Shown here piece after piece: positions 1 to 64,000 of a DNA stretch of 64,000 nt (within the stretch, counting starts at the first letter, position 1; each line of letters starts with the position of its first letter). The translations under genes were made by a program, and so were the position numbers. Origin of the DNA: a virus. Lineage: Duplodnaviria; Caudoviricetes. The DNA lies in IMG/VR virus record IMGVR_UViG_2802428829_000001, positions 33,105 through 97,104 of that record; one strand, 5' to 3'. The notes under the pieces were generated by a model. The model saw only the letters and a program-made list of their open reading frames with translations. It had not been told where the DNA came from and searched no databases.

Positions 1-23
1 GACCCCGACCAATATCTCGGTGC

Positions 24-314
24 TCACGTTTCACCGTCCTGACGCTTCAGGTCCGTCCGCTGGCCCTGCCGGGACCGTCGTTCACGGAAGTACGGTTCCA
101 ACGCCCGCCAGTCGAACAGTCTGATGCGCCCGGCCTTGGTCGCCTGGTCCATCGGCACAGGCCAATCCGGGTCGGACTCGGCGAGCTGACGGCAGCGCTG
201 AGGGCTCAGTTTCTTCAGCCCCGCGGCCTCCAGACGGTCCGGCATCTCGGCGAACGTCACCAAGTCGGGGCCTCCTTCGGGGCGATCTTCCTCTCCCTCG
301 GGGGAGCCGGGCAT
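24..314 (-). CDS. small DNA-binding protein, AlpA/excisionase-like
   Basis: 96 aa from ATG 314: LVTFAEMPDRL..LSPQRCRQLAESDPDWP..GRIRLFDW, a winged-HTH pattern typical of AlpA/Xis; divergent from the 538 operon. Confidence 0.6.
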   Translation of the reverse strand: MPGSPEGEEDRPEGGPDLVTFAEMPDRLEAAGLKKLSPQRCRQLAESDPDWPVPMDQATKAGRIRLFDWRALEPYFRERRSRQGQRTDLKRQDGET

Positions 315-537
315 GGGCCCATCCTTCCAACTTCCTTGTGATGAAACAAGGAAGTTCGCTACTCTCGCTCCGGCAACAACAAGCCCCCGGCCCGGCGCTG
401 GCACGCCACATGGGCCGGGGGCGGATCCACTCGCAACTGCGACGAAGGAGTAGATCCGTGACGGATCGTAGCGAGCAGCCGCAGCAGAGCGGCACCCCCA
501 CGGACGGCTTACAGCCCAGGACGGCGGTGTCCGCCTG

Positions 538-825
538 ATGAGCACCATCCCCGAAGACGTACGGGAGATCCTCGCCACCGTCGCCAGTGACCTTCGCGGC
601 GGCCCGCAGGCCGACGAGGTCTGCTCGCACGCCGACGTCATGACCCGCATCGCGGTCGAGGCCAACCGGCGTACTCACTACCCGCTGGCGACCACGCACG
701 TGGCCGGCCGTCTGCTGCCCGACATGCCCGCCGACATCACCTGCGCCGAGTTCGCGGACCTCATCACCGAGCGCCTCGACGAGGACCAGGACGACGAGCA
801 GGACGAGCAGGGGGGTGCGCGATGA
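538..825 (+). CDS. hypothetical protein
   Basis: 95 aa, GC3-rich codons, ATGA-coupled to the next ORF. Confidence 0.7.
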   Translation: MSTIPEDVREILATVASDLRGGPQADEVCSHADVMTRIAVEANRRTHYPLATTHVAGRLLPDMPADITCAEFADLITERLDEDQDDEQDEQGGAR

Positions 826-980
826 GCGACACCGCACCCCGGACCCGGCAGTGCACGATGTGCGCCGGGAAGGGCGGCGCCACGCAGGAGGGCACCGAGA
901 CCCGCGACGGACGGCAAGTCACCACGAGTTCGTGGCGGCAGTGCAGTTCTTGCAACGGCACCGGCCAGGTGCCCGTATGA
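822..980 (+). CDS. small zinc-finger protein (two CxxCxGxG motifs)
   Basis: Not in the ORF track. MSDTAPRTRQCTMCAGKGG...RQCSSCNGTGQVPV, 52 aa, ATGA overlaps at both ends. Confidence 0.7.
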   Translation: MSDTAPRTRQCTMCAGKGGATQEGTETRDGRQVTTSSWRQCSSCNGTGQVPV

Positions 981-1201
981 GCCTCTTCTCCTGGCTGCGG
1001 CCGGATCGCCGCCGCGATGTCGCCGAACGGTACGAGGGATGGCAGCCCGCCAGACCCACCACCACGAGCAACAGGTCCCGCCGCCGCGGCGGCGACACGA
1101 TGGGCCGCCCCGACCGCAACCCCACTGGGCGCGGTGAGGACTTCCGCGCCCCCGACAGGGGCAACGGCACCACCCGCCGCCGCGGCCGTCGCCGCGGCTG
1201 A
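977..1201 (+). CDS. Arg-rich hypothetical protein
   Basis: MSLFSWLRPDRRRDVAERYEG..., translationally coupled to the upstream ORF. Confidence 0.55.
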   Translation: MSLFSWLRPDRRRDVAERYEGWQPARPTTTSNRSRRRGGDTMGRPDRNPTGRGEDFRAPDRGNGTTRRRGRRRG

Positions 1202-1281
1202 ACACCCACCCACCTGCTGCCTTGTCGCCCGCTGACCATCCCCGCGGGCGGCAGGGCCCGACCCCTATCCGGAGAACCCCT

Positions 1282-1353
1282 ATGCGCGCCATCTACCTGC
1301 TCGGCATGGCCGGGCCGTTCATCGTCGCCGCCGTCGCCGTCCTCGCCCGCTGA
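1282..1353 (+). CDS. 23-aa hydrophobic peptide
   Basis: GGAG RBS at 1271; MRAIYLLGMAGPFIVAAVAVLAR. Confidence 0.45.
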   Translation: MRAIYLLGMAGPFIVAAVAVLAR

Positions 1354-1364
1354 GGGAGCCCACC

Positions 1365-2237
1365 GTGAAGACCCGCACCGCCCACCGGTCCCGCTACGTC
1401 GTCCACACCGTCGACGGGAAACCCGAAGTCGTCGAGGAGCAGTACAAGGTGCAGGTGCCGGTCCCGCCCCGTGACTGGGACAGCATTGTCCGTATCGGCG
1501 TGACCGCCATCGCCTGCGTCCTGGTCACCGTCTCCCTCGCGTGGACGACCGCGAGCATCGGCGACCTCCTCGCCCTGACCACGATCCCCGCCGTCGCCTA
1601 CGCGGCCGGCGTCGCGTTCGACCTGAGCTGGGTCCTGTGCATGGGCGTCGAGTGGCTGCTGCGCTACGAGCCCGATCGCGCGGAAGTTGCCCGCCGCGCC
1701 GGGAACCTTGCGCTGCTGATCTCCATGGGCGCCGTGTTCGCCCACGGCTACCTCGCGGAACAGTGGCCCGTCGGCGCGGCCGGCGCCGCAGTCTCCCTCC
1801 TCGCCAAGGGGAGCTGGACCATCTCGATGCGCGTCCACGCCCGCGAACTCGACCCGCTCACCGCGCAGTGGGTCGCGAAGCGCCGCGCTCAGCTCGACGG
1901 GCAGCTCGCGATGATCCCCGTCCGCCGTGAACTGCTGCGCGGCGAGCAGCTCGTCGAGGCGGAGCGGCAGGCGCTGGCCGCCGAATCCGGATCCTCGGAT
2001 CCGTTCGGATCCGGACCGTCCGGGAATCCGAACCAGTCCGCGGACGGTCCGGACCCGTCCGGCCAGCCCGCCCCGGACAGGTCGCTGACCACGAAGGACG
2101 CGGTCCGGATCGTCTGGGACGAGGGGATCCGCACCAAGGAGGAAGCCGTCCGCGCAGTCTCAGCTCGGACCGGCCGCCCGGTCTCCCCGGACACCGTGCG
2201 CCGCTACCTCGACAAGCTGAGGCCCCCCGCCTCATGA
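1365..2237 (+). CDS. multi-TM protein with C-terminal HTH, SpdB/DUF2637-like plasmid-spread protein
   Basis: Four TM segments, coiled coil, S/G/P linker, C-terminal VSPDTVRRY HTH-like end; same architecture as Streptomyces SpdB-type proteins. Confidence 0.6.
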   Translation: MKTRTAHRSRYVVHTVDGKPEVVEEQYKVQVPVPPRDWDSIVRIGVTAIACVLVTVSLAWTTASIGDLLALTTIPAVAYAAGVAFDLSWVLCMGVEWLLRYEPDRAEVARRAGNLALLISMGAVFAHGYLAEQWPVGAAGAAVSLLAKGSWTISMRVHARELDPLTAQWVAKRRAQLDGQLAMIPVRRELLRGEQLVEAERQALAAESGSSDPFGSGPSGNPNQSADGPDPSGQPAPDRSLTTKDAVRIVWDEGIRTKEEAVRAVSARTGRPVSPDTVRRYLDKLRPPAS

Positions 2238-2389
2238 ACCCCACCCACGTCCTGCTCCTGGCCGCCGGCGCCGCCACGGGCCTCACCCTCGCCGGCCACG
2301 ACCGCGCCGGCGTCCGCCTCACCGCTGGCGTGGTCACCGCCATCGCCCTGCCGCTCCTGGTCCTCGAACTACTCACGGCGGCTATCTGA
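2234..2389 (+). CDS. small 2-TM membrane protein
   Basis: Not in the ORF track. MNPTHVLLLAAGAATGLTLAG...LLVLELLTAAI, 51 aa, coupled at both ends. Confidence 0.6.
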   Translation: MNPTHVLLLAAGAATGLTLAGHDRAGVRLTAGVVTAIALPLLVLELLTAAI

Positions 2390-3096
2390 TGTCCGCCCTG
2401 CTCGTGTTCGTGCTCCTCGCCGGACTGGCGTACGCCATCCACCGCCGCCGCGGCCCCGGCCCGGGCGCGTCCGCCGACGCCCGCGCCCGGCAACTCCGCA
2501 CCCTGCGCGTACGGCTCGCCGAGCTGCTCGGCATCCGCACCATCGCCGGGCAGCAAGCCCGCCGGTACGCGGCCGGCGCCGCGGGGGAACGCGCCATCGC
2601 CGCCGCCCTTCGCCCCCTGACGCGCCGCGGCTGGACGCTCCTCTTCGACCGGGCCCTGCCCCGCGGCCGCGCGAACCTCGACTGCCTCGCCATCTCCCCC
2701 GCGGGCGCGGTCGCCGTCGTCGACGCCAAGAAGTGGTCCGCCCGCTACCCCGTCACCGTGGCCAGCGGCAGCCTCCTCCACGGCCGCACCAACGTCACCG
2801 CCCGCTTGGCGGGCCTGCGCCACGAGGCTGCGGTCGTCGCCGAGCAACTCGGCGTGGCCGTCTCCGCGGTCGTCGTCCTCGACGGCCCCGCTCTCCACGA
2901 CGCCGGCGGGGGCGAGGTGGCGTTCACCGTGCTCGGCGACATCACGATCACGACCCGCCGCCACGCCTCGTACGTCCTCACCCGACTCCTCGACCCGCCG
3001 CACATCCCCCGCCCCCGCGACAGCGCCGCCCGCCGACTCGCCACCGCCGCGGGCCGCCAGTTCCCGCCCTACACCGCCCGGAGGAGGACGCGATGA
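2389..3096 (+). CDS. NERD (nuclease-related domain) protein with N-terminal TM
   Basis: GAAGERA..L..GWTLLFDRALPRGRANLDCLAISPAGAVAVVDAKKWS is the NERD/PD-(D/E)xK signature. Confidence 0.8.
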   Translation: MSALLVFVLLAGLAYAIHRRRGPGPGASADARARQLRTLRVRLAELLGIRTIAGQQARRYAAGAAGERAIAAALRPLTRRGWTLLFDRALPRGRANLDCLAISPAGAVAVVDAKKWSARYPVTVASGSLLHGRTNVTARLAGLRHEAAVVAEQLGVAVSAVVVLDGPALHDAGGGEVAFTVLGDITITTRRHASYVLTRLLDPPHIPRPRDSAARRLATAAGRQFPPYTARRRTR

Positions 3097-4055
3097 GCGA
3101 CCACAACACCCCCGGCGCCGACGAGCTGACTGCCCGCGCCCGCCTCGCCGCCGCCCTCGGTCACGGCACCCCACCCCCCATCACGACCGACAGCACCGAG
3201 CAGGCCAACACCGAGACCACCACGGCGCGCGCCCCGTGGTGGCGCCGAGCCCGCCGGCGCCCGGACACCGCCCCGTCCGCACCCACCGCCCCGGGCCCGG
3301 ATCCGGACTCTGCGGATCCCGTGGATCCGGACTGGGATCCGGACTGGGATCCGGATCCCGGTCCGGACACGGCGGATCGGGATCCGCGCATACGGCGCCT
3401 ACGCGGGGACTGGTGGCGCCTGGCCAGCCCGGATCGCGGTCCGGATCCATCCGAAGACGCCCCGGATCACATCCCGGACGCACCGGGAACGCCGGGCGCG
3501 GTCCCGGGCGCACCGGACCTCGGTCCGGACATGCGCAAGGCCGCCCCGAACGATCCGGATCCGGATCCGGCGGACGCCGACGAGCACCCCGCCGTCGACG
3601 AGGACCAGGACGAGGAGCCCGCGGCCGGCCCGCCGCGCCCTCGGCGCCGCGGGCTCGACTGGAGCCCGCCCCAGGCGCCGCGCGCTCGCCAGTCCGCCGC
3701 GGAGTGGTGGCTCGGGTTCTCCGTCGCCAACTCGTTCCTGCTCCTCAACGGCTCCGCCGTCGCCGCCGGTACCTGGGGCGCCGGCCTGTTCACCGGGGAC
3801 TGGAGCACCGGCATCCCGCAGCTCACCCTCGCCGCGATGCACGACGCCGCGGCCGAGTCGACCAGCACCTCCACGCCGCTGTTCCTCGGCGGCCTCATCG
3901 TCCTGGGCTCCGCCATCGCCGGCGCAGCCGCCGCCGGGTTCGCCCTGCGCATCGTCGGCGCGTCACCGACCTTCGCGCGCTTCGTCCACTGGGCCCTGGT
4001 CCGCGTGCCCGTCGCCTCCACCCTCACCGCCCTCTGCCTCTACACGACCACCTGA
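3093..4055 (+). CDS. membrane protein with D/P-rich repeats
   Basis: GGAGGA RBS, ATG 3093; DPD repeats followed by about 3 TM helices. Confidence 0.7.
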   Translation: MSDHNTPGADELTARARLAAALGHGTPPPITTDSTEQANTETTTARAPWWRRARRRPDTAPSAPTAPGPDPDSADPVDPDWDPDWDPDPGPDTADRDPRIRRLRGDWWRLASPDRGPDPSEDAPDHIPDAPGTPGAVPGAPDLGPDMRKAAPNDPDPDPADADEHPAVDEDQDEEPAAGPPRPRRRGLDWSPPQAPRARQSAAEWWLGFSVANSFLLLNGSAVAAGTWGAGLFTGDWSTGIPQLTLAAMHDAAAESTSTSTPLFLGGLIVLGSAIAGAAAAGFALRIVGASPTFARFVHWALVRVPVASTLTALCLYTTT

Positions 4056-4068
4056 AAGGGGGGACCCC

Positions 4069-4515
4069 GTGTCTCACACCATGACCACGGCCGCCGGCGA
4101 ACTGACCACCGCAGTCGGCCCGGTCTCCGCAACCGGCCTGGCCCTGCTGACCGGCGCCATGCTCGTTCTCGGCGTCGCCGGGAAGGGCAAGAAGCGGCTT
4201 GCGTCTGGCCCCGCCCAGCTCGTCGGCGTCGTCACCGAGCTGGCGTTCCTCCGCTCCGGCGCCCCGTTCCACGACATCGGCATCGCGTTCCAGTCCATCG
4301 CCAAGGGCATCGCGGCCAATCCGTCCCTCGGCGCTCCCGGGATGGGCGCCGTGTGCCTGCTGTTCATCATCCTGAGCCTGTTCGCGCGGATCGTGCCCGT
4401 CACGGGGGCGCTCCTCGGGCTCGTCCTCGGCGGCGCCATGGAGGCCGCCAACGGCTCCATCTGGAACGCCCTCGTGGGCCTGCTGTCCATCCCGCTCGGG
4501 TTCCTGGCGGCCTGA
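4069..4515 (+). CDS. hydrophobic multi-TM protein
   Basis: 148 aa, mostly hydrophobic, RBS AAAGGGGGG. Confidence 0.75.
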   Translation: MSHTMTTAAGELTTAVGPVSATGLALLTGAMLVLGVAGKGKKRLASGPAQLVGVVTELAFLRSGAPFHDIGIAFQSIAKGIAANPSLGAPGMGAVCLLFIILSLFARIVPVTGALLGLVLGGAMEAANGSIWNALVGLLSIPLGFLAA

Positions 4516-4516
4516 C

Positions 4517-5419
4517 ATGGGCGCGTGGAGGCAGGCCGTCAGCGTGCTGCACGGGGCACACCGCCTGCTGCCGGTGCTGGTGCGCTCCACCCGCGTCATG
4601 GTCGCGGCCGTGGCCGGCCTGATCCGGGGCGACGTCCCGAAGAAGTCGGCGAACGCCGGGGGCGGGGAGACCTTCGGGCGGCTGCTGGCCGTGTGCGTGG
4701 TCGGGTACCTGCTGACCTACCTGACCGGCGGCCGGCCGTGGCTCTGGTACGTCTACGGCGCCCTGTGGCTGGGCGGCTGCCTGGTCCTGGCCGCCGCACG
4801 GCAGGACTGGCCCAAGGAGGCGCCGGCCCCCGACTCACGACCCGGGGGCGGGCCGTTCCGGCAGCGGCTGCGCGCCGTGCTGCAGCGGGATCCAGACAAG
4901 AAAGTCGATCTTGAAAAATCGGTGGGGGAGGGGTCCAACTCTTCCCCTGCCGAGACCGCCGACCGCATGGCCTACACAGTGATCGCAGCCGTAGCCGACG
5001 CCGAACAGAACGGATACCGGGGCGTCCACGTCGCCGAACTCCGCGAAATCCTCGCCACCCGTGGACTCCCCGCCCCTGAGGAAGTCGGCACTCTCCGCAA
5101 GTGGCTGGAAGCATCCGACTTTCCCGTCAGCCGGAACCTGAAAGTGCGCGGAAAGGGACCCACCTGGGGAGTACGCGCAGACGCCCTGTCGGACACCCTT
5201 GGCATGCCCCTGCACGAGGCCCTGGAAGCTCTCGTTTCGCACCCCGCCGAGGGCGACCCAACCGCCCCCGCGCCCGCCCTTTCCCTGGCCTCCTCCCTGG
5301 CCCCGCCGGAGGCCGGCCCCGCAGCCCTCGCAGAACCCCCCACAGAGGCCGCCCAGGAACTGCCCCCGCCGCGGCACCTGAGGGCCGTGCCCGCCCCCTC
5401 TTCCGAAGCCACCGGATGA
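4517..5419 (+). CDS. 2-TM protein with cytoplasmic winged-helix-like domain
   Basis: Two TMs, then GVHVAELREIL...LRKWLE...KVRGKGPTWGVRADAL. Confidence 0.6.
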   Translation: MGAWRQAVSVLHGAHRLLPVLVRSTRVMVAAVAGLIRGDVPKKSANAGGGETFGRLLAVCVVGYLLTYLTGGRPWLWYVYGALWLGGCLVLAAARQDWPKEAPAPDSRPGGGPFRQRLRAVLQRDPDKKVDLEKSVGEGSNSSPAETADRMAYTVIAAVADAEQNGYRGVHVAELREILATRGLPAPEEVGTLRKWLEASDFPVSRNLKVRGKGPTWGVRADALSDTLGMPLHEALEALVSHPAEGDPTAPAPALSLASSLAPPEAGPAALAEPPTEAAQELPPPRHLRAVPAPSSEATG

Positions 5420-5456
5420 TCACTCCCAGGAGACGGAAGACGCCCAGGTCATAGCT

Positions 5457-5512
5457 CATCTACCCGGCCCATCTGCCTGCCATCTACCGGGCATCTCCCG
5501 CCCCGTCTACCC
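5457..5512 (+). repeat. five helically phased C(A/G)TCTNCC direct repeats (iteron/clt-like)
   Basis: CATCTACC 5457, CATCTGCC 5470, CATCTACC 5481, CATCTCCC 5492, CGTCTACC 5504. Confidence 0.7.
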
Positions 5513-5616
5513 GAGATTGGCCGCCCGCCGAGAGGGGGGCACCGATCCCGAACGACGCCCCGCTCCTTGCCGGATCCCGCTACCGTCTCCCCAGACGGGC
5601 AGTGCGGGAGGGACCA

Positions 5617-5856
5617 ATGGCCTGGCGATACGAATGCGACGATTGCACCTGGCGCTCGACCTGGGTGGATCGCTTCGACGCTGAGCGCATTCAGGGACAA
5701 CACTGGCGCGACGCCCACAGCGGGAAACCCTCCACACATGAGCGGTTCGTGCGCGACAACGACGGCCGCGGCATCGAAAGCCCCCGACAGATGGTGTTCA
5801 TCGCTGCCGTGCTCGCCCTGGCCTTCCTCTACGCGATCTGGGAAAAGCTCACCTGA
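5617..5856 (+). CDS. small CxxC/HxxxH zinc-finger membrane protein
   Basis: GGAGG RBS; YECDDC...HWRDAH plus C-terminal TM. Confidence 0.65.
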   Translation: MAWRYECDDCTWRSTWVDRFDAERIQGQHWRDAHSGKPSTHERFVRDNDGRGIESPRQMVFIAAVLALAFLYAIWEKLT

Positions 5857-6123
5857 GCCCGTAACGAAGGACTCCCCGCCTTTCGACGCGGCCTGAGTCT
5901 GCGAAATGCGCGAAGCGGAAAAAGAGCGATGGGCAGCCGTGCCCTAAGGGCCCGCCATGCGGGCTATGAGGCCCCGTCCCCTCCCGGCGCAGGCCGCCGA
6001 ACGAGCCCGGTCAGAAACGGCCAATACCTCGCATTCGCACTCCGCAGCCACATACCGGTCGGTAGCCTGCCCCCGCATCGCGGCACATGCCGCACCGGCC
6101 AACTCACCACCAGGGGGGACCAC

Positions 6124-6921
6124 ATGACCGAGCCTCCGCGACGCCGATCCCGGACCAGGCCCCTGCTCGGCATCGCCATCGCCGCCACCGCGCTGCTCAC
6201 CGCCTGCAGCGGCGGAGACGACAGCGACACCAACGACGAACCTGGCCCCGCCGCGACCGCCAGCATCGAGGGCAAGGACACGAAGGCCGCCGGCACCGAC
6301 CTCGACGCGGCCGCCGAGAGCTACGTCAACATGATCTTCAGCGGCAACGCCGCCGACGCCTACGACACCCTGTCGGCCCGTTGCCAAGAGGCTGTAGGCG
6401 GCAGCCGCGACGCCTACGCCACGGCCATGGAAGACGCGAGCCTCTACGGCACCCTCAAGGCCGGGAACATCAAGACCGCCGACGACGGCACGACCGGCCG
6501 CGCGTCCTACACCGTCGGCGACGTCGACGACCTCACCCGCACCCGGCAGCAGTGGATCCTTGAGAACGGCGCCTGGCGCTGGGACGCCTGCCCCTCCACC
6601 GCGACCGGCGAACCGTCACCGGTGTCCGAGGACGTCACCATCACGAGGGCCGGCACCGAGAACCACCAGACGTGGGGACCTGACGCCTACGTCGTGCACT
6701 ACGAGATCACCAACCACGGTACGGACGACGCCTCGTACTTCGTGCAGCTCGCGTTCCTCGACAAGGACGGCGACCAGCTCGGCACCACCGGCATCACCGC
6801 GGACAACCTCGGCCCCGGCAAGACCAAGACCGGCGACACCGCGCCCGTGGACGCCGAGATCGAGAACGGCCCCATGGACGCCATCACCGCCGTACAGGTC
6901 ACCCAGGTCAACCTGAGCTGA
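6124..6921 (+). CDS. lipoprotein with C-terminal FxLYD-like Ig domain
   Basis: Signal peptide and lipobox LLTA|C; ITNHG..YFVQLAFLDKDGDQLG..LGPGKT. Confidence 0.75.
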   Translation: MTEPPRRRSRTRPLLGIAIAATALLTACSGGDDSDTNDEPGPAATASIEGKDTKAAGTDLDAAAESYVNMIFSGNAADAYDTLSARCQEAVGGSRDAYATAMEDASLYGTLKAGNIKTADDGTTGRASYTVGDVDDLTRTRQQWILENGAWRWDACPSTATGEPSPVSEDVTITRAGTENHQTWGPDAYVVHYEITNHGTDDASYFVQLAFLDKDGDQLGTTGITADNLGPGKTKTGDTAPVDAEIENGPMDAITAVQVTQVNLS

Positions 6922-6949
6922 CCGGCCGGCGCCCGCCAGCGCCCTCAAC

Positions 6950-6985
6950 GCCCCGCCGCATACGCCCTCCCGCGCGCGGCGGGGC
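6950..6985. terminator. hairpin between convergent genes
   Basis: GCCCCGCCGC / GCGGCGGGGC 10-bp stem. Confidence 0.6.
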
Positions 6986-7004
6986 TACGCTTCGACGGCT
7001 CGCG

Positions 7005-7289
7005 TCATGAGTTGATGGACTTCACGGTCGGCTTCCTCTTGGGCTTGACGCCGTATTCCGTGGCGATGCCCTTCACGGTCTGCTCGGTGTACGGCGTGTG
7101 CTCGGCGAACTTTCCTTGCGAGAGACCGGAAGCGGCCAGTTCCTCAGCGAGGATCTTGCGGTAGGCGTGGCGCAGCAGGTCGGCCTCCTCGGCGGCTTTC
7201 CGCATGGCCTCCTCGGCGTCCTTCATCCGCTGGGGCGGAGTCCAGGCGCCCGCTTCCTGGTTCTCGGGTGAGTTCGCGCGTGGGGTCAT
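7005..7289 (-). CDS. HTH regulator A (probably leaderless)
   Basis: LAASGLSQGKFAEHTPYTEQTVKGIA is an XRE-like HTH; -10-like AATACT lies a few nt before the ATG, with no SD. Confidence 0.7.
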   Translation of the reverse strand: MTPRANSPENQEAGAWTPPQRMKDAEEAMRKAAEEADLLRHAYRKILAEELAASGLSQGKFAEHTPYTEQTVKGIATEYGVKPKRKPTVKSINS

Positions 7290-7435
7290 GCACCGAGTAT
7301 TCCATCAGCGGGTTTGGTAAACGCATTGACCTTCGCGTCGCGCGCGAGTCGAGGCCCCCGGCCGCCTGTCCGCGGCCGTCCCTCTTTGCTGCAGAGCGGC
7401 GTACCAGATGGGCTCTGAGCTGCGAAAACGTTGAA

Positions 7436-7472
7436 CCAAAATGTGGTTTCCAAAAGTGATTTTGGATAGTAT
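7436..7472 (+). promoter_or_regulatory. class-A operator/promoter (CCAAA-N6-TTTGG plus TAGTAT)
   Basis: Palindrome TCCAAAA-GTGA-TTTTGGA; related copies at 7302, 9681, 12405, 22111. Confidence 0.7.
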
Positions 7473-7508
7473 GGAGGTGAACCAAGATCACTTACCGAAA
7501 GGGCAGAA

Positions 7509-9032
7509 ATGCCTGACCACCAGAGCTACGCCAAACACCTCGCAGGACAGTCCCAACTGGCCGCCGCCGCGTACCATTTCGGCCGGGCCGCCGCGCAGAC
7601 CGACGCTCGCAACGAGGCCCCTGCCGAGCCGACCGTCCACCGCTTCGACAGCACCGGCGAGGCCCGGGCGGCATGCGACCGCAACGAGGTCGCCGATGGC
7701 GACGTGCTCGTGATCGGCAACGAGGGGGTCGCCGGGTTCCTCGTCGTCGCCATGCCCGCCGCCATCACCGAAGAGCGGGGCGCATTCGGCCGACTGCCTT
7801 CCCCCGCGCACGAGTACATGAACGGCTGGTACGCCGACAGCGCCCGCCTCGCCGAGCAAGAGGCCCTTGTGCTCGGCGCCCCGGTGCGCATCGAGCACGC
7901 GTCCCCGACGATCCTCGCGCACCGCGCGGGCACCGTCCCGGCCGACACCGGAGACGAGCGCGCCCACTACGCCGACCGCTTCTCCACCAGGACGCTGTGC
8001 GAGGAGGACAAGCTCCGCGACCTGAACGAGTCCGAGGCCGCCGGCCGCAGGCCGTGCGCCTCCTGCCTCGTCCACGCCCGCGACCGCGCCGCGTCACGCG
8101 AGGCCGCGCGGCGCGCCGGGGGGGAGGCTGCCGCCCAGGAGCCGGCCCGGCCGGAAATCGACCCGAGCACGCACACCTTCGACAGCTCGGCTGAGGCGTA
8201 CGACGCAACGCAGTGTCGCGACGACATCCGGGACGGCGACGTGCTCCTCGTGCCGTCCGAGGGCATCGTCGCGATCCTCAGAGGCGCCTGGCCCGTCGCC
8301 CTGACGGCCGCGCACGGCGAGCTGCACACGCTGACCAAGGCGGCCGACGCCATCGATGGCGGGCGGTACAAGGCGAGCGTCCAGGCCGCCGTGCAGGCCG
8401 CCGCCCAACTCGGCGTCGAGCTGGCCCCGGTGCACCGGCCCGTCGAGCCGAACGGGGCCGGCGACCGCGTCGTGTGCGACGACGGCTCGACGCGCACCGT
8501 CGACCGCGCCGACCGCGCACCCGACGGGCACCTGTGGCTGCACACCACCGAGGGCTCCGCCTGGCGCGCGGACCGCTGCGAGACGGTCGACGTCTCCCGG
8601 GTCGACGAGGCCCGCGCTGCAGCCCGGAAGGCCGCTGCAGTGCTGCGATCCTCGACGCCGCCGGCCGCCGACGAAGCTGCGGACGCTCTCCGCGAGCTGG
8701 GGGAGGCCCTGCGCTACCTGGCCCAGGCGTCCCCCGAAGCGCTGGACCAGCTGAGCACCGAGTGCACGCGGCGGATCGTCACCGAACTGCCGCGGCTGTC
8801 GGTCGTGCCCAGCGACATCGTCCACATGCTCGGCGTGCGGCTCCGCGTCCTCGACACCGGCGTGCAGGAGGCCAACGGCGCGGCCCCGCGCTGGTGGGCC
8901 GACGTGCACGGCGTCGACGAGGCGGACCGCCGCGCGACGTACCGGGCGCCGTGGCGCACGGCCATCGACGTCGAGTACGCGGCGTGGGACCTGCTGACCG
9001 TCGAGCGCCTCGCCCCGACCCTCCCGTTCTGA
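7509..9032 (+). CDS. hypothetical protein with internally duplicated domain
   Basis: 507 aa; HxFDS..EA..A......DGDVL...EG occurs twice. Confidence 0.75.
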   Translation: MPDHQSYAKHLAGQSQLAAAAYHFGRAAAQTDARNEAPAEPTVHRFDSTGEARAACDRNEVADGDVLVIGNEGVAGFLVVAMPAAITEERGAFGRLPSPAHEYMNGWYADSARLAEQEALVLGAPVRIEHASPTILAHRAGTVPADTGDERAHYADRFSTRTLCEEDKLRDLNESEAAGRRPCASCLVHARDRAASREAARRAGGEAAAQEPARPEIDPSTHTFDSSAEAYDATQCRDDIRDGDVLLVPSEGIVAILRGAWPVALTAAHGELHTLTKAADAIDGGRYKASVQAAVQAAAQLGVELAPVHRPVEPNGAGDRVVCDDGSTRTVDRADRAPDGHLWLHTTEGSAWRADRCETVDVSRVDEARAAARKAAAVLRSSTPPAADEAADALRELGEALRYLAQASPEALDQLSTECTRRIVTELPRLSVVPSDIVHMLGVRLRVLDTGVQEANGAAPRWWADVHGVDEADRRATYRAPWRTAIDVEYAAWDLLTVERLAPTLPF

Positions 9033-9063
9033 CCTGCCCAGCCGACCGGAGAAGAGGAACAGC

Positions 9064-9567
9064 ATGTACGAGGTCACGATCGAACACCCCGGCGTCGACG
9101 AGGAGCCGCTGTACACCTGCGCGAACGGTGGCGAACTGCGCAGCCTGGTCTACGGCGTGCACCGGGCACAGGGCCAGGAGGTCACCGAACACAACCAGGC
9201 CATGGCCGACATCGGCGCGCTGCGCTCTCGCGCCGACATCGAGGGCGTCGGCGTGCTCGACATCGGTCAGGTGAAGGTGCGCGTCAAACCGGCCGAGTAC
9301 GGCGAGTGGGCGTGCGAGGGGCACGACAGCCTGTACGCCGGGCTGGGGGAGACCGTGATCTGCGACGGGTCGTGCGTAGAGCGCCCGCGGTTCGACCGCG
9401 AGGCGCAGATCGCCCTGACCCTGGCGCTCGGCGACGCCGCGTTGGACGCCGCGGGTGGTTGCAGCGCGTGCGGGCTGGAGGCCGGGCAGATGTGCGTCGC
9501 GTGTGAGCGGTGCAACTGCGAGCGGCACGACGGATGCGAGCGGCCGGCGGCCGAGCCCGCGCGGTAG
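9064..9567 (+). CDS. Cys-rich hypothetical protein
   Basis: RBS GAGGA; CEGH..CDGSC and CSAC..CVACERCNC motifs. Confidence 0.75.
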   Translation: MYEVTIEHPGVDEEPLYTCANGGELRSLVYGVHRAQGQEVTEHNQAMADIGALRSRADIEGVGVLDIGQVKVRVKPAEYGEWACEGHDSLYAGLGETVICDGSCVERPRFDREAQIALTLALGDAALDAAGGCSACGLEAGQMCVACERCNCERHDGCERPAAEPAR

Positions 9568-9573
9568 GCCGCC

Positions 9574-9628
9574 GGACAGTCCAGGACGCCCTGTCCTCCC
9601 TGGTGGGGGACAGGGCGTCCTGCTGTCC
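9574..9628 (+). terminator. strong hairpin terminator
   Basis: 15-bp stem CAGGACGCCCTGTCC/GGACAGGGCGTCCTG. Confidence 0.75.
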
Positions 9629-9680
9629 GCAAGGGCTGCCCGATCTGCGCTCTTTGCCGATCCTTTGCGCATACCAGATA

Positions 9681-9717
9681 CCAAACTGGATTTACCAAAG
9701 TGTACTTTGGATAGGAT
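9681..9717 (+). promoter_or_regulatory. class-A operator/promoter
   Basis: CCAAAGT-GT-ACTTTGG palindrome followed by TAGGAT -10. Confidence 0.7.
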
Positions 9718-9762
9718 TCTGAATGTAACACCACAACACAAAGCGCAGCGAAAGGGACCGCG

Positions 9763-10110
9763 ATGAGCGCCACGGACACCACCGAACCGACCAGGTGCCG
9801 GAAGTGCCGTCGACCCCTCCGCCACGCGAGCACGGACGGGCTCGGCCCGAAGTGCCGCCGGAACGTACGACGCGCGAACCGCGAGAACCGCGCCCGCTAC
9901 CAGGGCTGGCAGGTCGCCAAGGCGGCCGAACTGCTGGAGCTGGGCGCGATCGTGCCGCTCCGCAAGACCAGCCGCACCCGCGTGTTCCTCGTCGTCAGCG
10001 ACGACGGCACCGAGATCTACCGGACCGCCGCCTCCGGCCAATGCAACTGCCCCGCCGGCCTGCGCGGCATCCGCTGCTACCACGGCGCGGCGGCAGCCGC
10101 CGCGGCCTGA
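9763..10110 (+). CDS. DUF6011-like plus SWIM zinc-finger protein
   Basis: CRKCRRPL...GLGPKC; CNCPAG...CYH. Confidence 0.7.
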   Translation: MSATDTTEPTRCRKCRRPLRHASTDGLGPKCRRNVRRANRENRARYQGWQVAKAAELLELGAIVPLRKTSRTRVFLVVSDDGTEIYRTAASGQCNCPAGLRGIRCYHGAAAAAAA

Positions 10111-10135
10111 CCGAACTCCCAGGGAGGACAGCACC

Positions 10136-10786
10136 ATGAACGGCCACACGAAGGCAGCCACCCGCGCACGCCTCCTCGCCAAGCTGATCCGGGGCCGCGC
10201 CGATAGCCACCCCCGGCGCCGCGCCTTGCTCGCCGCCGTCCGCCACCTGCACGACGCCACCGCAGACCTCCTCGACGCCGCTGACACCGAGGGCATGCCG
10301 GAGGCAGGCGACGCCTCGATCAGCGCCGCGTGCCGCGCGCTGATGACCACCGGCACCGACCTACCCCCCGTGCTCCTGCGCTACGTCACCGACCCGGTCA
10401 CCGGTTCCTGCCCGGGGTTGCCCGAACTGGACCTGGTCCACCCGACGTTCCGCTACCGGGCCCGCGACCTGCGCGCCCGTCACCTGTACGTGATCGAGAT
10501 GGGCCACCTCGACAGCCAGGACGAGGACGTGGTCCTGGCCGCGCTCGGCGCACTGCTCGACCTGCACCGCGAGTGGGACCGGCTCACCGAGGACGCCCGC
10601 GACGAGCTGCGGCGCGACCGCACCCGGCCCGTGGTCTACCGCACCCACGACGGTCGCCGCTCCGCCGAGCACCTGCGCGGCCACCTGACCGTGTTCGACG
10701 GCACCCGCGTCATCGCCTCCCTGGACGTGCCCGAGCACACCGCGCCCGGCGACGTCTGGCAGCTCATCAACCAGGCCGCGGCCTGA
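10136..10786 (+). CDS. hypothetical protein
   Basis: GGAGG RBS, 216 aa, strong GC3 bias. Confidence 0.75.
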   Translation: MNGHTKAATRARLLAKLIRGRADSHPRRRALLAAVRHLHDATADLLDAADTEGMPEAGDASISAACRALMTTGTDLPPVLLRYVTDPVTGSCPGLPELDLVHPTFRYRARDLRARHLYVIEMGHLDSQDEDVVLAALGALLDLHREWDRLTEDARDELRRDRTRPVVYRTHDGRRSAEHLRGHLTVFDGTRVIASLDVPEHTAPGDVWQLINQAAA

Positions 10787-10853
10787 ACCCGAAGGAAGGG
10801 GGCCGCGACGCCCGCAGTGTTCCGCCCCCACCGAGAAGAGAACGGAAGCCGAC

Positions 10854-11750
10854 ATGCCCATCTATCTGCGAGCACCCGAGGCGCCGGCCGGCGGCCCCGA
10901 CGGGAAAGGCTGGAACCGCCTGAGCCTCAACGCTCACTTCGGCCTTCCGGCCCAGTGCGCACTGCGCCCCCGACGCTGGGGCGCGCTCCTGGAGTCCCAG
11001 GACACACGCCGGGCTCGATGGGGCGGCTTCGGTCCCTGCGTGAACCGAGGGAGTTGCGACGACTGCCCTGTCACGAAGGCACTGGACGAGCGGTGCACCG
11101 TCGTACCGGTGAACGCGCCGCGGGTTCTGGTGCGGGTCGAGCCGATCTTCGCGTCCGACACGCTGTTCGGCGGCCCGGACGGATACAGGCTGTGGGTCAC
11201 AACCGGGCCCGAAGACCGGAACTACCGCAACGGACAGCCCTGGACCTGGGACGACGCTGTGCGCGTCCGCGGCTGGGACCTGGGCCGCCCGTACCTGGAC
11301 GAGCACGGTGAGGGCTTCTGGCTGGAACGCACGGCGCGCGTCCCCGCCCTCGGCTGCGTCATCACCAGCCGCCCTCGCTCCTCCTCTACCAGGCACGCGT
11401 TCCGGGTGGACGCCTGCGGGGTCGCCCTCCTCCACTGCGCCGGCGGGTGCAGCCACGACACCGAGCTGCTGAACGCCATCTCGCATGCCTGCCCCGGCCC
11501 GGACGGTGCCAACGAGGAGCGCGTACCGGTCCGATGGACGCAGGCGCCGGAGATGACGCCACCGCCCACCGGCCGCTTCCGGATCCACGTCGACGTGCGC
11601 CCCATGAGCGTCGTGATCAGCGTCGTGGAGAGCGATCGGCGCGAACGGGCCCGACTGACGCTCACCGGTTCCGGGTGGACGGCTGAGCGTGTGCGAGCAG
11701 CCGGCGAGGCGCTCTGCATGCTGGCTGCCCCGGCCCAGGCGACCGCATGA
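10854..11750 (+). CDS. hypothetical protein (Cys-containing)
   Basis: 298 aa in the operon, purine-rich leader. Confidence 0.7.
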   Translation: MPIYLRAPEAPAGGPDGKGWNRLSLNAHFGLPAQCALRPRRWGALLESQDTRRARWGGFGPCVNRGSCDDCPVTKALDERCTVVPVNAPRVLVRVEPIFASDTLFGGPDGYRLWVTTGPEDRNYRNGQPWTWDDAVRVRGWDLGRPYLDEHGEGFWLERTARVPALGCVITSRPRSSSTRHAFRVDACGVALLHCAGGCSHDTELLNAISHACPGPDGANEERVPVRWTQAPEMTPPPTGRFRIHVDVRPMSVVISVVESDRRERARLTLTGSGWTAERVRAAGEALCMLAAPAQATA

Positions 11751-11879
11751 ACGTGACCGGACACGCCCGGGCATGTCCCGGGGCGTGTCCGGGCGCTGCC
11801 CGGACAGTCGGCCGGACAGCCGCGCTACCTGCGCGGACATCGTCCAGACACATCCCCAACTCACCGACGGAAGACCCAG

Positions 11880-11975
11880 ATGGTCCCGTCCCCGCCCACG
11901 GCCCGCTCCGGCCACGTCTACGTGGTGCCCTGCGCCCGGAAGAAGCTCGACCGGGCGGCACCAGCGCTCGACGTG
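11880..11975 (+). pseudogene. truncated DUF6884-like N-terminus
   Basis: HVYVVPCARKKLDRAAPALDV, after which the frame runs antisense into regulator B. Confidence 0.4.
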
Positions 11976-12020
11976 AGGCGGGCAGTCGTCGTGTTTGGTG
12001 GTCGTGGCCGGGGTGGCGGG

Positions 12021-12308
12021 TCAGGAGTCGGGCTTGACCTTGCGACGGGGGCCGGCCTGCCGCGAGTGGCCCTGGATGATGTCGCTGACCCTCTGGGGTT
12101 TGCAGTTGATGTGCTGGGCGATTTCGTCACGGCTGTGGGTGGCTCGCAATTCGGCGACGACGCGGGCTCGCTGGGTCTTCAGCCACCGCTGCAATTCGGG
12201 GACGGCCTCCAACGCTCTTGTCAGAGCGGCGGCCTGATCGAGCGTCGGCTCGCCCTCGACCAGGCGGACGATGTCGGCGAACTGCTGGGGAGGCTTGGCG
12301 TGATCCAT
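12021..12308 (-). CDS. HTH regulator B (probably leaderless)
   Basis: RARVVAELRATHSRDEIAQHINCKPQRVSDIIQG HTH; ATG 6 nt after TATCCT. Confidence 0.7.
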   Translation of the reverse strand: MDHAKPPQQFADIVRLVEGEPTLDQAAALTRALEAVPELQRWLKTQRARVVAELRATHSRDEIAQHINCKPQRVSDIIQGHSRQAGPRRKVKPDS

Positions 12309-12318
12309 AAGACCAGGA

Positions 12319-12334
12319 TAGTGGGTCCCCAATA
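12319..12334 (-). promoter_or_regulatory. class-B operator overlapping the regulator B promoter
   Basis: TATTGGGGACCCACTA (minus strand) matches TATTGGGTACCCAATA at 14/16. Confidence 0.65.
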
Positions 12335-12404
12335 ACCGTGGCAATCGGTGTCTGAGTCGTGTTTTCGCAGGTCAATGGACCGATATTCCGCCGCGATCCA
12401 GGTT

Positions 12405-12441
12405 CCAAAATGTGGTTTCCAAAGTTGATTTATGGAATGAT
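12405..12441 (+). promoter_or_regulatory. class-A operator/promoter
   Basis: CCAAAATGTGGTTTCCAAA is identical to 7436-7454. Confidence 0.7.
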
Positions 12442-12485
12442 TTAAGTAGATCAACAAGAACACCCCGAAAAGAAAAGGACACGAA

Positions 12486-13148
12486 ATGGACGCCGCAACC
12501 GCCCTCAAGCGCCTCACCTACTACGCCGAGATCCGCATCGAGGACGACGAGAAGGCGCGCAGGGAACTGGCCGCCGCGCTCGCGAACGAACCCGCCACCG
12601 AACTGTCCGCCCAGATTGAGTCCGCACTCACGGCATCCGCGATCGCGAAGCCCTGGCGCCAGCTCATGAAGCGCATGGAGCGCTACGGCGTACGCGACGG
12701 CCTGATCTTGGAGCAGGGCAACGCGGTGGACTCCCTGCTCTCCCACGGGATGACCATGAGCACCAGCCCGGTCCGCACCGCGGCATGGTTCGCCGAGCAG
12801 GAAGGCCTGCGCCGCTTCCTCAGCGACATCGACGGGATCGAGGTCGACGAGGACGAGCCCGCATCCGACGACGCTCGGATTCACAACGCCGTGTTCGCCA
12901 GCGCGGTCCACGGCACGTGGAAGGAAACGAACCTCGGCGCCATCACCGAGGTCAACGGTGCCGGCTACACGTGGACCGTGAACCTGCCGCACTCCGAGCG
13001 CGACGACCAGGGCCAGAAGATCCCGGCCAAGGCACGGATCACCGGCCGCTCCGGCTTCGGCGGCGACGAGTTCTTGGACATCGAAGCCACTGTGACGCAG
13101 ACGGTGGCGATCGTCGACGCGGTCATGGCCACCCGCCGCAACCGCTGA
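12486..13148 (+). CDS. hypothetical protein
   Basis: AAAGGA RBS, 220 aa. Confidence 0.75.
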   Translation: MDAATALKRLTYYAEIRIEDDEKARRELAAALANEPATELSAQIESALTASAIAKPWRQLMKRMERYGVRDGLILEQGNAVDSLLSHGMTMSTSPVRTAAWFAEQEGLRRFLSDIDGIEVDEDEPASDDARIHNAVFASAVHGTWKETNLGAITEVNGAGYTWTVNLPHSERDDQGQKIPAKARITGRSGFGGDEFLDIEATVTQTVAIVDAVMATRRNR

Positions 13149-13212
13149 CGACCAGACCAGGGCGGGACCGGCCGGTCCCGCCCTCACCCTGCCCCGAGAA
13201 GGGAGATCCCGC

Positions 13213-13662
13213 ATGCCCCCACGTCGGCTCACCCACGAGCAGGCCCAGCAACTCGGCGAGGCCACCGGCAAGATCGCCGCGCTCGCGGCGAAGGCCCTCC
13301 ATCACACGTGGCCGCACCTGGACCTGGAGGCCCTGGTCGAGCTGTTCACCCGGGACAGCGCGCTGGAGATGATCGCCGTCACCTACCTCGACGGGCTCGA
13401 CCGCGGCCGCACGCCGGGCGAGGCGGCCGGCGACGCGGGCACCGCCCTGATCCGCGTATGGGCGGACGCGCGGCTGGGCGCCCGCGCCCAGCTCGACGCG
13501 CAGCGCGCGGACGACCCGGCCACCGAACCGCGCGTCGTCTGCGGCTGCGGCATCTCCGTCCACGACAACGACGACGCGCGCCAAGGGCACGCGGATTACT
13601 GGCACTCCGAGGCGAACCCCGCCGTGTGGGGACCGCCGGTGATCCCCGGTCGGGCCGTCTGA
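13213..13662 (+). CDS. hypothetical protein
   Basis: GGGAG RBS, 149 aa, C-terminal CGC..H..H. Confidence 0.7.
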   Translation: MPPRRLTHEQAQQLGEATGKIAALAAKALHHTWPHLDLEALVELFTRDSALEMIAVTYLDGLDRGRTPGEAAGDAGTALIRVWADARLGARAQLDAQRADDPATEPRVVCGCGISVHDNDDARQGHADYWHSEANPAVWGPPVIPGRAV

Positions 13663-13699
13663 CCGGCGGCCCGCCATCCAACAGAGAGGAGGTCGCCGC

Positions 13700-15109
13700 A
13701 TGGCGACCATCACGATCACGCACAGCCGAGCCGAGGGAACCCTGATCGAGGGCTCCGTGAAGGGAGACGGCGTCTGGGAGGTCGTCCGGCAGCACCGATT
13801 CCGCCCGTCCCGCATGGTCGGCCTGTACCTGCCGCACTCCCGCGACCGCGAGGCCGACACGTGGCGGATCAACAGGGCGAAGGCCGCGCTGGAGGAGGCC
13901 GGGCACACCGTGACCGTCGAGATCGACGAGGAGACGCGGAGGACCTTCGCCGAGGCCGAAGCCGACCGCGTCGAGCGCGCCGCCGACCGCGCCGATCGGT
14001 TCAGCGGCTACGCCGACAACGCGGCCCGGTCCTCGGACGCCCGCCGCAAGAAGGCCGACGACATCTCAAGGCGCTTCGAGTTCGGGCAGCCGATCCTCGT
14101 CGGGCACCACAGCGAGAGGCGGGCCCGCAGGGACCAGGAGCGCATCTACGACAACATGCACCGGTCGTTCGAGGACGCGGACCGTGCCGGACACTTCCAG
14201 AACCGGGCGGACGCGGCCGAGCGGTACGAGGAGCACCGCAACAACCCGTACCGGACGATGCGGCGCCTGGAGAAGCTGCGCGCCGAACTGCGGGCCGAGC
14301 AGCGCCGCCACGGCTGCGCCGACGGCACGGAGCACCCGGTGTCCGACCGGCATGCGCGGGAGGTCCGTGACCTGACAGAGGAGATCGAGTATTGGGAGGA
14401 GCTGATCGCCAAGGCCGAAGCGGACGGCGTGAAAATCTGGCGGCCCGACGACTTCGCCCCCGGGGACTTCGCGCTGCTCCGCGGTGACTGGTACCAGGTG
14501 GCCCGGGTCAACCCCAAGACGCTGTCGATCGCGTGGAACCTGCGGCTGGTGCCGACGCCGGTGATGACGCTGGAGGACGCCACGGATGAGGACGGGCGGG
14601 TCGGGACGCATACCGCCGACTACAGCGACGTACGCGCACGCTGCCCCGAGGAGGCGATGCGCGACTGCCTCGCCGACGGCAAGGTGCCCGGCACCCGGTC
14701 GGCCCGCGCGGCGTCGGCGGCGGCCCCGGCAGAGGACATCCGCCGGGCGCAGGCCGAGGCGAAGAAGGCCAGGCCGAAGGTGAAGAAGAAGCGCAGCGAC
14801 CCGAAGATCCCGAAGCGTTTGCAGGTGAGGTGCAAGGTCGGCGACGGTGAGGCCACGCTGACGTGGCTGAACGGAAACAGCCAGCCGCACCCCGACCACG
14901 AGCCGGAGACGCTGACCGCCCCGGAGGGGGAGAAGTACCGCCGGGCGACGTGGTCGCGGAACCTGCGGGCGCAGGTGGACGAGCTGCTGGCCGAGCGTGG
15001 ATACGTACGCACCGGGGAGTTCATGCCCCGCCAGGGTGGGGCCGGGGTCGTCACGATCGAGCCGGCTCCGGCCAAGGGCGGCGAGCCGAAGCAGATGGAG
15101 CTGTCGTGA
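13700..15109 (+). CDS. DUF3560-domain protein
   Basis: FGQPILVGHHSERRARRD signature. Confidence 0.85.
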   Translation: MATITITHSRAEGTLIEGSVKGDGVWEVVRQHRFRPSRMVGLYLPHSRDREADTWRINRAKAALEEAGHTVTVEIDEETRRTFAEAEADRVERAADRADRFSGYADNAARSSDARRKKADDISRRFEFGQPILVGHHSERRARRDQERIYDNMHRSFEDADRAGHFQNRADAAERYEEHRNNPYRTMRRLEKLRAELRAEQRRHGCADGTEHPVSDRHAREVRDLTEEIEYWEELIAKAEADGVKIWRPDDFAPGDFALLRGDWYQVARVNPKTLSIAWNLRLVPTPVMTLEDATDEDGRVGTHTADYSDVRARCPEEAMRDCLADGKVPGTRSARAASAAAPAEDIRRAQAEAKKARPKVKKKRSDPKIPKRLQVRCKVGDGEATLTWLNGNSQPHPDHEPETLTAPEGEKYRRATWSRNLRAQVDELLAERGYVRTGEFMPRQGGAGVVTIEPAPAKGGEPKQMELS

Positions 15110-15230
15110 TCGACTTCTCCGGCGTGGCTGGCTATCCCGGACAAGGCTGAGGAGCGGGGCCCATGTCCGGACGGTAGGCGTCTGACCTGCGAATTCTCTT
15201 CGATTTTCGCGGAATCCCCTCTGTACGAGG

Positions 15231-15255
15231 TATTGGGTACCCAATAGAGTTGATC
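15231..15255 (+). promoter_or_regulatory. class-B operator (perfect 16-bp palindrome) overlapping TAGAGT -10
   Basis: TATTGGGTACCCAATA-GAGTTGATC. Confidence 0.8.
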
Positions 15256-15296
15256 TTGTTCAACCCTCCAACAACCCTGACAGGAAGGGCTGCGAA

Positions 15297-15554
15297 GTGA
15301 ACGTCTGCGAGGAGATGGAACTGATCGCCGGAGCGGGCGACGCGGACGACGCGCTGGACCTGATGCGGCGCGTCGCCCGCGCCGGCAAGACCCCTCTGGC
15401 CGTCGCCATTCGGCGGACGGTCCAGGGCGGCCAGCTCGACAGCGAAGCGCTGCTGCGCCTCGCAGAGGAGACCCGGCGACAGAACGAGCGCCAGACGCGG
15501 GAGTGCTACCGCCTGCTGGCCGCCTTCACGGCCGCCACCGGCCTCCGCTACTGA
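15297..15554 (+). CDS. hypothetical protein
   Basis: 85 aa directly after the promoter. Confidence 0.65.
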   Translation: MNVCEEMELIAGAGDADDALDLMRRVARAGKTPLAVAIRRTVQGGQLDSEALLRLAEETRRQNERQTRECYRLLAAFTAATGLRY

Positions 15555-15589
15555 CCCGTCTTCGACCACCCGAGAGAACAGGACGACAC

Positions 15590-15913
15590 GTGATCACCTT
15601 CGACGACCTCGTGAAGATCGGCCGAGACGCCCAGCCCGACCGCGACGGCCAGGAGTGCGGGATCTGCCGGGCCGAGCCCGGAGAGCCGTGCGGTGTCGAG
15701 TGCGACAAGCGGGGCGAACTGGCCAAGCGCAGCGTGGGGGAGCTGGTGATCAACCTGACCAACGAGCAGTTCGAGGAGCTGCTGGCCGTCGCGCGCGAGC
15801 GCCAGGAGCGCGACGACCAGACGCCCGGCTCCTTCTGGGCCTGGCTCGCGGTCGACGAGGAGGCCATGGCCCGGCCCTCGCTCTCCGACCACCAGCGGAA
15901 CTACCGGATCTGA
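15590..15913 (+). CDS. hypothetical protein (CxxC..C zinc ribbon)
   Basis: GTG start; CGICRAEPGEPC. Confidence 0.65.
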   Translation: MITFDDLVKIGRDAQPDRDGQECGICRAEPGEPCGVECDKRGELAKRSVGELVINLTNEQFEELLAVARERQERDDQTPGSFWAWLAVDEEAMARPSLSDHQRNYRI

Positions 15914-15967
15914 CTGCCCTCGTAGCCGCACACCACCCGACCGCCCTCATACCCGAGAGGACAGGCG

Positions 15968-17134
15968 ATGACCGCCACCCCCGAGACGAAGCAGCCCGCC
16001 CCGAAGAAGGCCGCCGCCAGCAGGACCGCGGGCAAGTCCCCGGCTCGGCCGAAGAAGGCCGCCGAGCCGAAGAAGGCCGGCAAGCGCCGCAGCGAGATCG
16101 CCGAGCAGGCCAAGGAGAGTGCCCCGCCGGTACGCACGGTCCTCAAGCGCATCCGGGTCGACCGCATCGACCCCGACCCGGACCAGCCGCGCAAGTACTT
16201 CGACCCGGTGAAGCTGGACGAGCTTGCCGAGTCGATCAAGCAGATCGGGCTCCAGCAGGCCATCAGCGTGCGGTACGACGCGGCCAGCCGCCGGTACACG
16301 CTGCTGATGGGCGAGCGCCGGTGGCGGGCGGTGAAGCTCGCGGGCCTGACCGAGGTGAACGCCCTTGTGCAGCAGGGCCTGGAGGCCGGCGACCGCACGA
16401 TCCTGATGCGCGCGGTCGCCGAGAACGTCGGCCGTCAGGACATGACCGAGCTGGAGGAGGCCAAGGCCTTCCAGCGGCTGGTCGAGAAGAACGGCTACAC
16501 GCTCGACGAAGTGGCCGCGGGCGTCGGCCGGTCCACCGCCTACGTCGGCTGGCGCATTGACCTCCTCAAGCTGTGCCCGGACGCGCAGGACGCGATGGCC
16601 AAGGGGCACCTGCCCTCCGCGCTCGCCTGGTACGTCTCCAAGCTCAGCGTCCCCAATCAGACCCGGTTCCTGGCGCGCTACGCCCGTGGCGACTTCCCCA
16701 GCACCCGGGACGCGGAGAGCTTCGTCAACGCCTGCCGCGCCGAGGAGGAGCGCCGCACCGCGCAGGGCAGCTTCTTCGTCCTCGCCGACGAGACCGCCGA
16801 ACCCGGCGGCGGCAGCGGGCAGGACGCGCTGCCCGGCGCGCACGACCTGCCCGACGACGAGCGCGAGCAGATCATCGCCGCCCGGACCCGACTGACCAAG
16901 CGCGTCGACAAGCTCAGCACCGCCGGCGAAATCCTCTCGGAGCTGGTCGCCGCCGACGCGGACGAACTGGCCGTGCTCCTGGCCGCAGCCCCGGGCGGCG
17001 TCGCCGGGTACCGCCAGCGCATCGAGCACCTGCGGGACCTCACCACCAAGGCGATCAAGAACCTGCGGGACGCGCAGAGCATCGCCGCGGTCCGCGCGGG
17101 CGCCATCGAGATCAACCCCGAGGCCACGTCCTGA
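15968..17134 (+). CDS. ParB/Spo0J family protein
   Basis: PDQPRKYF..LAESIKQIGLQQAI..GERRWRA..ENVGRQDM..HTH. Confidence 0.9.
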   Translation: MTATPETKQPAPKKAAASRTAGKSPARPKKAAEPKKAGKRRSEIAEQAKESAPPVRTVLKRIRVDRIDPDPDQPRKYFDPVKLDELAESIKQIGLQQAISVRYDAASRRYTLLMGERRWRAVKLAGLTEVNALVQQGLEAGDRTILMRAVAENVGRQDMTELEEAKAFQRLVEKNGYTLDEVAAGVGRSTAYVGWRIDLLKLCPDAQDAMAKGHLPSALAWYVSKLSVPNQTRFLARYARGDFPSTRDAESFVNACRAEEERRTAQGSFFVLADETAEPGGGSGQDALPGAHDLPDDEREQIIAARTRLTKRVDKLSTAGEILSELVAADADELAVLLAAAPGGVAGYRQRIEHLRDLTTKAIKNLRDAQSIAAVRAGAIEINPEATS

Positions 17135-17195
17135 CATCCCGCGACGCCGGGGCGGCCCGACTCCGCCCCGGCCCAACCCTGCACCTGGAGGTGCC

Positions 17196-18026
17196 ATGCA
17201 GTTCCCGCCCGACGTGCTGCGCGTGCTCACCGACCCGCGCACGATCATCCGCGACGACCGGGTGATGGTCCCCTTCCAGTTCGAGCTGGAGGTGTGGAGG
17301 CGAATGAACCTGATCCTGAAGGAGATGGGCGGCAGGTGGGACAACCGCAAGTCGATCCGCGCGCACGTCTTCCCGTACAGGATCGAGGAGTTCATGCGGC
17401 AGTGCCTCACGGCCGGCGAGTACCCGACCCGGACCGAGCAGGGCTGGTTCCCGACCCCGCCGAGCCTGGTCATGCAGGTCTGCGACCTGGCAGGGATCTA
17501 CGCCGGTATGACCGTGCTGGAGCCATCGGCCGGGGCGGGAGCGCTGACCGCCGAGATCGCCCGGCGCGGCGGGGTGGTGGACGCTGTCGAGCTGGACGAG
17601 CGGCGTGCGGGGGTCCTGCGCTCCCAGAACGACGTGCGGACCGTGACGCGCGCCAACTTCCTCGACCTGGACCCGCTGGACCTCGCCGAGCCGTACCACC
17701 GGATCGTGATGAACCCGCCGTTCTCCGGAGGGCTCGACCACATCCGGCACGCGGTGGGATTCATGGCCGACGACGGGATTCTCGTCTCGGTCATGTCCAA
17801 CGGACTGATGTGGTGGAGCGACAAGGAGACCGTCGCGTTCCGTGAGCTGGTCGACGAGGTCGGCGGCGATATCCAGGCCCTGCCGGACGACACGTTCGCA
17901 GTGTGCGGGAAGGAGGGGGTCCGTACGTGCCTGCTGTTCCTGCCGGGCTACGCGGGCAGCCGCCTGCCGACGCACGAGTGGCTGATGCGGCAGCCGCGGC
18001 AGCTCGACCTGTTCGGCGCAGCGTGA
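17196..18026 (+). CDS. SAM-dependent amino (N6A/N4C) DNA methyltransferase-like
   Basis: FPTP, VLEPSAGAG (motif I), IVMNPPF (motif IV). Confidence 0.8.
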   Translation: MQFPPDVLRVLTDPRTIIRDDRVMVPFQFELEVWRRMNLILKEMGGRWDNRKSIRAHVFPYRIEEFMRQCLTAGEYPTRTEQGWFPTPPSLVMQVCDLAGIYAGMTVLEPSAGAGALTAEIARRGGVVDAVELDERRAGVLRSQNDVRTVTRANFLDLDPLDLAEPYHRIVMNPPFSGGLDHIRHAVGFMADDGILVSVMSNGLMWWSDKETVAFRELVDEVGGDIQALPDDTFAVCGKEGVRTCLLFLPGYAGSRLPTHEWLMRQPRQLDLFGAA

Positions 18027-18062
18027 TCTCCGGAACTTCAGGGGCTGTTCCGCTGATCGACA

Positions 18063-18087
18063 TATTGGGTACCCAATAGAATTGATC
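18063..18087 (+). promoter_or_regulatory. class-B operator overlapping TAGAAT -10
   Basis: TATTGGGTACCCAATA-GAATTGATC. Confidence 0.8.
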
Positions 18088-18152
18088 ACGGAATATGGCT
18101 ACACCCCCGGCCCGCCCGGGCCGGGGGAGCACAACGAGAAGGCGAGAGCAGC

Positions 18153-18581
18153 GTGATCCAACAGATCAAGTTGGCGACCTGCACGTACCAGGAATTCACC
18201 CCCACCATGGGCACCCCCGTGCGCACCACCGCGGGTCACCCGCGATTCCCCCTCACCTACCAGCTCGGCGGCATCGCGCGCTCCGTGACGCCCACACGGG
18301 ATCTGCTGAAGATCGAAGCCGAGGACGCGTACGAGTGGGCGTACCGGCGGCTGCTGGCCGCGCGGGGACTCGACACGATCCGCGAGGAACTGACGGCCAT
18401 CGCCGGAGTGAACGACCTCGACAGTCCGCTGGTCCTGCTGTGCTTCGACAAGCTCAGCAAGCCCGGCAACTGGTGCCACCGCACCATGTTCGCCCGCTGG
18501 TGGACCGAGGAGACCGGCGAGCCGGTGCCCGAGCTGGGCGCCTCGCCCGCGTCGAGTCCGGCGCCGCCATCCCTGTTCTGA
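18153..18581 (+). CDS. DUF488-like protein
   Basis: P..LL..Y...Y..LVLLCFD..WCHR motif. Confidence 0.65.
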   Translation: MIQQIKLATCTYQEFTPTMGTPVRTTAGHPRFPLTYQLGGIARSVTPTRDLLKIEAEDAYEWAYRRLLAARGLDTIREELTAIAGVNDLDSPLVLLCFDKLSKPGNWCHRTMFARWWTEETGEPVPELGASPASSPAPPSLF

Positions 18582-18659
18582 CGACACCATCCGACCCCCG
18601 GGGCGGGCTGGCACGGACAGTGCCGGACCCGCCCCGACCCATGAGCGAAGGGAGAGACC

Positions 18660-19094
18660 GTGCACCGCGTCATGGTCAGCAACAAGGACAAGGCCCCCTA
18701 TCCGGCATTCGTCGACCCGGACGAGCGCGACGACGAGGGATGGGTGAACCCGCACTTCGACCTGGACACCGTGCGGGACCTGGCCGCGAACACACAGGCC
18801 GCCGCTGAAAAGCTCGGGCACTTCGCCGTCAACACCGTGCACGTCGTCGACGGCGACCCGGACGACGAGCCGCCCGCGCTGGTCATCGTCGTGAACTGGC
18901 TGGAAGCCGGATACAAGGGCGCCGCCGAGGCCGTCACGATCGTCGAGCCGATCCGCCACCGCGAGGGCGACGACCAGGACGACGCCCCCGACGCCGGCGA
19001 GCGCCTGTGGCCGGTCGGCGGCTTCGCCTGGCGCTGGTTCGTGACTGGCCCCGACCACATCCACCCGCAGCCCCCGCACCGGCCCGAGCAGTAG
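18660..19094 (+). CDS. hypothetical protein, paralog of the N-terminus of the next gene
   Basis: YPAFVDP..GWVNPHF..W.VGG..W.W. Confidence 0.75.
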   Translation: MHRVMVSNKDKAPYPAFVDPDERDDEGWVNPHFDLDTVRDLAANTQAAAEKLGHFAVNTVHVVDGDPDDEPPALVIVVNWLEAGYKGAAEAVTIVEPIRHREGDDQDDAPDAGERLWPVGGFAWRWFVTGPDHIHPQPPHRPEQ

Positions 19095-19108
19095 AAGCCG
19101 GGCCACCA

Positions 19109-19145
19109 CCGGGCGGGCGCGGGCCGGGAATCCCCGCCCGCCCGG
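19109..19145 (+). repeat. 37-bp hairpin repeat, copy 1
   Basis: CCGGGCGGGCGCGGGCCGGGAATCCCCGCCCGCCCGG is identical to 20288-20324. Confidence 0.85.
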
Positions 19146-19180
19146 CAGCAGCGACAAACCTCACCCCAAGGAGAGCAGCC

Positions 19181-20221
19181 ATGGCTGTGATCGACACCTA
19201 CGTCTGCAGGGACGACGAGCACGTCTACCCGGCCCTCGTGGACCCAGCGAGGCGATGGCTCGGCTGGGTCAGCCCCGGCTTCACCATCGACGCCGTACGC
19301 CAACTCGCCGCCCACACGGAAGAGGCGGCCAACGAGTACGGCCGCAACAACGTCGACCAGATCAAGGTCATCGAGGGCGGCCCCGTCCCCGTCGTGCTGC
19401 ACATCCGGTGGCAGATCCTCGACCACGAGCCGGCGGCCAACGCCGTGGACGTCGTACCGCCTGATGACGACGGCCGGTACTGGATCGGCGGAGGGGAGTG
19501 GAGCTGGTACATCGTCGAGGAAAGCCATCTGTTCTACAGCCGACAGCGGGCGTTCAACGCCTGGCGCGGGATGCTCAACGCCACCGCCCGCCGCATCGGC
19601 GAGGTCCTGCGTACCCAGATGCCGGACGTGCTCGCAGCCATCATCGACCGTCGCGGATGTATCCACGGGGTCACCGACGCTGACGCTATCCACTGGGTGT
19701 ACGGCGGATACGGCCCGTTCGACACCGAGACGGTAGGCGAAGCCGAAGAACTGATCCGCCGGGCCCTCGGCTTCGGCCGCAACCCGATCGACCTGGAGAT
19801 GGGCGGCTGGCGCCGCGCCCTGGACATCGCCCCGGACCTGCACCGGCTGGTGTTCGCACCGCAGGACGACGAACCGGCCGGCGGCGGCCCGCTGGAAGAG
19901 GCCCACGACCGATTCACCGAAGCCCGGCGGCAGTTCCTCAACCACTCTGCGCCGGGCCTGGCCGCTGTGTGCCGCGAGGCAGTCCCCGACGCGACCGGCG
20001 TGGTCGCCTCACGCACCGACCCCCGCCGGCTGCTCTGGTTCGTGACCGCTGACGAGGGGCCCACCGTCCTCATCCCCGGCCCCGAAACGCAGCGCGTCAC
20101 GGAGAAGCTGACGGACGCCTTCGCGTTCGAGCCGACCCTCGAAGACCTGGCCGCGTGCGGCTGGCGGCCGGCACTCGGCCCGGTCGATGAGGCCCACCGT
20201 CTGACGTTCCCCTCCGCGTAA
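19181..20221 (+). CDS. hypothetical protein
   Basis: AAGGAG RBS; YPALVDP..GWVSPGF..YWIGGGEWSW. Confidence 0.75.
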   Translation: MAVIDTYVCRDDEHVYPALVDPARRWLGWVSPGFTIDAVRQLAAHTEEAANEYGRNNVDQIKVIEGGPVPVVLHIRWQILDHEPAANAVDVVPPDDDGRYWIGGGEWSWYIVEESHLFYSRQRAFNAWRGMLNATARRIGEVLRTQMPDVLAAIIDRRGCIHGVTDADAIHWVYGGYGPFDTETVGEAEELIRRALGFGRNPIDLEMGGWRRALDIAPDLHRLVFAPQDDEPAGGGPLEEAHDRFTEARRQFLNHSAPGLAAVCREAVPDATGVVASRTDPRRLLWFVTADEGPTVLIPGPETQRVTEKLTDAFAFEPTLEDLAACGWRPALGPVDEAHRLTFPSA

Positions 20222-20287
20222 CCCCCTTCTGCCCCTCACCGGGGCGGCCGCCGTGCCGCCCCGGCCTTACCCCTGCCTTGCCACATC

Positions 20288-20324
20288 CCGGGCGGGCGCG
20301 GGCCGGGAATCCCCGCCCGCCCGG
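20288..20324 (+). repeat. 37-bp hairpin repeat, copy 2
   Basis: Identical to 19109-19145. Confidence 0.85.
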
Positions 20325-20366
20325 ACGCCAGCAGCGATCAAACCCAACCAGGAAGGCCACACAGAA

Positions 20367-22085
20367 ATGGCGTACCGGCACGACGGCACCGACCTCACCG
20401 TCCAGGACTGGTTCTGCGGCGCCGGCGGCTCCAGCCAGGCCGCCGACAAGGTGCCCCGGCTCCGGGTGGCCTTCGCGGCGAACCACTGGAAACAGGCGAT
20501 CAAAAGCCACATGTTCAACTTCCCCGGCATCGCGCACTACACCGGGGACATCCGCCGCGCCCCGGTGTGGTCCTGGCCGGTCGCCGACCTGCACTGGGGA
20601 TCTCCGGAGTGCACGAACTGGTCCATGGCGAAGGGCCAGAAGCGCAGCTTCGCGAAGGCCGTGCAGGGCGACCTGCTGGAGCTGTACGCGGACGAGGAAG
20701 CGGACAAGTTCCGCACGGCCGGCGACGGCGACCCGGACGGCCCGACGAAGGAAGAGAAGGAATCGCGGGCGCTGATGGAGGAGGTGCCGCTCTACCTCCG
20801 CGGGGTGCAAGAACGCGGCGGGCTCGTGAAGGCGGGCGTCGTCGAGAACGTGATCGACGTCCGTGACTGGGCGGAATGGGACCGGTGGCGCGCCGAGTTC
20901 CACAAGCTCGGCTACCACACCAGGCTGATCGCGCTGAACTCGATGCACGCCGACCCGCGCAGCGTGGACCGCGCCCCGCAGAGCCGAGACCGGCTGTACC
21001 TCGCGTACTGGCACCGCAGCCTCGGACGGACCCCGAACTGGGACAAGTGGCTCAGGCCGCGGGCACGCTGCATGGCGTGCGACGAAGTCGTGGCCGCCGA
21101 GCAGGTGTTCCGGAAGCCGGGCCAGGACATGGGCCGCTACCGGCAGGCGTACGACTACCGGTGCCCGCGGAAACACTGCCGGGCCATCGTGGAACCGAAG
21201 ACGCTGCCCGCGGCCGCGGCGATCGACTGGACCATCAAGGGCACGCCGATCGGCAGCCGCCCCAAGAGCAAGGACTGCCCCGAGGGCCTGGCTCCGGCGA
21301 CGATGGCCCGCATCCGGGCCGGCGTCGCCAAGTTCTGGCCGCAGCCCGGCGGCGTCGACGAATACGACGGGCAGGGCGCGCTGTTCGACGACCACGGCGA
21401 AGCGGCGCCCGCCGGGGGAGCCCCGCCGCTCCTCGTGCCGACCGGCGGCACCTGGCGCACCGGCGTGAGCCGCGTGGACGTTCCGATGCCCACGCGGACC
21501 ACGACCGAAGGCGACGCGCTGACGGTCCCGCCGCTGCTGATCCCGTGCGAGGGAAGGGACGGCAAGCGGGCCATGCGGCTGGATGAGCCGCTGCGCACCC
21601 AGACGACGCGATCGGAAACCGCCATCGCTTACGCCCCGTTCGTGGTGCCCATGCGCGGGGGCGGCGACAAGGAGAAGGCCCGGGACATCCGGCAGCCGCT
21701 CCACACCGTGACCGCCGGCGGCAACCACCACGGCCTCGTGACCCCGCCGCTGCTGGTGCCGTACTACGGCAACGGACAGGCCCGCACCACGAACGAGCCG
21801 ATCGGAGCCCTGCCCACCCGCGACCGTTACGCGCTGCTGGAGAACGGCGAGTACGACGTCTCCAAGATCCTCTTCAGGATGCTGCAGCCGAGTGAGATCG
21901 GCCGGGCCATGGCTTTCGCGGCCAACTACCGCGTCCTCGGCACCAAGCGAGAGCAGGTCAAGCAGTACGGGAACGCGGTGACCCCTCCGGCGGCCGAGGT
22001 GCTGCTGTGCGCGCTCGTCGAGTGCATCACCGGCGAGGACATCGACCGGTACGCCGACCCGAACCGCCTCACGCTGGCTGTCTGA
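20367..22085 (+). CDS. DNA (cytosine-5)-methyltransferase
   Basis: DWFCGAGG (I), GSPECTNWS (IV), ENV (VI), QSRDR (VIII), R.LQP.E, QYGNAV (X). Confidence 0.9.
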   Translation: MAYRHDGTDLTVQDWFCGAGGSSQAADKVPRLRVAFAANHWKQAIKSHMFNFPGIAHYTGDIRRAPVWSWPVADLHWGSPECTNWSMAKGQKRSFAKAVQGDLLELYADEEADKFRTAGDGDPDGPTKEEKESRALMEEVPLYLRGVQERGGLVKAGVVENVIDVRDWAEWDRWRAEFHKLGYHTRLIALNSMHADPRSVDRAPQSRDRLYLAYWHRSLGRTPNWDKWLRPRARCMACDEVVAAEQVFRKPGQDMGRYRQAYDYRCPRKHCRAIVEPKTLPAAAAIDWTIKGTPIGSRPKSKDCPEGLAPATMARIRAGVAKFWPQPGGVDEYDGQGALFDDHGEAAPAGGAPPLLVPTGGTWRTGVSRVDVPMPTRTTTEGDALTVPPLLIPCEGRDGKRAMRLDEPLRTQTTRSETAIAYAPFVVPMRGGGDKEKARDIRQPLHTVTAGGNHHGLVTPPLLVPYYGNGQARTTNEPIGALPTRDRYALLENGEYDVSKILFRMLQPSEIGRAMAFAANYRVLGTKREQVKQYGNAVTPPAAEVLLCALVECITGEDIDRYADPNRLTLAV

Positions 22086-22110
22086 GCTGCGGTTTCCTGG
22101 ACGTCTTTTT

Positions 22111-22147
22111 GCAAAACCAGCTTTCCAAAACTGGCTAGGGCAAGACG
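22111..22147 (+). promoter_or_regulatory. degenerate class-A operator/promoter
   Basis: GCAAAACCAGCTTT-CCAAAACTGGCTAGGG in an AT-rich intergenic region. Confidence 0.45.
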
Positions 22148-22196
22148 ATCTGGAAAGAATGAAAGTAGCCCTAAACGGCTTAAATTGGAGGAAACA

Positions 22197-22874
22197 GTGA
22201 CCTATGATCTCACCGCCCAACGGTGGACGACCCGGAGCACCCAGACACAGCAGATCTGTCGCACCCCCGCCGCCGCGGGAGGCGTCCTGTACAGCGTCGA
22301 AGCCGAGGTTCAGCCGGGGCCGCCCGCCTTCGTCATCGAGGGCGCTGGCCGCTTGCACAACGAGACCAGGGACAGGGTGCGCGCGGGCATCGTGAACGCG
22401 GGCTTGCCCTGGCCGCAGGCCCGAACCACCGTCCGGCTCACCCCGGTCGGCAAGCCCGCCCAGTCCGGAACGGATGCTCTGGACTTCCCCATCGCGGTCG
22501 CTCTTCTCGCGGCGGCCGGCCCTCTTCCCGCGGAGTGCCTGGCCGGAACCGCCCCGATCGGTGGACTCGGACTCGACGGATCACTGCGACCGGCGAAGGG
22601 AATCGTCGCAAACGCCGCGGTGCTCGCCGAGAACGGGCACCGGATCCTGATGGTGCCCGGCTCCCTGCGGCTGCGCGACGTGGAGCTGCCGCCGGGAGTC
22701 TTGGCCGTGCACGTCCACGGGATGAACGAGGCGTTGTCTACCCTCTCCGAACACGTCCACCACCCGATGGATTGCCTGCACTGCGTGCGTAGCAACCGTC
22801 CACACGGGCCGTGCACTTACAGCCAGCCCTGCAGTTCGTGCCGCGACGAAGGCATGGAGCCGGCCGGCGTCTGA
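22197..22874 (+). CDS. ComM/YifB (Mg-chelatase-like) N-terminal domain only, with C-terminal Zn finger
   Basis: VEAEVQPGPPAFVIEG..ETRDRVRAGIVNAGLPWP..LDFPIAVALL..GLGLDGSLRP; no Walker A. Confidence 0.75.
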   Translation: MTYDLTAQRWTTRSTQTQQICRTPAAAGGVLYSVEAEVQPGPPAFVIEGAGRLHNETRDRVRAGIVNAGLPWPQARTTVRLTPVGKPAQSGTDALDFPIAVALLAAAGPLPAECLAGTAPIGGLGLDGSLRPAKGIVANAAVLAENGHRILMVPGSLRLRDVELPPGVLAVHVHGMNEALSTLSEHVHHPMDCLHCVRSNRPHGPCTYSQPCSSCRDEGMEPAGV

Positions 22875-23042
22875 GTACCGCCAGCTCCCGGCGCCCGGCA
22901 CCCATGCAGCCTTCCGCGCCTGAAGCGGCCGACGGGCGCAAAAAAAGGGAATCCCGTCGGCCGCGCGCCCAGCAGCGATGGGCCTCACGACCCGACCAGG
23001 CGTGGCGCCCACCGTACCCGCACCCACATCACAGAGGTACGC

Positions 23043-23339
23043 GTGAACAGCAACGAACCCTCCTCCAGCGGGAGCAAAGAGAACCGCGAGTTCATCCTCG
23101 TTGGCCAGGACCAGGGCGGCCACTACGAGCTGTGGGACATCTCGCCTGCACCGATCGATCCGGCCGTCCGCGCGTTGAAACTCGACCAGATCGGCGACGA
23201 CGCCACGGACACCCTCGGCGACATGACCACTGTGTGGGCCGCCGACGAGGCCGAAGCGATCGAGAAGTTCCGCACCGAGCAAGCCGAGATCAACGACCGG
23301 CCCGATTACCCCGTCATCTGGCACGGGCAGAAGGTGTGA
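23043..23339 (+). CDS. acidic hypothetical protein
   Basis: GAGGT RBS, 98 aa. Confidence 0.65.
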   Translation: MNSNEPSSSGSKENREFILVGQDQGGHYELWDISPAPIDPAVRALKLDQIGDDATDTLGDMTTVWAADEAEAIEKFRTEQAEINDRPDYPVIWHGQKV

Positions 23340-23642
23340 CCACCGTGCGCACCTCCACGGCCGCCGAAGTCGTCGCCGCCCGGCACCAGAACCGCGACGA
23401 CACGGCCGAACCCCCTGCCGAGAACGCCGACGACCGGCGGCCGCGCACCAGCCGTCACGCCTGACCAGCGCTCCCGGGGCCGCAGCCACACCGCTGCGGC
23501 CCCACACGGCCCTCACAGCCCCACAGCGGCCAAGGCTCACCCTCCTCCATGCGGCGGTCGCAAGGCCGACACAGGCCCCGCCAGCCCCGCCCCGACTACC
23601 GAACTGACACCCCTCCACCTCACCGAGAAAGGGCCCTGCCCC

Positions 23643-24593
23643 ATGGTCAGCCCCGGCCAGATCGCACTGAGCCTGCCCGGCCTTGACGATGCCGGCCCCG
23701 ACCTCGCCTCGTACCGGTGGCTGCTGGCGAACATCAGCGGCGGCAAGGACTCGATGGCGATGCTCCACGAACTCGTCCGCCAGGCCGACGCCGCCGGCGT
23801 CCCCCGCGACCGCATCGTCTGCGTGCACGCCGACCTCGGCCGCGCCGAGTGGGAAGGCACCCGCGAACTGGCCGAAGAACACGCCGCCGCGTACGGCCTG
23901 CGGTTCGAGGTCGTGGCACGCATCGGCCTCGACCTGATCGACCGCATCGCCGAGCGCGGCATGTTCCCTGACGCATCGAACCGCTGGTGCACGAGCGACT
24001 TCAAGCGAGGCCCCGTACGGCGCCTGATGACCGCCCTCGTCCGCGAAGCCGAAGCCGCCGGACACCTGGGCCGGGTCCGCATCCTCAACGTGATGGGCCT
24101 GCGCGCCGACGAGTCACCGGCCCGCCGCCGACTGCGCGCCTTCTCCCACGACGGCGCCCTTACCTGCCCCTGCCCAGACTGCCTTTCCCGCCGTGCCGCG
24201 CTGGAGAGCGCCGAACGACGCGGCGTGCCCTGCCCGAAGCACAAGAAGCCCGGCCACGGCGCGTCGAACACACTGCGGCACGTCGACACCTGGCACCCCG
24301 TGCACTCGTGGTCGACCAGCGACGTGTGGGCGGCCGTCGAGCGGTCCGGCCTGCGCCCGCACCCCGCCTACGCCAACGGCATGCCCCGCCTGTCGTGTTC
24401 GTTCTGCGTTCTGGCCTCGCGGCCGGCGCTCGTGCGCGCCGCGCAGCTCCGGCCCGAACTGGCCGCCGAGTACGCCGCCATCGAGGAGCGAATCGGCCAC
24501 CGCTTCAGGAACGACGTGTCGATGGCGGAGATCATCTCCGAGGCTTCAGAGGCATCGTCCGAGGTCACAGCAATTCCCTGCTGGACGGGGTGA
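23643..24593 (+). CDS. PAPS reductase/DndC-like PP-loop Fe-S protein
   Basis: ISGGKDS, RWCTSDFK, GLRADESPARR, RLSCSFC. Confidence 0.85.
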   Translation: MVSPGQIALSLPGLDDAGPDLASYRWLLANISGGKDSMAMLHELVRQADAAGVPRDRIVCVHADLGRAEWEGTRELAEEHAAAYGLRFEVVARIGLDLIDRIAERGMFPDASNRWCTSDFKRGPVRRLMTALVREAEAAGHLGRVRILNVMGLRADESPARRRLRAFSHDGALTCPCPDCLSRRAALESAERRGVPCPKHKKPGHGASNTLRHVDTWHPVHSWSTSDVWAAVERSGLRPHPAYANGMPRLSCSFCVLASRPALVRAAQLRPELAAEYAAIEERIGHRFRNDVSMAEIISEASEASSEVTAIPCWTG

Positions 24594-24658
24594 TCACCAA
24601 TCGTGTGTATCATCCAACACGCGATCGGCCGTCCTGTGCAGCGGCGCGGCCGACGCAG

Positions 24659-24728
24659 GCGCCGGTGGTCGTAAGCAGCACGATCGCCTTCCGGGCGATA
24701 GGTCCAGGTGCAAGCCCTGGCCGGCGCT
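24659..24728 (+). tRNA. non-canonical tRNA-Gly(UCC)
   Basis: Acceptor GCGCCGG/CCGGCGC plus U73; anticodon stem ATCGC/GCGAT with loop CT-TCC-GG; 4-nt variable loop; T stem CCAGG/CCTGG with loop TGCAAGC; weak D arm with no GG; CCA not encoded directly after U73. Confidence 0.8.
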
Positions 24729-24753
24729 CTCCCACAGCCTTCCAGGGGGCGCC

Positions 24754-26118
24754 ATGTTCCACGGATCGATCCCCGCCCCCCTCCGCTCGATCATCTACGA
24801 GCACGCCGGCGCCTGGCCCGAGACCGACATCTACGTCGGCTGCTCGGGCAACTTCACCATCGAGCGCGTGCTGCACTCCCGGTTCGGCAACACGCGGCCG
24901 GTGCACGGCAACGACATCACGGCGTACTCGTGCGCGCTTGGCTGGTTCCTCGCCGGGGAGGACCTGCCGTACGAGCTGCGCGAGGAGTACGAAGACGAGC
25001 TGGGGTGGGTCGCCCCGTACCTGGAGGACCGCACCGACCGGCTCGCGACCCTGATGCTCGGCACCCGCTTCCTCCAGTACGTCGGCAAGGAAGGCACCTA
25101 CTACCGGCGGATGCTCGACGCCACCCGCGACCAGTGGCCGCGGATGCACGAGAAGACCGCGGCGAAGCTCCACGCGCTGGAGACCCGCCTCGGCAGCTTC
25201 TACGCCGGCGACGTCCTGGACTACCTCCGCGACGAGGTGCCCCCGGAGGCCCCCGTCGTGATGTTCCCGCCCTTCTACGCCAAGGACTACCAGGCCCAGT
25301 TCGCGCCGATCGACGCCGCGTTCTCCTGGCCCGAGCCGCAGTTCGGCGAGCTGACCGAGGACGGCAAGGAAGAGATCATCCACCAGGTGCAGGACCGGCC
25401 GCACTGGGTGCTCGGCCTGCACATCGAACGCCCGGAGCTGCGCCACCGGCTCGCCGGCGTCGTGCAGACCGCGAACCGCGGCCTGCCGATCTACGTGTAC
25501 GCCGCCGCCGGGCCCCGCCGCATCGTCCGCCCCCGGCAACCCATCGAGCCGATCCCCATGCAGAAGATCGGCGTGGGCGAGGACCTCGGCGACAAGATGA
25601 CCCTCCACGTCCTGACAGGCGGCCAGTTCGCTGGCGTCCGTTCCCAGTTCATGTCCAAGAGCATCAAGCCCGGCAGTCCGTTGCTCGCCTGCGGCGTCGC
25701 CGTCGACGGGAAGCTGATCGGCTCGTTCGCGTACCTCCCGCCGAAGTTCGATCCGGCGACCGCCTACCTCATGAGCGACTTCCCGGTGTCGTGGACGAAG
25801 TACCGGCGCCTGGCCAAGCTCATCGTCATGGCCGCCTCGACCACCGAAGCGCAGCTACTGCTCCAGCGCTCCCTCTCGAAGCGGCTCACCGGCTGGGCCA
25901 CCACCGCGTTCACCGACCGGCCCAACAGCGCGAAGTACGGCCGCGGCATCCCCGGCGTGAAGCTTCAGAAGCGCACCGAGGCGAGCAGCAAGGACCCGGG
26001 CGACGGCATCCACCGCTACCAGCTCCAGTACGGCGGCCCCCTCGGCGGCTACACCCTCGCGGGCGCCCTGGACCTGTGGAAGCGGAAGCACGGCAGCGAC
26101 ATGAAGAAGGACAGCTGA
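24754..26118 (+). CDS. degenerate adenine-MTase fold fused to a GNAT (Mom-like) domain; putative DNA hypermodification enzyme
   Basis: N-terminal YVGCSGNF/GND/GDV/MFPPFY; C-terminal GVAVDGKLIG..YLMSDF..YRRLAKL..TTAFT..NSAKY GNAT-like pattern. Confidence 0.65.
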   Translation: MFHGSIPAPLRSIIYEHAGAWPETDIYVGCSGNFTIERVLHSRFGNTRPVHGNDITAYSCALGWFLAGEDLPYELREEYEDELGWVAPYLEDRTDRLATLMLGTRFLQYVGKEGTYYRRMLDATRDQWPRMHEKTAAKLHALETRLGSFYAGDVLDYLRDEVPPEAPVVMFPPFYAKDYQAQFAPIDAAFSWPEPQFGELTEDGKEEIIHQVQDRPHWVLGLHIERPELRHRLAGVVQTANRGLPIYVYAAAGPRRIVRPRQPIEPIPMQKIGVGEDLGDKMTLHVLTGGQFAGVRSQFMSKSIKPGSPLLACGVAVDGKLIGSFAYLPPKFDPATAYLMSDFPVSWTKYRRLAKLIVMAASTTEAQLLLQRSLSKRLTGWATTAFTDRPNSAKYGRGIPGVKLQKRTEASSKDPGDGIHRYQLQYGGPLGGYTLAGALDLWKRKHGSDMKKDS

Positions 26119-27074
26119 TGAGCGACACCGCCCTGCCCCCGCCCGCACAGACGATCCGGCCCCGCCTCGTCCGCCGAGACCCCCGCGCCCTGACCCCCCT
26201 CGACATGAACGCCCGTTACATGCGCAAGGAGGAGTGGGACAGGCTCGTCGACAACGTGAAGGCGGACGGCTGCCTCACCTCCGTACCGCTCATCTACGGC
26301 GCCGGGGAGTACGAAGAGGGCCGCGAGCTGATCCTCTCGGGGAACCACCGCACCGCCGCGGCCGTGGAGGTCGGACTCGCCGAGATCGACTGCATGCTGA
26401 TCGACGACCCGCAGCAGAAAGACGAACTCCTCGCCCGGCAGCTCTCGCACAACTCGATCGCCGGCCAGGACGACCCCGCCACCCTGCGGGCCCTGTACGA
26501 CCAGATCGAGGACGTCGACTGGCGCGCCTACTCGGGCCTCGACGACGACCAGCTCAACCTGCTCGCCGAGGTCTCGCCCGAGGGCCTGTCGGAGGCGAAT
26601 CTCGACTTCGCCACCGTGAGCCTGATCTTCCTGCCCAACGAGCTGGAAGCCGCACGGCAGGCATTTGCCGACGCCCGGATGGGTCAGAACGAGAGCTGGC
26701 TCGCCGCACGCGCCGACTACGACCAGACCTTGGACACCCTCGCCTCCACCCACGCCGCGCACAAGGTCGGCAACGTCGCCACCGCGCTGCACGCCATCCT
26801 CAGCATCGTTGAGAGCCACCTGACCGACCTCCAGGCCGGCTACCAGTCCCCGGACGGCGAGCCCCTGCACACCGGGCACGTCGGGCTGGAGACCGTCCTC
26901 GGCGCCCGCACCCTGCCCGCCCCCGCGGCCGTCACCCTCAACAAGGCCATAGCCGCGGCCGAAGGCAGAGGCGAGATCGAGCCCGGGCAGGGCTGGCGCC
27001 TCCTGGAACGCCTCGCCGGCGAATACCTCTCCGGCCCCAACCACACCCCCGTAGAACCCACGCCCACGTCATGA
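26118..27074 (+). CDS. ParB N-terminal (ParB/Srx) domain protein
   Basis: NARYM..LVDNVKADG..ILSGNHR..LSHNSIAGQDD; coupled to the upstream gene. Confidence 0.8.
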   Translation: MSDTALPPPAQTIRPRLVRRDPRALTPLDMNARYMRKEEWDRLVDNVKADGCLTSVPLIYGAGEYEEGRELILSGNHRTAAAVEVGLAEIDCMLIDDPQQKDELLARQLSHNSIAGQDDPATLRALYDQIEDVDWRAYSGLDDDQLNLLAEVSPEGLSEANLDFATVSLIFLPNELEAARQAFADARMGQNESWLAARADYDQTLDTLASTHAAHKVGNVATALHAILSIVESHLTDLQAGYQSPDGEPLHTGHVGLETVLGARTLPAPAAVTLNKAIAAAEGRGEIEPGQGWRLLERLAGEYLSGPNHTPVEPTPTS

Positions 27075-27700
27075 GCGCCCCCACGTCCATCAGGCTCGAC
27101 CCCGCGCTACCCCCGTGGGACCAGCAGCCGAGCGAAACCGCCAAGAAGCACGGCCAATTCGTCACCTACCGGGACCTTGGGCGCGCCCGCACGCTACCCA
27201 GGGCTGCGGAACTGCTACAGCGGCATCCGGTGACGATCCGGAAGATCAGCGCCGAGTTCCGGTGGCTGGAGCGCGCCGAGGCGTACGACCGGCATCTGGA
27301 CCAGCTGTACGAGGTGATGTGGCTGGAGGAGCGCCGCAGGGCAGCCGAAGCCGACGCGAAGATCCTCGGCGCTGCCATCGGCAAGGTCGCGCAACGGCTG
27401 CCGTCGCTGAACGCTCAGGAGATGTCGGCCGGCGACGTGATCCGGCTGATGGACGTTGCCTTGCGGCACCGCCGGGCGCTGTTCGGCGACCCCACGGAGA
27501 CGATCGTCGTCACGAGCGAATCGCGGTCGCCGCTCGCCGGGAAGCTGGAGGAGTTCGCCGGGCTGCCCGCCGACCAGCGAAACGCCCGGCTGGCGGAGCT
27601 GGCCGCGACCGTCACCCGTCGCATACGGGCCGTCGAAGGCGGCGATGACGACGAGGAGGAATACCCCGGGCACGACGCCGAGGACGCCGAGAAGGAGTGA
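27071..27700 (+). CDS. terminase small subunit (putative)
   Basis: PWDQQPSET..F..YRDLG..R.L..W.ERAEAYD; precedes TerL. Confidence 0.75.
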   Translation: MSAPTSIRLDPALPPWDQQPSETAKKHGQFVTYRDLGRARTLPRAAELLQRHPVTIRKISAEFRWLERAEAYDRHLDQLYEVMWLEERRRAAEADAKILGAAIGKVAQRLPSLNAQEMSAGDVIRLMDVALRHRRALFGDPTETIVVTSESRSPLAGKLEEFAGLPADQRNARLAELAATVTRRIRAVEGGDDDEEEYPGHDAEDAEKE

Positions 27701-29271
27701 GCGCGCGCGCCGTTGCCGACGAGCTGGCCTACCTCGACGACGTCGCGGTGTACCAGCAGCTCACCGCCGCCGAGCAGGCCGTGAGCCGGGACCTGCTGCG
27801 CGACCCCGTTACGCTCGCCCGCGGCCTGGACGGCACGTTCCGGATGCGCCCGCACCTGCGGGTGATCGGCGACGCTCTGGCGGACGTTGAGCGCGGCGAG
27901 TACGACCGGCTGCTGATCCTCACCCCGCCCCAGGTGGGGAAGTCGACGACGGTCGCGGAATGGTTCCCGTTCTGGTGGTTGGCGCGGCACAACCGCGACC
28001 GGGTCGCGGTCACCTCGTACTCCGACGACCTCGCGTTGAAGCGCGGGAAAACGATCCGGTCGTACGTGGAGCAGCACGGCGCCGAGTACGAGCTGCTGAT
28101 GAAGGCCGGGTCCGGGGCGATGCAGGACTGGGAGATCACTCAGGGCGGCGGCGTGCGATCCGTGTCCGTCGGCAGAGGGCTGACCGGCCACTCCGTGAAC
28201 CTGCTGATCGTCGACGACCCGCACAAGGACCGAGCGGACGCCGAGTCCGAGGCCAGCCGCCGCGCCCTACACGACTGGTACAGCTCGACCGCGCTGAAGC
28301 GCCTCCAACCGGACCGCAACGCCGTCGTGAGCATCATGACCCGCTGGCACCCGGACGACTTCGCCGGGCGCCGCATCGCCGACGAAGGCCGCCTGGAAGA
28401 CGGCGGCCGGTGGCGGGTCATCCACCTGCCGGCGGTCGCCGACCCGAAGTTCGGGCCCGATCCCCTCGGCCGCGCCCCGGGCGAACCACTGCCGCATCCG
28501 AAGATCGCCACCCGGGACCGGCGGGCGCTCAAGGCATGGTGGGCGGACATGAAGCGCACGTCGATCGTTCGGGACTGGCACGCGCTCGCCCAGGGCGACC
28601 CGCAGCCGGCAGAGGGCGCGTTGGTGTCGGAGGAGCTGCTGCGGCTCATCCGGGACACGTCCACCCGGGTCGAGCCACAGAAGGTCGCTGTTGCCATCGA
28701 CCCGTCCGGCGGCGGCCGGGACACGGCGGGTGTCGTCGGCGGCTTCCTCGGCGAAGACGGCCGCGTGTGGGTCACCCACGACCGCTCCGGTGTGATGTCG
28801 TCGGCCGACTGGTCCACCGCCGCGTGCCGGCTCGCGCACGAAACCGAAGCGGCGATCGTCTACGTCGAGACGAACTACGGCGGCGACATGTGCTCCCTCG
28901 CCATCCGTACCTCGTGGGAAGCGCTGCAGGCGGCCGAGGAGATCCCGGCGAAGGCGCTGCCGCCGATGGTGCAGCCCGTCCGCGCGAAGCAGGGCAAGCT
29001 GTTGCGAGCCGAGCCTGTGGCGCAGCAGATGGTGCAGGACAAGGTCAGGTTGCGCGGCGTGTTCACCGACCTCGAACGGGAGTGGTCCACCTGGGCGTCC
29101 ACCGACCCGGACTCCCCGGGCCGGATCGACGCATCGACGATCCTCGTGTACGGCCTGATCCCCGAAGCGAACCAAGGGGCCGTTGTCCACGCGCCGCTGC
29201 CGCGGGCGCCGACGTCGGGCAGCGGGCAGAGAGCTTCGGCCGCTTCGGCGTACGGCCGCCGCATCACTTGA
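27697..29271 (+). CDS. terminase large subunit
   Basis: PPQVGKST Walker A, LLIVDDPHK Walker B, AIDPS, VETNYGG, SPGRIDA. Confidence 0.95.
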   Translation: MSARAVADELAYLDDVAVYQQLTAAEQAVSRDLLRDPVTLARGLDGTFRMRPHLRVIGDALADVERGEYDRLLILTPPQVGKSTTVAEWFPFWWLARHNRDRVAVTSYSDDLALKRGKTIRSYVEQHGAEYELLMKAGSGAMQDWEITQGGGVRSVSVGRGLTGHSVNLLIVDDPHKDRADAESEASRRALHDWYSSTALKRLQPDRNAVVSIMTRWHPDDFAGRRIADEGRLEDGGRWRVIHLPAVADPKFGPDPLGRAPGEPLPHPKIATRDRRALKAWWADMKRTSIVRDWHALAQGDPQPAEGALVSEELLRLIRDTSTRVEPQKVAVAIDPSGGGRDTAGVVGGFLGEDGRVWVTHDRSGVMSSADWSTAACRLAHETEAAIVYVETNYGGDMCSLAIRTSWEALQAAEEIPAKALPPMVQPVRAKQGKLLRAEPVAQQMVQDKVRLRGVFTDLEREWSTWASTDPDSPGRIDASTILVYGLIPEANQGAVVHAPLPRAPTSGSGQRASAASAYGRRIT

Positions 29272-29371
29272 CCTGCCTGGGTGCGCCCGGGTGCAGCGCA
29301 GCGCCCGCCTGGTGGGCCGTTGCTAAGATCGTCAAGTAGCCGTGCGGTCGTTGAGCGCGCGGCGCGCGACC

Positions 29372-29388
29372 GCTGGTGTTAGGCCGGG
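29372..29388 (+). promoter_or_regulatory. late-leader motif GCTGG-YNNK-RGGCCGRR
   Basis: GCTGGTGTTAGGCCGGG; one of eight copies in late-gene leaders. Confidence 0.7.
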
Positions 29389-29417
29389 TCCCCGCACACA
29401 CCCCTGCGGGAGTACCT

Positions 29418-29666
29418 GTGCCCTCCCCGTCGCCCCTCACCCCCCACGCCCGCCCCGAACGGGAACGCGCCCGCGCCCGCCTCGCGGGCCTCGTCCGCCA
29501 CCGGCCGCCGGACGACCCCGACATCGACCGGGCGCGCCGTGACCTCGCCGCCGCGCGCGTGCAGGGCCTCCTCCAGGCGGCGCTGGCTGAACTCGCCCTC
29601 GTCACCGGCACGCCTGGCGCCGGCGACGGCGACGCCGTCAAGGGGGCCGACCATGGGGCTCGTTGA
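29418..29666 (+). CDS. small hypothetical protein
   Basis: GGGAG RBS; RARLAGLVRHRPPDDPDIDRARRDL. Confidence 0.55.
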   Translation: MPSPSPLTPHARPERERARARLAGLVRHRPPDDPDIDRARRDLAAARVQGLLQAALAELALVTGTPGAGDGDAVKGADHGAR

Positions 29667-29991
29667 GGTCCTCGTCCTCGGTCTGGCCGCGTACCGCGGA
29701 ACCCAGCTCGCCGTGCATGACACCGTGCTCGACCCCGCACGGGACCGCGTGTTCGCCTGGCAGTCCCGCCGACCGGAGTCCCGCGTACGCCAGTGGATCA
29801 TCACGCTGATCTCGTGCACGTACTGCATGGGCTGGTGGGTCGCCGGCGCCGCCCTCGGCGTCTACGTCCTCGCCGACGACTGGCCCGGCATCCTGCACTT
29901 CGCTCTCGGCTGGTTCGCCGTGTCCGGCGTACAGGCGCTCCTCAACCGCTGGGACGACACCCGGCCCGGCGGCCCGGGAGCGCCGGAGTGA
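29653..29991 (+). CDS. DUF1360-like membrane protein
   Basis: LAAYRGTQLAVHD..LISCTYCMGWW. Confidence 0.8.
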   Translation: MGLVEVLVLGLAAYRGTQLAVHDTVLDPARDRVFAWQSRRPESRVRQWIITLISCTYCMGWWVAGAALGVYVLADDWPGILHFALGWFAVSGVQALLNRWDDTRPGGPGAPE

Positions 29992-31424
29992 CCCGGAAGC
30001 GGACGCTGACCGCCGCGGCCGCCCGATACACGGCCCGCCGCCTGCGCACCGCCCAACCCACCTCCGGCGGCTGGCAGGAGCAGGCATGGGGCTACTGGGA
30101 CACGGTGCCCGAGGTGCGGTTCGCCGGCACGTGGATCGCCAACGCGATGGGCCGCGCCCGGCTGTACGCCGCGTACCGCACCGACACCGGTGACCTCGAC
30201 GAGGCACCCGCGGACCACCCCGCGACCGAGCTGGTCAACGGGATCGCCGGCGGGCTGTCCGGGCAGGCGCAGCTCCTCACTGCGTTCGGCCCGCACCTCG
30301 TCGTCGCCGGGGAGGCGTGGGTCGTCGTTCGGCCCTACCCCGACGACGACCGATCCCCAGCCCCCGCGGACTGGCGCGTTCTGTCCACCCAGGAGGTACG
30401 CCAGCAGGGCAGCAAGATGGTCGTCGAGATCGACGGAGAGGACGTCGACGTCCCCGGCGCCGACGACGACAGCCCACTGGCCGCCGATGCCCCCGTCGCG
30501 ATGCGCGTGTGGCAGCCGCACCCGCGCCGCTACCTCGAAGCGGACAGCCCAGTCCGCTCGGCCATGCAGCTCCTTGAGGAACTGCAGCTCCTCAACGGCG
30601 CGGTGGGCGCGATCGCCCGCAGCCGGCTCACCGGCCGCGGCGTGCTGCTCGTCCCCAAGGGCGTGCGGTTCCCCACGAAGCCGGGCAGCGGCGACAGCGA
30701 AGACGACATCATCGACCTCTTCATGGAGGTCGCCGAAACCGCCTACCGCGAACCGGAGTCGGCCGCGGCGACGGTCCCGATCATCCTGGAAGTCCCCCCG
30801 GACTCGATCGACAAGATCCAGCGGGTGACCTTCGAATCGGACTTCGACCAGATCGCCATCCAACTCCGTGAAGAAGCCATCCGCCGCTTCGCGACCGGCC
30901 TGGAAGTCCCCGCCGAAACGCTCCTCGGCATGGGCAAGGTCAACCACTGGGGGCAGTGGGCGCTCCAGGAGGAGGCCATCCGCCTCGGAGTGCAGCCCCG
31001 CCTCGACACCGTCACCAGCGCTTTCACCGTCCAGTACATGCAGCCGCTCCTGGAGGCCGAAGGCGTCGACGATTGGCACCGCTGGGCCATCGCCGCCGAC
31101 ACCGCCCCCCTCCGCGTACGCGGCAACCGAGCCGAGACCGCCATCCGCGTCTACGAGGTCGGCGCGATTTCTGCGGCAGCGCTGCGCCGCGAGACCGGGT
31201 TCGATGAGACCGACGCCCCGACCCAGGAAGAACAGCAGCAACGCGAAGAGGATCCCGGCGAGCCCGTCGACGTTGACGGCGAACGCACCACCGGGCTGCC
31301 CGTCGACGAGACCCGGGCCGAGCCCACCGAACCCACCGCCGGCCAGAACTCCGAACCCCCGCGCACCGCCAGCGCCGCACCCACGCCCGAGCACGGGCCC
31401 TCTGTGGAGGAGGCATCCCGATGA
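29988..31424 (+). CDS. portal protein
   Basis: WQEQAWGYWDTVPEVRF..RSRLTGRGVLLVP..NHWGQW; located after TerL. Confidence 0.85.
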   Translation: MTRKRTLTAAAARYTARRLRTAQPTSGGWQEQAWGYWDTVPEVRFAGTWIANAMGRARLYAAYRTDTGDLDEAPADHPATELVNGIAGGLSGQAQLLTAFGPHLVVAGEAWVVVRPYPDDDRSPAPADWRVLSTQEVRQQGSKMVVEIDGEDVDVPGADDDSPLAADAPVAMRVWQPHPRRYLEADSPVRSAMQLLEELQLLNGAVGAIARSRLTGRGVLLVPKGVRFPTKPGSGDSEDDIIDLFMEVAETAYREPESAAATVPIILEVPPDSIDKIQRVTFESDFDQIAIQLREEAIRRFATGLEVPAETLLGMGKVNHWGQWALQEEAIRLGVQPRLDTVTSAFTVQYMQPLLEAEGVDDWHRWAIAADTAPLRVRGNRAETAIRVYEVGAISAAALRRETGFDETDAPTQEEQQQREEDPGEPVDVDGERTTGLPVDETRAEPTEPTAGQNSEPPRTASAAPTPEHGPSVEEASR

Positions 31425-31819
31425 CCACCACCGCCGCCACCGCTGCAGCAATCGACCCCGCCCGCGCCGCGCTCGTCGCCGCCGCGGACGGCGCGATCTG
31501 GGCCGCGCTCACTCAGGCCGGGATCAAGCTCCGCGGCACCGCCCTGTGCCCGCGCAGCCGCCGCGCGCAGGCACGCACCATCACCCCCGCTGTCCTCCAC
31601 ACCACGCTGCCGATGACTGCCGAGGCCATCGACCATTACAGCGTCCTGGCTGGCGCCTGGGACCGCATACCCGAGCTGGCCGCCCGCCACGGCGTGGACG
31701 CCGGCTGCCTCACCACCGCGCTGGACTCCTACTGCAGGGAGCTGCTGGCCGCCGGCCAGCCGCACGACGCCGCGTACGTGCCGGGCGTCATCGCCTCCTG
31801 CCGTACCCGGACCGCCTGA
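31421..31819 (+). CDS. hypothetical protein (portal C-terminal-like)
   Basis: 132 aa, coupled on both sides. Confidence 0.65.
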   Translation: MTTTAATAAAIDPARAALVAAADGAIWAALTQAGIKLRGTALCPRSRRAQARTITPAVLHTTLPMTAEAIDHYSVLAGAWDRIPELAARHGVDAGCLTTALDSYCRELLAAGQPHDAAYVPGVIASCRTRTA

Positions 31820-33294
31820 TGCCCACCTTGGAGGCCGCCGAGGAGGACGTCGCCGACGCCGTCGCCCGTGCGCTCGCCGACACCGCGGCGGAGTTCGGCC
31901 GTGCTCTCGACGGCGCCACCGAGCTGGTTGCCGCCCGCTTCTCGGTGGGCCGGATCGCCGGAATGTGGGCGCGCCGTGTGCCCGCCCTCGTCCGCCGCCT
32001 CCTCGGCGTCGCCGAGACCGCGGCGCAGCAGACCGCTTCGGATGTCGACGCCGAGTTGCCCGACGGCTGGACGGACCTCCCCGGCCGCCACGAGGACGGC
32101 CGCCGTCTGCCTGATGGTCTCGGTCAGTACGTCGAGTCAACCGAGGCTCTGCTGCGCGCTGTCGGTGATCGCCTCGCTCAGGTCGCTGTCCGTGAGCTTG
32201 CCGCTGGCGTCGACCAGGGCGAGACCGTCGACCAGCTCCGCGACCGCCTCGCCGCCGCGTTCGCCGCCGACGAGGACGGCTCTCAGCTTGGCCCCGGCCG
32301 TGCCCACCGCATCGCCCAGACCGAGGCGACACGGGCGTGGAACATGGCCACGCTCGCTGCGGCCCGCGCACTGACGAGCCGGGGCCGGCCGTTGGTCAAG
32401 CAGTGGATCAGCCGCGGAGACGAGCGGGTGCGTCCTGCACACCGGCAGGCCAACGGGCAGCTCCGCTTCATCAGCGAGCCGTTCAGCGTCGCCGACGTGT
32501 CCCTGGATGTCCCTGGCGACCCCAGTGCACCCCCTGCGCTCACCATCGGCTGCCGGTGCCGTGTTGCTGTCGCACCCTCTCTGAATTCCGCAGCCGGCGA
32601 CGTGAATTCGCCACGCTACGCCATGAGACCCGGGAAAATATTCGTGAATCCGAAGACCACAGCGTACGGTAAATATGCGGGAGCCAAAGCGGCCTTTCAC
32701 GGAACGCAAGGGCGTCCCAGCTATCGCAAATACCATCCCAAGGGCGGAAACAGAGGCATCTCCCGCCACGAGAACGGCGGAATGATCGGAAGTGATCGCT
32801 TCACCGCAGAGGAGCACTCTGCGGTGCTGGAAAGCTACACCGTCAACGGCTACAACGACATGAACAACTGGCTTCGCTTCCGCAGTGACCCTGAGGACTC
32901 CTCCAGCGAGGAAGTGCAACGTCAGGTATCGGCCCTCAACGACCTCATCTCCATCCAGGAACCCACGACTTCCGAGGAGACCCTGTTCCGAGGTATGCGT
33001 GGACACGTCCTCGACTTCGAAGTGGGTGACGAGTTCCACGACAGAGGATTCGTCTCCACAAGCACTGAAGAGAGAGTCGGTCGGATGATGGTCGGTAAGA
33101 GAGGCGGCACCTTCTTCCGGATCAATCTTCCCGCGGGCGCTCAGAGAGTTGATGTGGATTCCCTGGGTGGGTGGGACCGCGAAGGCGAATGGATCCTTCC
33201 GCCAGGCACCAAGTATCGCGTCACGAAGAAAGGGCAACTGGACGACCCGACCCGGCCGGCCGTCCTTTACGAGGTGGAGGTCATCAATGCCTGA
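31819..33294 (+). CDS. MuF minor head protein fused to a VIP2/C3-type ADP-ribosyltransferase
   Basis: IAQTEA..KQWISRGDERVRPAH..GCRC (MuF); YT..Y..MN..LR, LFRG, FVSTS, EGEWILP (R-S-E ART). Confidence 0.85.
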   Translation: MPTLEAAEEDVADAVARALADTAAEFGRALDGATELVAARFSVGRIAGMWARRVPALVRRLLGVAETAAQQTASDVDAELPDGWTDLPGRHEDGRRLPDGLGQYVESTEALLRAVGDRLAQVAVRELAAGVDQGETVDQLRDRLAAAFAADEDGSQLGPGRAHRIAQTEATRAWNMATLAAARALTSRGRPLVKQWISRGDERVRPAHRQANGQLRFISEPFSVADVSLDVPGDPSAPPALTIGCRCRVAVAPSLNSAAGDVNSPRYAMRPGKIFVNPKTTAYGKYAGAKAAFHGTQGRPSYRKYHPKGGNRGISRHENGGMIGSDRFTAEEHSAVLESYTVNGYNDMNNWLRFRSDPEDSSSEEVQRQVSALNDLISIQEPTTSEETLFRGMRGHVLDFEVGDEFHDRGFVSTSTEERVGRMMVGKRGGTFFRINLPAGAQRVDVDSLGGWDREGEWILPPGTKYRVTKKGQLDDPTRPAVLYEVEVINA

Positions 33295-36200
33295 GAGTAG
33301 TCTCGACGAACGCCTGAACTGGCTGCCCGACGACATCGTGATCGACCGGCGAGCCCAGCCTCAGGAAAGTTCTTCCTCAGCCACGGCTTCGACCCACACC
33401 ACGGCCAGCGACATACCCACCGGCGCGATGATCGCCCTGATGCCGGCCGCCGAGGACGCCGAACGCCTCGCCCTGGACGCGCCCGGCGCCGAGCCTCCGG
33501 CCGAGCTGCACCTGACGCTGTTCTTCCTGGGCCAGGCCGCCGACTGGGACGAGGAGCACCGCGCCGACCTGGTCCAGCGGCTCACCGACAGGGCTCAGGA
33601 CCTGCTGCCCCTGGCCGGGCAGGTGTTCGGCGCGAACCAGTGGAACGCGAACGGCGAGGAGCCGTGCTGGGTATGGTCCGTCGGCGATGACCGCGAACGC
33701 CCCCTGGACGCGCCGACGCTGGAAACTGCCCGCTGGGCAGCCACCTACGCGCTGGAGGACATGCACCGGCAGCCGCAGTTGCCGGCCCAGCATTCGCCGT
33801 GGCAGCCGCACGTGTGCGCCGCGTACTCCCGGAGCCCGGCGCTGCTCACGATGATGAACGAACGCCTGGGCGCTGTCCGGTTCGACCGGCTGCGCGTCGC
33901 GTTCGCGGGTGAGCACATCGACATTCCGTTGGGGCCGCCGACGCCGCAGGACGCCATGGGCAACGACGAGCACGACCAGGCGCAGGGCCTCACGGCGCGC
34001 CGGTGGTCCACGCCCGGCGACACCGCCTTGGCGTTCGAGAACGAGCAGACCGGCGACGGCCGCGTGTTCCGTGCTGGTGCGCTCTACTGGGACGGCGGCC
34101 CGTGGCCGCTGCAGTACGCCGACGAGATGCTCATGGGCCACCAGGGTGCCGAGCTGGCGGGGGCCATCGAGGTGCTGGAGCGAGACGCCTACCGCCTCGC
34201 CTCCAACGGCGTCCTCTATCCCGGGCGCCCCGCCGGCGCCGACGCGCTGATGCTGCTGGAGGAAGGCGCGCCGCTCGGCGTGAGTGTCGACCTGGACGAC
34301 GTCACCGTGGAGTTCGTCGACGCCAACGGTCAGACGGTTGCCGAGCCCGACGACGAGGTGGTGCTGCTCGCCGCGGCGCTGCCGTCCGCGTCGGTCCTTC
34401 GCCTCGACGACGGATCGTGGGCCGTCACCGCCGCGGCGACCGAGGCGTGGACCGCCTCCGGGCAGGTTATGTCCCGCACCGCGGCCGGTTCGCAGCTCAT
34501 CACCGGGCCCGACGGGCGCATCCCCGCCGCCGCCGTACGGGCCGCGTTCGGCTCGACCGGCACCCTCACCGCGGGGGCCGGCGACCCGGACCCGGAGGAC
34601 GGCATCGTGCTGCACTCCGAATCGGCCGGCGACCTCCTGATGCGCATCACGCGCGCCCGGGTCCGCGGCGCCACCCTCGTTGCCATGCCCGCGTACGCGA
34701 GCGCCCGCATCGTCCTCGACGACCTGCCCCAGGCCGGTGAGGAAACCGCGCCAGCGGCGACGGCCGCGGCGGGCCCGACCGACGCGCACCTGCGGGTCGT
34801 GGACTACGTCCGGACGTCCCCCGTACCCATCGGCGCCCGGGACGTCGCCCGAGCCCTCGACATCACGATGGTGTCCGCCCGCGGCCACCTGGCGCGCGCC
34901 GCCACCGCCGGCCGCCTCGTCCGCCTCGCCCGCGGCCTGTATGTCGGCGCGCCCACCCTGCCCGAGGGCGGCGACGTGACCGCGGCCGTGTCCGGGGACG
35001 TCGACCTGCCCGTCCATGCGGACCGCGACGCCGAGTGGGACGGTGACGCTGCCGCGTCCCGTGTCCGGGACTGGGCCACCGGCGACGACGGCCAGGTCGA
35101 CGCCGAGCGCCTCGCCCGCGCCTTCCTCTGGCGGGACGACGACGCCGACCCCGCGACACTGGCCGCGTACAAGCTGGGGTTCGCCGACGTCGTCGACAAC
35201 GAGCTGCAGGTGATCGCCGGCGGGGTGTATGCCGTCGGCGCGGCGCTGCAGGGAGCCCGCGGCGGCGTCAACCTCCCCGACGACGTGCAAGGCGACATCC
35301 GCGACCGCGCCGAGGACCTCTACGAGCGCCTCGCCGACACGTACGACGACCCGTCCATCACGGCCCCGTGGGAACGCCCCGATGACGATGACGACGACGG
35401 GGGGATGGAGGCCATCCTCGCCGCGTCCGCCTGGACCGCCATGCGGGACGTCGACCCGCTGCCCGCCGCCTGGTTCCGAGAGCCGACCCAGACGGAGCTG
35501 CCGCCCGGGTCGGGCGGCGTGCACTACGCCCGCGGCCGGATCTACGGATGGGTCGCCCAGGCCGGCGAGCCGCACGCCGGCCACCCGGGGAAGAACCTCA
35601 CCATCGAGAGCCTCGGCGAGCTGGACCTCACGCACTTCCTCCGCGCCCGTTTCGCCCTCGACGACGGCACACAGGTGCGTGCCGGTGCCATGACGATGAA
35701 CGCGCCCCATCACCGGGACGGCGCCGAATGCGAGTCCGCAAGCTGCCAGTTCGATGACACCCGCACCGTCGCGGGCGTGGTCACCGTCGGCATGAACGAG
35801 CGGGGCCTGTGGTTCTCCGGCGCTGCCGCTCCCTGGCTGTCCGAATGGGACCGCGCGGTGTTCCAGGCGTGCCAGCCGAGCTACCACATGAAGCGCGGCC
35901 CGGCAGGGCGCTGGCAGCTACGCGCCGTCCTGTCCGTGCCCGTCCCCGGGCACTCCTCCCCGCTCGTCGCCACCGCCGTGGAACGCTCGAACCTCGCGCT
36001 CGCCGCCTCCGCCGCCGTGCACGAGCAGCAGCCCGACAGCGACGACGCTGACCCGCTGCGAGCCGAGATCGACGACCTGCGGCGCCGAGTCGACGTCGAC
36101 GGCGACGTGCCGGACCCGGTCGACGTGTCGACGGCGGCGGTGGTGGTCCCGGACAGCCCTGCCGCCCTCTACCCCACGCCGCCGACACCGCCGACGCTCG

Positions 36201-36397
36201 ACCCTGCGTTCGTCGACGCTGTTGCCGCTGCGGTCACCGCCCGCCTCAACCTCCCGGCACCGCCCGCCACCGCATCGCGGACCGAGGAGGAGCCGCCGGC
36301 CGGCGACCAGCGGGCGGAGATCGCTCGCCTGGAGGCCATCGTCGCCTCCGCCGCCCCAACCGCCCCCAGCACACCGAGCACTGAGGAGGCTCCCTGA
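33287..36397 (+). CDS. multidomain capsid maturation protease: 2H phosphoesterase, protease, wHTH and scaffold-like regions
   Basis: HLTL/HVCA 2H motifs; TGDGRVF, GHQGA, GVSVDLDD, GATLVAMPAY protease; GRLVRLARGLY wHTH. Confidence 0.8.
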   Translation: MPESSLDERLNWLPDDIVIDRRAQPQESSSSATASTHTTASDIPTGAMIALMPAAEDAERLALDAPGAEPPAELHLTLFFLGQAADWDEEHRADLVQRLTDRAQDLLPLAGQVFGANQWNANGEEPCWVWSVGDDRERPLDAPTLETARWAATYALEDMHRQPQLPAQHSPWQPHVCAAYSRSPALLTMMNERLGAVRFDRLRVAFAGEHIDIPLGPPTPQDAMGNDEHDQAQGLTARRWSTPGDTALAFENEQTGDGRVFRAGALYWDGGPWPLQYADEMLMGHQGAELAGAIEVLERDAYRLASNGVLYPGRPAGADALMLLEEGAPLGVSVDLDDVTVEFVDANGQTVAEPDDEVVLLAAALPSASVLRLDDGSWAVTAAATEAWTASGQVMSRTAAGSQLITGPDGRIPAAAVRAAFGSTGTLTAGAGDPDPEDGIVLHSESAGDLLMRITRARVRGATLVAMPAYASARIVLDDLPQAGEETAPAATAAAGPTDAHLRVVDYVRTSPVPIGARDVARALDITMVSARGHLARAATAGRLVRLARGLYVGAPTLPEGGDVTAAVSGDVDLPVHADRDAEWDGDAAASRVRDWATGDDGQVDAERLARAFLWRDDDADPATLAAYKLGFADVVDNELQVIAGGVYAVGAALQGARGGVNLPDDVQGDIRDRAEDLYERLADTYDDPSITAPWERPDDDDDDGGMEAILAASAWTAMRDVDPLPAAWFREPTQTELPPGSGGVHYARGRIYGWVAQAGEPHAGHPGKNLTIESLGELDLTHFLRARFALDDGTQVRAGAMTMNAPHHRDGAECESASCQFDDTRTVAGVVTVGMNERGLWFSGAAAPWLSEWDRAVFQACQPSYHMKRGPAGRWQLRAVLSVPVPGHSSPLVATAVERSNLALAASAAVHEQQPDSDDADPLRAEIDDLRRRVDVDGDVPDPVDVSTAAVVVPDSPAALYPTPPTPPTLDPAFVDAVAAAVTARLNLPAPPATASRTEEEPPAGDQRAEIARLEAIVASAAPTAPSTPSTEEAP

Positions 36398-36582
36398 TGG
36401 CCTGCGCCTGCAACAAGGGCAAGAAGAAGCAGTACGAAGTCACGCACAAAGGCAAGGTGGTGTTCACGACCCCCAGCCGCCCCACGGCCGACGCCGTATC
36501 GAAGCGATACGTCGGCTCCGTCGTCCGCGAGAAGTCCAACACCCCCGCCACGAGGTCTGCAGCGCCCGCGGTGACGAAGTAA
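36397..36582 (+). CDS. small basic protein (MACACNK...)
   Basis: GAGGAGG RBS, 61 aa. Confidence 0.7.
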   Translation: MACACNKGKKKQYEVTHKGKVVFTTPSRPTADAVSKRYVGSVVREKSNTPATRSAAPAVTK

Positions 36583-36650
36583 CTCAACGCCGCCCGCCCG
36601 GTGCTCGCCGGGCGGGCCGCTAAGCTACTGATCACACCTGAATACGCACT

Positions 36651-36667
36651 GCTGGTTTTGGGCCGGG
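36651..36667 (+). promoter_or_regulatory. late-leader motif
   Basis: GCTGGTTTTGGGCCGGG upstream of the major capsid gene. Confidence 0.7.
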
Positions 36668-36693
36668 TTCTCCTGAGAAGCACGGAGACCCCC

Positions 36694-38379
36694 ATGGCAG
36701 ACGAGGTTCCCGAGGACATCAACCTCCTGGACGACCAGCAGCTCGCCGACGCTCTTGAGGCCGCCCGTACCGAGTTCGCCGGCCTGGCCGCGAAGGACAC
36801 CCTTCCCGACGGCGGCATCGACGCAATGCGCGCCCTCGCCACTCGGGTCGAGGAGATCCGCGCCCTGCAGACCCAGCGGGTGAAGGACGCCCAGGCCGCA
36901 GCAGCCGAGATCGACGCGCTCGCCGCGAAGGTCCGCGGCGACGGCCCCGAGGACGCCGGCAGCACGGACGACAACGCCCCTGTCGGCGGCGACGCCGAGC
37001 CGGCCAGCGCGACGCCGGAGCCGACCGAGCCGGAGCAGCCGCAGCAGGACGTGCACCCCGCGCAGGCCACCGCGAGCATCGCGCCCCGACCGGCCCTCAA
37101 CCTCGCCTCCGTACGCGCCCGGCAGCCCAAGGTGCTGCCCGAGGCGCCGGCGTCGACCATCATCACCGCGGCGGTCGACGTCCCCGGCTACACCCCGGGG
37201 CAGGAGCTGTCGTTCGACAACATCACCGCCGGCCTCATCTCCAGGGCCAACGCCTTGAAGACAGCGAACGGCGGCGTCGGGCAGGTCATCTCCTACCGGC
37301 ACCCGTACCCGCAGGACCTCATCGTCACCGACTCCAGCTCGGCACCGGAGGGCACCACGGTCGCGCTCAACGCCGCGAGCCAGCGCCGCCTCCCGCAGGG
37401 CGACCTCGTCGCCTCCGGCGGCTGGTGCGCCCCCTCGGAGACGATCTACGCGATCACCGACATCGCCTGCCCAGACATGCTGTGGGACGCGCCGGAGATC
37501 CAGCTCGCCCGCGGCGGCCTGCGCTACTACAAGACCCCCAGCCTGGACGTCGGCGCGCTCACGTGGGTGCACACCGAAGCCGACGACATCGCCGGGAACG
37601 AAAAGCCGTGCTTCAAGATCCCCTGCCCGGACCCGGTGGAGGTGAGGTGCGACGCCATCGGCGTGTGCCTCGAATCCGGCATCCTCACCCAGCGGCACTT
37701 CCCCGAGCTGGTGTCGTGGTACCTCCGGAACGCGATGGTGGCGCACGAGATGCGCATCAAGGCGCAGCTCTTCCAGCAGGTCCTGAACAGCGCCACCCCG
37801 GTCGTCATGCCGCCGACCTTCGGAGCGCTGTCCGCAGTGTTCGCCGCGGTGGCGCTGCAGGCCGCGGACATGATCGAACGGCACTCCCTGTGCGAGGGCA
37901 CCGCGCTGGAGGTCGTGTTCCCGTACTGGGCGCGGCAGCTCTTCCTGTCCGACCTGGCGCGCCAGAACGGCGTCAACATCTGCGACCTGGACCCGAACTG
38001 CATCCAGAACACCTTCACCAAGCTCGGTGTCAGCGTGCAGTTCGCGCGCGGCCTGGCGCCGGCGGTGCCCGCCGACATCGGCGGAGCGGACCCGGCCGCG
38101 CAGTGGCCGGCCGAGATCACCTTCGTGATCTATCCGGCCGGCTCGATCCAGATCGGCCGTGGTGAGGAGATCAACCTCGGCGTCATCCACGACTCGGCGA
38201 AGTTCAAGTTCAACGATTTCACGGCGCTGTTCGTGGAGGAGTGCTCCGCGGTCGTTGACCGCTCGCCGGACACCCGCCGCGTGACCGTTCCGGTCTGCCC
38301 GGACGGCGCGACCGGCGCGCAGCTCGAAATGGTGTGCGCGGCCGGCTCCCCGGCCGAGTCGCCCGGCGCGATCAGCTAA
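36694..38379 (+). CDS. major capsid protein (with N-terminal scaffold-like region)
   Basis: Coiled-coil N-terminus; LVASGGWCAPSETIY motif of actinophage capsids. Confidence 0.85.
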   Translation: MADEVPEDINLLDDQQLADALEAARTEFAGLAAKDTLPDGGIDAMRALATRVEEIRALQTQRVKDAQAAAAEIDALAAKVRGDGPEDAGSTDDNAPVGGDAEPASATPEPTEPEQPQQDVHPAQATASIAPRPALNLASVRARQPKVLPEAPASTIITAAVDVPGYTPGQELSFDNITAGLISRANALKTANGGVGQVISYRHPYPQDLIVTDSSSAPEGTTVALNAASQRRLPQGDLVASGGWCAPSETIYAITDIACPDMLWDAPEIQLARGGLRYYKTPSLDVGALTWVHTEADDIAGNEKPCFKIPCPDPVEVRCDAIGVCLESGILTQRHFPELVSWYLRNAMVAHEMRIKAQLFQQVLNSATPVVMPPTFGALSAVFAAVALQAADMIERHSLCEGTALEVVFPYWARQLFLSDLARQNGVNICDLDPNCIQNTFTKLGVSVQFARGLAPAVPADIGGADPAAQWPAEITFVIYPAGSIQIGRGEEINLGVIHDSAKFKFNDFTALFVEECSAVVDRSPDTRRVTVPVCPDGATGAQLEMVCAAGSPAESPGAIS

Positions 38380-38455
38380 CCCCGCCCCCGTGTGCCGGGC
38401 CCGCCACGGGGGCGGGCCCGGCCCTTCCTGTAACCCCCTGTTGGAGGTGGGCCCC

Positions 38456-39331
38456 GTGGCGACCATGCGCAAGGCCGTAGACGCCATCGGTGGCGAGCCG
38501 CTGCCGCACGGCATCCTGTCCGGCTGCGCCGACGTCCGCGACGTCACCGACCCGCACGAGCTGCTGGGCGTCGACTGGCTCGCGCTGGGCTGCTGCCCAG
38601 TGCAGGCCTGGGTCGACCCCTGCCTGTCCGACAGCTCTCCGGGCGACGCCTCCCCGGGAGACACCTCACCCGGGGACGTCTCGCCCGGGGATCCGGCGGA
38701 GAAGGAGTTCTGCCGGCCCACCGTGGAGGCGGCGGACCCGTTCACCGTCTACGCGGGGGTGGAGTGCTCCGCCCCGGGCTGGTCGTACCCCGAGGCCGTG
38801 CAGCACGCTCGTGCCGCCCTCGAACTCGGCGAGCAGCAGGCGGTCGAGGAAGGGTTCATGCGTCAGCACCTCTCCCCGCAGGCCGTCGACCTCACCCCGC
38901 CCGAAGGCCCGCTGAGCCTCGCGCAGGGCCTGGCCGCCCTGGAGGGCTGCCTCGCCGAGTCCTACGGCGGCCGCGGCGTCGTCCACGTCCCGGCCGGCGC
39001 CGCGGCGCTCCTCGGCTGCTGCCAGCTCGCCCACCCCACCCCCGACGGCGGCCTGTTCACCCTCGCCGGGAACTGCCTGGTGATCGGCGCCGGGTACTCC
39101 GCGGTGAACGTCGGCCCTGACGGGCTGCCCGCCGAGCCGGGCACGGCGTGGCTGTACATCACCGGGCCCGTCACCGTCCGCCGCGGGCCGGTCGACATCA
39201 TCCCCGACCCGTCCCGCGCCGCCTCGTCGGTGAACACCCGCACCAACGACCGGCAGGTGCTGGCGGAGCGCACGTACGTCGTCGCCACCACCTGCACCGT
39301 CTGCGCCGTGAAGGTGACTCTGTGCCCGTAG
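38456..39331 (+). CDS. second capsid protein (putative pentamer/decoration protein)
   Basis: Follows the MCP; PFTVYAGVEC..EQQAVE..NDRQVLAERTYVV; SPGD repeat. Confidence 0.65.
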   Translation: MATMRKAVDAIGGEPLPHGILSGCADVRDVTDPHELLGVDWLALGCCPVQAWVDPCLSDSSPGDASPGDTSPGDVSPGDPAEKEFCRPTVEAADPFTVYAGVECSAPGWSYPEAVQHARAALELGEQQAVEEGFMRQHLSPQAVDLTPPEGPLSLAQGLAALEGCLAESYGGRGVVHVPAGAAALLGCCQLAHPTPDGGLFTLAGNCLVIGAGYSAVNVGPDGLPAEPGTAWLYITGPVTVRRGPVDIIPDPSRAASSVNTRTNDRQVLAERTYVVATTCTVCAVKVTLCP

Positions 39332-39918
39332 AGATGATCCACGTGCAGCCCGCCGCGGCCCGGCGGCAGGCGTTCGCCCGGTGGGCGACCCGGCAGCGCC
39401 CGAAGATCCGCACCACTGGCCCCGGCACGTTCGCGGTCCCGGCCGCCCTGTTCACCGCGGCCCCCGAAGCAGTCCTCATCGGTTCCACGGTGGACGGGCA
39501 GCGGTACGTGTCCCCGCAGACGAGCCCCCCGCGGCCGGCGAAAGCACCGACCCGCCGCCGGCCCGGCACCACAAAGCCCTCCCCGAAACGTCCCGCCCGG
39601 GTGTCCCCCCGCCCGGACGCCGGGACGATGACCCCGGCGGGGGTCGAGGGCGCGCCCGCCGGGGTCACCCCGCCTGGTGGCGGACCGGCACGCGGCGACG
39701 GTCCGCCACCAGGTCCCCCCGACTCCGTGTCGGCGCCGACCAGTCCCGCCCCTGGCGCCGACACGGACACCACCCCCGCCACCGCGACCAGCCAGCCGGA
39801 CGACTCCGCCGGCGACGGCGCGGACAGCTGGGATTGCCCCGCCTGCCCCCGCGCGTTCACGACCGCGCGCGGCCGTGCCGCCCACCACCGCCAGGCCCAC
39901 GCCCCCAGGGAGGACTGA
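39322..39918 (+). CDS. Pro-rich protein with C-terminal C2H2 finger
   Basis: CPACPRAFTTARGRAAHHRQAH. Confidence 0.6.
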   Translation: MPVEMIHVQPAAARRQAFARWATRQRPKIRTTGPGTFAVPAALFTAAPEAVLIGSTVDGQRYVSPQTSPPRPAKAPTRRRPGTTKPSPKRPARVSPRPDAGTMTPAGVEGAPAGVTPPGGGPARGDGPPPGPPDSVSAPTSPAPGADTDTTPATATSQPDDSAGDGADSWDCPACPRAFTTARGRAAHHRQAHAPRED

Positions 39919-39921
39919 CCG

Positions 39922-40674
39922 GTGCCGATCGAACCGCTCCCGTGCACCCCCGAAGGCCCTGGCCCGGGTCCCGGGCCGGGGCCCGGCGGCTCGTCGTGCT
40001 GCGCCCCGTCGATCACCTCAACCGCGTTGTGCCGCCCGGACGGGACGACGATCCTCCTCGTCCTGCGCTCCGGATGCGTCTGCGACGGCGCCGACCCCGG
40101 CACGCCCGAGGTAGCAGGGTGGATCGACGCCGGCACCGGCGAGTTCACCGAGGGCCCGGCACCCGGCGATGCCGGCCCATGCTCCGGCTCGGGCAGCGAC
40201 GACTGCGCCACCGTCACCGTCCTCCGCCTCTGCGACCAGACGGACGACTGCACGCCGTTCCTGCGGCATCTCCTCCACGACTGCACCGGCACGGTCACCT
40301 CGTCCGCCGACACCACCGAAGACGGCACCACCCCCTATACCCCAGCCGGCGCCGTCGGGGACTGCGCAGCGTGCACTGACTGCCCGCCCACCCCTATGTG
40401 CGGGCAGCTCCTCGGGCTCTCCGGCCCCGAGACGTGGTCGATGCCCGAAGGCACGGAGTCCCTCACCATCAACGTCGCCTGCGGCCCCGTCACGATCACC
40501 GACTGCGCGGGCAACACGACCGTCGTAGCCGAGTGCGGCACCGGCTTCACCTGGGGCGCCCCGCCCACGCCTGGCTGCGCCCCGCCTGCCCTGTGCATGC
40601 CGTTCACCGTCGACATCCCCGAAGGCGCCGCGGCGTACCTGAACTTCGTCAGCCCCTGCGCGGACGAGTCATGA
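39922..40674 (+). CDS. Cys-rich virion protein sharing a repeat with the next gene
   Basis: 21 Cys in 250 aa; LCD..PFLR..DG.TPYTP.G.VG.C. Confidence 0.75.
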   Translation: MPIEPLPCTPEGPGPGPGPGPGGSSCCAPSITSTALCRPDGTTILLVLRSGCVCDGADPGTPEVAGWIDAGTGEFTEGPAPGDAGPCSGSGSDDCATVTVLRLCDQTDDCTPFLRHLLHDCTGTVTSSADTTEDGTTPYTPAGAVGDCAACTDCPPTPMCGQLLGLSGPETWSMPEGTESLTINVACGPVTITDCAGNTTVVAECGTGFTWGAPPTPGCAPPALCMPFTVDIPEGAAAYLNFVSPCADES

Positions 40675-40734
40675 CGCGCGTGCCCTCTGCCTCCGTCACC
40701 GCCGCCTGAGCGGCCACCAGCAAGGAGACCCACA

Positions 40735-43700
40735 GTGCCTTCAGGCGGGAACTTCAGCTCGTGCAACTGCGGCCCGGACACGGACGCGTGCGCCTCACCG
40801 ACCGAGCCGGTCGCCACCGTCGGACTGTGCCTCGCGGACGGCACCCCGATCGCGGTGACGGTCGTACGGGACTGCGCGGGCACGACCACGTCCGAGGGCT
40901 GGATCAACCTGGCCACCGGCTCCTGGTCGGCCGGGCCGCCGCCGGCCGGAACGCTGGCGTGCGGGGAGTCCCGCTCCATCCAGGTGTCCGGCACCTTCTG
41001 TGACGTCGTCGACGGCGACGTTGTCGGCCTGGTCCTCGTCGAATACTCCTACGCCCCGGACGGCTCCATCGCCCGCGTGCGGCTCGTTGACGCCGTCACC
41101 GGGCAGACGTACGTCCTGCAGGGCGAGGTGACGACCTGCCCGGCCGGGGTGGAGCAGCCTGAGCGGGACCTGCTCCAGCTCTGCGACCTGACCGATGACG
41201 AGTCGGGCATGGTCCTCAGCGAGCCGTTCGTACGGGACTACCAGCGCGACCAGAACGGCGCCATCACCGGGCACACGGACTACACGCTCAACGGCGCCCC
41301 GTACACCCCCACGGGGACGGTCGGCATCTGCCCGGCCCCGGCCGCGGACGAGGACGGGTGCCAGCACTGCGAGACGCTGACCCTCTGCGATGTCGTCACC
41401 GAGGAGGAGTCCCCCGGGCCCGGCGTCGAGGTCCCGTGGGCCCTGGCGGGCGTCGACCCCGATCCGGACTCGCCGGCCGGGCGCGGGTTCCTGTTCCGGC
41501 TCTCCCCGCCGGACGACCCCGGGCAGGTCGCGACGGTCCGCGTCACCTCCGGCACGGTCGCCAACACCACCTGCCCGCCCGGCACGCCCGACGCGCTGGT
41601 GTTCCACAACACCAACGACCTGCGGTTCTCGTTGGACGATACCGCGCAGCAGATGTCGTATCTGCGGGTCGATCTTCAGGACTTCGACACGTTCGAGCCG
41701 GTCCAGATCCACAGCGACAGCCCCGAGCCGACGCGGCTGGGCGGCACCGCGGTCTGGAACCCCGGCCACACCCAGATCGTGCCGACCGAGTCCAACGGGG
41801 TCGGCGAGATGTACTGGGACAGCCCGCCGGCGTCCTTCGGGTACCGGATCTGGAACACCGGCGGCGGCACCTCGTGCAGCCAGCTCAGTTTCGCCGGGGT
41901 CACGCTCGTCTTCCCGGAACCGCCGCCCGGCGAGGGCGTCGCCACCGGGTTCCTGCGCACGGTGTGCCGGGACTGCCAGGGCGCCGTCATCTCCACGACC
42001 GACACCGAGATGGACGGCGTCACGCCGTACACCTCGGCCGGTGAGGTCACCGCCTGCACCACCGGCGCCGGCGCCCCCGAGGGCCCTGCGGATGTGGTGG
42101 ACTGCGACGCTGGCCGCGCCCTGCTCGTCGCTATGTGCAGCACCGACGAGTCCCCGGGTGGCGAGCCGTGCCGCGACACGTCGTCCACGCTGCTGTGCGA
42201 CACCGCGGCGACCGACCTGATCACGGTCTTCGACCCGGTGAACCGGCCGGACTCGGACGGCTGGCAGGTCGTCGCCTTCACGGGTGCGTTCCCCAGCTAC
42301 GGGCCGGAGGCGGCGATGCCGTACCCGGCGCCGTACGGGACGCCCATGGGCTACCCGGCGCTCGGCGCCCGCGTCGACCAGAACGCCGGCCCGACCGGCG
42401 TCCAGTGGCCCGGCTACGACGGCGCACAGATCCGATGGGTCCTCCGCAAGACGTTCACCGCGCCGGAGGACGGCGTTGCCGTCGCCCAGTCCACCGGGTT
42501 CCGGGGAGACGGCGGCGCCCGCGTACGGATCAATGGGGTCGACGCCGGCATGTACGGGCAGTGGAACCAGCCCGCCACCTCCGGCACTGCGCAGATCCCC
42601 GTCACCGCCGGCCCCAACGTCGTGGAGATCGAAGTCCGCGACGTCGGCGGCATCAACAACGTGCTCGGCAGACTCGACATTGCGATGCCGCGCACCGTGC
42701 AGTTCATGCGCCGGCAGGTCACGGACTGCGAGACCGGCGACGTCATCTCCACCACGGACACCACCCTCGACGGTGATCCGTACACGGTCACCGGGGAGGT
42801 CGGGCAGTGTGAGCCGCTCGCGGAGTGCTGCGAGCAGCCTCCCCCAGAGAACCGGGTCGACGTGGAGACGCAGCTCCTGTGCGTTCGGGACCAAGCGAGC
42901 GGCGACATCACCGGGCAGGTCATCGCAGAGCGCCTCTACGACGACCAGAGCGGCGACCTGGCCGAGCAGCGGCTCACCACCCTCACTGGCGCGCCGTTCA
43001 CGCTACCCGTCGGCGTCGAACTCACGAAGTGCCCGGAGCCGGACCGCATCACCGGTCAGGTGTGCTTGGTTGAGTCTGGCAGCAGCGAGTTCCTGACCAA
43101 CGAGGCGAACGCGGCCAGCGGCGTGGACACGGATTGGCAGTGGGCGCCGAACCTGACGGGCCTGTGGTACCCGATGTACCGGGTCGCGCCGAACCCGGTA
43201 TGGACGGCGACGGACACCGCGCCGAACAAGGCGCATTGGGTGAGCCCGCACTCCAACCGGACCGTGTGCCCTGCCGCGGGGGAGACCTCGCCGCAGGTCC
43301 CGGGCACCTGGTACACGCGGGCCTCGTGGAACCTGCCGGTCAACGTGGATCCGGACAGTATCCGTATCGCGGCGACGGTCCTGAACGCCGACAACAAAGT
43401 CGTCCAGTGGCGCCTCAACGATGGGGCGTGGCAGCCGGTAGGGGGCGGCGGCCTCAGCAATCCGGCGTGGACGTTCCCCCCGACCGCCGTGCCCGGAGGC
43501 CGGGCTGGTCAGAACGAGATCGTCGTCCAGATCCTGGAGACGCAGCCCGCCGTCTCATGCCCGTCGCCGAATGAGGCCGGGATGATCCTGCACGTCCTCG
43601 CCACTTACGACTACGAGCCGCGGGTGTGGACGCAGGTCATCGAGGACGGCCGGGTCTACTACCTGGACCAGGACGGCCAGCGGCAGGACAGCATCCCGGA

Positions 43701-45933
43701 CGGCTACCGGCAAGTGGTGTGCGGCGGGAATGGCGGTGGCTGCTGCCCACCCGAGGAGCGCGTAGACGTCGAGTCCGACGTTATGTGCATCCAAGACGCG
43801 GCCGGCGACATCGTGCAGCAGGTCGTCGTCGAGCGCGTCTACGACGACCAGACCGGCGAGCGCACGCTGCAGCGGCTCCTCGCCCCGACCACCGGCGCCC
43901 CCGTGGAACTCCCCGAGGGCGCCACGCTCGTCGTCTGCAACGAGCCGGAGTGCCCGGTGGCGTTCTCCACGGAGTGCGTGGGCGCGATGGAGCGCACGGA
44001 GGCGTCGTACGACAACACGAGCTTGATCGGCGGGCTGCCGGGCTTGTGTGGCAGCGTCCAGGGTCCGGACGGTCAGTTTCCGTGCACGGCCCCGGACGGT
44101 ACGCCGTTCACGATCGTCAGTTGGATCGTGAACGGCGAGGAGGTGATGGGCGAGGGCGGCGGCCGGCAGTTCAACGGTGGCGCCTGCGGCCCCGGCACCG
44201 ACGCTGCTCTGGGCATGCACCGGAGCTGGGCCGAGGCGCTCACCAATTTGGACCCGACCGGCGCGACGTGGGAGGTGAAGTCGGCCGACTCCTGCGCCTG
44301 GTTCGTCGGCTCGGTCGGCGGCACCGACACGGCATACGGGCAGATGACGATCGTCGGCACCAGCTACGGCGGCGTACCCGAGTCCCGTTGGGTCCTCGGC
44401 CCGGCACAGCAGTGCGAAGAGACCCAGTACACGAAGGTCTACAGCCAGGAGTGCGACGGCACGGTCTCCGTATCGTGGCTGACCCCTCAGGGCGTGCCGA
44501 CGGACGCGCCGACCGGTGACCTGGTGCCCTGCGGCACCGGGTGCGGCAAGAGCGGCGGAACGGGTCTGGACGTCGAGGTACTCACCCTGTGCGATGTCAA
44601 CGACGACGAGTCGGGCTCCGTCGCCTCGGTGTCGTTTCTGCGGCACCTGGTCTACGGCCCGGACGGGCAGGTCGCGACCGCCTACGACACCGACCTGGCC
44701 GGTCTGGCGCCCTACACCCCGACCGGCACCGTCGGCGCCTGTACGCCTGCCACCGATGAGTGCCGAGACTCCTCCACGCTCCTTGTGTGCGACCTGCCAA
44801 CTGACGGCGCACCTGATCCGGCGGTCACGGACACGGACCCGACCGCGTACTTCAGCAGCCCGCCGACCACCCCCGTGCCCGGCGGCGTGCCGGACCTGTG
44901 GGCTGGCGGCGTTGTCACCATCGGACCGGATCCGGCGCCGGGCCCGCACCCCGCAGGCGTAGTGCGGACCGTGGCAGCGACCGTGCAGGCCACCCGCCCC
45001 GCGTGCGACACCGGCACTGCGCACGTGAGGGCGTCCGTCGAGGTCGCGCAGCTCGGCCCGACAGACGGCTGTGGCCCCGTCGGCTGGATGTTCCTCTTCA
45101 ACGGCACGACACAGCTCGTCCACGACGCGCCGCCCAACAACACCCCCTCGGGGTGGACCGGCACCCTGACGGTAGAGACGGACGTCCCGGCCGCTGACCT
45201 CGCCGCAGGTCAGATTGCAGTGGTCCTCGGCTTCGACACCTACGACTCGTGCGACGGCACCACCGCGTCGCAGACCTCCTGGGAGCTGTCCAGCTTCACC
45301 TCCGAGACCACGTATGACCAGGCGGGCTGCGCCCCGCAGGTACTGGCGAACGTCGTCACCAACTGCGAGACCGGAGAGGTCCAGTCGGTTACGTACGCCA
45401 CGCTGGACGGGGCGCCGTACACGCCCGCCGGGACCATCGGGATGTGTCAGCCCCTGGGGGCCGAGCAGCCGGTTACCGTGCTGGAGGCGTGCCGCTGCGA
45501 CGACACAGACGGCGACGGCATCGCCGACACCAGCTACGTCGAACTCGTCGGGGTGGCCGCGGACGGCACGCTGACGAGCCTGGGCGCCCACACGCCTGAC
45601 CTCAGCGCCCCGTACGAGCCCGTTGCCCCCGTCGAATGCGCCACGGACGGAGCGCCGGCGCTGGTGGCCACCGTGCAGGCGCACCGGGTGGAAGTCCCGG
45701 CGGGTGGCTCGTGGACCGCGAACGGGATACCGCTGCTGCACGCCGTCACCCTCACCGCGTGGGGCGCCGACGCGCAGATCACCACCGAGGACGGCACCAG
45801 CACCCTCCACGACGGCGAGTCGGCGTCGTGGTCGATCAGCCGCGACGGCGACGCGTTCCTGACGGGGCCGCTGTCGGTGACCGCCGCCGCGGGGACCGTG
45901 ACCGTCACCTACACCACAGGGGGAGCCGCGTGA
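40735..45933 (+). CDS. 1732-aa modular Cys-rich virion fibre/adhesin
   Basis: AAGGAG RBS; about 11 copies of a ~50-aa Cys-bounded module with large inserted beta-rich domains. Confidence 0.8.
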   Translation: MPSGGNFSSCNCGPDTDACASPTEPVATVGLCLADGTPIAVTVVRDCAGTTTSEGWINLATGSWSAGPPPAGTLACGESRSIQVSGTFCDVVDGDVVGLVLVEYSYAPDGSIARVRLVDAVTGQTYVLQGEVTTCPAGVEQPERDLLQLCDLTDDESGMVLSEPFVRDYQRDQNGAITGHTDYTLNGAPYTPTGTVGICPAPAADEDGCQHCETLTLCDVVTEEESPGPGVEVPWALAGVDPDPDSPAGRGFLFRLSPPDDPGQVATVRVTSGTVANTTCPPGTPDALVFHNTNDLRFSLDDTAQQMSYLRVDLQDFDTFEPVQIHSDSPEPTRLGGTAVWNPGHTQIVPTESNGVGEMYWDSPPASFGYRIWNTGGGTSCSQLSFAGVTLVFPEPPPGEGVATGFLRTVCRDCQGAVISTTDTEMDGVTPYTSAGEVTACTTGAGAPEGPADVVDCDAGRALLVAMCSTDESPGGEPCRDTSSTLLCDTAATDLITVFDPVNRPDSDGWQVVAFTGAFPSYGPEAAMPYPAPYGTPMGYPALGARVDQNAGPTGVQWPGYDGAQIRWVLRKTFTAPEDGVAVAQSTGFRGDGGARVRINGVDAGMYGQWNQPATSGTAQIPVTAGPNVVEIEVRDVGGINNVLGRLDIAMPRTVQFMRRQVTDCETGDVISTTDTTLDGDPYTVTGEVGQCEPLAECCEQPPPENRVDVETQLLCVRDQASGDITGQVIAERLYDDQSGDLAEQRLTTLTGAPFTLPVGVELTKCPEPDRITGQVCLVESGSSEFLTNEANAASGVDTDWQWAPNLTGLWYPMYRVAPNPVWTATDTAPNKAHWVSPHSNRTVCPAAGETSPQVPGTWYTRASWNLPVNVDPDSIRIAATVLNADNKVVQWRLNDGAWQPVGGGGLSNPAWTFPPTAVPGGRAGQNEIVVQILETQPAVSCPSPNEAGMILHVLATYDYEPRVWTQVIEDGRVYYLDQDGQRQDSIPDGYRQVVCGGNGGGCCPPEERVDVESDVMCIQDAAGDIVQQVVVERVYDDQTGERTLQRLLAPTTGAPVELPEGATLVVCNEPECPVAFSTECVGAMERTEASYDNTSLIGGLPGLCGSVQGPDGQFPCTAPDGTPFTIVSWIVNGEEVMGEGGGRQFNGGACGPGTDAALGMHRSWAEALTNLDPTGATWEVKSADSCAWFVGSVGGTDTAYGQMTIVGTSYGGVPESRWVLGPAQQCEETQYTKVYSQECDGTVSVSWLTPQGVPTDAPTGDLVPCGTGCGKSGGTGLDVEVLTLCDVNDDESGSVASVSFLRHLVYGPDGQVATAYDTDLAGLAPYTPTGTVGACTPATDECRDSSTLLVCDLPTDGAPDPAVTDTDPTAYFSSPPTTPVPGGVPDLWAGGVVTIGPDPAPGPHPAGVVRTVAATVQATRPACDTGTAHVRASVEVAQLGPTDGCGPVGWMFLFNGTTQLVHDAPPNNTPSGWTGTLTVETDVPAADLAAGQIAVVLGFDTYDSCDGTTASQTSWELSSFTSETTYDQAGCAPQVLANVVTNCETGEVQSVTYATLDGAPYTPAGTIGMCQPLGAEQPVTVLEACRCDDTDGDGIADTSYVELVGVAADGTLTSLGAHTPDLSAPYEPVAPVECATDGAPALVATVQAHRVEVPAGGSWTANGIPLLHAVTLTAWGADAQITTEDGTSTLHDGESASWSISRDGDAFLTGPLSVTAAAGTVTVTYTTGGAA

Positions 45934-46526
45934 CCCACCCGGAGCCGGCGGCGGCCGCGGACGATGGCGTGGATGCCTACCAGCGCCGCTACCTCGACCA
46001 CCAGGCGCGCAAGCGCGAGGTGCTGATCGAGATCATGCGGGAGCGGCACTCGGACCGCATGTACGACGCCCGCCAAGTCGAGGACGGCGTGCGCGCCCAG
46101 GTGCGTGAGGCGATCGGGCTGGTCCCGTCGAGCTGCAACCGCCGCGGCGTACGCGCGGTGGAGGTCGACGGTCGCGACGAACTCGCCCTCCTCGGTGGGC
46201 TCCTGGTCGGCGGCGTCGGGTGGATCCACCGCGCGCCGTGGGTTCTGCTGCTCTTCGCCGACCCGGTGGCGTACAAGGCCGGCCGTGAGGTCGAGTTCAT
46301 GCCCTTCTTGGACGCCGGGTGCGTCATACAGCAGGTGATGCTCCGGGCCACCAGCCTCGGGCTCGCCACCGCGTACGCCAACCCGAACGTGCGAGAGACC
46401 AACCGCGCGCACTTCAGCGCCACGTTCGGTCAGGGCATCTTCTGCGGCGCGTTGGCGATCGGCCACCCGCACCCCGATTCCCTCGACCGGGCCCACCACG
46501 AGCAGCGCACGCGGGCCGCTCTGTGA
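45930..46526 (+). CDS. nitroreductase-family (FMN) protein
   Basis: ERHSDRMY, PSSCNR, LDAGCVIQQVMLRATSLGLAT, AIGHP. Confidence 0.85.
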   Translation: MTHPEPAAAADDGVDAYQRRYLDHQARKREVLIEIMRERHSDRMYDARQVEDGVRAQVREAIGLVPSSCNRRGVRAVEVDGRDELALLGGLLVGGVGWIHRAPWVLLLFADPVAYKAGREVEFMPFLDAGCVIQQVMLRATSLGLATAYANPNVRETNRAHFSATFGQGIFCGALAIGHPHPDSLDRAHHEQRTRAAL

Positions 46527-47401
46527 CCGGCCGGCCGCGGGTCTTCGCCGTCGCCGGCTGGCGGTACGAGCCTGCGTGGCTCGTCGACGAGCTGCGCGAC
46601 AACTTGTCATGGGTCGACGAGGTGGTCATCGTCGACGACCGTGCCCGTACGGACGAGCTGTGGGTGCATGAGGGGGAGTACCGGCTGATGCAGCGCCGCG
46701 CCCTGGAGGCCGCCGGCATCCGCCCGTGGGACCTCGTCCTCGTCACCTCCCCGGACGAGCGGTGGGGGCGCCACGCCGGCCGTATCCTCCGCGGCCTGGC
46801 CGCCGCCTACCCCCGCCGGAAGCGGATCTACGAGTTCCCGCTGCGGGAGATGTGGACCCCGACCCGCTACCGGACCGACGGCATGTGGGGCAGCAAGTGG
46901 CGGCCGAGGATGTTCCCCTACCTGCCGGACCAGAAGTTCACCCGGCGGCGGATCCAGACCCCGCCCACCCCCACCTCAGGGCGGTACCAGCGCATCCGCG
47001 TCCCCAAGGTCCCGATCTTCCACCTGGAGAACATCGCGCACTCCTCCCGTGTGGAGCGCGCCATCGTGTACGAGGCGATGTCGCTGGGCTCCCGCGAGCG
47101 GGCCGCGGACAGTCCGTTCTGGCGTCGGCACGACCCGACCGGCCGCTACATCCGCGCCTCCGGCTACGCCTACCTCGCCGACCCCCGCGGAATGCGCCTG
47201 GCCCCCGTCGAACGCGGAGCGTTCACCCCGCCCGTCGAGCGCCCCTACCTCTTCCGCGTCCCTGACCGGCTCCTCGAAGCGGAGTGCGGGCGCACCCGCG
47301 GCGAGCTGACCCAGTGGCTACGCGACGCCCTCGCCGAGCCGCTGCCGGTCCCCGGCAGGCCGGTGCGCCGCCGACGGCTTGCCCGGGGCGGGCGCGGCTA
47401 G
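46523..47401 (+). CDS. GT-A fold (GT2-like) glycosyltransferase
   Basis: VDEVVIVDDR, VLVTSPDERW (DxDE-like), PIFHLE. Confidence 0.65.
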   Translation: MTGRPRVFAVAGWRYEPAWLVDELRDNLSWVDEVVIVDDRARTDELWVHEGEYRLMQRRALEAAGIRPWDLVLVTSPDERWGRHAGRILRGLAAAYPRRKRIYEFPLREMWTPTRYRTDGMWGSKWRPRMFPYLPDQKFTRRRIQTPPTPTSGRYQRIRVPKVPIFHLENIAHSSRVERAIVYEAMSLGSRERAADSPFWRRHDPTGRYIRASGYAYLADPRGMRLAPVERGAFTPPVERPYLFRVPDRLLEAECGRTRGELTQWLRDALAEPLPVPGRPVRRRRLARGGRG

Positions 47402-47416
47402 ACTGAGGGCTGAGCT

Positions 47417-47471
47417 GCTGGCGGTAGGCCGAGCGGAACACGCCTAACGGCGCCGCTGGTTCTGGGCCGGG
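47417..47471 (+). promoter_or_regulatory. two tandem late-leader motifs
   Basis: GCTGGCGGTAGGCCGAG (47417) and GCTGGTTCTGGGCCGGG (47455) after TAGACT. Confidence 0.7.
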
Positions 47472-47497
47472 CATCCAACGCACTGTTGGAGGCCCGG

Positions 47498-48199
47498 ATG
47501 CCGGCCCCTCTCATTTCTAATGCGGCCACGGTCCGCGTTACTCGCGTTGACGGCTGCGGACGTCCTGTGTGTGGCGAGGATTCTTCGTTCGTCACCGAGT
47601 GTTTCGCCAGCGTGCAAATGGAAGCGAACATCGAAGAGGGCGAGGACATTTCGTTCATCGCCGCCAACGGGCGCCAGTGCGGGTTCAAGAAGGGCTGCCC
47701 GTCGCTCAACGGCTACGATTTGACGTTCACGTTCTTCCAGGCTAGCCCCGAACTGCTGGAGATCATGACCGGATCGCCGGTGTATTTCGACTACAACGGC
47801 GACCCGATCGGGTTCGATAGCTGCTCCATTTCCTGCCGCTCCGGATTCGCACTCGAAGTGTGGGCCGATGTCCTAGGCGAGGACGTGTGCCCGGAGGAGG
47901 ACACCGGCGAAGGCGCGTGGGTGTATTTCATCCTGCCGTGGGTGACGAACGGCATCATCGGTGACCTGGAGCTGGCGAACGAGGCCGTGAACTTGGAGTT
48001 GACGGGCGCCACGCGCGCAGGCGGCCGGTGGGGCGTTGGCCCGTACGATGTCGTCTCCCAGGACCCGGCTGGCACCCCGGGGCCGATGCTGACCCCCCTC
48101 GACGGCACCTGCCACCGCCGCATGTTCATCACGACGATCGCCCCGCCGGAGCCCAGCACCACGTACGTGCCCGTGCTCTGCGACGCCTCCCCGTCGTGA
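47498..48199 (+). CDS. major tail protein
   Basis: RVTRVDGCGRPV..ANGRQC..FALEVW..YFILPW..WGVGPYDV. Confidence 0.8.
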   Translation: MPAPLISNAATVRVTRVDGCGRPVCGEDSSFVTECFASVQMEANIEEGEDISFIAANGRQCGFKKGCPSLNGYDLTFTFFQASPELLEIMTGSPVYFDYNGDPIGFDSCSISCRSGFALEVWADVLGEDVCPEEDTGEGAWVYFILPWVTNGIIGDLELANEAVNLELTGATRAGGRWGVGPYDVVSQDPAGTPGPMLTPLDGTCHRRMFITTIAPPEPSTTYVPVLCDASPS

Positions 48200-48921
48200 T
48201 GGCGCTCCCAGACATCGTCGTCCCCGTCCGCGAGGGGGCGGCGAACCAACAGCTCCGGTACGCGCTGCGCTCGTGGGTGGCGAACGTGCCGCACCGGCGG
48301 GTGTGGGTGGTGGGCTACAAACCCGCGTGGCTGACCGGCGTGGAGCACATCCGCACCCACCAGGCAGGCAAGACGAAGTACCAGAACACCACGCAGGCTG
48401 TTCGTGTGGCGTGCGAGCATCCGGAAGTGAGTTCCAAATTCCTGCTGTGCAATGACGACTTCTTCGTCATGCGCCCGCAGCCGGCCGCATTTCCGGTGTT
48501 TCACCGCGGCCCGGTGTCGCTGGTCGAGAAGTACTACGCGGGTCGCGGGCACGGGAAGTACCTGAAAGGGCTGCGCGAGACACGGGACTTGTTGGTCAAG
48601 CTCGGGCATGAGAATCCGGCGTCGTACGAGCTGCATGTGCCTCTTCCCGTGCAGAAGGCGGGGATGCTGCGGGCCCTTGAGATGGGTAAGGGCCTGGAAG
48701 TGGTGCACAAGCGCACCCTCTACGGCTGCCTCTCCCGGCTCGGCGGCACACGCATGCGGGACGTGAAGGTCTTGAACCGCGCGCCGCGTGACTTCACCAC
48801 CCAGGCGTTCCTGTCGACCATGCCGGACTCCTTCACGAACGGCGCCGTGGGCCGGTACATCCGGGCCGCGTTTCGGGAGCCGTGCCGGTACGAGACGCGC
48901 ACCCGCGTACGGAGCCGCTGA
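48199..48921 (+). CDS. Stealth-like sugar-1-phosphate transferase
   Basis: DIVVP..QLRYALRS..VWVVG.KPAWL..FLLCNDDFF resembles Stealth CR1/CR2; YELHVPLP. Confidence 0.7.
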   Translation: MALPDIVVPVREGAANQQLRYALRSWVANVPHRRVWVVGYKPAWLTGVEHIRTHQAGKTKYQNTTQAVRVACEHPEVSSKFLLCNDDFFVMRPQPAAFPVFHRGPVSLVEKYYAGRGHGKYLKGLRETRDLLVKLGHENPASYELHVPLPVQKAGMLRALEMGKGLEVVHKRTLYGCLSRLGGTRMRDVKVLNRAPRDFTTQAFLSTMPDSFTNGAVGRYIRAAFREPCRYETRTRVRSR

Positions 48922-49727
48922 TGACGCGGCCGGGGCTGTGTGAACCGTGGCCGGCGGACACGTCCTGCTGCGATCTGCCGGACGACGTCGACCCGGCGGA
49001 CGTCGAGCGGTGGAGGCTCGTCGCCTCAACAGTCCTGTGGCGGCTGTCGGGCATGCGGTGGGGCCCGTCGTGCCCGGTGACGGTCCGGCCCTGCGGGCGG
49101 TCGTGCGTGGAGCAGCAGGCCAGCCTGTGGCCGGGAGTGCTCCAGTCCGGCGGCCGGGTGCCGTACATGGACGCCGGCGGCGTGTGGCGCAACGCGGTGT
49201 GCGGCTGCAAGACGGCGTCCTGCTCGTGCACCGAGCTGTGCGAACTGCGCCTGGACGGCCCGGTCTACGACGTCGTCGAAGCGGTGCAGGACGGTCGGGT
49301 CCTGCCGCCCGAGGCATACCGCGTCGACGCCCCCAACACCCTCGTACGCCTCGACGGCGACTGCTGGCCGGCGTGCCAGGACCTGACGGTGCCGCCGACG
49401 GAAGAGGACACGGCGGCGGTCACCTACCGCACCGGGCTCCAGCTCGACGAAGCGGCGAAGGCGGCAGTCGGGGCGCTGCTGTGCCACTACGTACGCGACT
49501 GCGGGTCGGGCTGCGGCTGCCGCATCCCCAAGACGGCGACGCGGGTGGTCCGCCAGGGCCTTGAGATCGAGACGCCCGGCCCGCTCCAGCTCTACGAAGG
49601 CGGGCTGACCGGCGTGCCCATGGCCGACGCCTGGCTGCTGGCCGTGAACCCGTACGGGCAGAGGAGCCCGTCGCGGGTGTGGAGTCCGGACCTTCGGCGG
49701 CCGAGGGTGAGCCCGCAATGGCCCTGA
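48921..49727 (+). CDS. head-to-tail adaptor
   Basis: LWRLSG..CPVTVRPC..WPACQDL..RQG..TG...D.WL..VNP. Confidence 0.75.
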   Translation: MTRPGLCEPWPADTSCCDLPDDVDPADVERWRLVASTVLWRLSGMRWGPSCPVTVRPCGRSCVEQQASLWPGVLQSGGRVPYMDAGGVWRNAVCGCKTASCSCTELCELRLDGPVYDVVEAVQDGRVLPPEAYRVDAPNTLVRLDGDCWPACQDLTVPPTEEDTAAVTYRTGLQLDEAAKAAVGALLCHYVRDCGSGCGCRIPKTATRVVRQGLEIETPGPLQLYEGGLTGVPMADAWLLAVNPYGQRSPSRVWSPDLRRPRVSPQWP

Positions 49728-50308
49728 AACCGACGACCGTTCAGTTCTACGCGGACCAGATCCTGAACTGCGTGTGCACCGCGCTCGCCGCGGCCGCGGA
49801 AGACTTCGAGGATGCGGCCGGCTGCCCCTGCCGGGCATGCGTCGTGCCGGGGGCACCGGCGTGGGACGACTGCGACGACCCGTGCGGCAGCGTCCCGGCT
49901 GGCGGGCAGCTCACCGTCAACCTCGCCCGCATGTACGCCACGACGAGCTTCCCGGCAGAGTCCCGGCCCGTCCTCGGCATCCGCGGCTGCGCCCCGCCGG
50001 CGACGCTGGCCGGCGAGTACGTCGTCACCCTCCTGCGCTGCGCCCCGTCCCCGTCTCCGGGCGGCTGCCCGCCCGGGTGTGACGAGCTGGAGGCTGTCGC
50101 GCGGGCGGTGCACGCGGACGTGGCGGTCATCTACAACGCGCTCGTGTGCTGCCTGCCGACGATCGGCGGCCGGCGGCGGGGGCCGAAGTTCGAACTTGGG
50201 CCGTCGAGGATCGTCGGCCCGGAGGGCGGCTGTGTCGGGGTCGAGCAGCGGGTGACGGTCGCGCTCCCCGGCTGCGGGACGTGCCCAGGGGAGGACAGCC
50301 CGAGCTGA
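49718..50308 (+). CDS. tail terminator/completion protein (putative)
   Basis: Position; GQLTV, LLRCAP, GPEGGCVG. Confidence 0.65.
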   Translation: MALKPTTVQFYADQILNCVCTALAAAAEDFEDAAGCPCRACVVPGAPAWDDCDDPCGSVPAGGQLTVNLARMYATTSFPAESRPVLGIRGCAPPATLAGEYVVTLLRCAPSPSPGGCPPGCDELEAVARAVHADVAVIYNALVCCLPTIGGRRRGPKFELGPSRIVGPEGGCVGVEQRVTVALPGCGTCPGEDSPS

Positions 50309-50389
50309 CGGGCACGCGCCGCCAACATGCCTCCCCGCCCCGGTCCCGGGGCGGGGGCCGGTAGTCACCAAGGGAAGGAGGAGAGCAAC

Positions 50390-50458
50390 GTGATCGTTCT
50401 GAACGAGGTCCTGAACGGCCTGCTGCAGTACGCCGTCATCTTCGTCGACGTCCTGTAA
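50390..50458 (+). CDS. 22-aa hydrophobic peptide
   Basis: Strong AAGGAGG RBS; MIVLNEVLNGLLQYAVIFVDVL; hairpins on both sides. Confidence 0.6.
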   Translation: MIVLNEVLNGLLQYAVIFVDVL

Positions 50459-50464
50459 GGGCGC

Positions 50465-50499
50465 TGGGCCCCGCAGCCGCGGCGGAGCTGCGGGGCCCA
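50465..50499. terminator. hairpin between convergent ORFs
   Basis: 13-bp stem TGGGCCCCGCAGC/GCTGCGGGGCCCA. Confidence 0.7.
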
Positions 50500-50516
50500 C
50501 CTGCCCTACGCGGATC

Positions 50517-50753
50517 TCAGAACAGGGCGTGCTCGACCTCGCCCTGCGGGAGGTCGAGGAGGAGCTGCAGCGCGTTGGGGAGCGGCCCGAGGGGGACGGT
50601 CTCCAGACTCCCGGGGCAGGAGACGAGGGATCCCCTGTAGGCGCGGTGCATGCCGGGCTCGTCGTGACGGCGCAATCGGATCCGGCCTGCGGTGACGGGG
50701 TCGCCGGCTATGGGGCGCCCGCAGCGCAGGCATTCGGCACGAGGGAGGGCCAT
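50517..50753 (-). CDS. small zinc-binding protein
   Basis: CLRCGR..RH..CPGS. Confidence 0.6.
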   Translation of the reverse strand: MALPRAECLRCGRPIAGDPVTAGRIRLRRHDEPGMHRAYRGSLVSCPGSLETVPLGPLPNALQLLLDLPQGEVEHALF

Positions 50754-50834
50754 GGCCAGGATTTTGCCCGCTATGGTCTGATCAACTCCGGTGTTTTCCC
50801 TCCACCGTGACCTGCGTCTCTGAGGAGTCCCCCT

Positions 50835-51188
50835 GTGGCAGTTCGGGTGAGCATCGACCGCGCGGCGCTCCGCCGCGCCGTGACCAGCCGCAGCGGCTAC
50901 CTCCAGAACGTCACCGACCGCGCGGCCCGCAACGCCCGCCAGGCGGCGCCGGGCTCCATGCCGAACCAGATCACCTCGCGTGTCCAGGGCGATACGGGCA
51001 TCGTCACGAGCCACCACCCGGCCTCCGTCTTCGTCGTGTTCGGCACCCGCCCGCACCGGATCGTGGCGCGGCGCGCCAAGGCACTGCGGTTCGAGGTCGG
51101 CGGACGAATCGTGTTCGCCAAGTCCGTCCGCCACCCGGGCACCCGCCCGAACAACTTCCTTCTGGATGCGCTACGCAGGGCGCTGTGA
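50835..51188 (+). CDS. HK97 gp10-like neck/tail completion protein
   Basis: GTRPHRI..LRF..VRHPGTRPNNFL. Confidence 0.8.
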   Translation: MAVRVSIDRAALRRAVTSRSGYLQNVTDRAARNARQAAPGSMPNQITSRVQGDTGIVTSHHPASVFVVFGTRPHRIVARRAKALRFEVGGRIVFAKSVRHPGTRPNNFLLDALRRAL

Positions 51189-51253
51189 TTGGAAGTCCCT
51201 ACACACGTCTGGATTCCCAGATAGCTCGGCGTCCTCAGCTCGTCCGGTGTCTG

Positions 51254-52465
51254 CTACGTGGGCGGAAGGGCGAGTCCGGCTGGCCTGTTAGCCCCTGAGT
51301 TCAGTAGCACGTCGTCCCACGTGATGCCCCGAGCGCCCCTGAGATCGACATTGCTTCCGGACACGATTACGTCGCAGAAGTTGAACCGGCCGCGCGAGAA
51401 CTGCGCGGAGGGGAATTTGAGTTCGCTGTGGCGGAGCGTTGCGTGGCTGAAGTCGACTTTGCTGCTAGAGAAGGTCGCCCCTTTGAATCTGACCTCACTG
51501 CGGTGGAAATTTGCGCCGATGAAGTGGACCTCTTCCGCAAAGATGGCCTTATCGAACTGGATCGAACGGCCAAAGAAACTCGCGCCGATGAACGCGGCCG
51601 TTCTGTTGAACTTTGTGCTACTGAAGTCGATACTATGCCCGAATGTGGCGTAGTCGAATTTGAATTGAGGGACAGAGAAGTTCGCGCCGCGAAAGCTGAC
51701 TCGACCACCGCGGAAGACCGCCTCGGTGAAGTCGCCGCAGTCGAAGACCACGTCGGTAAAGTCGAAGTCGTGGCCGCTCCAGCAGTGCGGGTCTTCCGTA
51801 GAGAGGCGGAGATGGTCCCGGATGAGGCGGATGACAGTATGTCGTACCTCCCGCATTGCCTCGAATTCGTGCGGGGGGATACCGTCAACCTCATGGGGTA
51901 GACGCAGGTAGGCGCATAGCACGTCTATGCAGGTCTGTCGTAGGTTGCGGGTGGGAGCGTCGTCAGCGAGACCGGCCAGAGAGTGAACCCCGCCTAGACG
52001 AAGCACTGGGGAGCTGTCGCCGAGCTGGGTGACGGCCGTGCTGAAGCGTTCAGTGTGGAGGCGGGTGGCTTCGCGCACTGCAGCGTCTTCGTCGATTCGC
52101 TGGCGGCGGTATGCCACGACAAGGGCGACCAATGCGCCGGCGCCAGCGACCACTCCGAATGCGAGCTTCACTAGGTCAAAAAGTGTGGAGGAGTCCAGCC
52201 GCCGTTCCGGCTTCAGACCTTGGGCATCTAGCAATTCCCAACCGGCGGCGAACACGCTGCCCGCAACGACCAGAGCAGCGGCGAAAACGGCTGCCAAGAC
52301 CCACCCGACCGGCAGCAGCCTCAACCCGCGCCGCTCACGTCCACCTCGTTTCAGTTCTGTAGGCACGCCCACATCCAACCGCTCCGAGGCTGAGGGCGGC
52401 GGGTGTTCTGTGAAATCGTACGGAATCTCCAACGTAGGCCGCGCAGAGAACTGCGTTGACGCCAC
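51254..52465 (-). CDS. membrane-anchored pentapeptide-repeat protein (moron)
   Basis: Two TMs, ERFSTAVTQLG..RLGGVHSL..LCAYLR, then F.xA.F repeats; AT-richer codons; start uncertain. Confidence 0.8.
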   Translation of the reverse strand: MASTQFSARPTLEIPYDFTEHPPPSASERLDVGVPTELKRGGRERRGLRLLPVGWVLAAVFAAALVVAGSVFAAGWELLDAQGLKPERRLDSSTLFDLVKLAFGVVAGAGALVALVVAYRRQRIDEDAAVREATRLHTERFSTAVTQLGDSSPVLRLGGVHSLAGLADDAPTRNLRQTCIDVLCAYLRLPHEVDGIPPHEFEAMREVRHTVIRLIRDHLRLSTEDPHCWSGHDFDFTDVVFDCGDFTEAVFRGGRVSFRGANFSVPQFKFDYATFGHSIDFSSTKFNRTAAFIGASFFGRSIQFDKAIFAEEVHFIGANFHRSEVRFKGATFSSSKVDFSHATLRHSELKFPSAQFSRGRFNFCDVIVSGSNVDLRGARGITWDDVLLNSGANRPAGLALPPT

Positions 52466-52520
52466 CCGTCCACGGTGCCGTACCGCAGGGGAACGGACAG
52501 TTACCCTGGCCCGTGGCGTC

Positions 52521-52537
52521 GCTGGCTGTGGGCCGGA
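52521..52537 (+). promoter_or_regulatory. late-leader motif
   Basis: GCTGGCTGTGGGCCGGA after TACCCT. Confidence 0.65.
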
Positions 52538-52563
52538 CGTGGCCCACCTCGTCGGGAGTACCG

Positions 52564-52995
52564 ATGCGCCGTTCCTTCGCCCTCGCCACCGAGCCGCACA
52601 CCGCTGACATCGGCGGCACCGAGATCCTGTTCCATCCCGAGATCCCCGCGGACGAGTTCCTCGACGCCTACGAGCTGGTGCGGGAGGCGTCGCAGGCGGC
52701 GCGGTCGCCGGAGACGGTGACGGCCGATCAACTGCGCGACGCGAACCGCGCGGTCCGCACGTTCCTCTGCGGGCTGATGCTGCCGGAGTCGGCCGACGTG
52801 TTCGAGGAGATGAAGCTTCCCAGCCGGATCTACGCGGAGCTTCTGGAGTTCGTCTTGGAGCTGTACGGCGGCGGGGCGTCGGGGGAGCGCCCTACTGGGT
52901 CGTCCAGCGGCTCTGTGCCGCGGTCGCCGAGGGCTGGGACACCTGGGAGGGGAGCCTCGCCCTCCAAGGCGTCTCGATCCGCGCGTGGTCGCTGA
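52564..52995 (+). CDS. tail assembly chaperone (G)
   Basis: GGGAG RBS; precedes the tape measure gene. Confidence 0.8.
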   Translation: MRRSFALATEPHTADIGGTEILFHPEIPADEFLDAYELVREASQAARSPETVTADQLRDANRAVRTFLCGLMLPESADVFEEMKLPSRIYAELLEFVLELYGGGASGERPTGSSSGSVPRSPRAGTPGRGASPSKASRSARGR

Positions 52996-53225
52996 GGACG
53001 CTGTTGTCCGCGGCTGAGCAGGCGATGATGCAGGCAGCGAAGGACGACGCCGAGCGGGAGCGGCAGCGCGTCCGGCTGTACGCGCCGCCGCCGGCCGTAG
53101 TTCGCGGCCGGCGTTCCGCCCGTGGGGGGCCTGGTGGCGCGCCGGTCGGGGTGAGCCGCGGCGACGCCCAGGCGCTCATGGCGCGGCTGGCGGCCGAGGA
53201 CACCCGGTACGGCGGCAGCACCTAG
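52564..53225 (+). CDS. tail assembly chaperone GT via -1 frameshift near 52881-52893
   Basis: The -1 frame is open from G GGG GAG CGC CCT to 53225 (PYWVVQRL..RLYAPP). Confidence 0.7.
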
Positions 53226-53317
53226 GCCGGCGCCCCCGGGAGGTGAGGTGCGTGGGCGCCTGGTGGGGCGCATCGCAGGGGTGCGTCCTGGTCTGCCGGA
53301 TACCCTGAGTACGAGCT

Positions 53318-53334
53318 GCTGGTGCTAGGCCGAG
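53318..53334 (+). promoter_or_regulatory. late-leader motif
   Basis: GCTGGTGCTAGGCCGAG after TACCCT. Confidence 0.7.
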
Positions 53335-53356
53335 CCCCGCGTACGTCCGCGAGGCG

Positions 53357-56329
53357 GTGGCCGTGGCTGACGGCGAGCTGGCAGGCGCCGCGCACATCCG
53401 GATCGATCTGGACGATGCCGGCCTTGAGGCTGATGTTCAGCGTGCCGCTCAGCGCGCTGGGCAGGACTTCGAACGCGCGCTGGTCCGCTCGGCGCAGCGC
53501 GCCGCGCGCACGATGCGGCGCACCCTGGAGCGTGCGGCGCGTGACCTGACGGTCCACGTGCGGGTCGAGCCCGACCTGAGCCGGATGGCGGGTCTGGGCA
53601 GCATCACCGTCCCGGTCGAGCCTGACGCGACGCTCTTCATGGCGCGGCTACGAGCCGCGCTCGCGGGCGAGCAGGTCTCCGTCCCGGTCGTCCCGGACCT
53701 GTCGGGATTCGACGCCCGGCTGCGCGCCCACCGGGCGCCTGCGATCCGCGTGCCGGTCGAGGCCGACGAAGCCGGCACCGACCGGCTGACGACGTCGCTG
53801 GCGCGGCTGGGGGCGGGGCTCGGGATCACCGCCCGCGTCTCCGCCCTGACGCTGGCGCTCGGGCTCCTCGGCGGCGCCGCCGCGGCGTCGGCCGCCTCGC
53901 TCGTCGGGATCGGCGCCGCGCTCGCGCCCACGGTCGGGATCCTGGCCGCCTACCCGGCGGCGATCCTCGGCGCCTCCGCCGCGCTCGGTGCCCTGCGCCT
54001 GGCGACGCTGGGGGTCAGCGAGGCGTTCGAGGCCGCGCTCACCGGCGACGCCGCCGAGTTCCAGAAGTCGCTGGAGAGCTTGAGCCCGGCGGCGCGGGCG
54101 GCGGCGCTTGAAGTACGGGCGCTGCGGCCCGAGTTCGACCAGCTCCGCAACGCTGTTCAGGACGCCTTCTTCGAGCGTATCGAGGGCGACATCACCCGCG
54201 TCGCGGCGGCGCTCGGGGGGCCGCTGCGCAGCGGGCTGCAGGGGATCGCCGCGGACTGGGGTGCTGCCGCCGCGGCGGCGGCCGGCTATCTGGCGTCGGC
54301 GGAGGGCGTCACCCGCGTCTCGCAGGTCCTCGCGGGGACGCAGCAGGTAACCGGTGCGCTCTCTGGTGAAGTCCGCGGCCTGGTCGCCGGGTTCCTCAAC
54401 CTGGCCGGGGCGATCTCGGAGGCGTTCGGTGCCCGTACGGCGTCCGCGCTCGGCGGGCTGGCGGCGCAGTTCGGGGACTTCCTCACGGAGATCGCCGAAT
54501 CGGGGCAGGCGGTCGACTGGGTCTCGGGGGCCGTTGAGACGTTCAGCCAGCTCGGGACGGTCGTCGGGAACCTCGGCAGCATCATCACGTCGGTGTTCCA
54601 GGCCGCGGCCGACGCCGGCGGTGACGTCCTCGGCATCTTCGGTCAAGTCACTGGGGAGGCCGCGAAGTTCCTGAACAGCGCGGAGGGCAGCGCCGCGCTG
54701 GTCGGCGTTTTCGAGACGCTCGCCGCCGTCGGGGCCGCGCTCGGGCCTGTCCTTACCGAGCTGGTCACGCAGGTCGGGGCGCTGGCGCCCGCCTTCGTGC
54801 CTGTGATCGAGGCCCTGGGGCCTGCCTTGCAGGGCGTGTTGGCCGCGCTGGGGCCTGCCTTGCAGGGGGCCGTGGTCGGGCTGCAGGCGATCGCTGGCGG
54901 GCTCGCCGGCGGGCTGGGCATCCTTGGCCCCGCCTTGCAGCCCTTGGGGGTCGCCCTCGGGGCCGCCTTGACCGCACTTGCCCCACTTTTGCCCTTGCTA
55001 GGGCAATTGGCAAGTCTTGCTGCTGGTGTGCTGACCGGTGCGCTCCAGATCCTGACCACCGCGCTTTCCCCCGTCATTGAGGCGCTTTCGACACATCTTG
55101 CCCCGCTTTTTCCCCAACTGATCGCGGTTGTTCAGCAGTTGACGGTCGCGACGCTGCCGCTCGCCTCCGCCCTCGGCGAGTCGCTGGCCGTCGCCCTCCA
55201 GCAGCTCCTGCCGCCGCTGGTAGCGCTCGTCCCCCAGCTCCTGGAAGGGCTGATGCCCGCCTTCCAGCAGCTCGTGGCTGCAATCGTTCCACTTTTGCCG
55301 CTTTTGGTGGAACTTGCGGTCACTGCCTTGCAGCCCGTGATCGCTATCTTGCCCCAGTTGATCACGCTTTTTGTGACGCTGGTCAACGCCGTCACCCCCC
55401 TGCTGAATCTGCTGCAGCTCATCCTCCCGCCCGCGGTCCGCCTCTACACCACCCTCATGAGCTGGGTGAACGTGCAGATCGCCATCCCGATCCTGAGCTT
55501 GATCGTCGGCGCCTTGAACGGCCTGGCCCGCGCCCTGAGCGCCGTCATCGGCGCCGTCGTCAGCTTCGTGACCATGGTGATCGGCTGGTTCCAGCGCCTC
55601 TACGACGTCCTCGTGGGCAACTCGATCATCCCGGATCTCGTCAACGGGATCATCAGGTGGTTCGGGATGCTCCCCGGCCGGCTCGTGGGGATCGCCGTCC
55701 AGGTCGTCACCCAGGTCATCGCCACCCTCGCCGCCCTCCCCGGGCGCGCCGCCGCCCTCGCCGCCCAGGTCGTCGAGCGCGTGGCTGACACCTTCGCCAA
55801 GCTCCCCGGCCGCGCGGCATCCGCGCTGTCCGGCTTGGCCAGCCGCCTGGCCGGTGCGATCGGCGACGCCTCGGGGCGCGCGGTGTCCGCGGCGGCCGGC
55901 CTGGTCTCCGACATCGTCGGCGCGTTCTCCGGGCTCGCCGGGAAGATCGCCGACAGCATCGGCGACGTCGGCGGCGCGATCATGGGCAAGATCGCCGGCC
56001 AAGTGCCGTCGGGGATCCGGGATCTCCTCCCCGACATCGGGCTGTTCGCGAACGGCGGGATCGTCGACCGCCCCACCCTCGGCGTCATCGGGGAGGCTGG
56101 CCGCGAGGTCGTCGTGCCCTTGACCCGGCCCGCCCGCGCCCGCCAGCTCGCCGATCAGTCCGGCCTGACGGACATCCTCGCCGCCGGCGGCGGCGGCGAC
56201 GGCCGCGGCGGCGGGGGGCCGCGGACCGTGCACAACCACACCCACACGTGGACCCTCCAGGAAGTCGGCGATGCCGAGGTGACCGCGCGCAGGGTGATGC
56301 ACCGGATGGCGATGGCGGCAGGAGTGTGA
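53357..56329 (+). CDS. tape measure protein
   Basis: 990 aa, Ala/Leu/Gly-rich periodic helices; FANGGIV..GEAGREVVVPL. Confidence 0.9.
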   Translation: MAVADGELAGAAHIRIDLDDAGLEADVQRAAQRAGQDFERALVRSAQRAARTMRRTLERAARDLTVHVRVEPDLSRMAGLGSITVPVEPDATLFMARLRAALAGEQVSVPVVPDLSGFDARLRAHRAPAIRVPVEADEAGTDRLTTSLARLGAGLGITARVSALTLALGLLGGAAAASAASLVGIGAALAPTVGILAAYPAAILGASAALGALRLATLGVSEAFEAALTGDAAEFQKSLESLSPAARAAALEVRALRPEFDQLRNAVQDAFFERIEGDITRVAAALGGPLRSGLQGIAADWGAAAAAAAGYLASAEGVTRVSQVLAGTQQVTGALSGEVRGLVAGFLNLAGAISEAFGARTASALGGLAAQFGDFLTEIAESGQAVDWVSGAVETFSQLGTVVGNLGSIITSVFQAAADAGGDVLGIFGQVTGEAAKFLNSAEGSAALVGVFETLAAVGAALGPVLTELVTQVGALAPAFVPVIEALGPALQGVLAALGPALQGAVVGLQAIAGGLAGGLGILGPALQPLGVALGAALTALAPLLPLLGQLASLAAGVLTGALQILTTALSPVIEALSTHLAPLFPQLIAVVQQLTVATLPLASALGESLAVALQQLLPPLVALVPQLLEGLMPAFQQLVAAIVPLLPLLVELAVTALQPVIAILPQLITLFVTLVNAVTPLLNLLQLILPPAVRLYTTLMSWVNVQIAIPILSLIVGALNGLARALSAVIGAVVSFVTMVIGWFQRLYDVLVGNSIIPDLVNGIIRWFGMLPGRLVGIAVQVVTQVIATLAALPGRAAALAAQVVERVADTFAKLPGRAASALSGLASRLAGAIGDASGRAVSAAAGLVSDIVGAFSGLAGKIADSIGDVGGAIMGKIAGQVPSGIRDLLPDIGLFANGGIVDRPTLGVIGEAGREVVVPLTRPARARQLADQSGLTDILAAGGGGDGRGGGGPRTVHNHTHTWTLQEVGDAEVTARRVMHRMAMAAGV

Positions 56330-56333
56330 CCCC

Positions 56334-57809
56334 GTGATCCCCGACTACCTCCTCCTCGGCGAAACCGAGATCATCAACACCGCGCGCCTGCGGGCGTATC
56401 TGGAGACCGTGGGGTCCCCGCTGGACTCGGTCACCCCGTGCGGCTGCGAAACGCTGGAGGCCGAGCACGTCGGGGACGAGCCCTACACCACGCCGGACGC
56501 CGACCCCGCACCGTGGTACGACCCCGACATCCCCGAGTCCGGAGATTTCGTGGGGTTCCTGCCGCTGGAGGTCGAGGGGTTCGACGACCACCCCGTGACG
56601 CGAGAAGTCACCACCAGTATCACGGGCGGAGCGGCGTTCGCGCGGGCGCGCACCCAGCCGCGGACGATCACCGTCACCGGTCTGCTGCTCGGGGTGACGT
56701 GCTGCGCGGTGGCGTACGGGCTGCGGTGGCTGTCGCAGGCGTTGGGCGGCTGCACCGGATCGTCGTGCGGCGGGGACTGCCTGACCGGCTACCTGTGCTG
56801 CCCGGACGACGACGAGGCCGCCGGCCCGGACGGCTTCGATCGGCACCGCCGCACGATGCGTCGCGTCGCGATGACGTCGAGCCCGACGATCACCGCCCGT
56901 ACGGGCAACGGCTGCTCCGGCGTCGGCGGGTGCTCCGTCGGCGCCGACATCCTCACCGTCGAGTTCGTGCTCACGGCGGGGGTGCCGTGGGCGTGGACCG
57001 ACCCGGTGCCGGTCCTCAACGTCGACGTGCCCTCGGACGACGGGGAGTGCATCACCTGGTGCATCCACGGGGGCGACGCGCCACCGCCGCCGGTATGCGT
57101 CGACCTGCCGCCGGGCGGCGTCGACCCCGAGTGCGCCCCGGGCGGCGTGCTGGTGCCCGTCGACGGCGACGGGGACGTCTCGCCCGGTGAGGAGTCCCCG
57201 GGTGAGGGCTGCGTGCAGTGGCCGGTGCTCGACGTCGTAACGGACCCGTGCGTCCGCTGCCGCCTGGCGCCGTGCCCGGACCCGGAAGCCGCCTGCCAGG
57301 ACCCCACCTGCCGTACGCCCACCCCGCCGGAGCCGCCGCCGCCGACCACGTGCTTCTGCACGCAGCTCGCGGTAAACGAGGACTTCTACGACCTCGATCT
57401 CACCTCGGAGCCGCAGTGGTTCGCGAGCGTGCCGATGATCGAGGTCCACGCCGGCAGCACGGATCTGCGGCGGGTCACGATCACCTTCTACGAGCGCACG
57501 GGCGAGCACGAGGGCCTGCCGTGCTCCGACGTCGCCTACGACCAACGGTGCGCCCCGGCCGCGGTGTTCGAGGCGTCGTTCGTTCCGGCCGGCGGGGTCC
57601 TCACCTTCGACGGGCAGGTGGGGCGGGCGCTCGTCGAGTGCCGCGGCGACTGCGAGACCAGCCAGGACGCGCACGGCGCCGACGGCGGGCCGATCACGTG
57701 GCCGGACCTGGACTGCGACCGGTACTGCGTCAGCATCGCCGCGGACGCCATCGTCCCCCCGGCGGACGACGCGCGCATCGTCGTGTCGGTCACCGGCCGC
57801 GAGTACTGA
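56334..57809 (+). CDS. minor tail (distal tail-like) protein, Cys-rich
   Basis: Follows the TMP; APWYDPD.PES; 29 Cys. Confidence 0.75.
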   Translation: MIPDYLLLGETEIINTARLRAYLETVGSPLDSVTPCGCETLEAEHVGDEPYTTPDADPAPWYDPDIPESGDFVGFLPLEVEGFDDHPVTREVTTSITGGAAFARARTQPRTITVTGLLLGVTCCAVAYGLRWLSQALGGCTGSSCGGDCLTGYLCCPDDDEAAGPDGFDRHRRTMRRVAMTSSPTITARTGNGCSGVGGCSVGADILTVEFVLTAGVPWAWTDPVPVLNVDVPSDDGECITWCIHGGDAPPPPVCVDLPPGGVDPECAPGGVLVPVDGDGDVSPGEESPGEGCVQWPVLDVVTDPCVRCRLAPCPDPEAACQDPTCRTPTPPEPPPPTTCFCTQLAVNEDFYDLDLTSEPQWFASVPMIEVHAGSTDLRRVTITFYERTGEHEGLPCSDVAYDQRCAPAAVFEASFVPAGGVLTFDGQVGRALVECRGDCETSQDAHGADGGPITWPDLDCDRYCVSIAADAIVPPADDARIVVSVTGREY

Positions 57810-57826
57810 GCGGAGGCGATGACCGG

Positions 57827-58924
57827 ATGGCGGTGGGATGTGGAACGCACACAGCGGCGATCCACGACCGGGACGGCGCCCTGGTCGCGCGCGCCGAGCT
57901 GCTGCTGGAAGTCGACTGGTCCCGGGCGCTCGACGAAGTCAGCACGGCCCGGGTGCTGGTGCGCCCCGAAGGGGACTGCTGCGAGGAGCTGGCGCGGGTC
58001 CGGTCCTGGCGGCACGAGCTGCACATCCACCGCGACGGCCGGCCGGTGTGGTCCGGGCCGGTCACGCAGGTCGGCTGGCTCGCAGACGACATCGAGGTCC
58101 AGGCCGCCGACGTCCTCGCGTGGCTCGACGTCCGAGTGCCGCACAAGGACATGCAGTTCGGCTCCAGCGACCTGGCGCAGATCGCGGAAACCCTCATCGC
58201 TGACGGGTTCGCCCCGGACGACCCGGGGCACGAGGTCGTCATCGTCGCGCCGAGCCGGGTGTACGGGGCGCGGGAGTACTGGCAGGACGAGGGGCAGACC
58301 GGCGACCACCTGCGGGACCTGGCGAAGACGGGCCTGGACTACACCGCGGTCGGCTCGCGGATCCTGCTGCTGCCGGAGGACTGGACAGAGAAGATCGGGT
58401 CCCTGACCGACGAAGACTTCCCCAATGGGCTGGTGATCACGGAGGAGGGCAGCTCCCTGGCCACGCGGTGGGTGGTCCACGGCAAAGACGACGACAACGA
58501 GCCGCCGTACGCGGTCACCGGCACCGCGGGCGGGGTGGATCCGTACTACGGGCTCATCGAGCGGGTCGCCGTCGAGGACAGCATCCTCGACGCCGGGTCG
58601 GCCACGGCAGCGGCCCGTTCCCGGCTGCGCGCCTCGGCGCCGGCGCCCACGTACATCGACACGTCCCAGGAGACGACCTTGTCGCCGGAAGCGGCAGTCG
58701 ACGTGCCTCTGCTGGTGCCGGGCTGGTGCCTGGACATCACGACGACCCAGACCTGCCGGCGCCTGACCCAGACTTTCAAGATCGCCGGTGTGAAGGTGAG
58801 CGAACGGGCTGCCGGGGAGAGCGTGTCGGTGCAGCTCGCCCCGACCGGCGCCGGCCTCGTCGACGACGGCGGACAGATCAGCCCCGTGGGGGGCGGCGAC
58901 GGTACGGAGGCGGGCGAGATATGA
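57827..58924 (+). CDS. minor tail (baseplate hub-like) protein
   Basis: W.R.LD..S.A, HELHIHRDG..VWSGP, LVPG. Confidence 0.75.
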   Translation: MAVGCGTHTAAIHDRDGALVARAELLLEVDWSRALDEVSTARVLVRPEGDCCEELARVRSWRHELHIHRDGRPVWSGPVTQVGWLADDIEVQAADVLAWLDVRVPHKDMQFGSSDLAQIAETLIADGFAPDDPGHEVVIVAPSRVYGAREYWQDEGQTGDHLRDLAKTGLDYTAVGSRILLLPEDWTEKIGSLTDEDFPNGLVITEEGSSLATRWVVHGKDDDNEPPYAVTGTAGGVDPYYGLIERVAVEDSILDAGSATAAARSRLRASAPAPTYIDTSQETTLSPEAAVDVPLLVPGWCLDITTTQTCRRLTQTFKIAGVKVSERAAGESVSVQLAPTGAGLVDDGGQISPVGGGDGTEAGEI

Positions 58925-59439
58925 CGCTGAGGGGATCAGCCGGCCGTAGGAGCCCGGACGGTGCACTGGTCGGCGTGCTCCGGGAGCTGTCAGGGCAGCA
59001 GCGGCGGGCCGGTACCCGCCCCCGGCGCCGCCGCCTCGGCGACGGTCAACCCGCCCGCGAACCGGCGGGCGTTGCCGAGGTAGAGGGGCCCCGCTGCGCT
59101 GCCGGGCCGCCGGGCGCGCCGGGCCCGCCGGGGGCCGTTGGCCCGCGCGGTGCGCGGGGTGCGCGCGGCCCGGCGCCGGCCGCGGACGTCGTGACCACGG
59201 ATCCGTACGGCGTGGCCACCTGGCAGCCGCCCGCCCGCGGCCGCCGTGCCCGGCCGAACGGGTGGGTGGTCTCGGCGACCCCGGCCGGCGACCGGCCGCT
59301 CCTCGCCGTCGTCGACCACCAGGACGACGAGCTGGGCAGCGGGCAGGTTGCCGTACGGGTGTGGGAACTGAGCGACGGGCTGCCCGTGCCGGCGCCCGGG
59401 GTGGCCGTGCACCTGGTCGCCGTGCCCGCGCCCCGCTGA
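58921..59439 (+). CDS. minor tail protein with short collagen-like run
   Basis: GPPGAPGPPGAVGPRGARGARGPA. Confidence 0.6.
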   Translation: MTLRGSAGRRSPDGALVGVLRELSGQQRRAGTRPRRRRLGDGQPAREPAGVAEVEGPRCAAGPPGAPGPPGAVGPRGARGARGPAPAADVVTTDPYGVATWQPPARGRRARPNGWVVSATPAGDRPLLAVVDHQDDELGSGQVAVRVWELSDGLPVPAPGVAVHLVAVPAPR

Positions 59440-59496
59440 GCTGTGCCCGCGGCTGGCAAGCGCAGCCCCGGCCGGCGCTATTGTGCTGGTGGAGCT

Positions 59497-59513
59497 GCTG
59501 GTTGGGGGCCGGG
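59497..59513 (+). promoter_or_regulatory. late-leader motif
   Basis: GCTGGTTGGGGGCCGGG after TATTGT. Confidence 0.6.
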
Positions 59514-59545
59514 CTGAATTTCCACGCTGTAAGAGGGTGAGCCCG

Positions 59546-60265
59546 GTGGCGTCGGTTTGCGCGTGCGGTGAATATTTCAACGTCGATCCGGAGACAGGCG
59601 AACTCTGCCTCAACCCCGGCATGATGGGGCTGCGACAGATTCTGTATTTCGAGGTCGGAACTCACCAATTCCGGAAGGACGAATACCCGTGGCTGTCCCG
59701 CGTCAGGGCGCGCGTGCAGGCTGGCGGCGGCGGATCAGCCGGTGCGAATGCCGCGGATGGCGAGTGCATCGTGCGCCCGGGGGCGGCCGGCGGCGGCTAT
59801 TCGGAGAGTCTCCTTGAGGCGAGTGCCCTGGGCGACGTGGAGTCGGTGGTGGTCGGCGAGGGGGGCACCCCGGGGTCCGGCAACGCGGACGGCGGTCCTG
59901 GCGGCTCCAGTTCATTCGGCGGGCTCGTTACCGCGACCGGTGGCGCCGGCGGCGCGTCCTCTCAGACTTCGGGCACGAATCCCACCTGCACGTCCGGGAC
60001 GGTCGGGCCGCTTGCGGGGACCGGCGATTTCCGAATCGGTGGCGGAGCTGGTGGCAGCGCCATCCGTCTCACGGGCGCTCAGGGCGTAGCCGGGCAGGGC
60101 GGCGAATCGCATCTGGGGCACGGTGGATGGGCGCGTTCCAGCGAGGGCCAGGGCGGCGCCACCCGCGGTTTCGGCGCCGGCGCCGGTGGGGCGCTGTCTC
60201 ACGGGGAATCGGTGAGCGGTGGCTCCGGCGGCAACGGCCGGGTGATCGTCGAGCTGTACGGCTGA
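59546..60265 (+). CDS. glycine-rich tail fibre domain protein
   Basis: QAGGGG..GGYSE..VVVG.GG..SSFG..G.VIVE. Confidence 0.8.
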   Translation: MASVCACGEYFNVDPETGELCLNPGMMGLRQILYFEVGTHQFRKDEYPWLSRVRARVQAGGGGSAGANAADGECIVRPGAAGGGYSESLLEASALGDVESVVVGEGGTPGSGNADGGPGGSSSFGGLVTATGGAGGASSQTSGTNPTCTSGTVGPLAGTGDFRIGGGAGGSAIRLTGAQGVAGQGGESHLGHGGWARSSEGQGGATRGFGAGAGGALSHGESVSGGSGGNGRVIVELYG

Positions 60266-60312
60266 CCTCGCTGGTCCGGCGGTTAGGCTGGACCCCGGGG
60301 GAAGGGTATGCC

Positions 60313-60329
60313 GCTGGTGCTAGGCCGGG
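60313..60329 (+). promoter_or_regulatory. late-leader motif
   Basis: GCTGGTGCTAGGCCGGG after TAGGCT. Confidence 0.7.
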
Positions 60330-60360
60330 CCTGATCCGTCACGAGAAGGACGTGGTGGGT

Positions 60361-61203
60361 GTGGCCAGATGCGGCTGCGGCATCCAGTGTGGCTGCCGGG
60401 TGGTGGCCGGGGACAACGTCACGGTCGACGGCTCCGGGTCGGCGTCGAACCCGTTCGTGATCAGCACCGAGGTGACGTGCGATCAGGTGAGGCCATGCCT
60501 CCAGGCGGGGCCGGGCATCGAGTACGACCCGGAAACCGGCACGATCGCCGCGGACCTCTCCGAAACCCCCGGGAACACCCTCGTCATCGACGAGGGCGGG
60601 CTGTACGTCCCGGCGGCGTCCGGGTCGCAGGTGGCCGCCGGCTGCGGCCTGTCCGGCGACGGTACGACCGCCGCGCCGCTGACCGCGGCGACGGGCACAT
60701 GGCCGTACGAATGCGACGTCGACACGGCCGCCGGGCTGGTCTACTGCGACAGCACGGGGCAGCTGCGCGCGGAGCCGCGCGGGCAGATCCACTACCAGCA
60801 GGTGCAGCAAGTCGACCAGGTCGACGACGCGTTCGTGCCCACGGGCACGAACAACGTCATCGCCACCCACGAGCTGACCGTCACCAACCCGGATGCGTGC
60901 CGACCGGCGTTCATGATCGTGGAGTGGGAGCAGGACGTCGACCTCACGATCCCGCCGGGCTCCGGCGCAGCGATCGGCATGGGCGACGACACGGTCACCT
61001 TCACGCAGAACACCGGCGACCGGACGATCTTCAACGAGCACCACCAGACCTCGCGGGTCATCACGCCCGGGGTGCAGACCATCCCGCCGGGCGGGAGCTA
61101 CACCATCAGCGTGTCGGTGACCGCGGGCCGGCCGGTGGTGGCGGACACCACCACGTACTCCCGTGTCCAGACCCACATCCGCGCGTGGCTGATCATCCTC
61201 TGA
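60361..61203 (+). CDS. minor tail/fibre protein
   Basis: MARCGCGIQCGC..GSGSASNPFVIS; beta-rich C-terminus. Confidence 0.7.
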   Translation: MARCGCGIQCGCRVVAGDNVTVDGSGSASNPFVISTEVTCDQVRPCLQAGPGIEYDPETGTIAADLSETPGNTLVIDEGGLYVPAASGSQVAAGCGLSGDGTTAAPLTAATGTWPYECDVDTAAGLVYCDSTGQLRAEPRGQIHYQQVQQVDQVDDAFVPTGTNNVIATHELTVTNPDACRPAFMIVEWEQDVDLTIPPGSGAAIGMGDDTVTFTQNTGDRTIFNEHHQTSRVITPGVQTIPPGGSYTISVSVTAGRPVVADTTTYSRVQTHIRAWLIIL

Positions 61204-61217
61204 AAGGGGCGCTGACC

Positions 61218-61511
61218 GTGGAAACGATCTACCTGCGGTACGAGTCCGGGAAACTCGCTGTCCGCTCGGGAAGCCCGGAGCGGCCCGATGTCCCGGCGGA
61301 CGCCGTCGAGATCACCCAGGCCGAGTACGACACCGAACTCGCCGCGATGCAGGGCAGGCGCGACGAGCGTCTCGCCGGCATCCGCGCCGCCGAGCAGCAG
61401 GCGGCCCAGGACGACTACGACGCCCTCGTGGAGGCCGGGGTGTCCGAGGCGACCGCCCGCCGCGTGTCCGGCCTCGGCGCGGCCGAGGCGGCGGCGGGCG
61501 GGACCGTCTGA
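61218..61511 (+). CDS. small tail-associated protein (fibre chaperone-like)
   Basis: EITQAEY, coiled coil, L..AG.SEATARR.SG. Confidence 0.65.
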   Translation: METIYLRYESGKLAVRSGSPERPDVPADAVEITQAEYDTELAAMQGRRDERLAGIRAAEQQAAQDDYDALVEAGVSEATARRVSGLGAAEAAAGGTV

Positions 61512-62566
61512 TGGCCGATCCGCTGTCCGCGGCCGTCGTCCTGCGCGTCCTGAAGCGTGAAGGGCTGACCGTCGTCGAGCACCGCTCGTGGCGCACGCAC
61601 AACCGCAACCACATGGGCGCATGGGGCCCGGTGCACGGCGTGGTCATCCATCACACCGTCACCTCCGGCGTCGACGGCACCGTGGACCTCTGCTACGACG
61701 GCCGGCCCGACTTGCCGGGCCCGCTGTGCCACGGCGTGATCGACAAGCAGGGCCGGGTGCACCTCGTCGGCCACGGCCGCGCGAACCACGCCGGGGCGGG
61801 CGACGACGACGTGCTGCGCGCGGTGATCGCCGAGCAGTTCGGCGACGCCCCGCCGGCGCCGAACGAGACGAACACGGACGGCAACGCCCGCTTCTACGGC
61901 TTCGAGGCCATCAACCTCGGCGACGGCGAGGATCCGTGGCCCGCGGTGCAGCTCGATGCCATCGAGCGCGCGTCGGCGGCGCTGTGCAGGGAGCACGGCT
62001 GGGGCGCGAAGTCGGTGATCGCGCACAGGGAGTGGACGAACCAGAAGATCGACCCGCGCGGGTTCAGCATGCCGGGGATGCGTGAGCGCGTCGCCGAGCG
62101 GCTGCGCCACGCGGCCGGCTGGAACCGCGACGACGAGGAAGAGGACGACGTGCCGGAGTTCGTAGGGCTGGGGAAGACGAAGCGGCAGAAGCTCGCCCAC
62201 GGCACGTGGACGACCCTGACGTGGGACAAGGAGTGGGTCGACGAGCCGAACGCGCACGGCGACGGCGGCCGCGCGTTCGTCAAGGGCGCGGCGCTCTACC
62301 AGGGCACCGCCTACCTCAACATCGAGGGTCTGCCCGACGACGGGCAGGTGCAGGCCCGCCTGGTGGAGACCGACGCCAAGACCGGCGAGCAGGTCCACCG
62401 CTACACGCCGGGCGAGCACGGCCCGACCCTCGGCGGCGAGTACTTCGCCTTCCCGATCACCGGCCGCTGCAAGGCCGGCCGGCACACCGTGCTGCAGGTG
62501 ATCCAGCACCGCGGCCAGGACGTCACCGTCGACGGCGACCTCCGGGTGCTCGTCTGGAAGCGATGA
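61511..62566 (+). CDS. endolysin, N-acetylmuramoyl-L-alanine amidase (Amidase_2)
   Basis: VIHHT, LPGPLCH, ANHAG, YGFE, HREW..KIDP. Confidence 0.9.
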   Translation: MADPLSAAVVLRVLKREGLTVVEHRSWRTHNRNHMGAWGPVHGVVIHHTVTSGVDGTVDLCYDGRPDLPGPLCHGVIDKQGRVHLVGHGRANHAGAGDDDVLRAVIAEQFGDAPPAPNETNTDGNARFYGFEAINLGDGEDPWPAVQLDAIERASAALCREHGWGAKSVIAHREWTNQKIDPRGFSMPGMRERVAERLRHAAGWNRDDEEEDDVPEFVGLGKTKRQKLAHGTWTTLTWDKEWVDEPNAHGDGGRAFVKGAALYQGTAYLNIEGLPDDGQVQARLVETDAKTGEQVHRYTPGEHGPTLGGEYFAFPITGRCKAGRHTVLQVIQHRGQDVTVDGDLRVLVWKR

Positions 62567-62868
62567 GCGTGGACCTGCTCGCGTCCGTCGTACGGACCCT
62601 GGTGCCGGTCGGCGCCGGCCTGGTCCTCACGCTGGCCGCGGAGACGGGGCTCGACCTCGACAGCGGCACCGTCACCGCTGCTGTGACCGCTGCGGTCACG
62701 GCGGGTTATTACCTGGCGTTCCGGGGCCTGGAGGTGCTCGCGGGCCGGCTGCGGTGGCAGCCGCTGCGCCGTGTCGCCGGCGCCTTCCTCGGTTACGCCC
62801 GGCCGCCGGAGTACCCGAAGAGCCCGGACGCCCGGCTGGCGAGCCTGGCCCGCGGGATCCGGGAATGA
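62563..62868 (+). CDS. holin (putative)
   Basis: Two TMs, RTLVP..YY...R.LE; follows the endolysin. Confidence 0.7.
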   Translation: MSVDLLASVVRTLVPVGAGLVLTLAAETGLDLDSGTVTAAVTAAVTAGYYLAFRGLEVLAGRLRWQPLRRVAGAFLGYARPPEYPKSPDARLASLARGIRE

Positions 62869-63152
62869 CGTCACCGGAGCAGCAGGCCATCGCGGTCGAG
62901 CTGGAGCGGCTCCGCGGCATCACCGAGGCCAACTTCGCGCGGCTGCACGGGCGGCTCGACGTCGTGCTGCAGCGCACGGACCGCGCGGAGGAAGACGTCA
63001 GGAAGCTCCGCGAGGACCACAACCAGGATCTCGCCGAACTCCGGGCCGAGGTGGAGGCGTTGAAGCGGGGCCGGTGGCCGCTGCCAGCGGTCGGCGCGCT
63101 GACCGGTCTCGGCGCGCTGGCCGTCGCGGTCCTTCAGTACGTTGGCAGATGA
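62865..63152 (+). CDS. coiled-coil plus TM protein (lysis-associated)
   Basis: ELERLRG..L.GRLD..RWPLP plus TM. Confidence 0.7.
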   Translation: MTSPEQQAIAVELERLRGITEANFARLHGRLDVVLQRTDRAEEDVRKLREDHNQDLAELRAEVEALKRGRWPLPAVGALTGLGALAVAVLQYVGR

Positions 63153-63202
63153 CCGCGAGAATTTCGCTGCACTACCCGGGTGCTGCGCCGATATATCGGC
63201 GC

Positions 63203-63502
63203 TCAGAATAAGGGGACGCTGCTCCATTCATTCCATGCGTAAACGATGACGACGAACAGCAGAATCTTCACGAGACACCCCAGAGCCCACCGGTCGGCCT
63301 CCTCATTCGCGCAGAAGTTGCACACCCGGCCAACGCCCTTGCATCGCGGGCAAGTCTTCCTTCCGGCGCCATTGCAAGTTCCACATTTCCACTCTATCTC
63401 GCCGTTAGTGTGACTCCTTTTCCCCCGACAGCTAGGGCACTTCCAGCGGCCGGCGGAATTGCATCTAACGCATGGTTCTAAGTGGTGGTCGTGGGGCTTC
63501 AC
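63203..63502 (-). CDS. DnaJ-type CxxCxGxG zinc-finger membrane protein (low GC)
   Basis: Five CxxC pairs, C-terminal TM, AT-rich codons. Confidence 0.65.
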   Translation of the reverse strand: MKPHDHHLEPCVRCNSAGRWKCPSCRGKRSHTNGEIEWKCGTCNGAGRKTCPRCKGVGRVCNFCANEEADRWALGCLVKILLFVVIVYAWNEWSSVPLF

Positions 63503-63652
63503 TATCGGTCACCGCACCTAGGTCCGCTCGATGCCTCTTGCATACCCTCGGATCCTTCGCTGCGCACTCCACGGGAATTGATCCTTTAGTTCGCAACTGG
63601 GCCGGAGCGTGCCTGGCGGAGCGGCGGCGCGGCGCGGAGGCGTGCCGTCGCG

Positions 63653-64000
63653 TCAGTCGTCGACGGCCCGCCCGGCGTCGTCCTGCTCAGGTCGCCGCCC
63701 GCTGCCACCGGCCGCCGACGGCTCCCCGGTCGACAGGACGAGCATCACGCTGGCGTCCCAGCGATAGGTGCGGCAGAAGGTTTCGGGCCGGCCGCCAAGA
63801 TCCCGGGCAGGAAGCCGGATCGTGAGCTGCAGGCCGATGGTGCGGTCCGGCCAATCATGCCTGGCCATCACGCTGGCCGGGCGCCAGTCGTCATCCGTGA
63901 AGACGAGCAGGCGCGGCGGGTGCGTCGCCGAGTAGATCCGGACGCGCGGCGGCCGGCCCATGGCGGGGCGCCACGGCGGCACCTCCACAGCATCGGCCAT
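63653..64000 (-). CDS. hypothetical protein (start at window edge)
   Basis: W..A.V.ARHDWPD..RTYRWD. Confidence 0.6.
   Translation of the reverse strand: MADAVEVPPWRPAMGRPPRVRIYSATHPPRLLVFTDDDWRPASVMARHDWPDRTIGLQLTIRLPARDLGGRPETFCRTYRWDASVMLVLSTGEPSAAGGSGRRPEQDDAGRAVDD

Follow-up and report, generated by a model that had tools for sequence, protein, structure and literature searches.

The window analyzed here, a stretch of 64,000 nucleotides (positions 33,105 to 97,104 of the IMG/VR record IMGVR_UViG_2802428829_000001), has a prophage as its source, and an odd tRNA-Gly gene heads one of its gene units. The locus raises the question of what a tRNA of this kind is for. A preliminary description had taken it for a dedicated tRNA-Gly that feeds a DNA-modifying enzyme encoded by the next gene. 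The features that bear on this question are as follows.

23643..24593, + strand: PAPS-reductase/DndC-like PP-loop protein (PF01507, phrog_424)
24608..24613, + strand: TATCAT, -10-like hexamer, 45 nt 5' of the tRNA-Gly (read from the sequence)
24659..24728, + strand: divergent tRNA-Gly(UCC), CCA not encoded (ARAGORN, Rfam, covariance model R1, covariation)
24754..26118, + strand: 454-aa fusion protein (Pfam, AF2 model, fold searches)
25264..25278, + strand: FPPFY at the methyltransferase motif IV site (translation)
26118..27074, + strand: ParB-N-like protein with SGNHR motif (PHROG ParB-like families)
27071..27700, + strand: terminase small subunit, terS (phrog_6299, 4.2e-22)
27697..29271, + strand: terminase large subunit, terL (phrog_38, 3.4e-83; PF03237)

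ARAGORN identified 24659-24729 as tRNA-Gly(tcc), and Rfam matched RF00005 to 24659-24728 with 39.3 bits against a gathering score of 29 (E = 2e-6); with the purpose-built covariance model R1, the element scored 84 bits. It is the sole tRNA in the 97-kb record. As described previously, the gene ends 25 nt before the ATG of the fusion gene (24754), and its sequence contains the complete GlyRS identity set, namely, G1-C72, C2-G71, G3-C70, U73, C35, and C36, as listed in the literature (PMC7826273). The anticodon loop is CUUCCGG (U33, U34, C35, C36) with G37, the D loop lacks GG, and the T arm reads G53-U54-G55-C56, which places UGC in the T loop. The T stem (CCAGG/CCUGG) contains an A51-U63 pair along with C49-G65 and C50-G64, matching one of the three weak pairs of the Staphylococcus type. 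Directly 3' of the acceptor stem lies UCUCC, and CCA is not encoded. The single-sequence fold is unexceptional (z = -1.65), and the case for the predicted cloverleaf rests on covariation among relatives, in which 95% of the cells are paired and 11 pairs in three stems are changed on both sides, with 0 of 500 shuffles equally good. The expectation that standard finders would overlook the gene failed for the window copy, which ARAGORN and Rfam both call, but it held for the Gordonia phage copies, which escape both programs, and for the copy of phage Jeon, which escapes Rfam. Furthermore, the TATCAT hexamer reported as a -10-like box is present, but scanning 23400-27400 for consensus promoters gave no site of the sigma-70 type, so that it only resembles a -10 element. 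In the five genes at 23643-29271, GGA accounts for 3 of the 141 Gly codons (2%); this rarity, along with the presence of a lone tRNA in the record, suggests little need for decoding.

We analyzed 154 loci that contain a homologue of the fusion enzyme (33-93% identity) and that originate from actinophages, actinobacterial prophages, and gut and other metagenomes. The preliminary description had suggested looking for a covarying Gly cloverleaf upstream of such homologues: a tRNA-Gly-like gene was present at most 700 nt upstream and on the same strand in 125 of the 154 loci, whereas 7 further loci carried one elsewhere. They extend from phages of Mycobacterium and Gordonia to contigs of gut metagenomes, where protein identity is 33-40%, and the median gap between tRNA-Gly and enzyme gene was 35-118 nt across four sets of loci. 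Over ~1 Mb of loci, ARAGORN called 115 tRNA-Gly, 3 other tRNAs, and 3 unassigned ones. The tRNA is located 3' of the ParB-like gene or on the opposite strand in a few loci (L134, L137, L173). No tRNA was detected in 22 of the 154 loci, some of which are cut short; a sensitive model search of 11 tRNA-less loci with filters off gave one weak match, on the opposite strand (E = 0.014), and the model search likewise found no tRNA in L020, L028, and L065. It is truly absent in the subgroup L198-L202, and the tRNA thus appears dispensable in some members. Taken together, the sequence data support the notion that the tRNA-Gly functionally belongs with the Dam-like/GNAT gene, and the recurrence of the three-part unit in about 130 of the 154 loci suggests that the tRNA delivers glycine to phage DNA and not to ribosomes. 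A role of the tRNA as an integration site was rejected: it is full-length, adjoins the terminase genes, and, in isolated phages of Mycobacterium and Gordonia, lies at genome positions that are unrelated. The fusion family (PF22555 and PF22559) has 799 representatives at E <= 1e-3 in a 50%-identity library, and cultivable phages with cultivable hosts include Mycobacterium phage Jeon and its relatives as well as Gordonia phages Clawz and Jollymon.

Conservation was assessed in 95 distinct tRNA elements, of which 90 were scored at the anticodon-loop positions. The GlyRS identity elements were retained almost without exception: G1C2G3 was observed in 93 of 95 elements, C70G71C72 in 94 of 95, U73 in 95 of 95, and C35 and C36 in 90 of 90. 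The elements typical of a decoding tRNA (U33, purine 37, 7-nt loop, G18G19, T54-Psi55-C56) form an incomplete set in the window and drift across the family. U33 was present in 73 of 90 elements and lost in 17; position 34 was U in 62, A in 15, C in 12, and G in 1 (n = 90); position 37 was a pyrimidine in 26 of 90; and the length of the anticodon loop was off in 5 elements. We know of no use of A at the first anticodon position in bacterial tRNA-Gly. The D-loop GG was found in 45 of 95 elements, TTC in the T loop in 69 and TGC in 17 of 95, and CCA was encoded in 58 of 95 relatives. This pattern is in keeping with a tRNA still charged by GlyRS yet released from decoding. Position 32-38 also covaries (C32-G38 in the window; 86 of 90 Watson-Crick, four pair types), but we dropped this pair as a mark of a non-decoding tRNA; ordinary tRNA-Gly can be drawn likewise (host sequences; PMC7826273).

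The features that had been put forward as staphylococcal-type marks, i.e., the missing GG, GUGC, and A51-U63, are present in the window but are not a family-wide signature, as the above counts illustrate. They are also found in a chromosomal Streptomyces tRNA-Gly(UCC), and they may therefore be inherited and not adaptive. The idea of a dedicated tRNA-Gly draws on its linkage to the enzyme gene and on the non-decoding conservation pattern. Since many gut copies have kept a canonical elbow (T loop and D-loop GG) and U33, some of them may still decode.

The product of 24754-26118 matches PF22555 (DAM-like-phage1; 1.7e-102) and PF22559 (GNAT-phage-like; 9e-55) in one chain. According to the AF2 model (pLDDT 93.1), residues 2-272 form a Dam-like pseudo-methyltransferase domain and residues 280-447 a GNAT-fold domain, so that Pfam, model, and fold searches agree with the initial view of a Dam-like methyltransferase with FPPFY fused to a GNAT. 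The N-terminal domain has a class I methyltransferase fold with a Dam-type inserted recognition domain. Its alignments with Dam enzymes were long, spanning 187-193 residues (DpnM, 2dpm, Z 11.7 over 192 residues; T4 Dam, 1q0s, Z 11.4 over 187; EcoDam, 2ore, Z 11.1 over 193), whereas most other methyltransferases listed aligned over roughly 140-165 residues. The Pfam D12-class methyltransferase family did not match the fusion protein even at E 10. The catalytic (D/N/S)PP(Y/F) of motif IV is absent from the Dam-like domain, in which the D/N/S is gone. In 48 diverse relatives the motif IV consensus is SFPPF, with P172 invariant and P173 nearly so, and both the glycine of motif I and the aspartate of motif II are retained. 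Judging from these motifs, the fusion enzyme probably does not methylate. In relatives that contain inteins, these are inserted directly after FPPF, as befits a functionally critical site. A comparison of the family profile with solved structures gave chance matches only, to CaMKII through the PPF stretch, and was discarded.

In a structural search with the GNAT domain, Mom (8bv8_B) ranked 3 of 48,161 chains (Z 10.5, rmsd 3.6, 142 residues), a score tied with those of the top matches, which are generic acetyltransferases/GNATs at Z 11. At the sequence level, a search with PF25680 (the Mom family) gave no match even at E 10, against 253 bits for Mu Mom itself, and hhalign of the GNAT family profile against the Mom profile returned a probability of 3.3% over 21 columns. 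By these comparisons the fusion enzyme is outside the Mom family. The expected kinship with Mom and GNATs is thus upheld for the fold, with Mom tied near the top, but not for the sequence family. Canonical GNATs possess a Q/RxxGxG/A pyrophosphate-binding loop after strand beta4. This acetyl-CoA loop was not found in the GNAT domain: the segment after strand beta4 is PVSWTKYRRLAKL in the window and PTKYKRLAKL in the family consensus, with no GxG/A. Mom depends on the essential residues R111, S124, D149, and R151 and has an HTH-like insertion (PMC13219725); the profile comparisons with Mom gave no reliable residue alignment, and no long insertion is seen in the predicted model of the GNAT domain (170 residues).

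The genes that follow are tightly packed. The stop of the fusion gene overlaps the start of the ParB-like gene (TGATG), the junction of the latter with terS is an ATGA overlap, and with gene-end overlaps of 1 to 4 nt from the fusion gene through the ParB-like gene and terS to terL, all four are translationally coupled, in agreement with the earlier proposal. The ParB-like protein of the window matched PHROG ParB-like families (1e-7 to 3e-9) and no Pfam family at E 0.1; PF02195 matches 8 of 16 orthologues, and S74-G75-N76-H77-R78 is invariant in the family. A homologue is found directly 3' of the fusion gene in 147 of 154 loci. The PAPS-reductase/DndC-like gene directly upstream of the module occurs in just 20 of the 154 loci and is an accessory neighbour outside the module core. 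ParB-like proteins are known to activate a phage DNA-base dioxygenase (PMC13229309).

We propose that a private tRNA-Gly, a Dam-like/GNAT fusion, and a ParB-like protein form a three-part phage module, placed before the terminase genes, that glycylates DNA adenine, and we assign this reading a probability of about 0.6. The Mom of phage Mu, for which Gly-tRNA had been named as donor, indeed transfers glycine from Gly-tRNAGly to the N6 of adenine in double-stranded DNA (PMC13219725), and by analogy Gly-tRNA-dependent modification of DNA adenine is the most likely activity of the module. We infer that the tRNA-Gly would be charged by host GlyRS, would evade EF-Tu, and would serve chiefly or solely to donate glycine, since its decoding parts are no longer constrained. 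The Dam-like domain, in which motif IV is without its catalytic D/N/S but motif I still has its glycine and motif II its aspartate, would recognize DNA and flip out the target adenine, and the GNAT domain would move glycine from the tRNA 3' end to the flipped base, as does Mu Mom. The ParB-like partner would bring the enzyme to DNA or activate it there around packaging, and the glycylated phage DNA would resist host restriction. A more specific version, tentative and doubtful in its full form, is that the tRNA would be held by its glycyl-adenosine end beside the flipped adenine, in what was once the SAM pocket of a now dead Dam methylase. The GNAT domain would transfer the glycine while a ParB-like clamp would deliver the enzyme at packaging; the private GlyRS-charged tRNA-Gly would then be a cofactor that phages of a widespread class have withdrawn from translation, and the reaction a sequence-specific DNA aminoacylation. 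We found no paper describing a Dam-like/GNAT fusion with a tRNA-Gly in a partial coverage of the literature, and an earlier description may exist.

The tRNA could instead be the target or partner RNA of the enzyme, being modified, acylated, or used as a scaffold, and not the donor of glycine for DNA. Tight linkage of tRNA and enzyme genes fits any direct interaction, TmcA, a tRNA acetyltransferase, is among the Foldseek matches, and the GNAT toxins TacT and ItaT are examples of enzymes that modify or acylate a tRNA or its aminoacyl group. Moreover, the top structural matches of the Dam-like domain include the tRNA/rRNA methyltransferases TrmN, Trm14, Erm, and KsgA, so that an RNA acceptor is conceivable. 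We nevertheless consider this unlikely, given that the constant ParB-like partner (147/154) and the site before the terminase genes are indicative of DNA, the longest alignments of the N domain are those with Dam-family enzymes, TacT-type toxins require the acetyl-CoA loop that is missing here, and the strictly retained GlyRS identity set is what a donor role needs. Transfer of glycine from the charged tRNA to something other than DNA, be it a protein (ParB-like, terminase, capsid), a nucleotide, or a cell-wall precursor, would be in line with the tRNA-dependent GNAT-fold enzymes FemXAB and L/F-transferase, which use peptidoglycan precursors or proteins (PMC7826273 and established knowledge). 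The Dam-like domain, however, keeps a PP(F/Y) base-binding motif, for which an enzyme acting on a protein or on the cell wall would have no evident need. Cell walls of Mycobacterium and Gordonia contain no glycine bridges, and the module occurs in phages of these hosts too; a non-DNA acceptor is accordingly improbable. We give still less credit to a cis-acting role, in which a tRNA-shaped RNase P/Z processing or stabilizing signal would define where the packaging-operon mRNA begins and charging would be unneeded. Short distances to the start codon (25 nt in the window, medians of 35-118 nt in the four sets of loci) and the lack of a detectable separate promoter between tRNA and gene agree with such a signal, but an acceptor/T minihelix suffices for processing, which leaves the invariant C35, C36, and U73 in 90-95 copies unexplained, and in L134, L137, and L173 the tRNA is 3' of the ParB-like gene or on the opposite strand. 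That this is an ordinary phage tRNA supplementing the translation of Gly codons, inherited beside the enzyme gene by chance, is hardly credible: tRNAs are frequent in phages, the window copy passes ARAGORN and Rfam, and in many gut copies the T loop is canonical and the D loop has GG, but Gly accounts for 115 of the 118 ARAGORN calls with an assigned amino acid in hosts of very different codon usage, the first anticodon base is A in 15/90 and U33 lost in 17/90, and GGA makes up 2% of the Gly codons in adjacent genes.

To our knowledge, Mom is the sole enzyme documented to modify DNA with the help of a charged tRNA, which it takes from the host. If glycylation of DNA by the module is correct, DNA modification of this tRNA-dependent kind would be common, as the enzyme family comprises ~800 clusters (50% identity) in phages ranging from actinophages of soil to those of the human gut, and the GNAT fold would have given rise to it on at least two occasions. 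The tRNA genes would form a new class in which selection acts on charging rather than on decoding. This would account for tRNA-Gly genes that have the anticodon ACC or lack U33, and single tRNA genes in phage genomes would have to be read anew. A new DNA adduct and a new route of anti-restriction would also be indicated.

The proposed module shares individual traits with several known systems. The Dam-like domain has the fold and domain order of Dam, DpnM, and T4 Dam, which carry the catalytic D/N/S in motif IV where the FPPF/Y of the fusion enzyme has none. The ParB-dependent phage thymine dioxygenases (PMC13229309) are DNA-base modifiers, as is proposed for the fusion enzyme, and likewise have a constant ParB-like partner near the terminase genes, but differ from the fusion enzyme in enzyme class and chemistry. 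In staphylococci, non-proteogenic tRNAGly isoacceptors feed FmhB/FemA/FemB, and the deviations attributed to them were confirmed: TGC or TGT replaces TTC, and the T stem contains the weak EF-Tu pairs A49-U65, U50-A64, and A51-U63 (PMC7826273). The staphylococcal and window tRNAs are both tRNA-Gly(UCC) that have kept the GlyRS elements and deviate in the parts that contact EF-Tu and the ribosome, with the UGC T loop and A51-U63 in common; across the phage family, the Staphylococcus-like TGC is seen in 17/95 elements, whereas the family-wide deviations are at positions 33, 34, and 37 of the anticodon loop. A GNAT-fold transferase is supplied in Staphylococcus and is proposed to be supplied by the window tRNA, which, unlike its staphylococcal counterparts, is phage-encoded and adjoins the enzyme gene; the acceptor is peptidoglycan in the former case and presumably DNA in the latter. 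The closest parallel is Mu Mom (PF25680, 8bv8), which like the fusion enzyme is phage-encoded and has the GNAT fold. Its tie to tRNA-Gly is biochemical, whereas that of the fusion enzyme is one of gene linkage; it contains an HTH-like insertion, whereas the GNAT domain here is fused to a Dam-like domain. Mu Mom draws on any host tRNA-Gly isoacceptor and dispenses with a tRNA gene of its own, as do the tRNA-less members of the present family, whereas the module of the window has its own tRNA gene; and Mu Mom is under Com control, while the module described here has a constant ParB-like partner.

The only tRNA that ARAGORN detected in the window, and also the sole one across the entire 97,104-base virus record, is a tRNA-Gly(UCC) that ends 25 nt before the ATG of a gene encoding a Dam-like/GNAT fusion enzyme. 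The surrounding features are as follows.

23643-24593, PAPS-reductase/DndC-like PP-loop gene, directly upstream of the tRNA
24608-24613, TATCAT
24659-24729, tRNA-Gly(UCC)
24754-26118, fusion gene (Pfam PF22555, DAM-like-phage1, 1.7e-102; PF22559, GNAT-phage-like, 9e-55)
25264-25278, FPPFY motif within the fusion gene
26118-27074, ParB-like gene, directly after the fusion gene
27071-27700, terS
27697-29271, terL

Overlaps of 1 to 4 nt join the fusion gene, the ParB-like gene, terS, and terL. The Rfam tRNA model matched 24659-24728 with 39.3 bits (gathering score, 29). Inspection of the sequence revealed all the tRNA features listed in the preliminary description, namely, the G1-C72, C2-G71, and G3-C70 pairs, U73, C35 and C36 within a CUUCCGG anticodon loop, no GG in the D loop, GUGC in the T arm where GUUC is expected, and a T stem (CCAGG/CCUGG) containing A51-U63. 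CCA is not encoded, and the single-sequence fold was unremarkable (z -1.65). The TATCAT noted there as a -10-like box is present, but a promoter scan returned no promoter at this site. The NCBIfam matches of the PP-loop gene, to DndC, TtcA, and TilS, were all weak. In the whole 97-kb record, CTAG is strongly depleted (21 observed versus 52.6 expected; ratio, 0.40), and GATC occurs at expectation (ratio, 1.01).

Mycobacterium phages, among them Jeon and Taptic, encode homologues of the fusion enzyme with 44% identity, and those of the Gordonia phages Jollymon, Soos, Sting, and Clawz are 50-55% identical. In Jeon, an annotated tRNA-Gly(tcc) lies directly 5' of the enzyme gene. In the Gordonia phages, the unannotated gap upstream of this gene holds a cloverleaf (GCGCGAC...GUCGCGC-U-CCA) that neither ARAGORN nor Rfam calls; the expectation that standard finders would miss the tRNA was thus borne out for these copies but not for that of the window. 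The elements of Jollymon and Clawz (L001:3821-3896 and L002:3823-3898), unannotated in GenBank, have T loops of 8 nt (UAACCACU and UAACCAAU), and that of Jollymon has C33 and the anticodon CCC.

In IMG/VR, ARAGORN placed a tRNA-Gly just 5' of the enzyme gene in 16 of 20 loci. We built a covariance model, R1, from 20 of the elements in these phages and loci. Their stems covary strongly, with 95% of cells paired and 11 pairs changed on both sides, whereas none of 500 shuffles was as good and shifted controls were 36-44% paired. R1 retrieved the element from 23 of 24 sources, and among loci of actinobacterial genomes 47 of 49 yielded it. The enzyme family is large: an exhaustive profile-free search gave 799 cluster representatives at E <= 1e-3, of which 263 remained at <= 1e-30. 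Most of the 80 metagenome loci sampled (33-72% identity, many from human gut) contained a tRNA-Gly 0-150 nt upstream of the enzyme gene; for a 33%-identical homologue on a lower-GC contig, the distance was 445 nt. Over 154 loci, the cloverleaf that the preliminary description proposed to seek upstream of homologues was present within 700 nt on the same strand in 125 and elsewhere in the locus in 7; it was absent from 22, of which several are clipped and one subgroup is genuinely without the tRNA. About 1.0 Mb of loci contained 115 tRNA-Gly and 3 other tRNAs (ARAGORN). Directly 3' of the enzyme gene, 147 of the 154 loci have a ParB-like homologue. Only 20 loci, all actinobacterial, have the PAPS-reductase gene, which is therefore accessory and outside the core. 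According to these counts, the core unit is composed of the tRNA-Gly, the fusion enzyme, and the ParB-like protein. Variant arrangements include a tRNA-Gly downstream of the ParB-like gene (loci L134:3220-3295 and L137:5265-5338), one on the opposite strand (L173:2778-2853(-)), and tandem pairs with different anticodons (L140, L182, and L183), which in L182 and L183 differ in the first anticodon base.

Conservation was counted over 95 distinct elements, with some positions scored in 90.

Conserved and drifting positions in the tRNA family
G1C2G3: 93/95
C70G71C72: 94/95
U73: 95/95
C35 and C36: 90/90
U33: 73/90
Position 34: U 62, A 15, C 12, G 1
Position 37 pyrimidine: 26/90
Anticodon loop other than 7 nt: 5
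D-loop GG: 45/95
T loop start TTC/TGC/other: 69/17/9

The first four rows are the glycylation elements (PMC7826273). The drifting rows correspond to decoding and tRNA-elbow elements, and the ARAGORN anticodons across loci were UCC (78), ACC (19), CCC (17), and GCC (1). Almost all elongator tRNAs have U33 and a purine at position 37, and we know of no use of A34 in bacterial tRNA-Gly. The counts form the pattern to be expected if the RNA were under selection for GlyRS charging but no longer for decoding. Local demand for the anticodon of the window tRNA is small, since of the 141 glycine codons in the five genes at 23643-29271 only 3 are GGA.

Staphylococcal non-proteogenic tRNAGly have TGC or TGT for TTC and weak T-stem pairs, and the window tRNA resembles them in its missing GG, GUGC, and A51-U63 (PMC7826273). 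The likeness pointed out initially holds for this copy, but these marks are not family-wide. Streptomyces kronopolitis, which harbors a related prophage, has 70 tRNAs, including two tRNA-Gly(UCC), one canonical and one odd, the latter with AGUAGUA as its D loop, a T loop having UGC, and the A51-U63 pair. The two chromosomal genes are L093:9-81 (G001:C1:3946298-3946369) and L089:258-328 (G001:C1:2823130-2823200); the odd one, without D-loop GG, adjoins a tRNA-Gly(GCC). The odd tRNA-Gly(UCC) could be a chromosomal non-proteinogenic tRNA-Gly; Streptomyces peptidoglycan has a glycine bridge. Because a host tRNA also carries the marks, they may simply be inherited in the actinophage copies and need not reflect the putative evasion of EF-Tu. 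A non-decoding role is argued for more strongly by the drift seen at positions 33, 34, and 37. The same chromosome contains a degenerate tRNA-Gly-like element at L074:1501-1574 (G001:C1:1392812-1392885; R1, 56.5 bits; no ARAGORN call) with a 6-nt loop holding GCC, an encoded CCA, and a strong hairpin downstream of it. No Dam-like/GNAT gene lies beside it, and its sole neighbor with a Pfam match is RibD_C.

The AF2 model of the fusion enzyme was confident (pLDDT 93.1, pTM 0.85). Its N-terminal domain folds as a class I methyltransferase (Z 11-12.6), with 187-193 residues aligned to DpnM, T4 Dam, and EcoDam, whereas for most of the other methyltransferases listed the alignment spans roughly 140-165; a sequence search of this domain against solved structures gave no match. 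Over 48 diverse members, G32 of motif I, D54 of motif II, and P172 are among the invariant residues, and SFPPF occupies the motif IV position, in agreement with the altered motif FPPFY described initially. Several relatives have inteins directly after FPPF, with a Cys start, a LAGLIDADG-type motif, and an HN end followed by S or T, a placement typical of functionally critical sites. These inteins of ~240 residues occur in the relatives P0004 and P0009, also in P0025 and P0075, and probably at loci L019, L068, and L070; in P0125, the N-terminal domain instead contains an HNH domain.

The C-terminal domain, for which a comparison with Mom and GNATs had been suggested, is a GNAT fold in the model (Foldseek probability 1.0 to many GNATs). 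In a Foldseek-independent search of 48,161 chains, phage Mu Mom (8bv8_B) ranked third (Z 10.5, 142 residues, rmsd 3.6), level with two generic acetyltransferases that scored Z 11. At the sequence level, the domain is not a Mom: the enzyme did not match PF25680 (Mom) at E 10, whereas Mu Mom itself scores 253 bits, and a profile-profile comparison of the two families gave a probability of 3%. No Q/RxxGxG/A acetyl-CoA motif is present in the loop that follows strand beta4.

Mom moves glycine from Gly-tRNAGly, the donor named in the preliminary description, onto the N6 position of adenine in dsDNA; a rearrangement of this adduct gives N6-carbamoylmethyl-adenine (PMC13219725). Alongside the observed anatomy, folds, linkage, and conservation pattern of the module, we infer each biochemical step by analogy with Mom: host GlyRS would charge the private tRNA-Gly, the Dam-like domain would provide sequence recognition and base flipping, the GNAT domain would carry out glycine transfer, and the ParB-like protein would load or activate the enzyme on DNA, for which ParB-dependent phage thymine dioxygenases are a precedent (PMC13229309). 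Alternatively, glycine might be passed to a non-DNA acceptor, or the tRNA might be the target of the enzyme. An ordinary decoding tRNA or a cis-acting processing signal fits poorly with the conservation pattern of the tRNA.

A literature search found no paper in which the fusion family is described alongside a tRNA-Gly gene. If glycine is transferred as proposed, the module would be a further case of a known type of reaction, the modification of DNA by a tRNA-dependent GNAT. Mom is reported to work with all host isoacceptors, with no mention of a phage tRNA (PMC13219725), whereas the module would differ in its new enzyme architecture and in a dedicated tRNA gene of its own.

Follow-up and report, generated by a model that had tools for sequence, protein, structure and literature searches.

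We find three genes for sugar-modifying enzymes within the head and tail operons of a 97-kb Streptomyces phage, and we find that the tags and C-terminal Ser residues of its virion proteins track one of these enzymes, a Stealth-like protein, among related phages. On both grounds, we suggest that the particle probably bears a coat of sugar, or perhaps of sugar-phosphate, attached at defined tags. Our favoured reading, held with somewhat better than even confidence, is a cytoplasmic, late-expressed system for virion surface modification consisting of a Stealth-like core enzyme, Ser acceptors and a swappable cassette. The window analysed comprises 64,000 nucleotides of this genome, and its relevant features are collected in Table 1.

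Table 1. Virion protein genes, enzyme genes and the late-leader motif discussed in the text, with positions in the window.
Feature	Position	Strand	Matches and remarks
Major capsid protein (MCP)	36694-38379	+	phrog_777 major head protein, E 2.5e-164
Second capsid protein	38462-39331	+	phrog_779, E 3e-74; start uncertain (38390 or 38462)
Cys-rich virion-associated protein	39922-40674	+	phrog_18824, N-terminal match; C-terminus CADES (40657-40671)
Cys-rich fibre, 1732 aa	40735-45933	+	EESPG (41404-41418), DESPG (42145-42159)
Nitroreductase-family flavoenzyme-like protein	45930-46526	+	PF00881, E 8e-15, 55.9 bits (cut-off 23.5)
GT-A-fold glycosyltransferase (GT2-like)	46523-47401	+	AF2 pLDDT 91; Foldseek; Atlas
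Late-leader motif GCTGGTTCTGGGCCGGG	47455-47471	+	5' of major tail gene; read in upstream 90 nt
Major tail (tube) protein	47498-48199	+	phrog_792 major tail protein, E 1.7e-92; ends LCDASPS (48182-48196)
Compact Stealth-family enzyme, 240 aa	48199-48921	+	phrog_7999, E 1e-82; PF11380 Stealth_CR2, E 7e-6 (below cut-off)
Head-tail adaptor	48921-49727	+	phrog_783, E 6e-78; untagged, internal control
Cys-rich neck protein, tail-terminator position	49718-50308	+	phrog_810; ends CPGEDSPS (50291-50305)
Cys-rich minor tail protein, distal-tail position, right after tape measure	56334-57809	+	phrog_838

The location of the enzyme genes inside the structural operon, claimed in a preliminary description of this DNA, is confirmed by stop/start overlaps with neighbouring genes at all three. 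The nitroreductase start overlaps the fibre stop codon (GTGA), the GT-A gene start overlaps the nitroreductase stop codon (GTGA), and the Stealth-like gene overlaps the tail gene TGA with its ATG and the adaptor ATG with its TGA. Through these overlapping codons, translation of the enzyme genes is coupled to that of virion genes. Motif copies similar to the late leader of the tail gene are found upstream of the MCP and tape-measure genes, in the 90 nt read ahead of each.

The acidic Ser-Pro tags and C-terminal Ser residues quoted in the preliminary description were each found again, and their enrichment is far above chance. The MCP is 72% identical to TurkishDelight gp17, which ends in AAAESPGSTS, and carries the C-terminal tail SPAESPGAIS (38347-38376) after its last Cys; this tag is ESPG without the spacer residue of the (D/E)xSP(G/S) form given earlier. 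The second capsid protein, whose name is based on phrog_779 and a single homologue annotated 'major capsid pentamer protein', has four DxSPG units in a loop (DSSPGDASPGDTSPGDVSPG, 38630-38689) encoded by a 15-nt tandem repeat of 3.6 copies. The Cys-rich 39922-40674 product shares a PHROG family with fibre-type proteins in its N-terminal part, and its homologues have a PCx(2-4)[DE]xS ending in 10 of 23 Stealth-positive loci. For the fibre the Pfam search gave no domain; its homologues in relatives account for 25 of 70 tags counted, typically as (D/E)ESPGE. The proteins previously called tail terminator and distal tail protein do carry the EDSPS ending and the sequence DVSPGEESPG (57174-57203), respectively, but both names come from gene position alone (phrog_810 and phrog_838 are of unknown function). 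TurkishDelight gp29, a homologue of the second of these, is annotated 'minor tail protein', and the homologues in the related loci L024 and L004/L025 are tagged too.

The virion proteins, 5205 aa in total, contain 11 non-overlapping [DE].?SP[GS] sites, whereas shuffled sequences have a mean of 0.90 and a maximum of 6 (0 of 5000 shuffles reach 11), and such a tag is present in 6 of 10 virion proteins where 0.83 would be expected. Just one site occurs in the remaining ~60 ORFs of the genome. Over the relatives the tag consensus is (G/P)(D/E)E-S-P-G-(E/D/A). Given that the tag Ser codons are varied (TCT, TCC, TCA, TCG and AGC) and that the 15-nt repeat units in the second capsid gene show synonymous differences, the tag signal acts at the protein level. 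These regularities bear on the possibility that nothing is modified, the tags being clade-specific acidic flexible linkers with C-terminal drift (e.g. for solubility or assembly of Cys-rich proteins) and their shared history with the Stealth-like gene a coincidence. Disordered stretches of actinobacterial proteins of high GC commonly contain Ser, Pro, Gly, Asp and Glu, and slippage can spread repeats. On the other side, the motif is specific, since no enrichment is seen for permuted or substituted versions of it used as controls, and one and the same 5-residue unit turns up in seven different proteins, its codons varying synonymously.

We compared about 100 related loci, 41 of them Stealth-positive, and in 41 of 41 the Stealth-like gene lies directly 3' of the major tail gene. 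Ser is among the last two residues of the tube protein in 36 of 38 Stealth-positive loci but in 4 of 47 Stealth-negative relatives; the neck protein shows the same pattern (34/38 versus 5/22), together with an acidic residue among its last six (38/38 versus 5/22). Terminal Ser is found in 6 of 12 Stealth-positive MCPs versus 2 of 37 Stealth-negative ones, and the second capsid loop has 1-4 SPG units in all 14 complete Stealth-positive copies and in none of the 19 Stealth-negative copies aligned. The density of [DE].?SPG is 2.90 per 10,000 aa in the positive and 0.48 in the negative group, whereas five control motifs differ at most two-fold, with [KR].?SPG being rarer; the positions -2, -1 and +1 of SPG are acidic in 56, 52 and 47% of cases versus 10, 7 and 10%. 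The adaptor, as control, has Ser among its last two residues in 0 of 38 positive and 10 of 46 negative loci, its ending ...TTWP being the same in both groups, and the C-termini of the adaptor, distal-tail and second-capsid proteins show no shift between groups, which speaks against mere linkers and drift. The earlier expectation that the tags go with the enzymes thus held among the relatives, which largely lack the tags and the C-terminal Ser when they lack the Stealth-like gene. Conservation is strongest not for the SPG tag but for a C-terminal Ser that closely follows a conserved Cys.

All three enzymes of the system first described are present here, but the set is not fixed, and the Stealth-like gene alone is kept throughout the clade (41 loci). 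Within the main clade, the nitroreductase and GT-A pair is limited to the window phage and the close relative L024; other members have one or two GT4 domains at the cassette site, or no second glycosyltransferase. Tags are still present in proviruses that have Stealth and no PF00535, PF00534, PF13692 or GT-A-family match, including one record rated 100% complete. The Stealth-like enzyme is the conserved core, and the nitroreductase and GT-A pair or the GT4 genes are swappable accessories.

Two basal clade members (L044 and L045) have the enzyme and lack terminal Ser, an observation that favours the absence of modification, and 14 of 38 positive loci have no [DE].?SP[GS] site (ESPG-type tag) in the captured 20 kb, partly because capsid genes fall outside the captured locus. 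The association of enzyme and tag also amounts to only two or three independent evolutionary contrasts, too few for significance in an independent-pairs test; the loci of the main positive group may also form a single clade, in which case the real correlate could be some other gene specific to that clade, or a temperate lifestyle. Tags and enzymes do occur together again in a second, phylogenetically separate lineage. L109 and L110, split from the main clade in the tail-protein tree by a branch with full support and placed beside the Stealth-less L020 and L021, carry NTR, GT and Stealth genes, and are tagged on the MCP (...TSPSES), tube (...CGCQPMPDYSLGDVS), neck (...CPGVS) and a small Cys protein (VESPGDVSPG), while the tube of L021 ends in ...CGCQPLTL. 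With this recurrence set against the few contrasts, we regard unmodified tags as distinctly unlikely.

The Stealth identity of the core enzyme is borne out by the leading profile and fold matches and by the retained R, NDD and His. Its Stealth_CR2 score of 26.6 is below the gathering score of 39.4 and the Pfam CR1, CR3 and CR4 models gave no match, but a profile search of the PDB returned only GNPTAB (7s6n, 7.9e-9) and CpsY (8j2n, 4.7e-8). The AF2 model (pLDDT 96) has CpsY (2e-10) and GNPTAB as top Foldseek matches. R20, N85-D86-D87 and H146 align with R322, the NDD motif and His-956 of GNPTAB (PMC11418123), and the RYxLRS, NDD and catalytic-His positions are retained. The protein belongs to a large, separate family (2621 representative clusters) and is a putative UDP-hexose:acceptor hexose-1-phosphate transferase.

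Characterised Stealth proteins make phosphodiester polymers of capsule or exopolysaccharide, or modify glycans (PMC10668966, PMC11418123), as would be expected if the enzymes here acted on a host envelope glycopolymer (lysogenic conversion, receptor masking or progeny release) or on phage DNA, with the tags an unrelated clade feature. Also consistent with such targets, more than 400 homologues are prophage genes in Streptomyces genomes, TurkishDelight has an integrase gene (none is annotated within the 31-33 kb examined of the Woodruffvirus phages BayC and Mischief19), and phages Gaia and OneUp have a Stealth-family homologue among DNA methyltransferase, primase/helicase and endonuclease genes. 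Cluster K mycobacteriophages have Stealth-family homologues near terminase, and no ESPG tags accompany these. We nonetheless consider a host or DNA target unlikely. All three genes belong to late structural operons, as their stop/start overlaps show, the Stealth-like sequence read by eye has no obvious signal peptide or hydrophobic segment, and the tag distribution in two lineages would stay unexplained. Moreover, unrelated phages of GC 0.40-0.67 have the same enzymes beside capsid genes, and in at least four unrelated lineages the enzyme genes adjoin those for MCP, protease or tube. The gene order is protease, Stealth, major head protein, connector ... GT, GT-A in L120 and TerL, portal, protease, GT, GT-A, Stealth in L118, while in L115 (GC 0.40) a glycan island that includes NTR-GT-A, three GT2, two epimerase/dehydratases and a DegT aminotransferase comes after the MCP.

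The GT2-like and nitroreductase identities stood as well. Like the Stealth-like assignment, with its sub-threshold Pfam score, the former needed profile and fold searches because the 46523-47401 product has neither a Pfam nor an NCBIfam match; its GT-A model places SunS and ThuS on top in Foldseek (E 3e-5 to 1.6e-4, TM about 0.42), its nearest Atlas cluster is 'Glycosyl transferase family 2' (score 0.97), and its acidic positions D32, D78 and E79 are invariant and D38 and D39 almost so. The nitroreductase-family protein, with its Pfam match above the cut-off, has viral nitroreductases as nearest Atlas clusters and 476 homologues. Neither gene had a tblastn match among 50,697 GenBank phage records; the two adjoin each other in L109-L116.

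As the closest structural relatives of the GT-A enzyme are S-glycosyltransferases of peptide Cys and Ser, the tags could be modified by chemistry involving Cys, either S-glycosylation by this SunS/ThuS-like transferase or thioether cross-links. In the latter case the Ser sugar-phosphate would be a leaving group yielding dehydroalanine, which a nearby Cys would attack; the cross-links would lock the Cys-rich particle, and the nitroreductase-fold enzyme would provide redox tailoring. The virion proteins are extremely Cys-rich, and Cys lies 2-14 residues ahead of every tagged C-terminus and adjoins most internal tags (CLSDSSPG, MCSTDESPGGEPC, ESPGEGC), but at 3-5% Cys such neighbours are partly expected by chance. 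Since the C-terminal Cys is equally conserved in relatives without the enzymes and without the Ser, Cys is not the enzyme-tracking trait; most tagged phages lack the GT-A and nitroreductase genes, and a cyclase or lyase was not found. We give Cys chemistry a very low probability.

In the Ser-directed surface modification that we prefer, a minimal Stealth-family enzyme would be made alongside the structural proteins from its gene directly 3' of the major tail gene. We infer that it works directly on protein, with Ser as acceptor; it probably takes UDP-hexose as donor and adds the sugar to the hydroxyl of an exposed Ser, most likely as hexose-1-phosphate, which would give a phosphodiester linkage on the tagged residue. 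Acceptors of one type would be C-terminal tails on the tube, neck, capsid and Cys-rich proteins, ending in (acidic)-x-Ser 2-10 residues past a conserved Cys. The others would be internal, in loops of the second capsid, fibre and distal tail proteins: (D/E)-E-S-P-G-(D/E) units that grow and shrink via 15-nt repeats. The swappable cassette just 5' of the tail gene, here the nitroreductase-family protein with the SunS/ThuS-like transferase and in relatives one or two GT4 domains or nothing, probably lengthens or diversifies the glycan, and the nitroreductase may play a part in this.

According to papers citing Freeman 2023 (PMC12363180, PMC11600133), actinobacteriophages use transferases of their own to glycosylate capsid and tail-tube proteins. 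In the O-glycosylation of Che8, Corndog and Myrna virions, as those papers describe it (Freeman et al. 2023, cited in PMC12363180, PMC11600133, PMC11256854), phage transferases are likewise proposed for capsid and tail-tube subunits, enzyme sets differ from phage to phage and a whole-particle glycan coat is likely. By the same citing accounts, these phages use conventional glycosyltransferases and an O-methyltransferase encoded away from the structural genes, whereas the enzyme conserved here belongs to the Stealth family, is encoded between the tube and adaptor genes and is tracked by a defined short tag.

The Stealth hexose-1-phosphate transferases, human and zebrafish GNPTAB and M. tuberculosis CpsY, share a GT-A-like fold with the phage enzyme, are its best structural and profile matches, and have the LRYxLRS, NDD and CR3 His positions in common with it. 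Unlike them, the phage enzyme has only 240 aa and no regulatory domains or membrane anchor, and its proposed acceptor is a protein Ser and not a sugar. To our knowledge, all characterised Stealth enzymes transfer sugar-phosphate onto a sugar hydroxyl and none onto protein (PMC11418123, PMC10668966), which counts against the reading that we prefer. Similarly, the glycocin S/O-glycosyltransferases SunS and ThuS (GT2; PDB 7msn, 7msp, 7msk), the best fold matches of the GT-A product, are soluble, have a GT-A fold and attach sugar to Cys or Ser within short exposed peptide segments. The phage protein differs from them in that TM reaches just about 0.4 at an identity of 10-12%, PF00535 gives no match, no glycocin precursor or thiol-disulfide partner genes accompany it, and its substrates would be large virion proteins.

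We know of no demonstrated bacterial or phage counterpart of Ser phosphoglycosylation. Proteins of Dictyostelium and Leishmania have sugar-1-phosphate linked to Ser in short repetitive Ser-containing motifs, and although this eukaryotic modification takes place in the secretory pathway, its sugar-1-P-Ser chemistry is the same as that proposed for the phage tags.

Every motif quoted in the preliminary description is present in its place, and the acidic Ser-Pro tags are strongly enriched in the virion proteins. We counted 11 non-overlapping [DE].?SP[GS] sites in 10 virion proteins (5205 aa), compared with 0.90 expected from per-protein shuffling; the shuffled sets reached a maximum of 6 sites, and 11 was attained in 0 of 5000 shuffles. 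Six of the 10 proteins are tagged (0.83 expected), and the other ~60 ORFs of the genome have one such site. In the second capsid protein four tag units form a 15-nt tandem repeat, whose Ser, Pro and Gly codons vary from unit to unit, and the Ser of the SPS tails is encoded by AGC. The codon variation among tag copies indicates conservation at the protein level and, together with the AGC-encoded Ser, rules out a DNA-level cause such as a CCCGGG site. No solved homologue was found for the MCP, second capsid or tube proteins.

The window covers bases 33105-97104 of one IMG/VR virus record of 97,104 bp, and GC content is 71%. Among isolates TurkishDelight, a temperate phage of Streptomyces, is closest (MCP identity 72%), with the Woodruffvirus phages BayC and Mischief19 as remoter relatives. 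The TurkishDelight counterparts are gp17 and gp18 (capsid), gp21 (tube), gp22 (Stealth-like) and gp24 (neck). The virion module extends from 33 to 60 kb.

Features of the virion module, in window positions
Feature	Position	Strand	Family or remark
Protease/MuF fusion		+	first in module
MCP	36694-38379	+	phrog_777
Second capsid protein	38462-39331	+	phrog_779
Small protein	39331-39918	+	between second capsid protein and Cys-rich protein
Cys-rich protein	39922-40674	+	
Cys-rich fibre, 1732 aa		+	ahead of nitroreductase
Nitroreductase (NTR)	45930-46526	+	PF00881
GT-A transferase	46523-47401	+	fold match
Major tail (tube) protein	47498-48199	+	phrog_792
Stealth-like enzyme	48199-48921	+	phrog_7999
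Head-tail adaptor		+	phrog_783
phrog_810 (neck) protein	49718-50308	+	after head-tail adaptor
Chaperones and tape measure		+	between phrog_810 and phrog_838 proteins
Minor tail protein		+	phrog_838, last listed in module

Stop and start codons overlap at the fibre-NTR, NTR-GT, tail-Stealth and Stealth-adaptor junctions. A leader motif (GCTGGTTnTGGGCCGGG-like), which was read directly from the sequence and missed by a generic direct-repeat search, stands upstream of the genes for the MCP (36640-36665), the major tail protein (47455-47471) and the tape measure (53300-53330), and probably serves as a late promoter or regulatory site. Judging from the overlapping codons and the shared leader ahead of the tail gene, all three enzymes should be made together with the late structural proteins.

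Several other features of these genomes deserve mention. The small-protein gene begins 2 nt past the stop codon of the second capsid gene, and its product has ~75 N-terminal residues like TurkishDelight gp19, then a Pro-rich low-complexity stretch and a C-terminal C2H2-like motif (CPACP...HHRQAH), with no Pfam match. A gene of lower GC on the opposite strand within the tail operon, at 51254-52465 (-), has a pentapeptide-repeat protein of 403 aa as its product (PF13576, E 4.5e-11), and it resembles a moron that entered between the neck and chaperone genes. The outer virion proteins (36601-57809, and homologues in L001-L103) are very rich in Cys, with 12-59 residues each (29 in the 491-aa minor tail protein), and, whether or not a relative has the enzymes, a Cys stands within ~14 residues of the C-terminal end of its MCP, tube and neck proteins, which suggests a disulfide-locked particle. 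Outside the window, genome bases 1-8883 (L107:1-8883) encode a Laminin_G_3 lectin-like protein with an open start, then a 2305-aa RHS-repeat protein whose PT-HINT and AHH nuclease toxin domains make it polymorphic-toxin cargo in a phage genome. At genome bases 27879-29671 (-), also outside the window (L108:10880-12672), a radical-SAM gene adjoins a thymidylate-kinase-like/AAA gene, and the two may be a nucleotide-modifying or defence pair. In one strain, Streptomyces sp. NBC_01590, the same phage type is found on the 102-kb plasmid unnamed2 (L013, NZ_CP109332.1) and on the chromosome (L006); both have 76% tail-protein identity to the query and the scores of their other genes match, and members of the clade may persist as phage-plasmids.

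The naming of the gene behind the tail gene as Stealth-like is borne out by the family profile, the AF2 fold and the conserved catalytic positions. The protein matches PF11380 (Stealth_CR2) with 26.6 bits, under the gathering threshold of 39.4, and has no CR1, CR3 or CR4 match at E <= 0.01 and no NCBIfam match. Profiles and folds were needed because single-sequence PDB searches gave noise (best phmmer hit coronavirus PLpro, E about 0.2). A 74-member family profile retrieved only Stealth structures from the PDB (GNPTAB 7.9e-9, CpsY 4.7e-8), and in a Foldseek search with the AF2 model (pLDDT 96, pTM 0.92) CpsY and GNPTAB entries occupy the first 13 ranks (E 2e-10 to 5e-6), with the retaining GT-A families GT24, GT8 and GT6 lower. 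The CR2 motifs LRYALRS (residues 19-25) and NDD (85-87) align with NEELRYSLRS and LNDD of GNPTAB; among the 74 family members L19, R24 and D87 are invariant, and R20, S25 and D86 show conservation of 90% or more. H146 (in ELHVP), also conserved at 90% or more and followed by an invariant P148, falls on the AHMPH motif of GNPTAB in the profile alignment. The GNPTAB counterparts of R20, N85-D86-D87 and H146, all invariant or nearly so in the family, are thus Arg-322, the NDD motif and the CR3 general base His-956, whose roles are described in PMC11418123.

To examine how the tags are distributed in relation to this gene, we fetched 100 loci around tail-protein homologues and scored their genes by tblastn. 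The Stealth-like gene directly follows the tail gene in 41 loci, all with tail-protein identity of at least 58%, and is absent from the remaining loci; the median distance from tail gene to adaptor is 298 nt in 47 non-redundant negative loci and 731 nt in positive loci. Terminal Ser, counted as Ser in the last two residues with duplicates removed, occurs in the tube protein of 36 of 38 positive but 4 of 47 negative loci, in the phrog_810 protein of 34/38 versus 5/22, and in the MCP of 6/12 versus 2/37. An acidic residue within the last six of the phrog_810 protein is likewise present in 38/38 positive and 5/22 negative loci. No C-terminal Ser shift between the two sets of loci is seen for the adaptor, for the phrog_838 protein or for the second capsid protein. 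The second capsid loop carries 1-4 SPG units in all 14 complete genes from positive loci and in none of the 19 aligned negative copies. The frequency of [DE].?SPG per 10,000 aa is 2.90 in positive and 0.48 in negative loci; for five control motifs the difference is two-fold at most, and [KR].?SPG is less common. Acidic residues occupy positions -2, -1 and +1 of SPG in 56, 52 and 47% of positive-locus sites, as against 10, 7 and 10%. Two loci (L044, L045) have the enzyme and lack the terminal Ser. The preliminary description had named equal retention of the tags in enzyme-less relatives as one outcome that would speak against modification; this did not occur, since relatives without the Stealth-like gene are without the tags.

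As to the phylogenetic INDEPENDENCE of these contrasts, most of the positive loci belong to a single group, and naive Fisher values therefore overstate the evidence. A second lineage (L109-L111) came from an IMG/VR scan for contexts of GT-A homologues, made with the GT-A family. Its MCP and tube protein are 31% and 39% identical to those of the window, and its genes are arranged as MCP, second capsid, Cys protein, NTR, GT-A, small Cys protein, tube, Stealth, adaptor and neck. In a tail-protein tree built with the last 15 residues left out, a branch with 100% support separates this lineage, which stands beside the Stealth-less L020 and L021, from the main group. Its MCP ends in ...CATGTSPSES, its neck protein in ...CPGVS and its tube protein in ...CGCQPMPDYSLGDVS, compared with ...CGCQPLTL in the tube protein of L021, and its small Cys protein contains VESPGDVSPG. 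Given the supported (starred) branches of this tree, the Stealth state must have changed at least twice, and with only 2-3 independent pairs a significance test is impossible. For the head protein of a further phage (L120, below) only near-identical relatives were found, and hence no third contrast between presence and absence.

Of the other two enzymes, the nitroreductase was correctly named (PF00881, 55.9 bits against a cut-off of 23.5). It belongs to a largely viral subgroup and reaches no NCBIfam subfamily cut-off, the best being Acg-like (23.8 versus 199). The GT2-like assignment of its neighbour stands as to the GT-A fold, with SunS/ThuS nearest, but finds no PF00535 or PDB sequence match. 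For this protein there was no match in Pfam, NCBIfam or PDB sequences, and single-sequence phmmer against the PDB returned nothing; a PDB profile search with its family gave designed armadillo repeats only, which we regard as spurious. Its AF2 model (pLDDT 91) has a GT-A fold, and Foldseek ranks 1-6 are SunS or ThuS, glycocin peptide glycosyltransferases (E 3e-5 to 1.6e-4); Atlas neighbours carry the name GT family 2. As putative positions of a catalytic DxD-type acidic motif, D38 and D39 are nearly invariant in 24 homologues, among which P77-D78-E79-R80 are invariant. Neither the nitroreductase nor the GT-A gene has a tblastn match in 50,697 GenBank phage records. The resemblance of the GT-A enzyme to S-glycosyltransferases, and the presence of a Cys close to almost every tag, would fit a Cys-linked chemistry at the tags; we consider this a minority possibility. 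The Cys residues are equally conserved in enzyme-less relatives.

Within the main clade only two loci, that of the window and that of its nearest relative L024, have the nitroreductase and GT-A pair. In 14 loci the same slot holds one or two GT4 domains, as in the tandem GT4 of TurkishDelight gp20, and in the others nothing recognisable. Such swapping of glycan cassettes at one fixed site beside the tail gene is what diversifying selection on a surface would lead one to expect. In three provirus records, of which one is rated 100% complete, nothing matches PF00535, PF00534, PF13692 or the GT-A family, and yet MCP, capsid-loop, fibre, tube and neck tags are present. Because the tags are kept in proviruses without a match to the other transferases, the Stealth-like enzyme is the best candidate for the tag-directed step, with the other enzymes as accessories.

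The enzymes recur beside capsid or tube genes in unrelated phages, which supports a role in modifying the virion. Stealth, NTR, an HNH endonuclease and GT-A lie inside 3.3 kb in L113 (GC 0.42), and GT-A is followed by NTR in L116 (GC 0.51). The order is TerL, portal, protease, glycosyltransferase, GT-A and Stealth in L118 (GC 0.66), and portal, protease, Stealth, major head protein (ending ...VEIEESA), connector, glycosyltransferase and GT-A in L120 (GC 0.67). In L114 and L115 (GC 0.40) overlapping NTR and GT-A genes lie in a glycan island that begins two small ORFs past the MCP gene. The ~8-kb island of L115 (L115:7916-15709) comprises three GT2 genes, NTR and GT-A, two epimerase/dehydratases and a DegT aminotransferase, and it appears that this phage produces a modified nucleotide sugar of its own. 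A 274-aa ORF after its GT-A gene was ruled out as a hidden Stealth homologue (hhalign probability 0.7%).

Homologues of the Stealth-like enzyme are not confined to structural operons, and across the family there may be several targets. Of 50 matching phage records, the 40 listed homologues are all annotated as hypothetical. Those of Gaia and OneUp lie among DNA-metabolism genes, and those of cluster K mycobacteriophages, in which there are no ESPG tags, are close to the terminase gene. In the cluster K phage Fionnbharth, where gp6 is the Stealth homologue, no ESPG tag occurs, and the MCP end (...DAGSGS) is uninformative without a Stealth-less cluster K comparison.

Overall, the observation in the preliminary description is confirmed, and its interpretation, enzymatic Ser O- or phospho-glycosylation at portable tags over the whole particle, is partly supported and refined. 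To our knowledge, the characterised Stealth enzymes act on sugar hydroxyls, and direct action on protein Ser is thus something that we infer. We tentatively propose, as a possibility that we ourselves rate as rather unlikely, that a minimal viral Stealth enzyme phosphoglycosylates protein Ser directly, placing sugar-1-phosphate on a short sequon that is genetically portable, with (D/E)ESPG(D/E) in loops and acidic-x-Ser at C-termini, and that this would provide tailed phages with an anionic (teichoic-acid-like or sugar-phosphate) coat diversified by swappable transferase cassettes. If true, no Stealth enzyme directed at protein would have preceded it, and sequon-directed phosphoglycosylation would for the first time be found outside eukaryotes.

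The family is large, with >400 homologues in Streptomyces prophages and a total of 2621 representative clusters, and the results yield a testable rule: where a compact Stealth-family gene lies in a structural operon, short Ser tags are to be expected on the outer proteins of the virion. Confirmation would bring a new enzyme class into phage protein modification, and possibly a phosphodiester linkage as well, would explain the role of phrog_7999, and would offer a 5-residue tag and a small soluble enzyme for decorating proteins or phage particles.

Virion glycosylation is known in a few mycobacteriophages, where it blunts antibody recognition, and its enzymes and acceptor rules are poorly defined. 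That phage transferases glycosylate capsid and tail-tube proteins of actinobacteriophages is established (Freeman 2023, described in PMC12363180, PMC11600133, PMC11256854 and PMC13313380). Unlike in Che8-type virion glycosylation, no homology to transferases shown to glycosylate virions was found for the system in the window: its GT-A and nitroreductase genes show no tblastn match in the phage collection. What is new relative to known actinobacteriophage virion glycosylation is the enzyme class (Stealth-like, phrog_7999, with no function assigned so far), the fixed place of the enzyme in the structural operon, and the short acceptor-like tag that tracks it.
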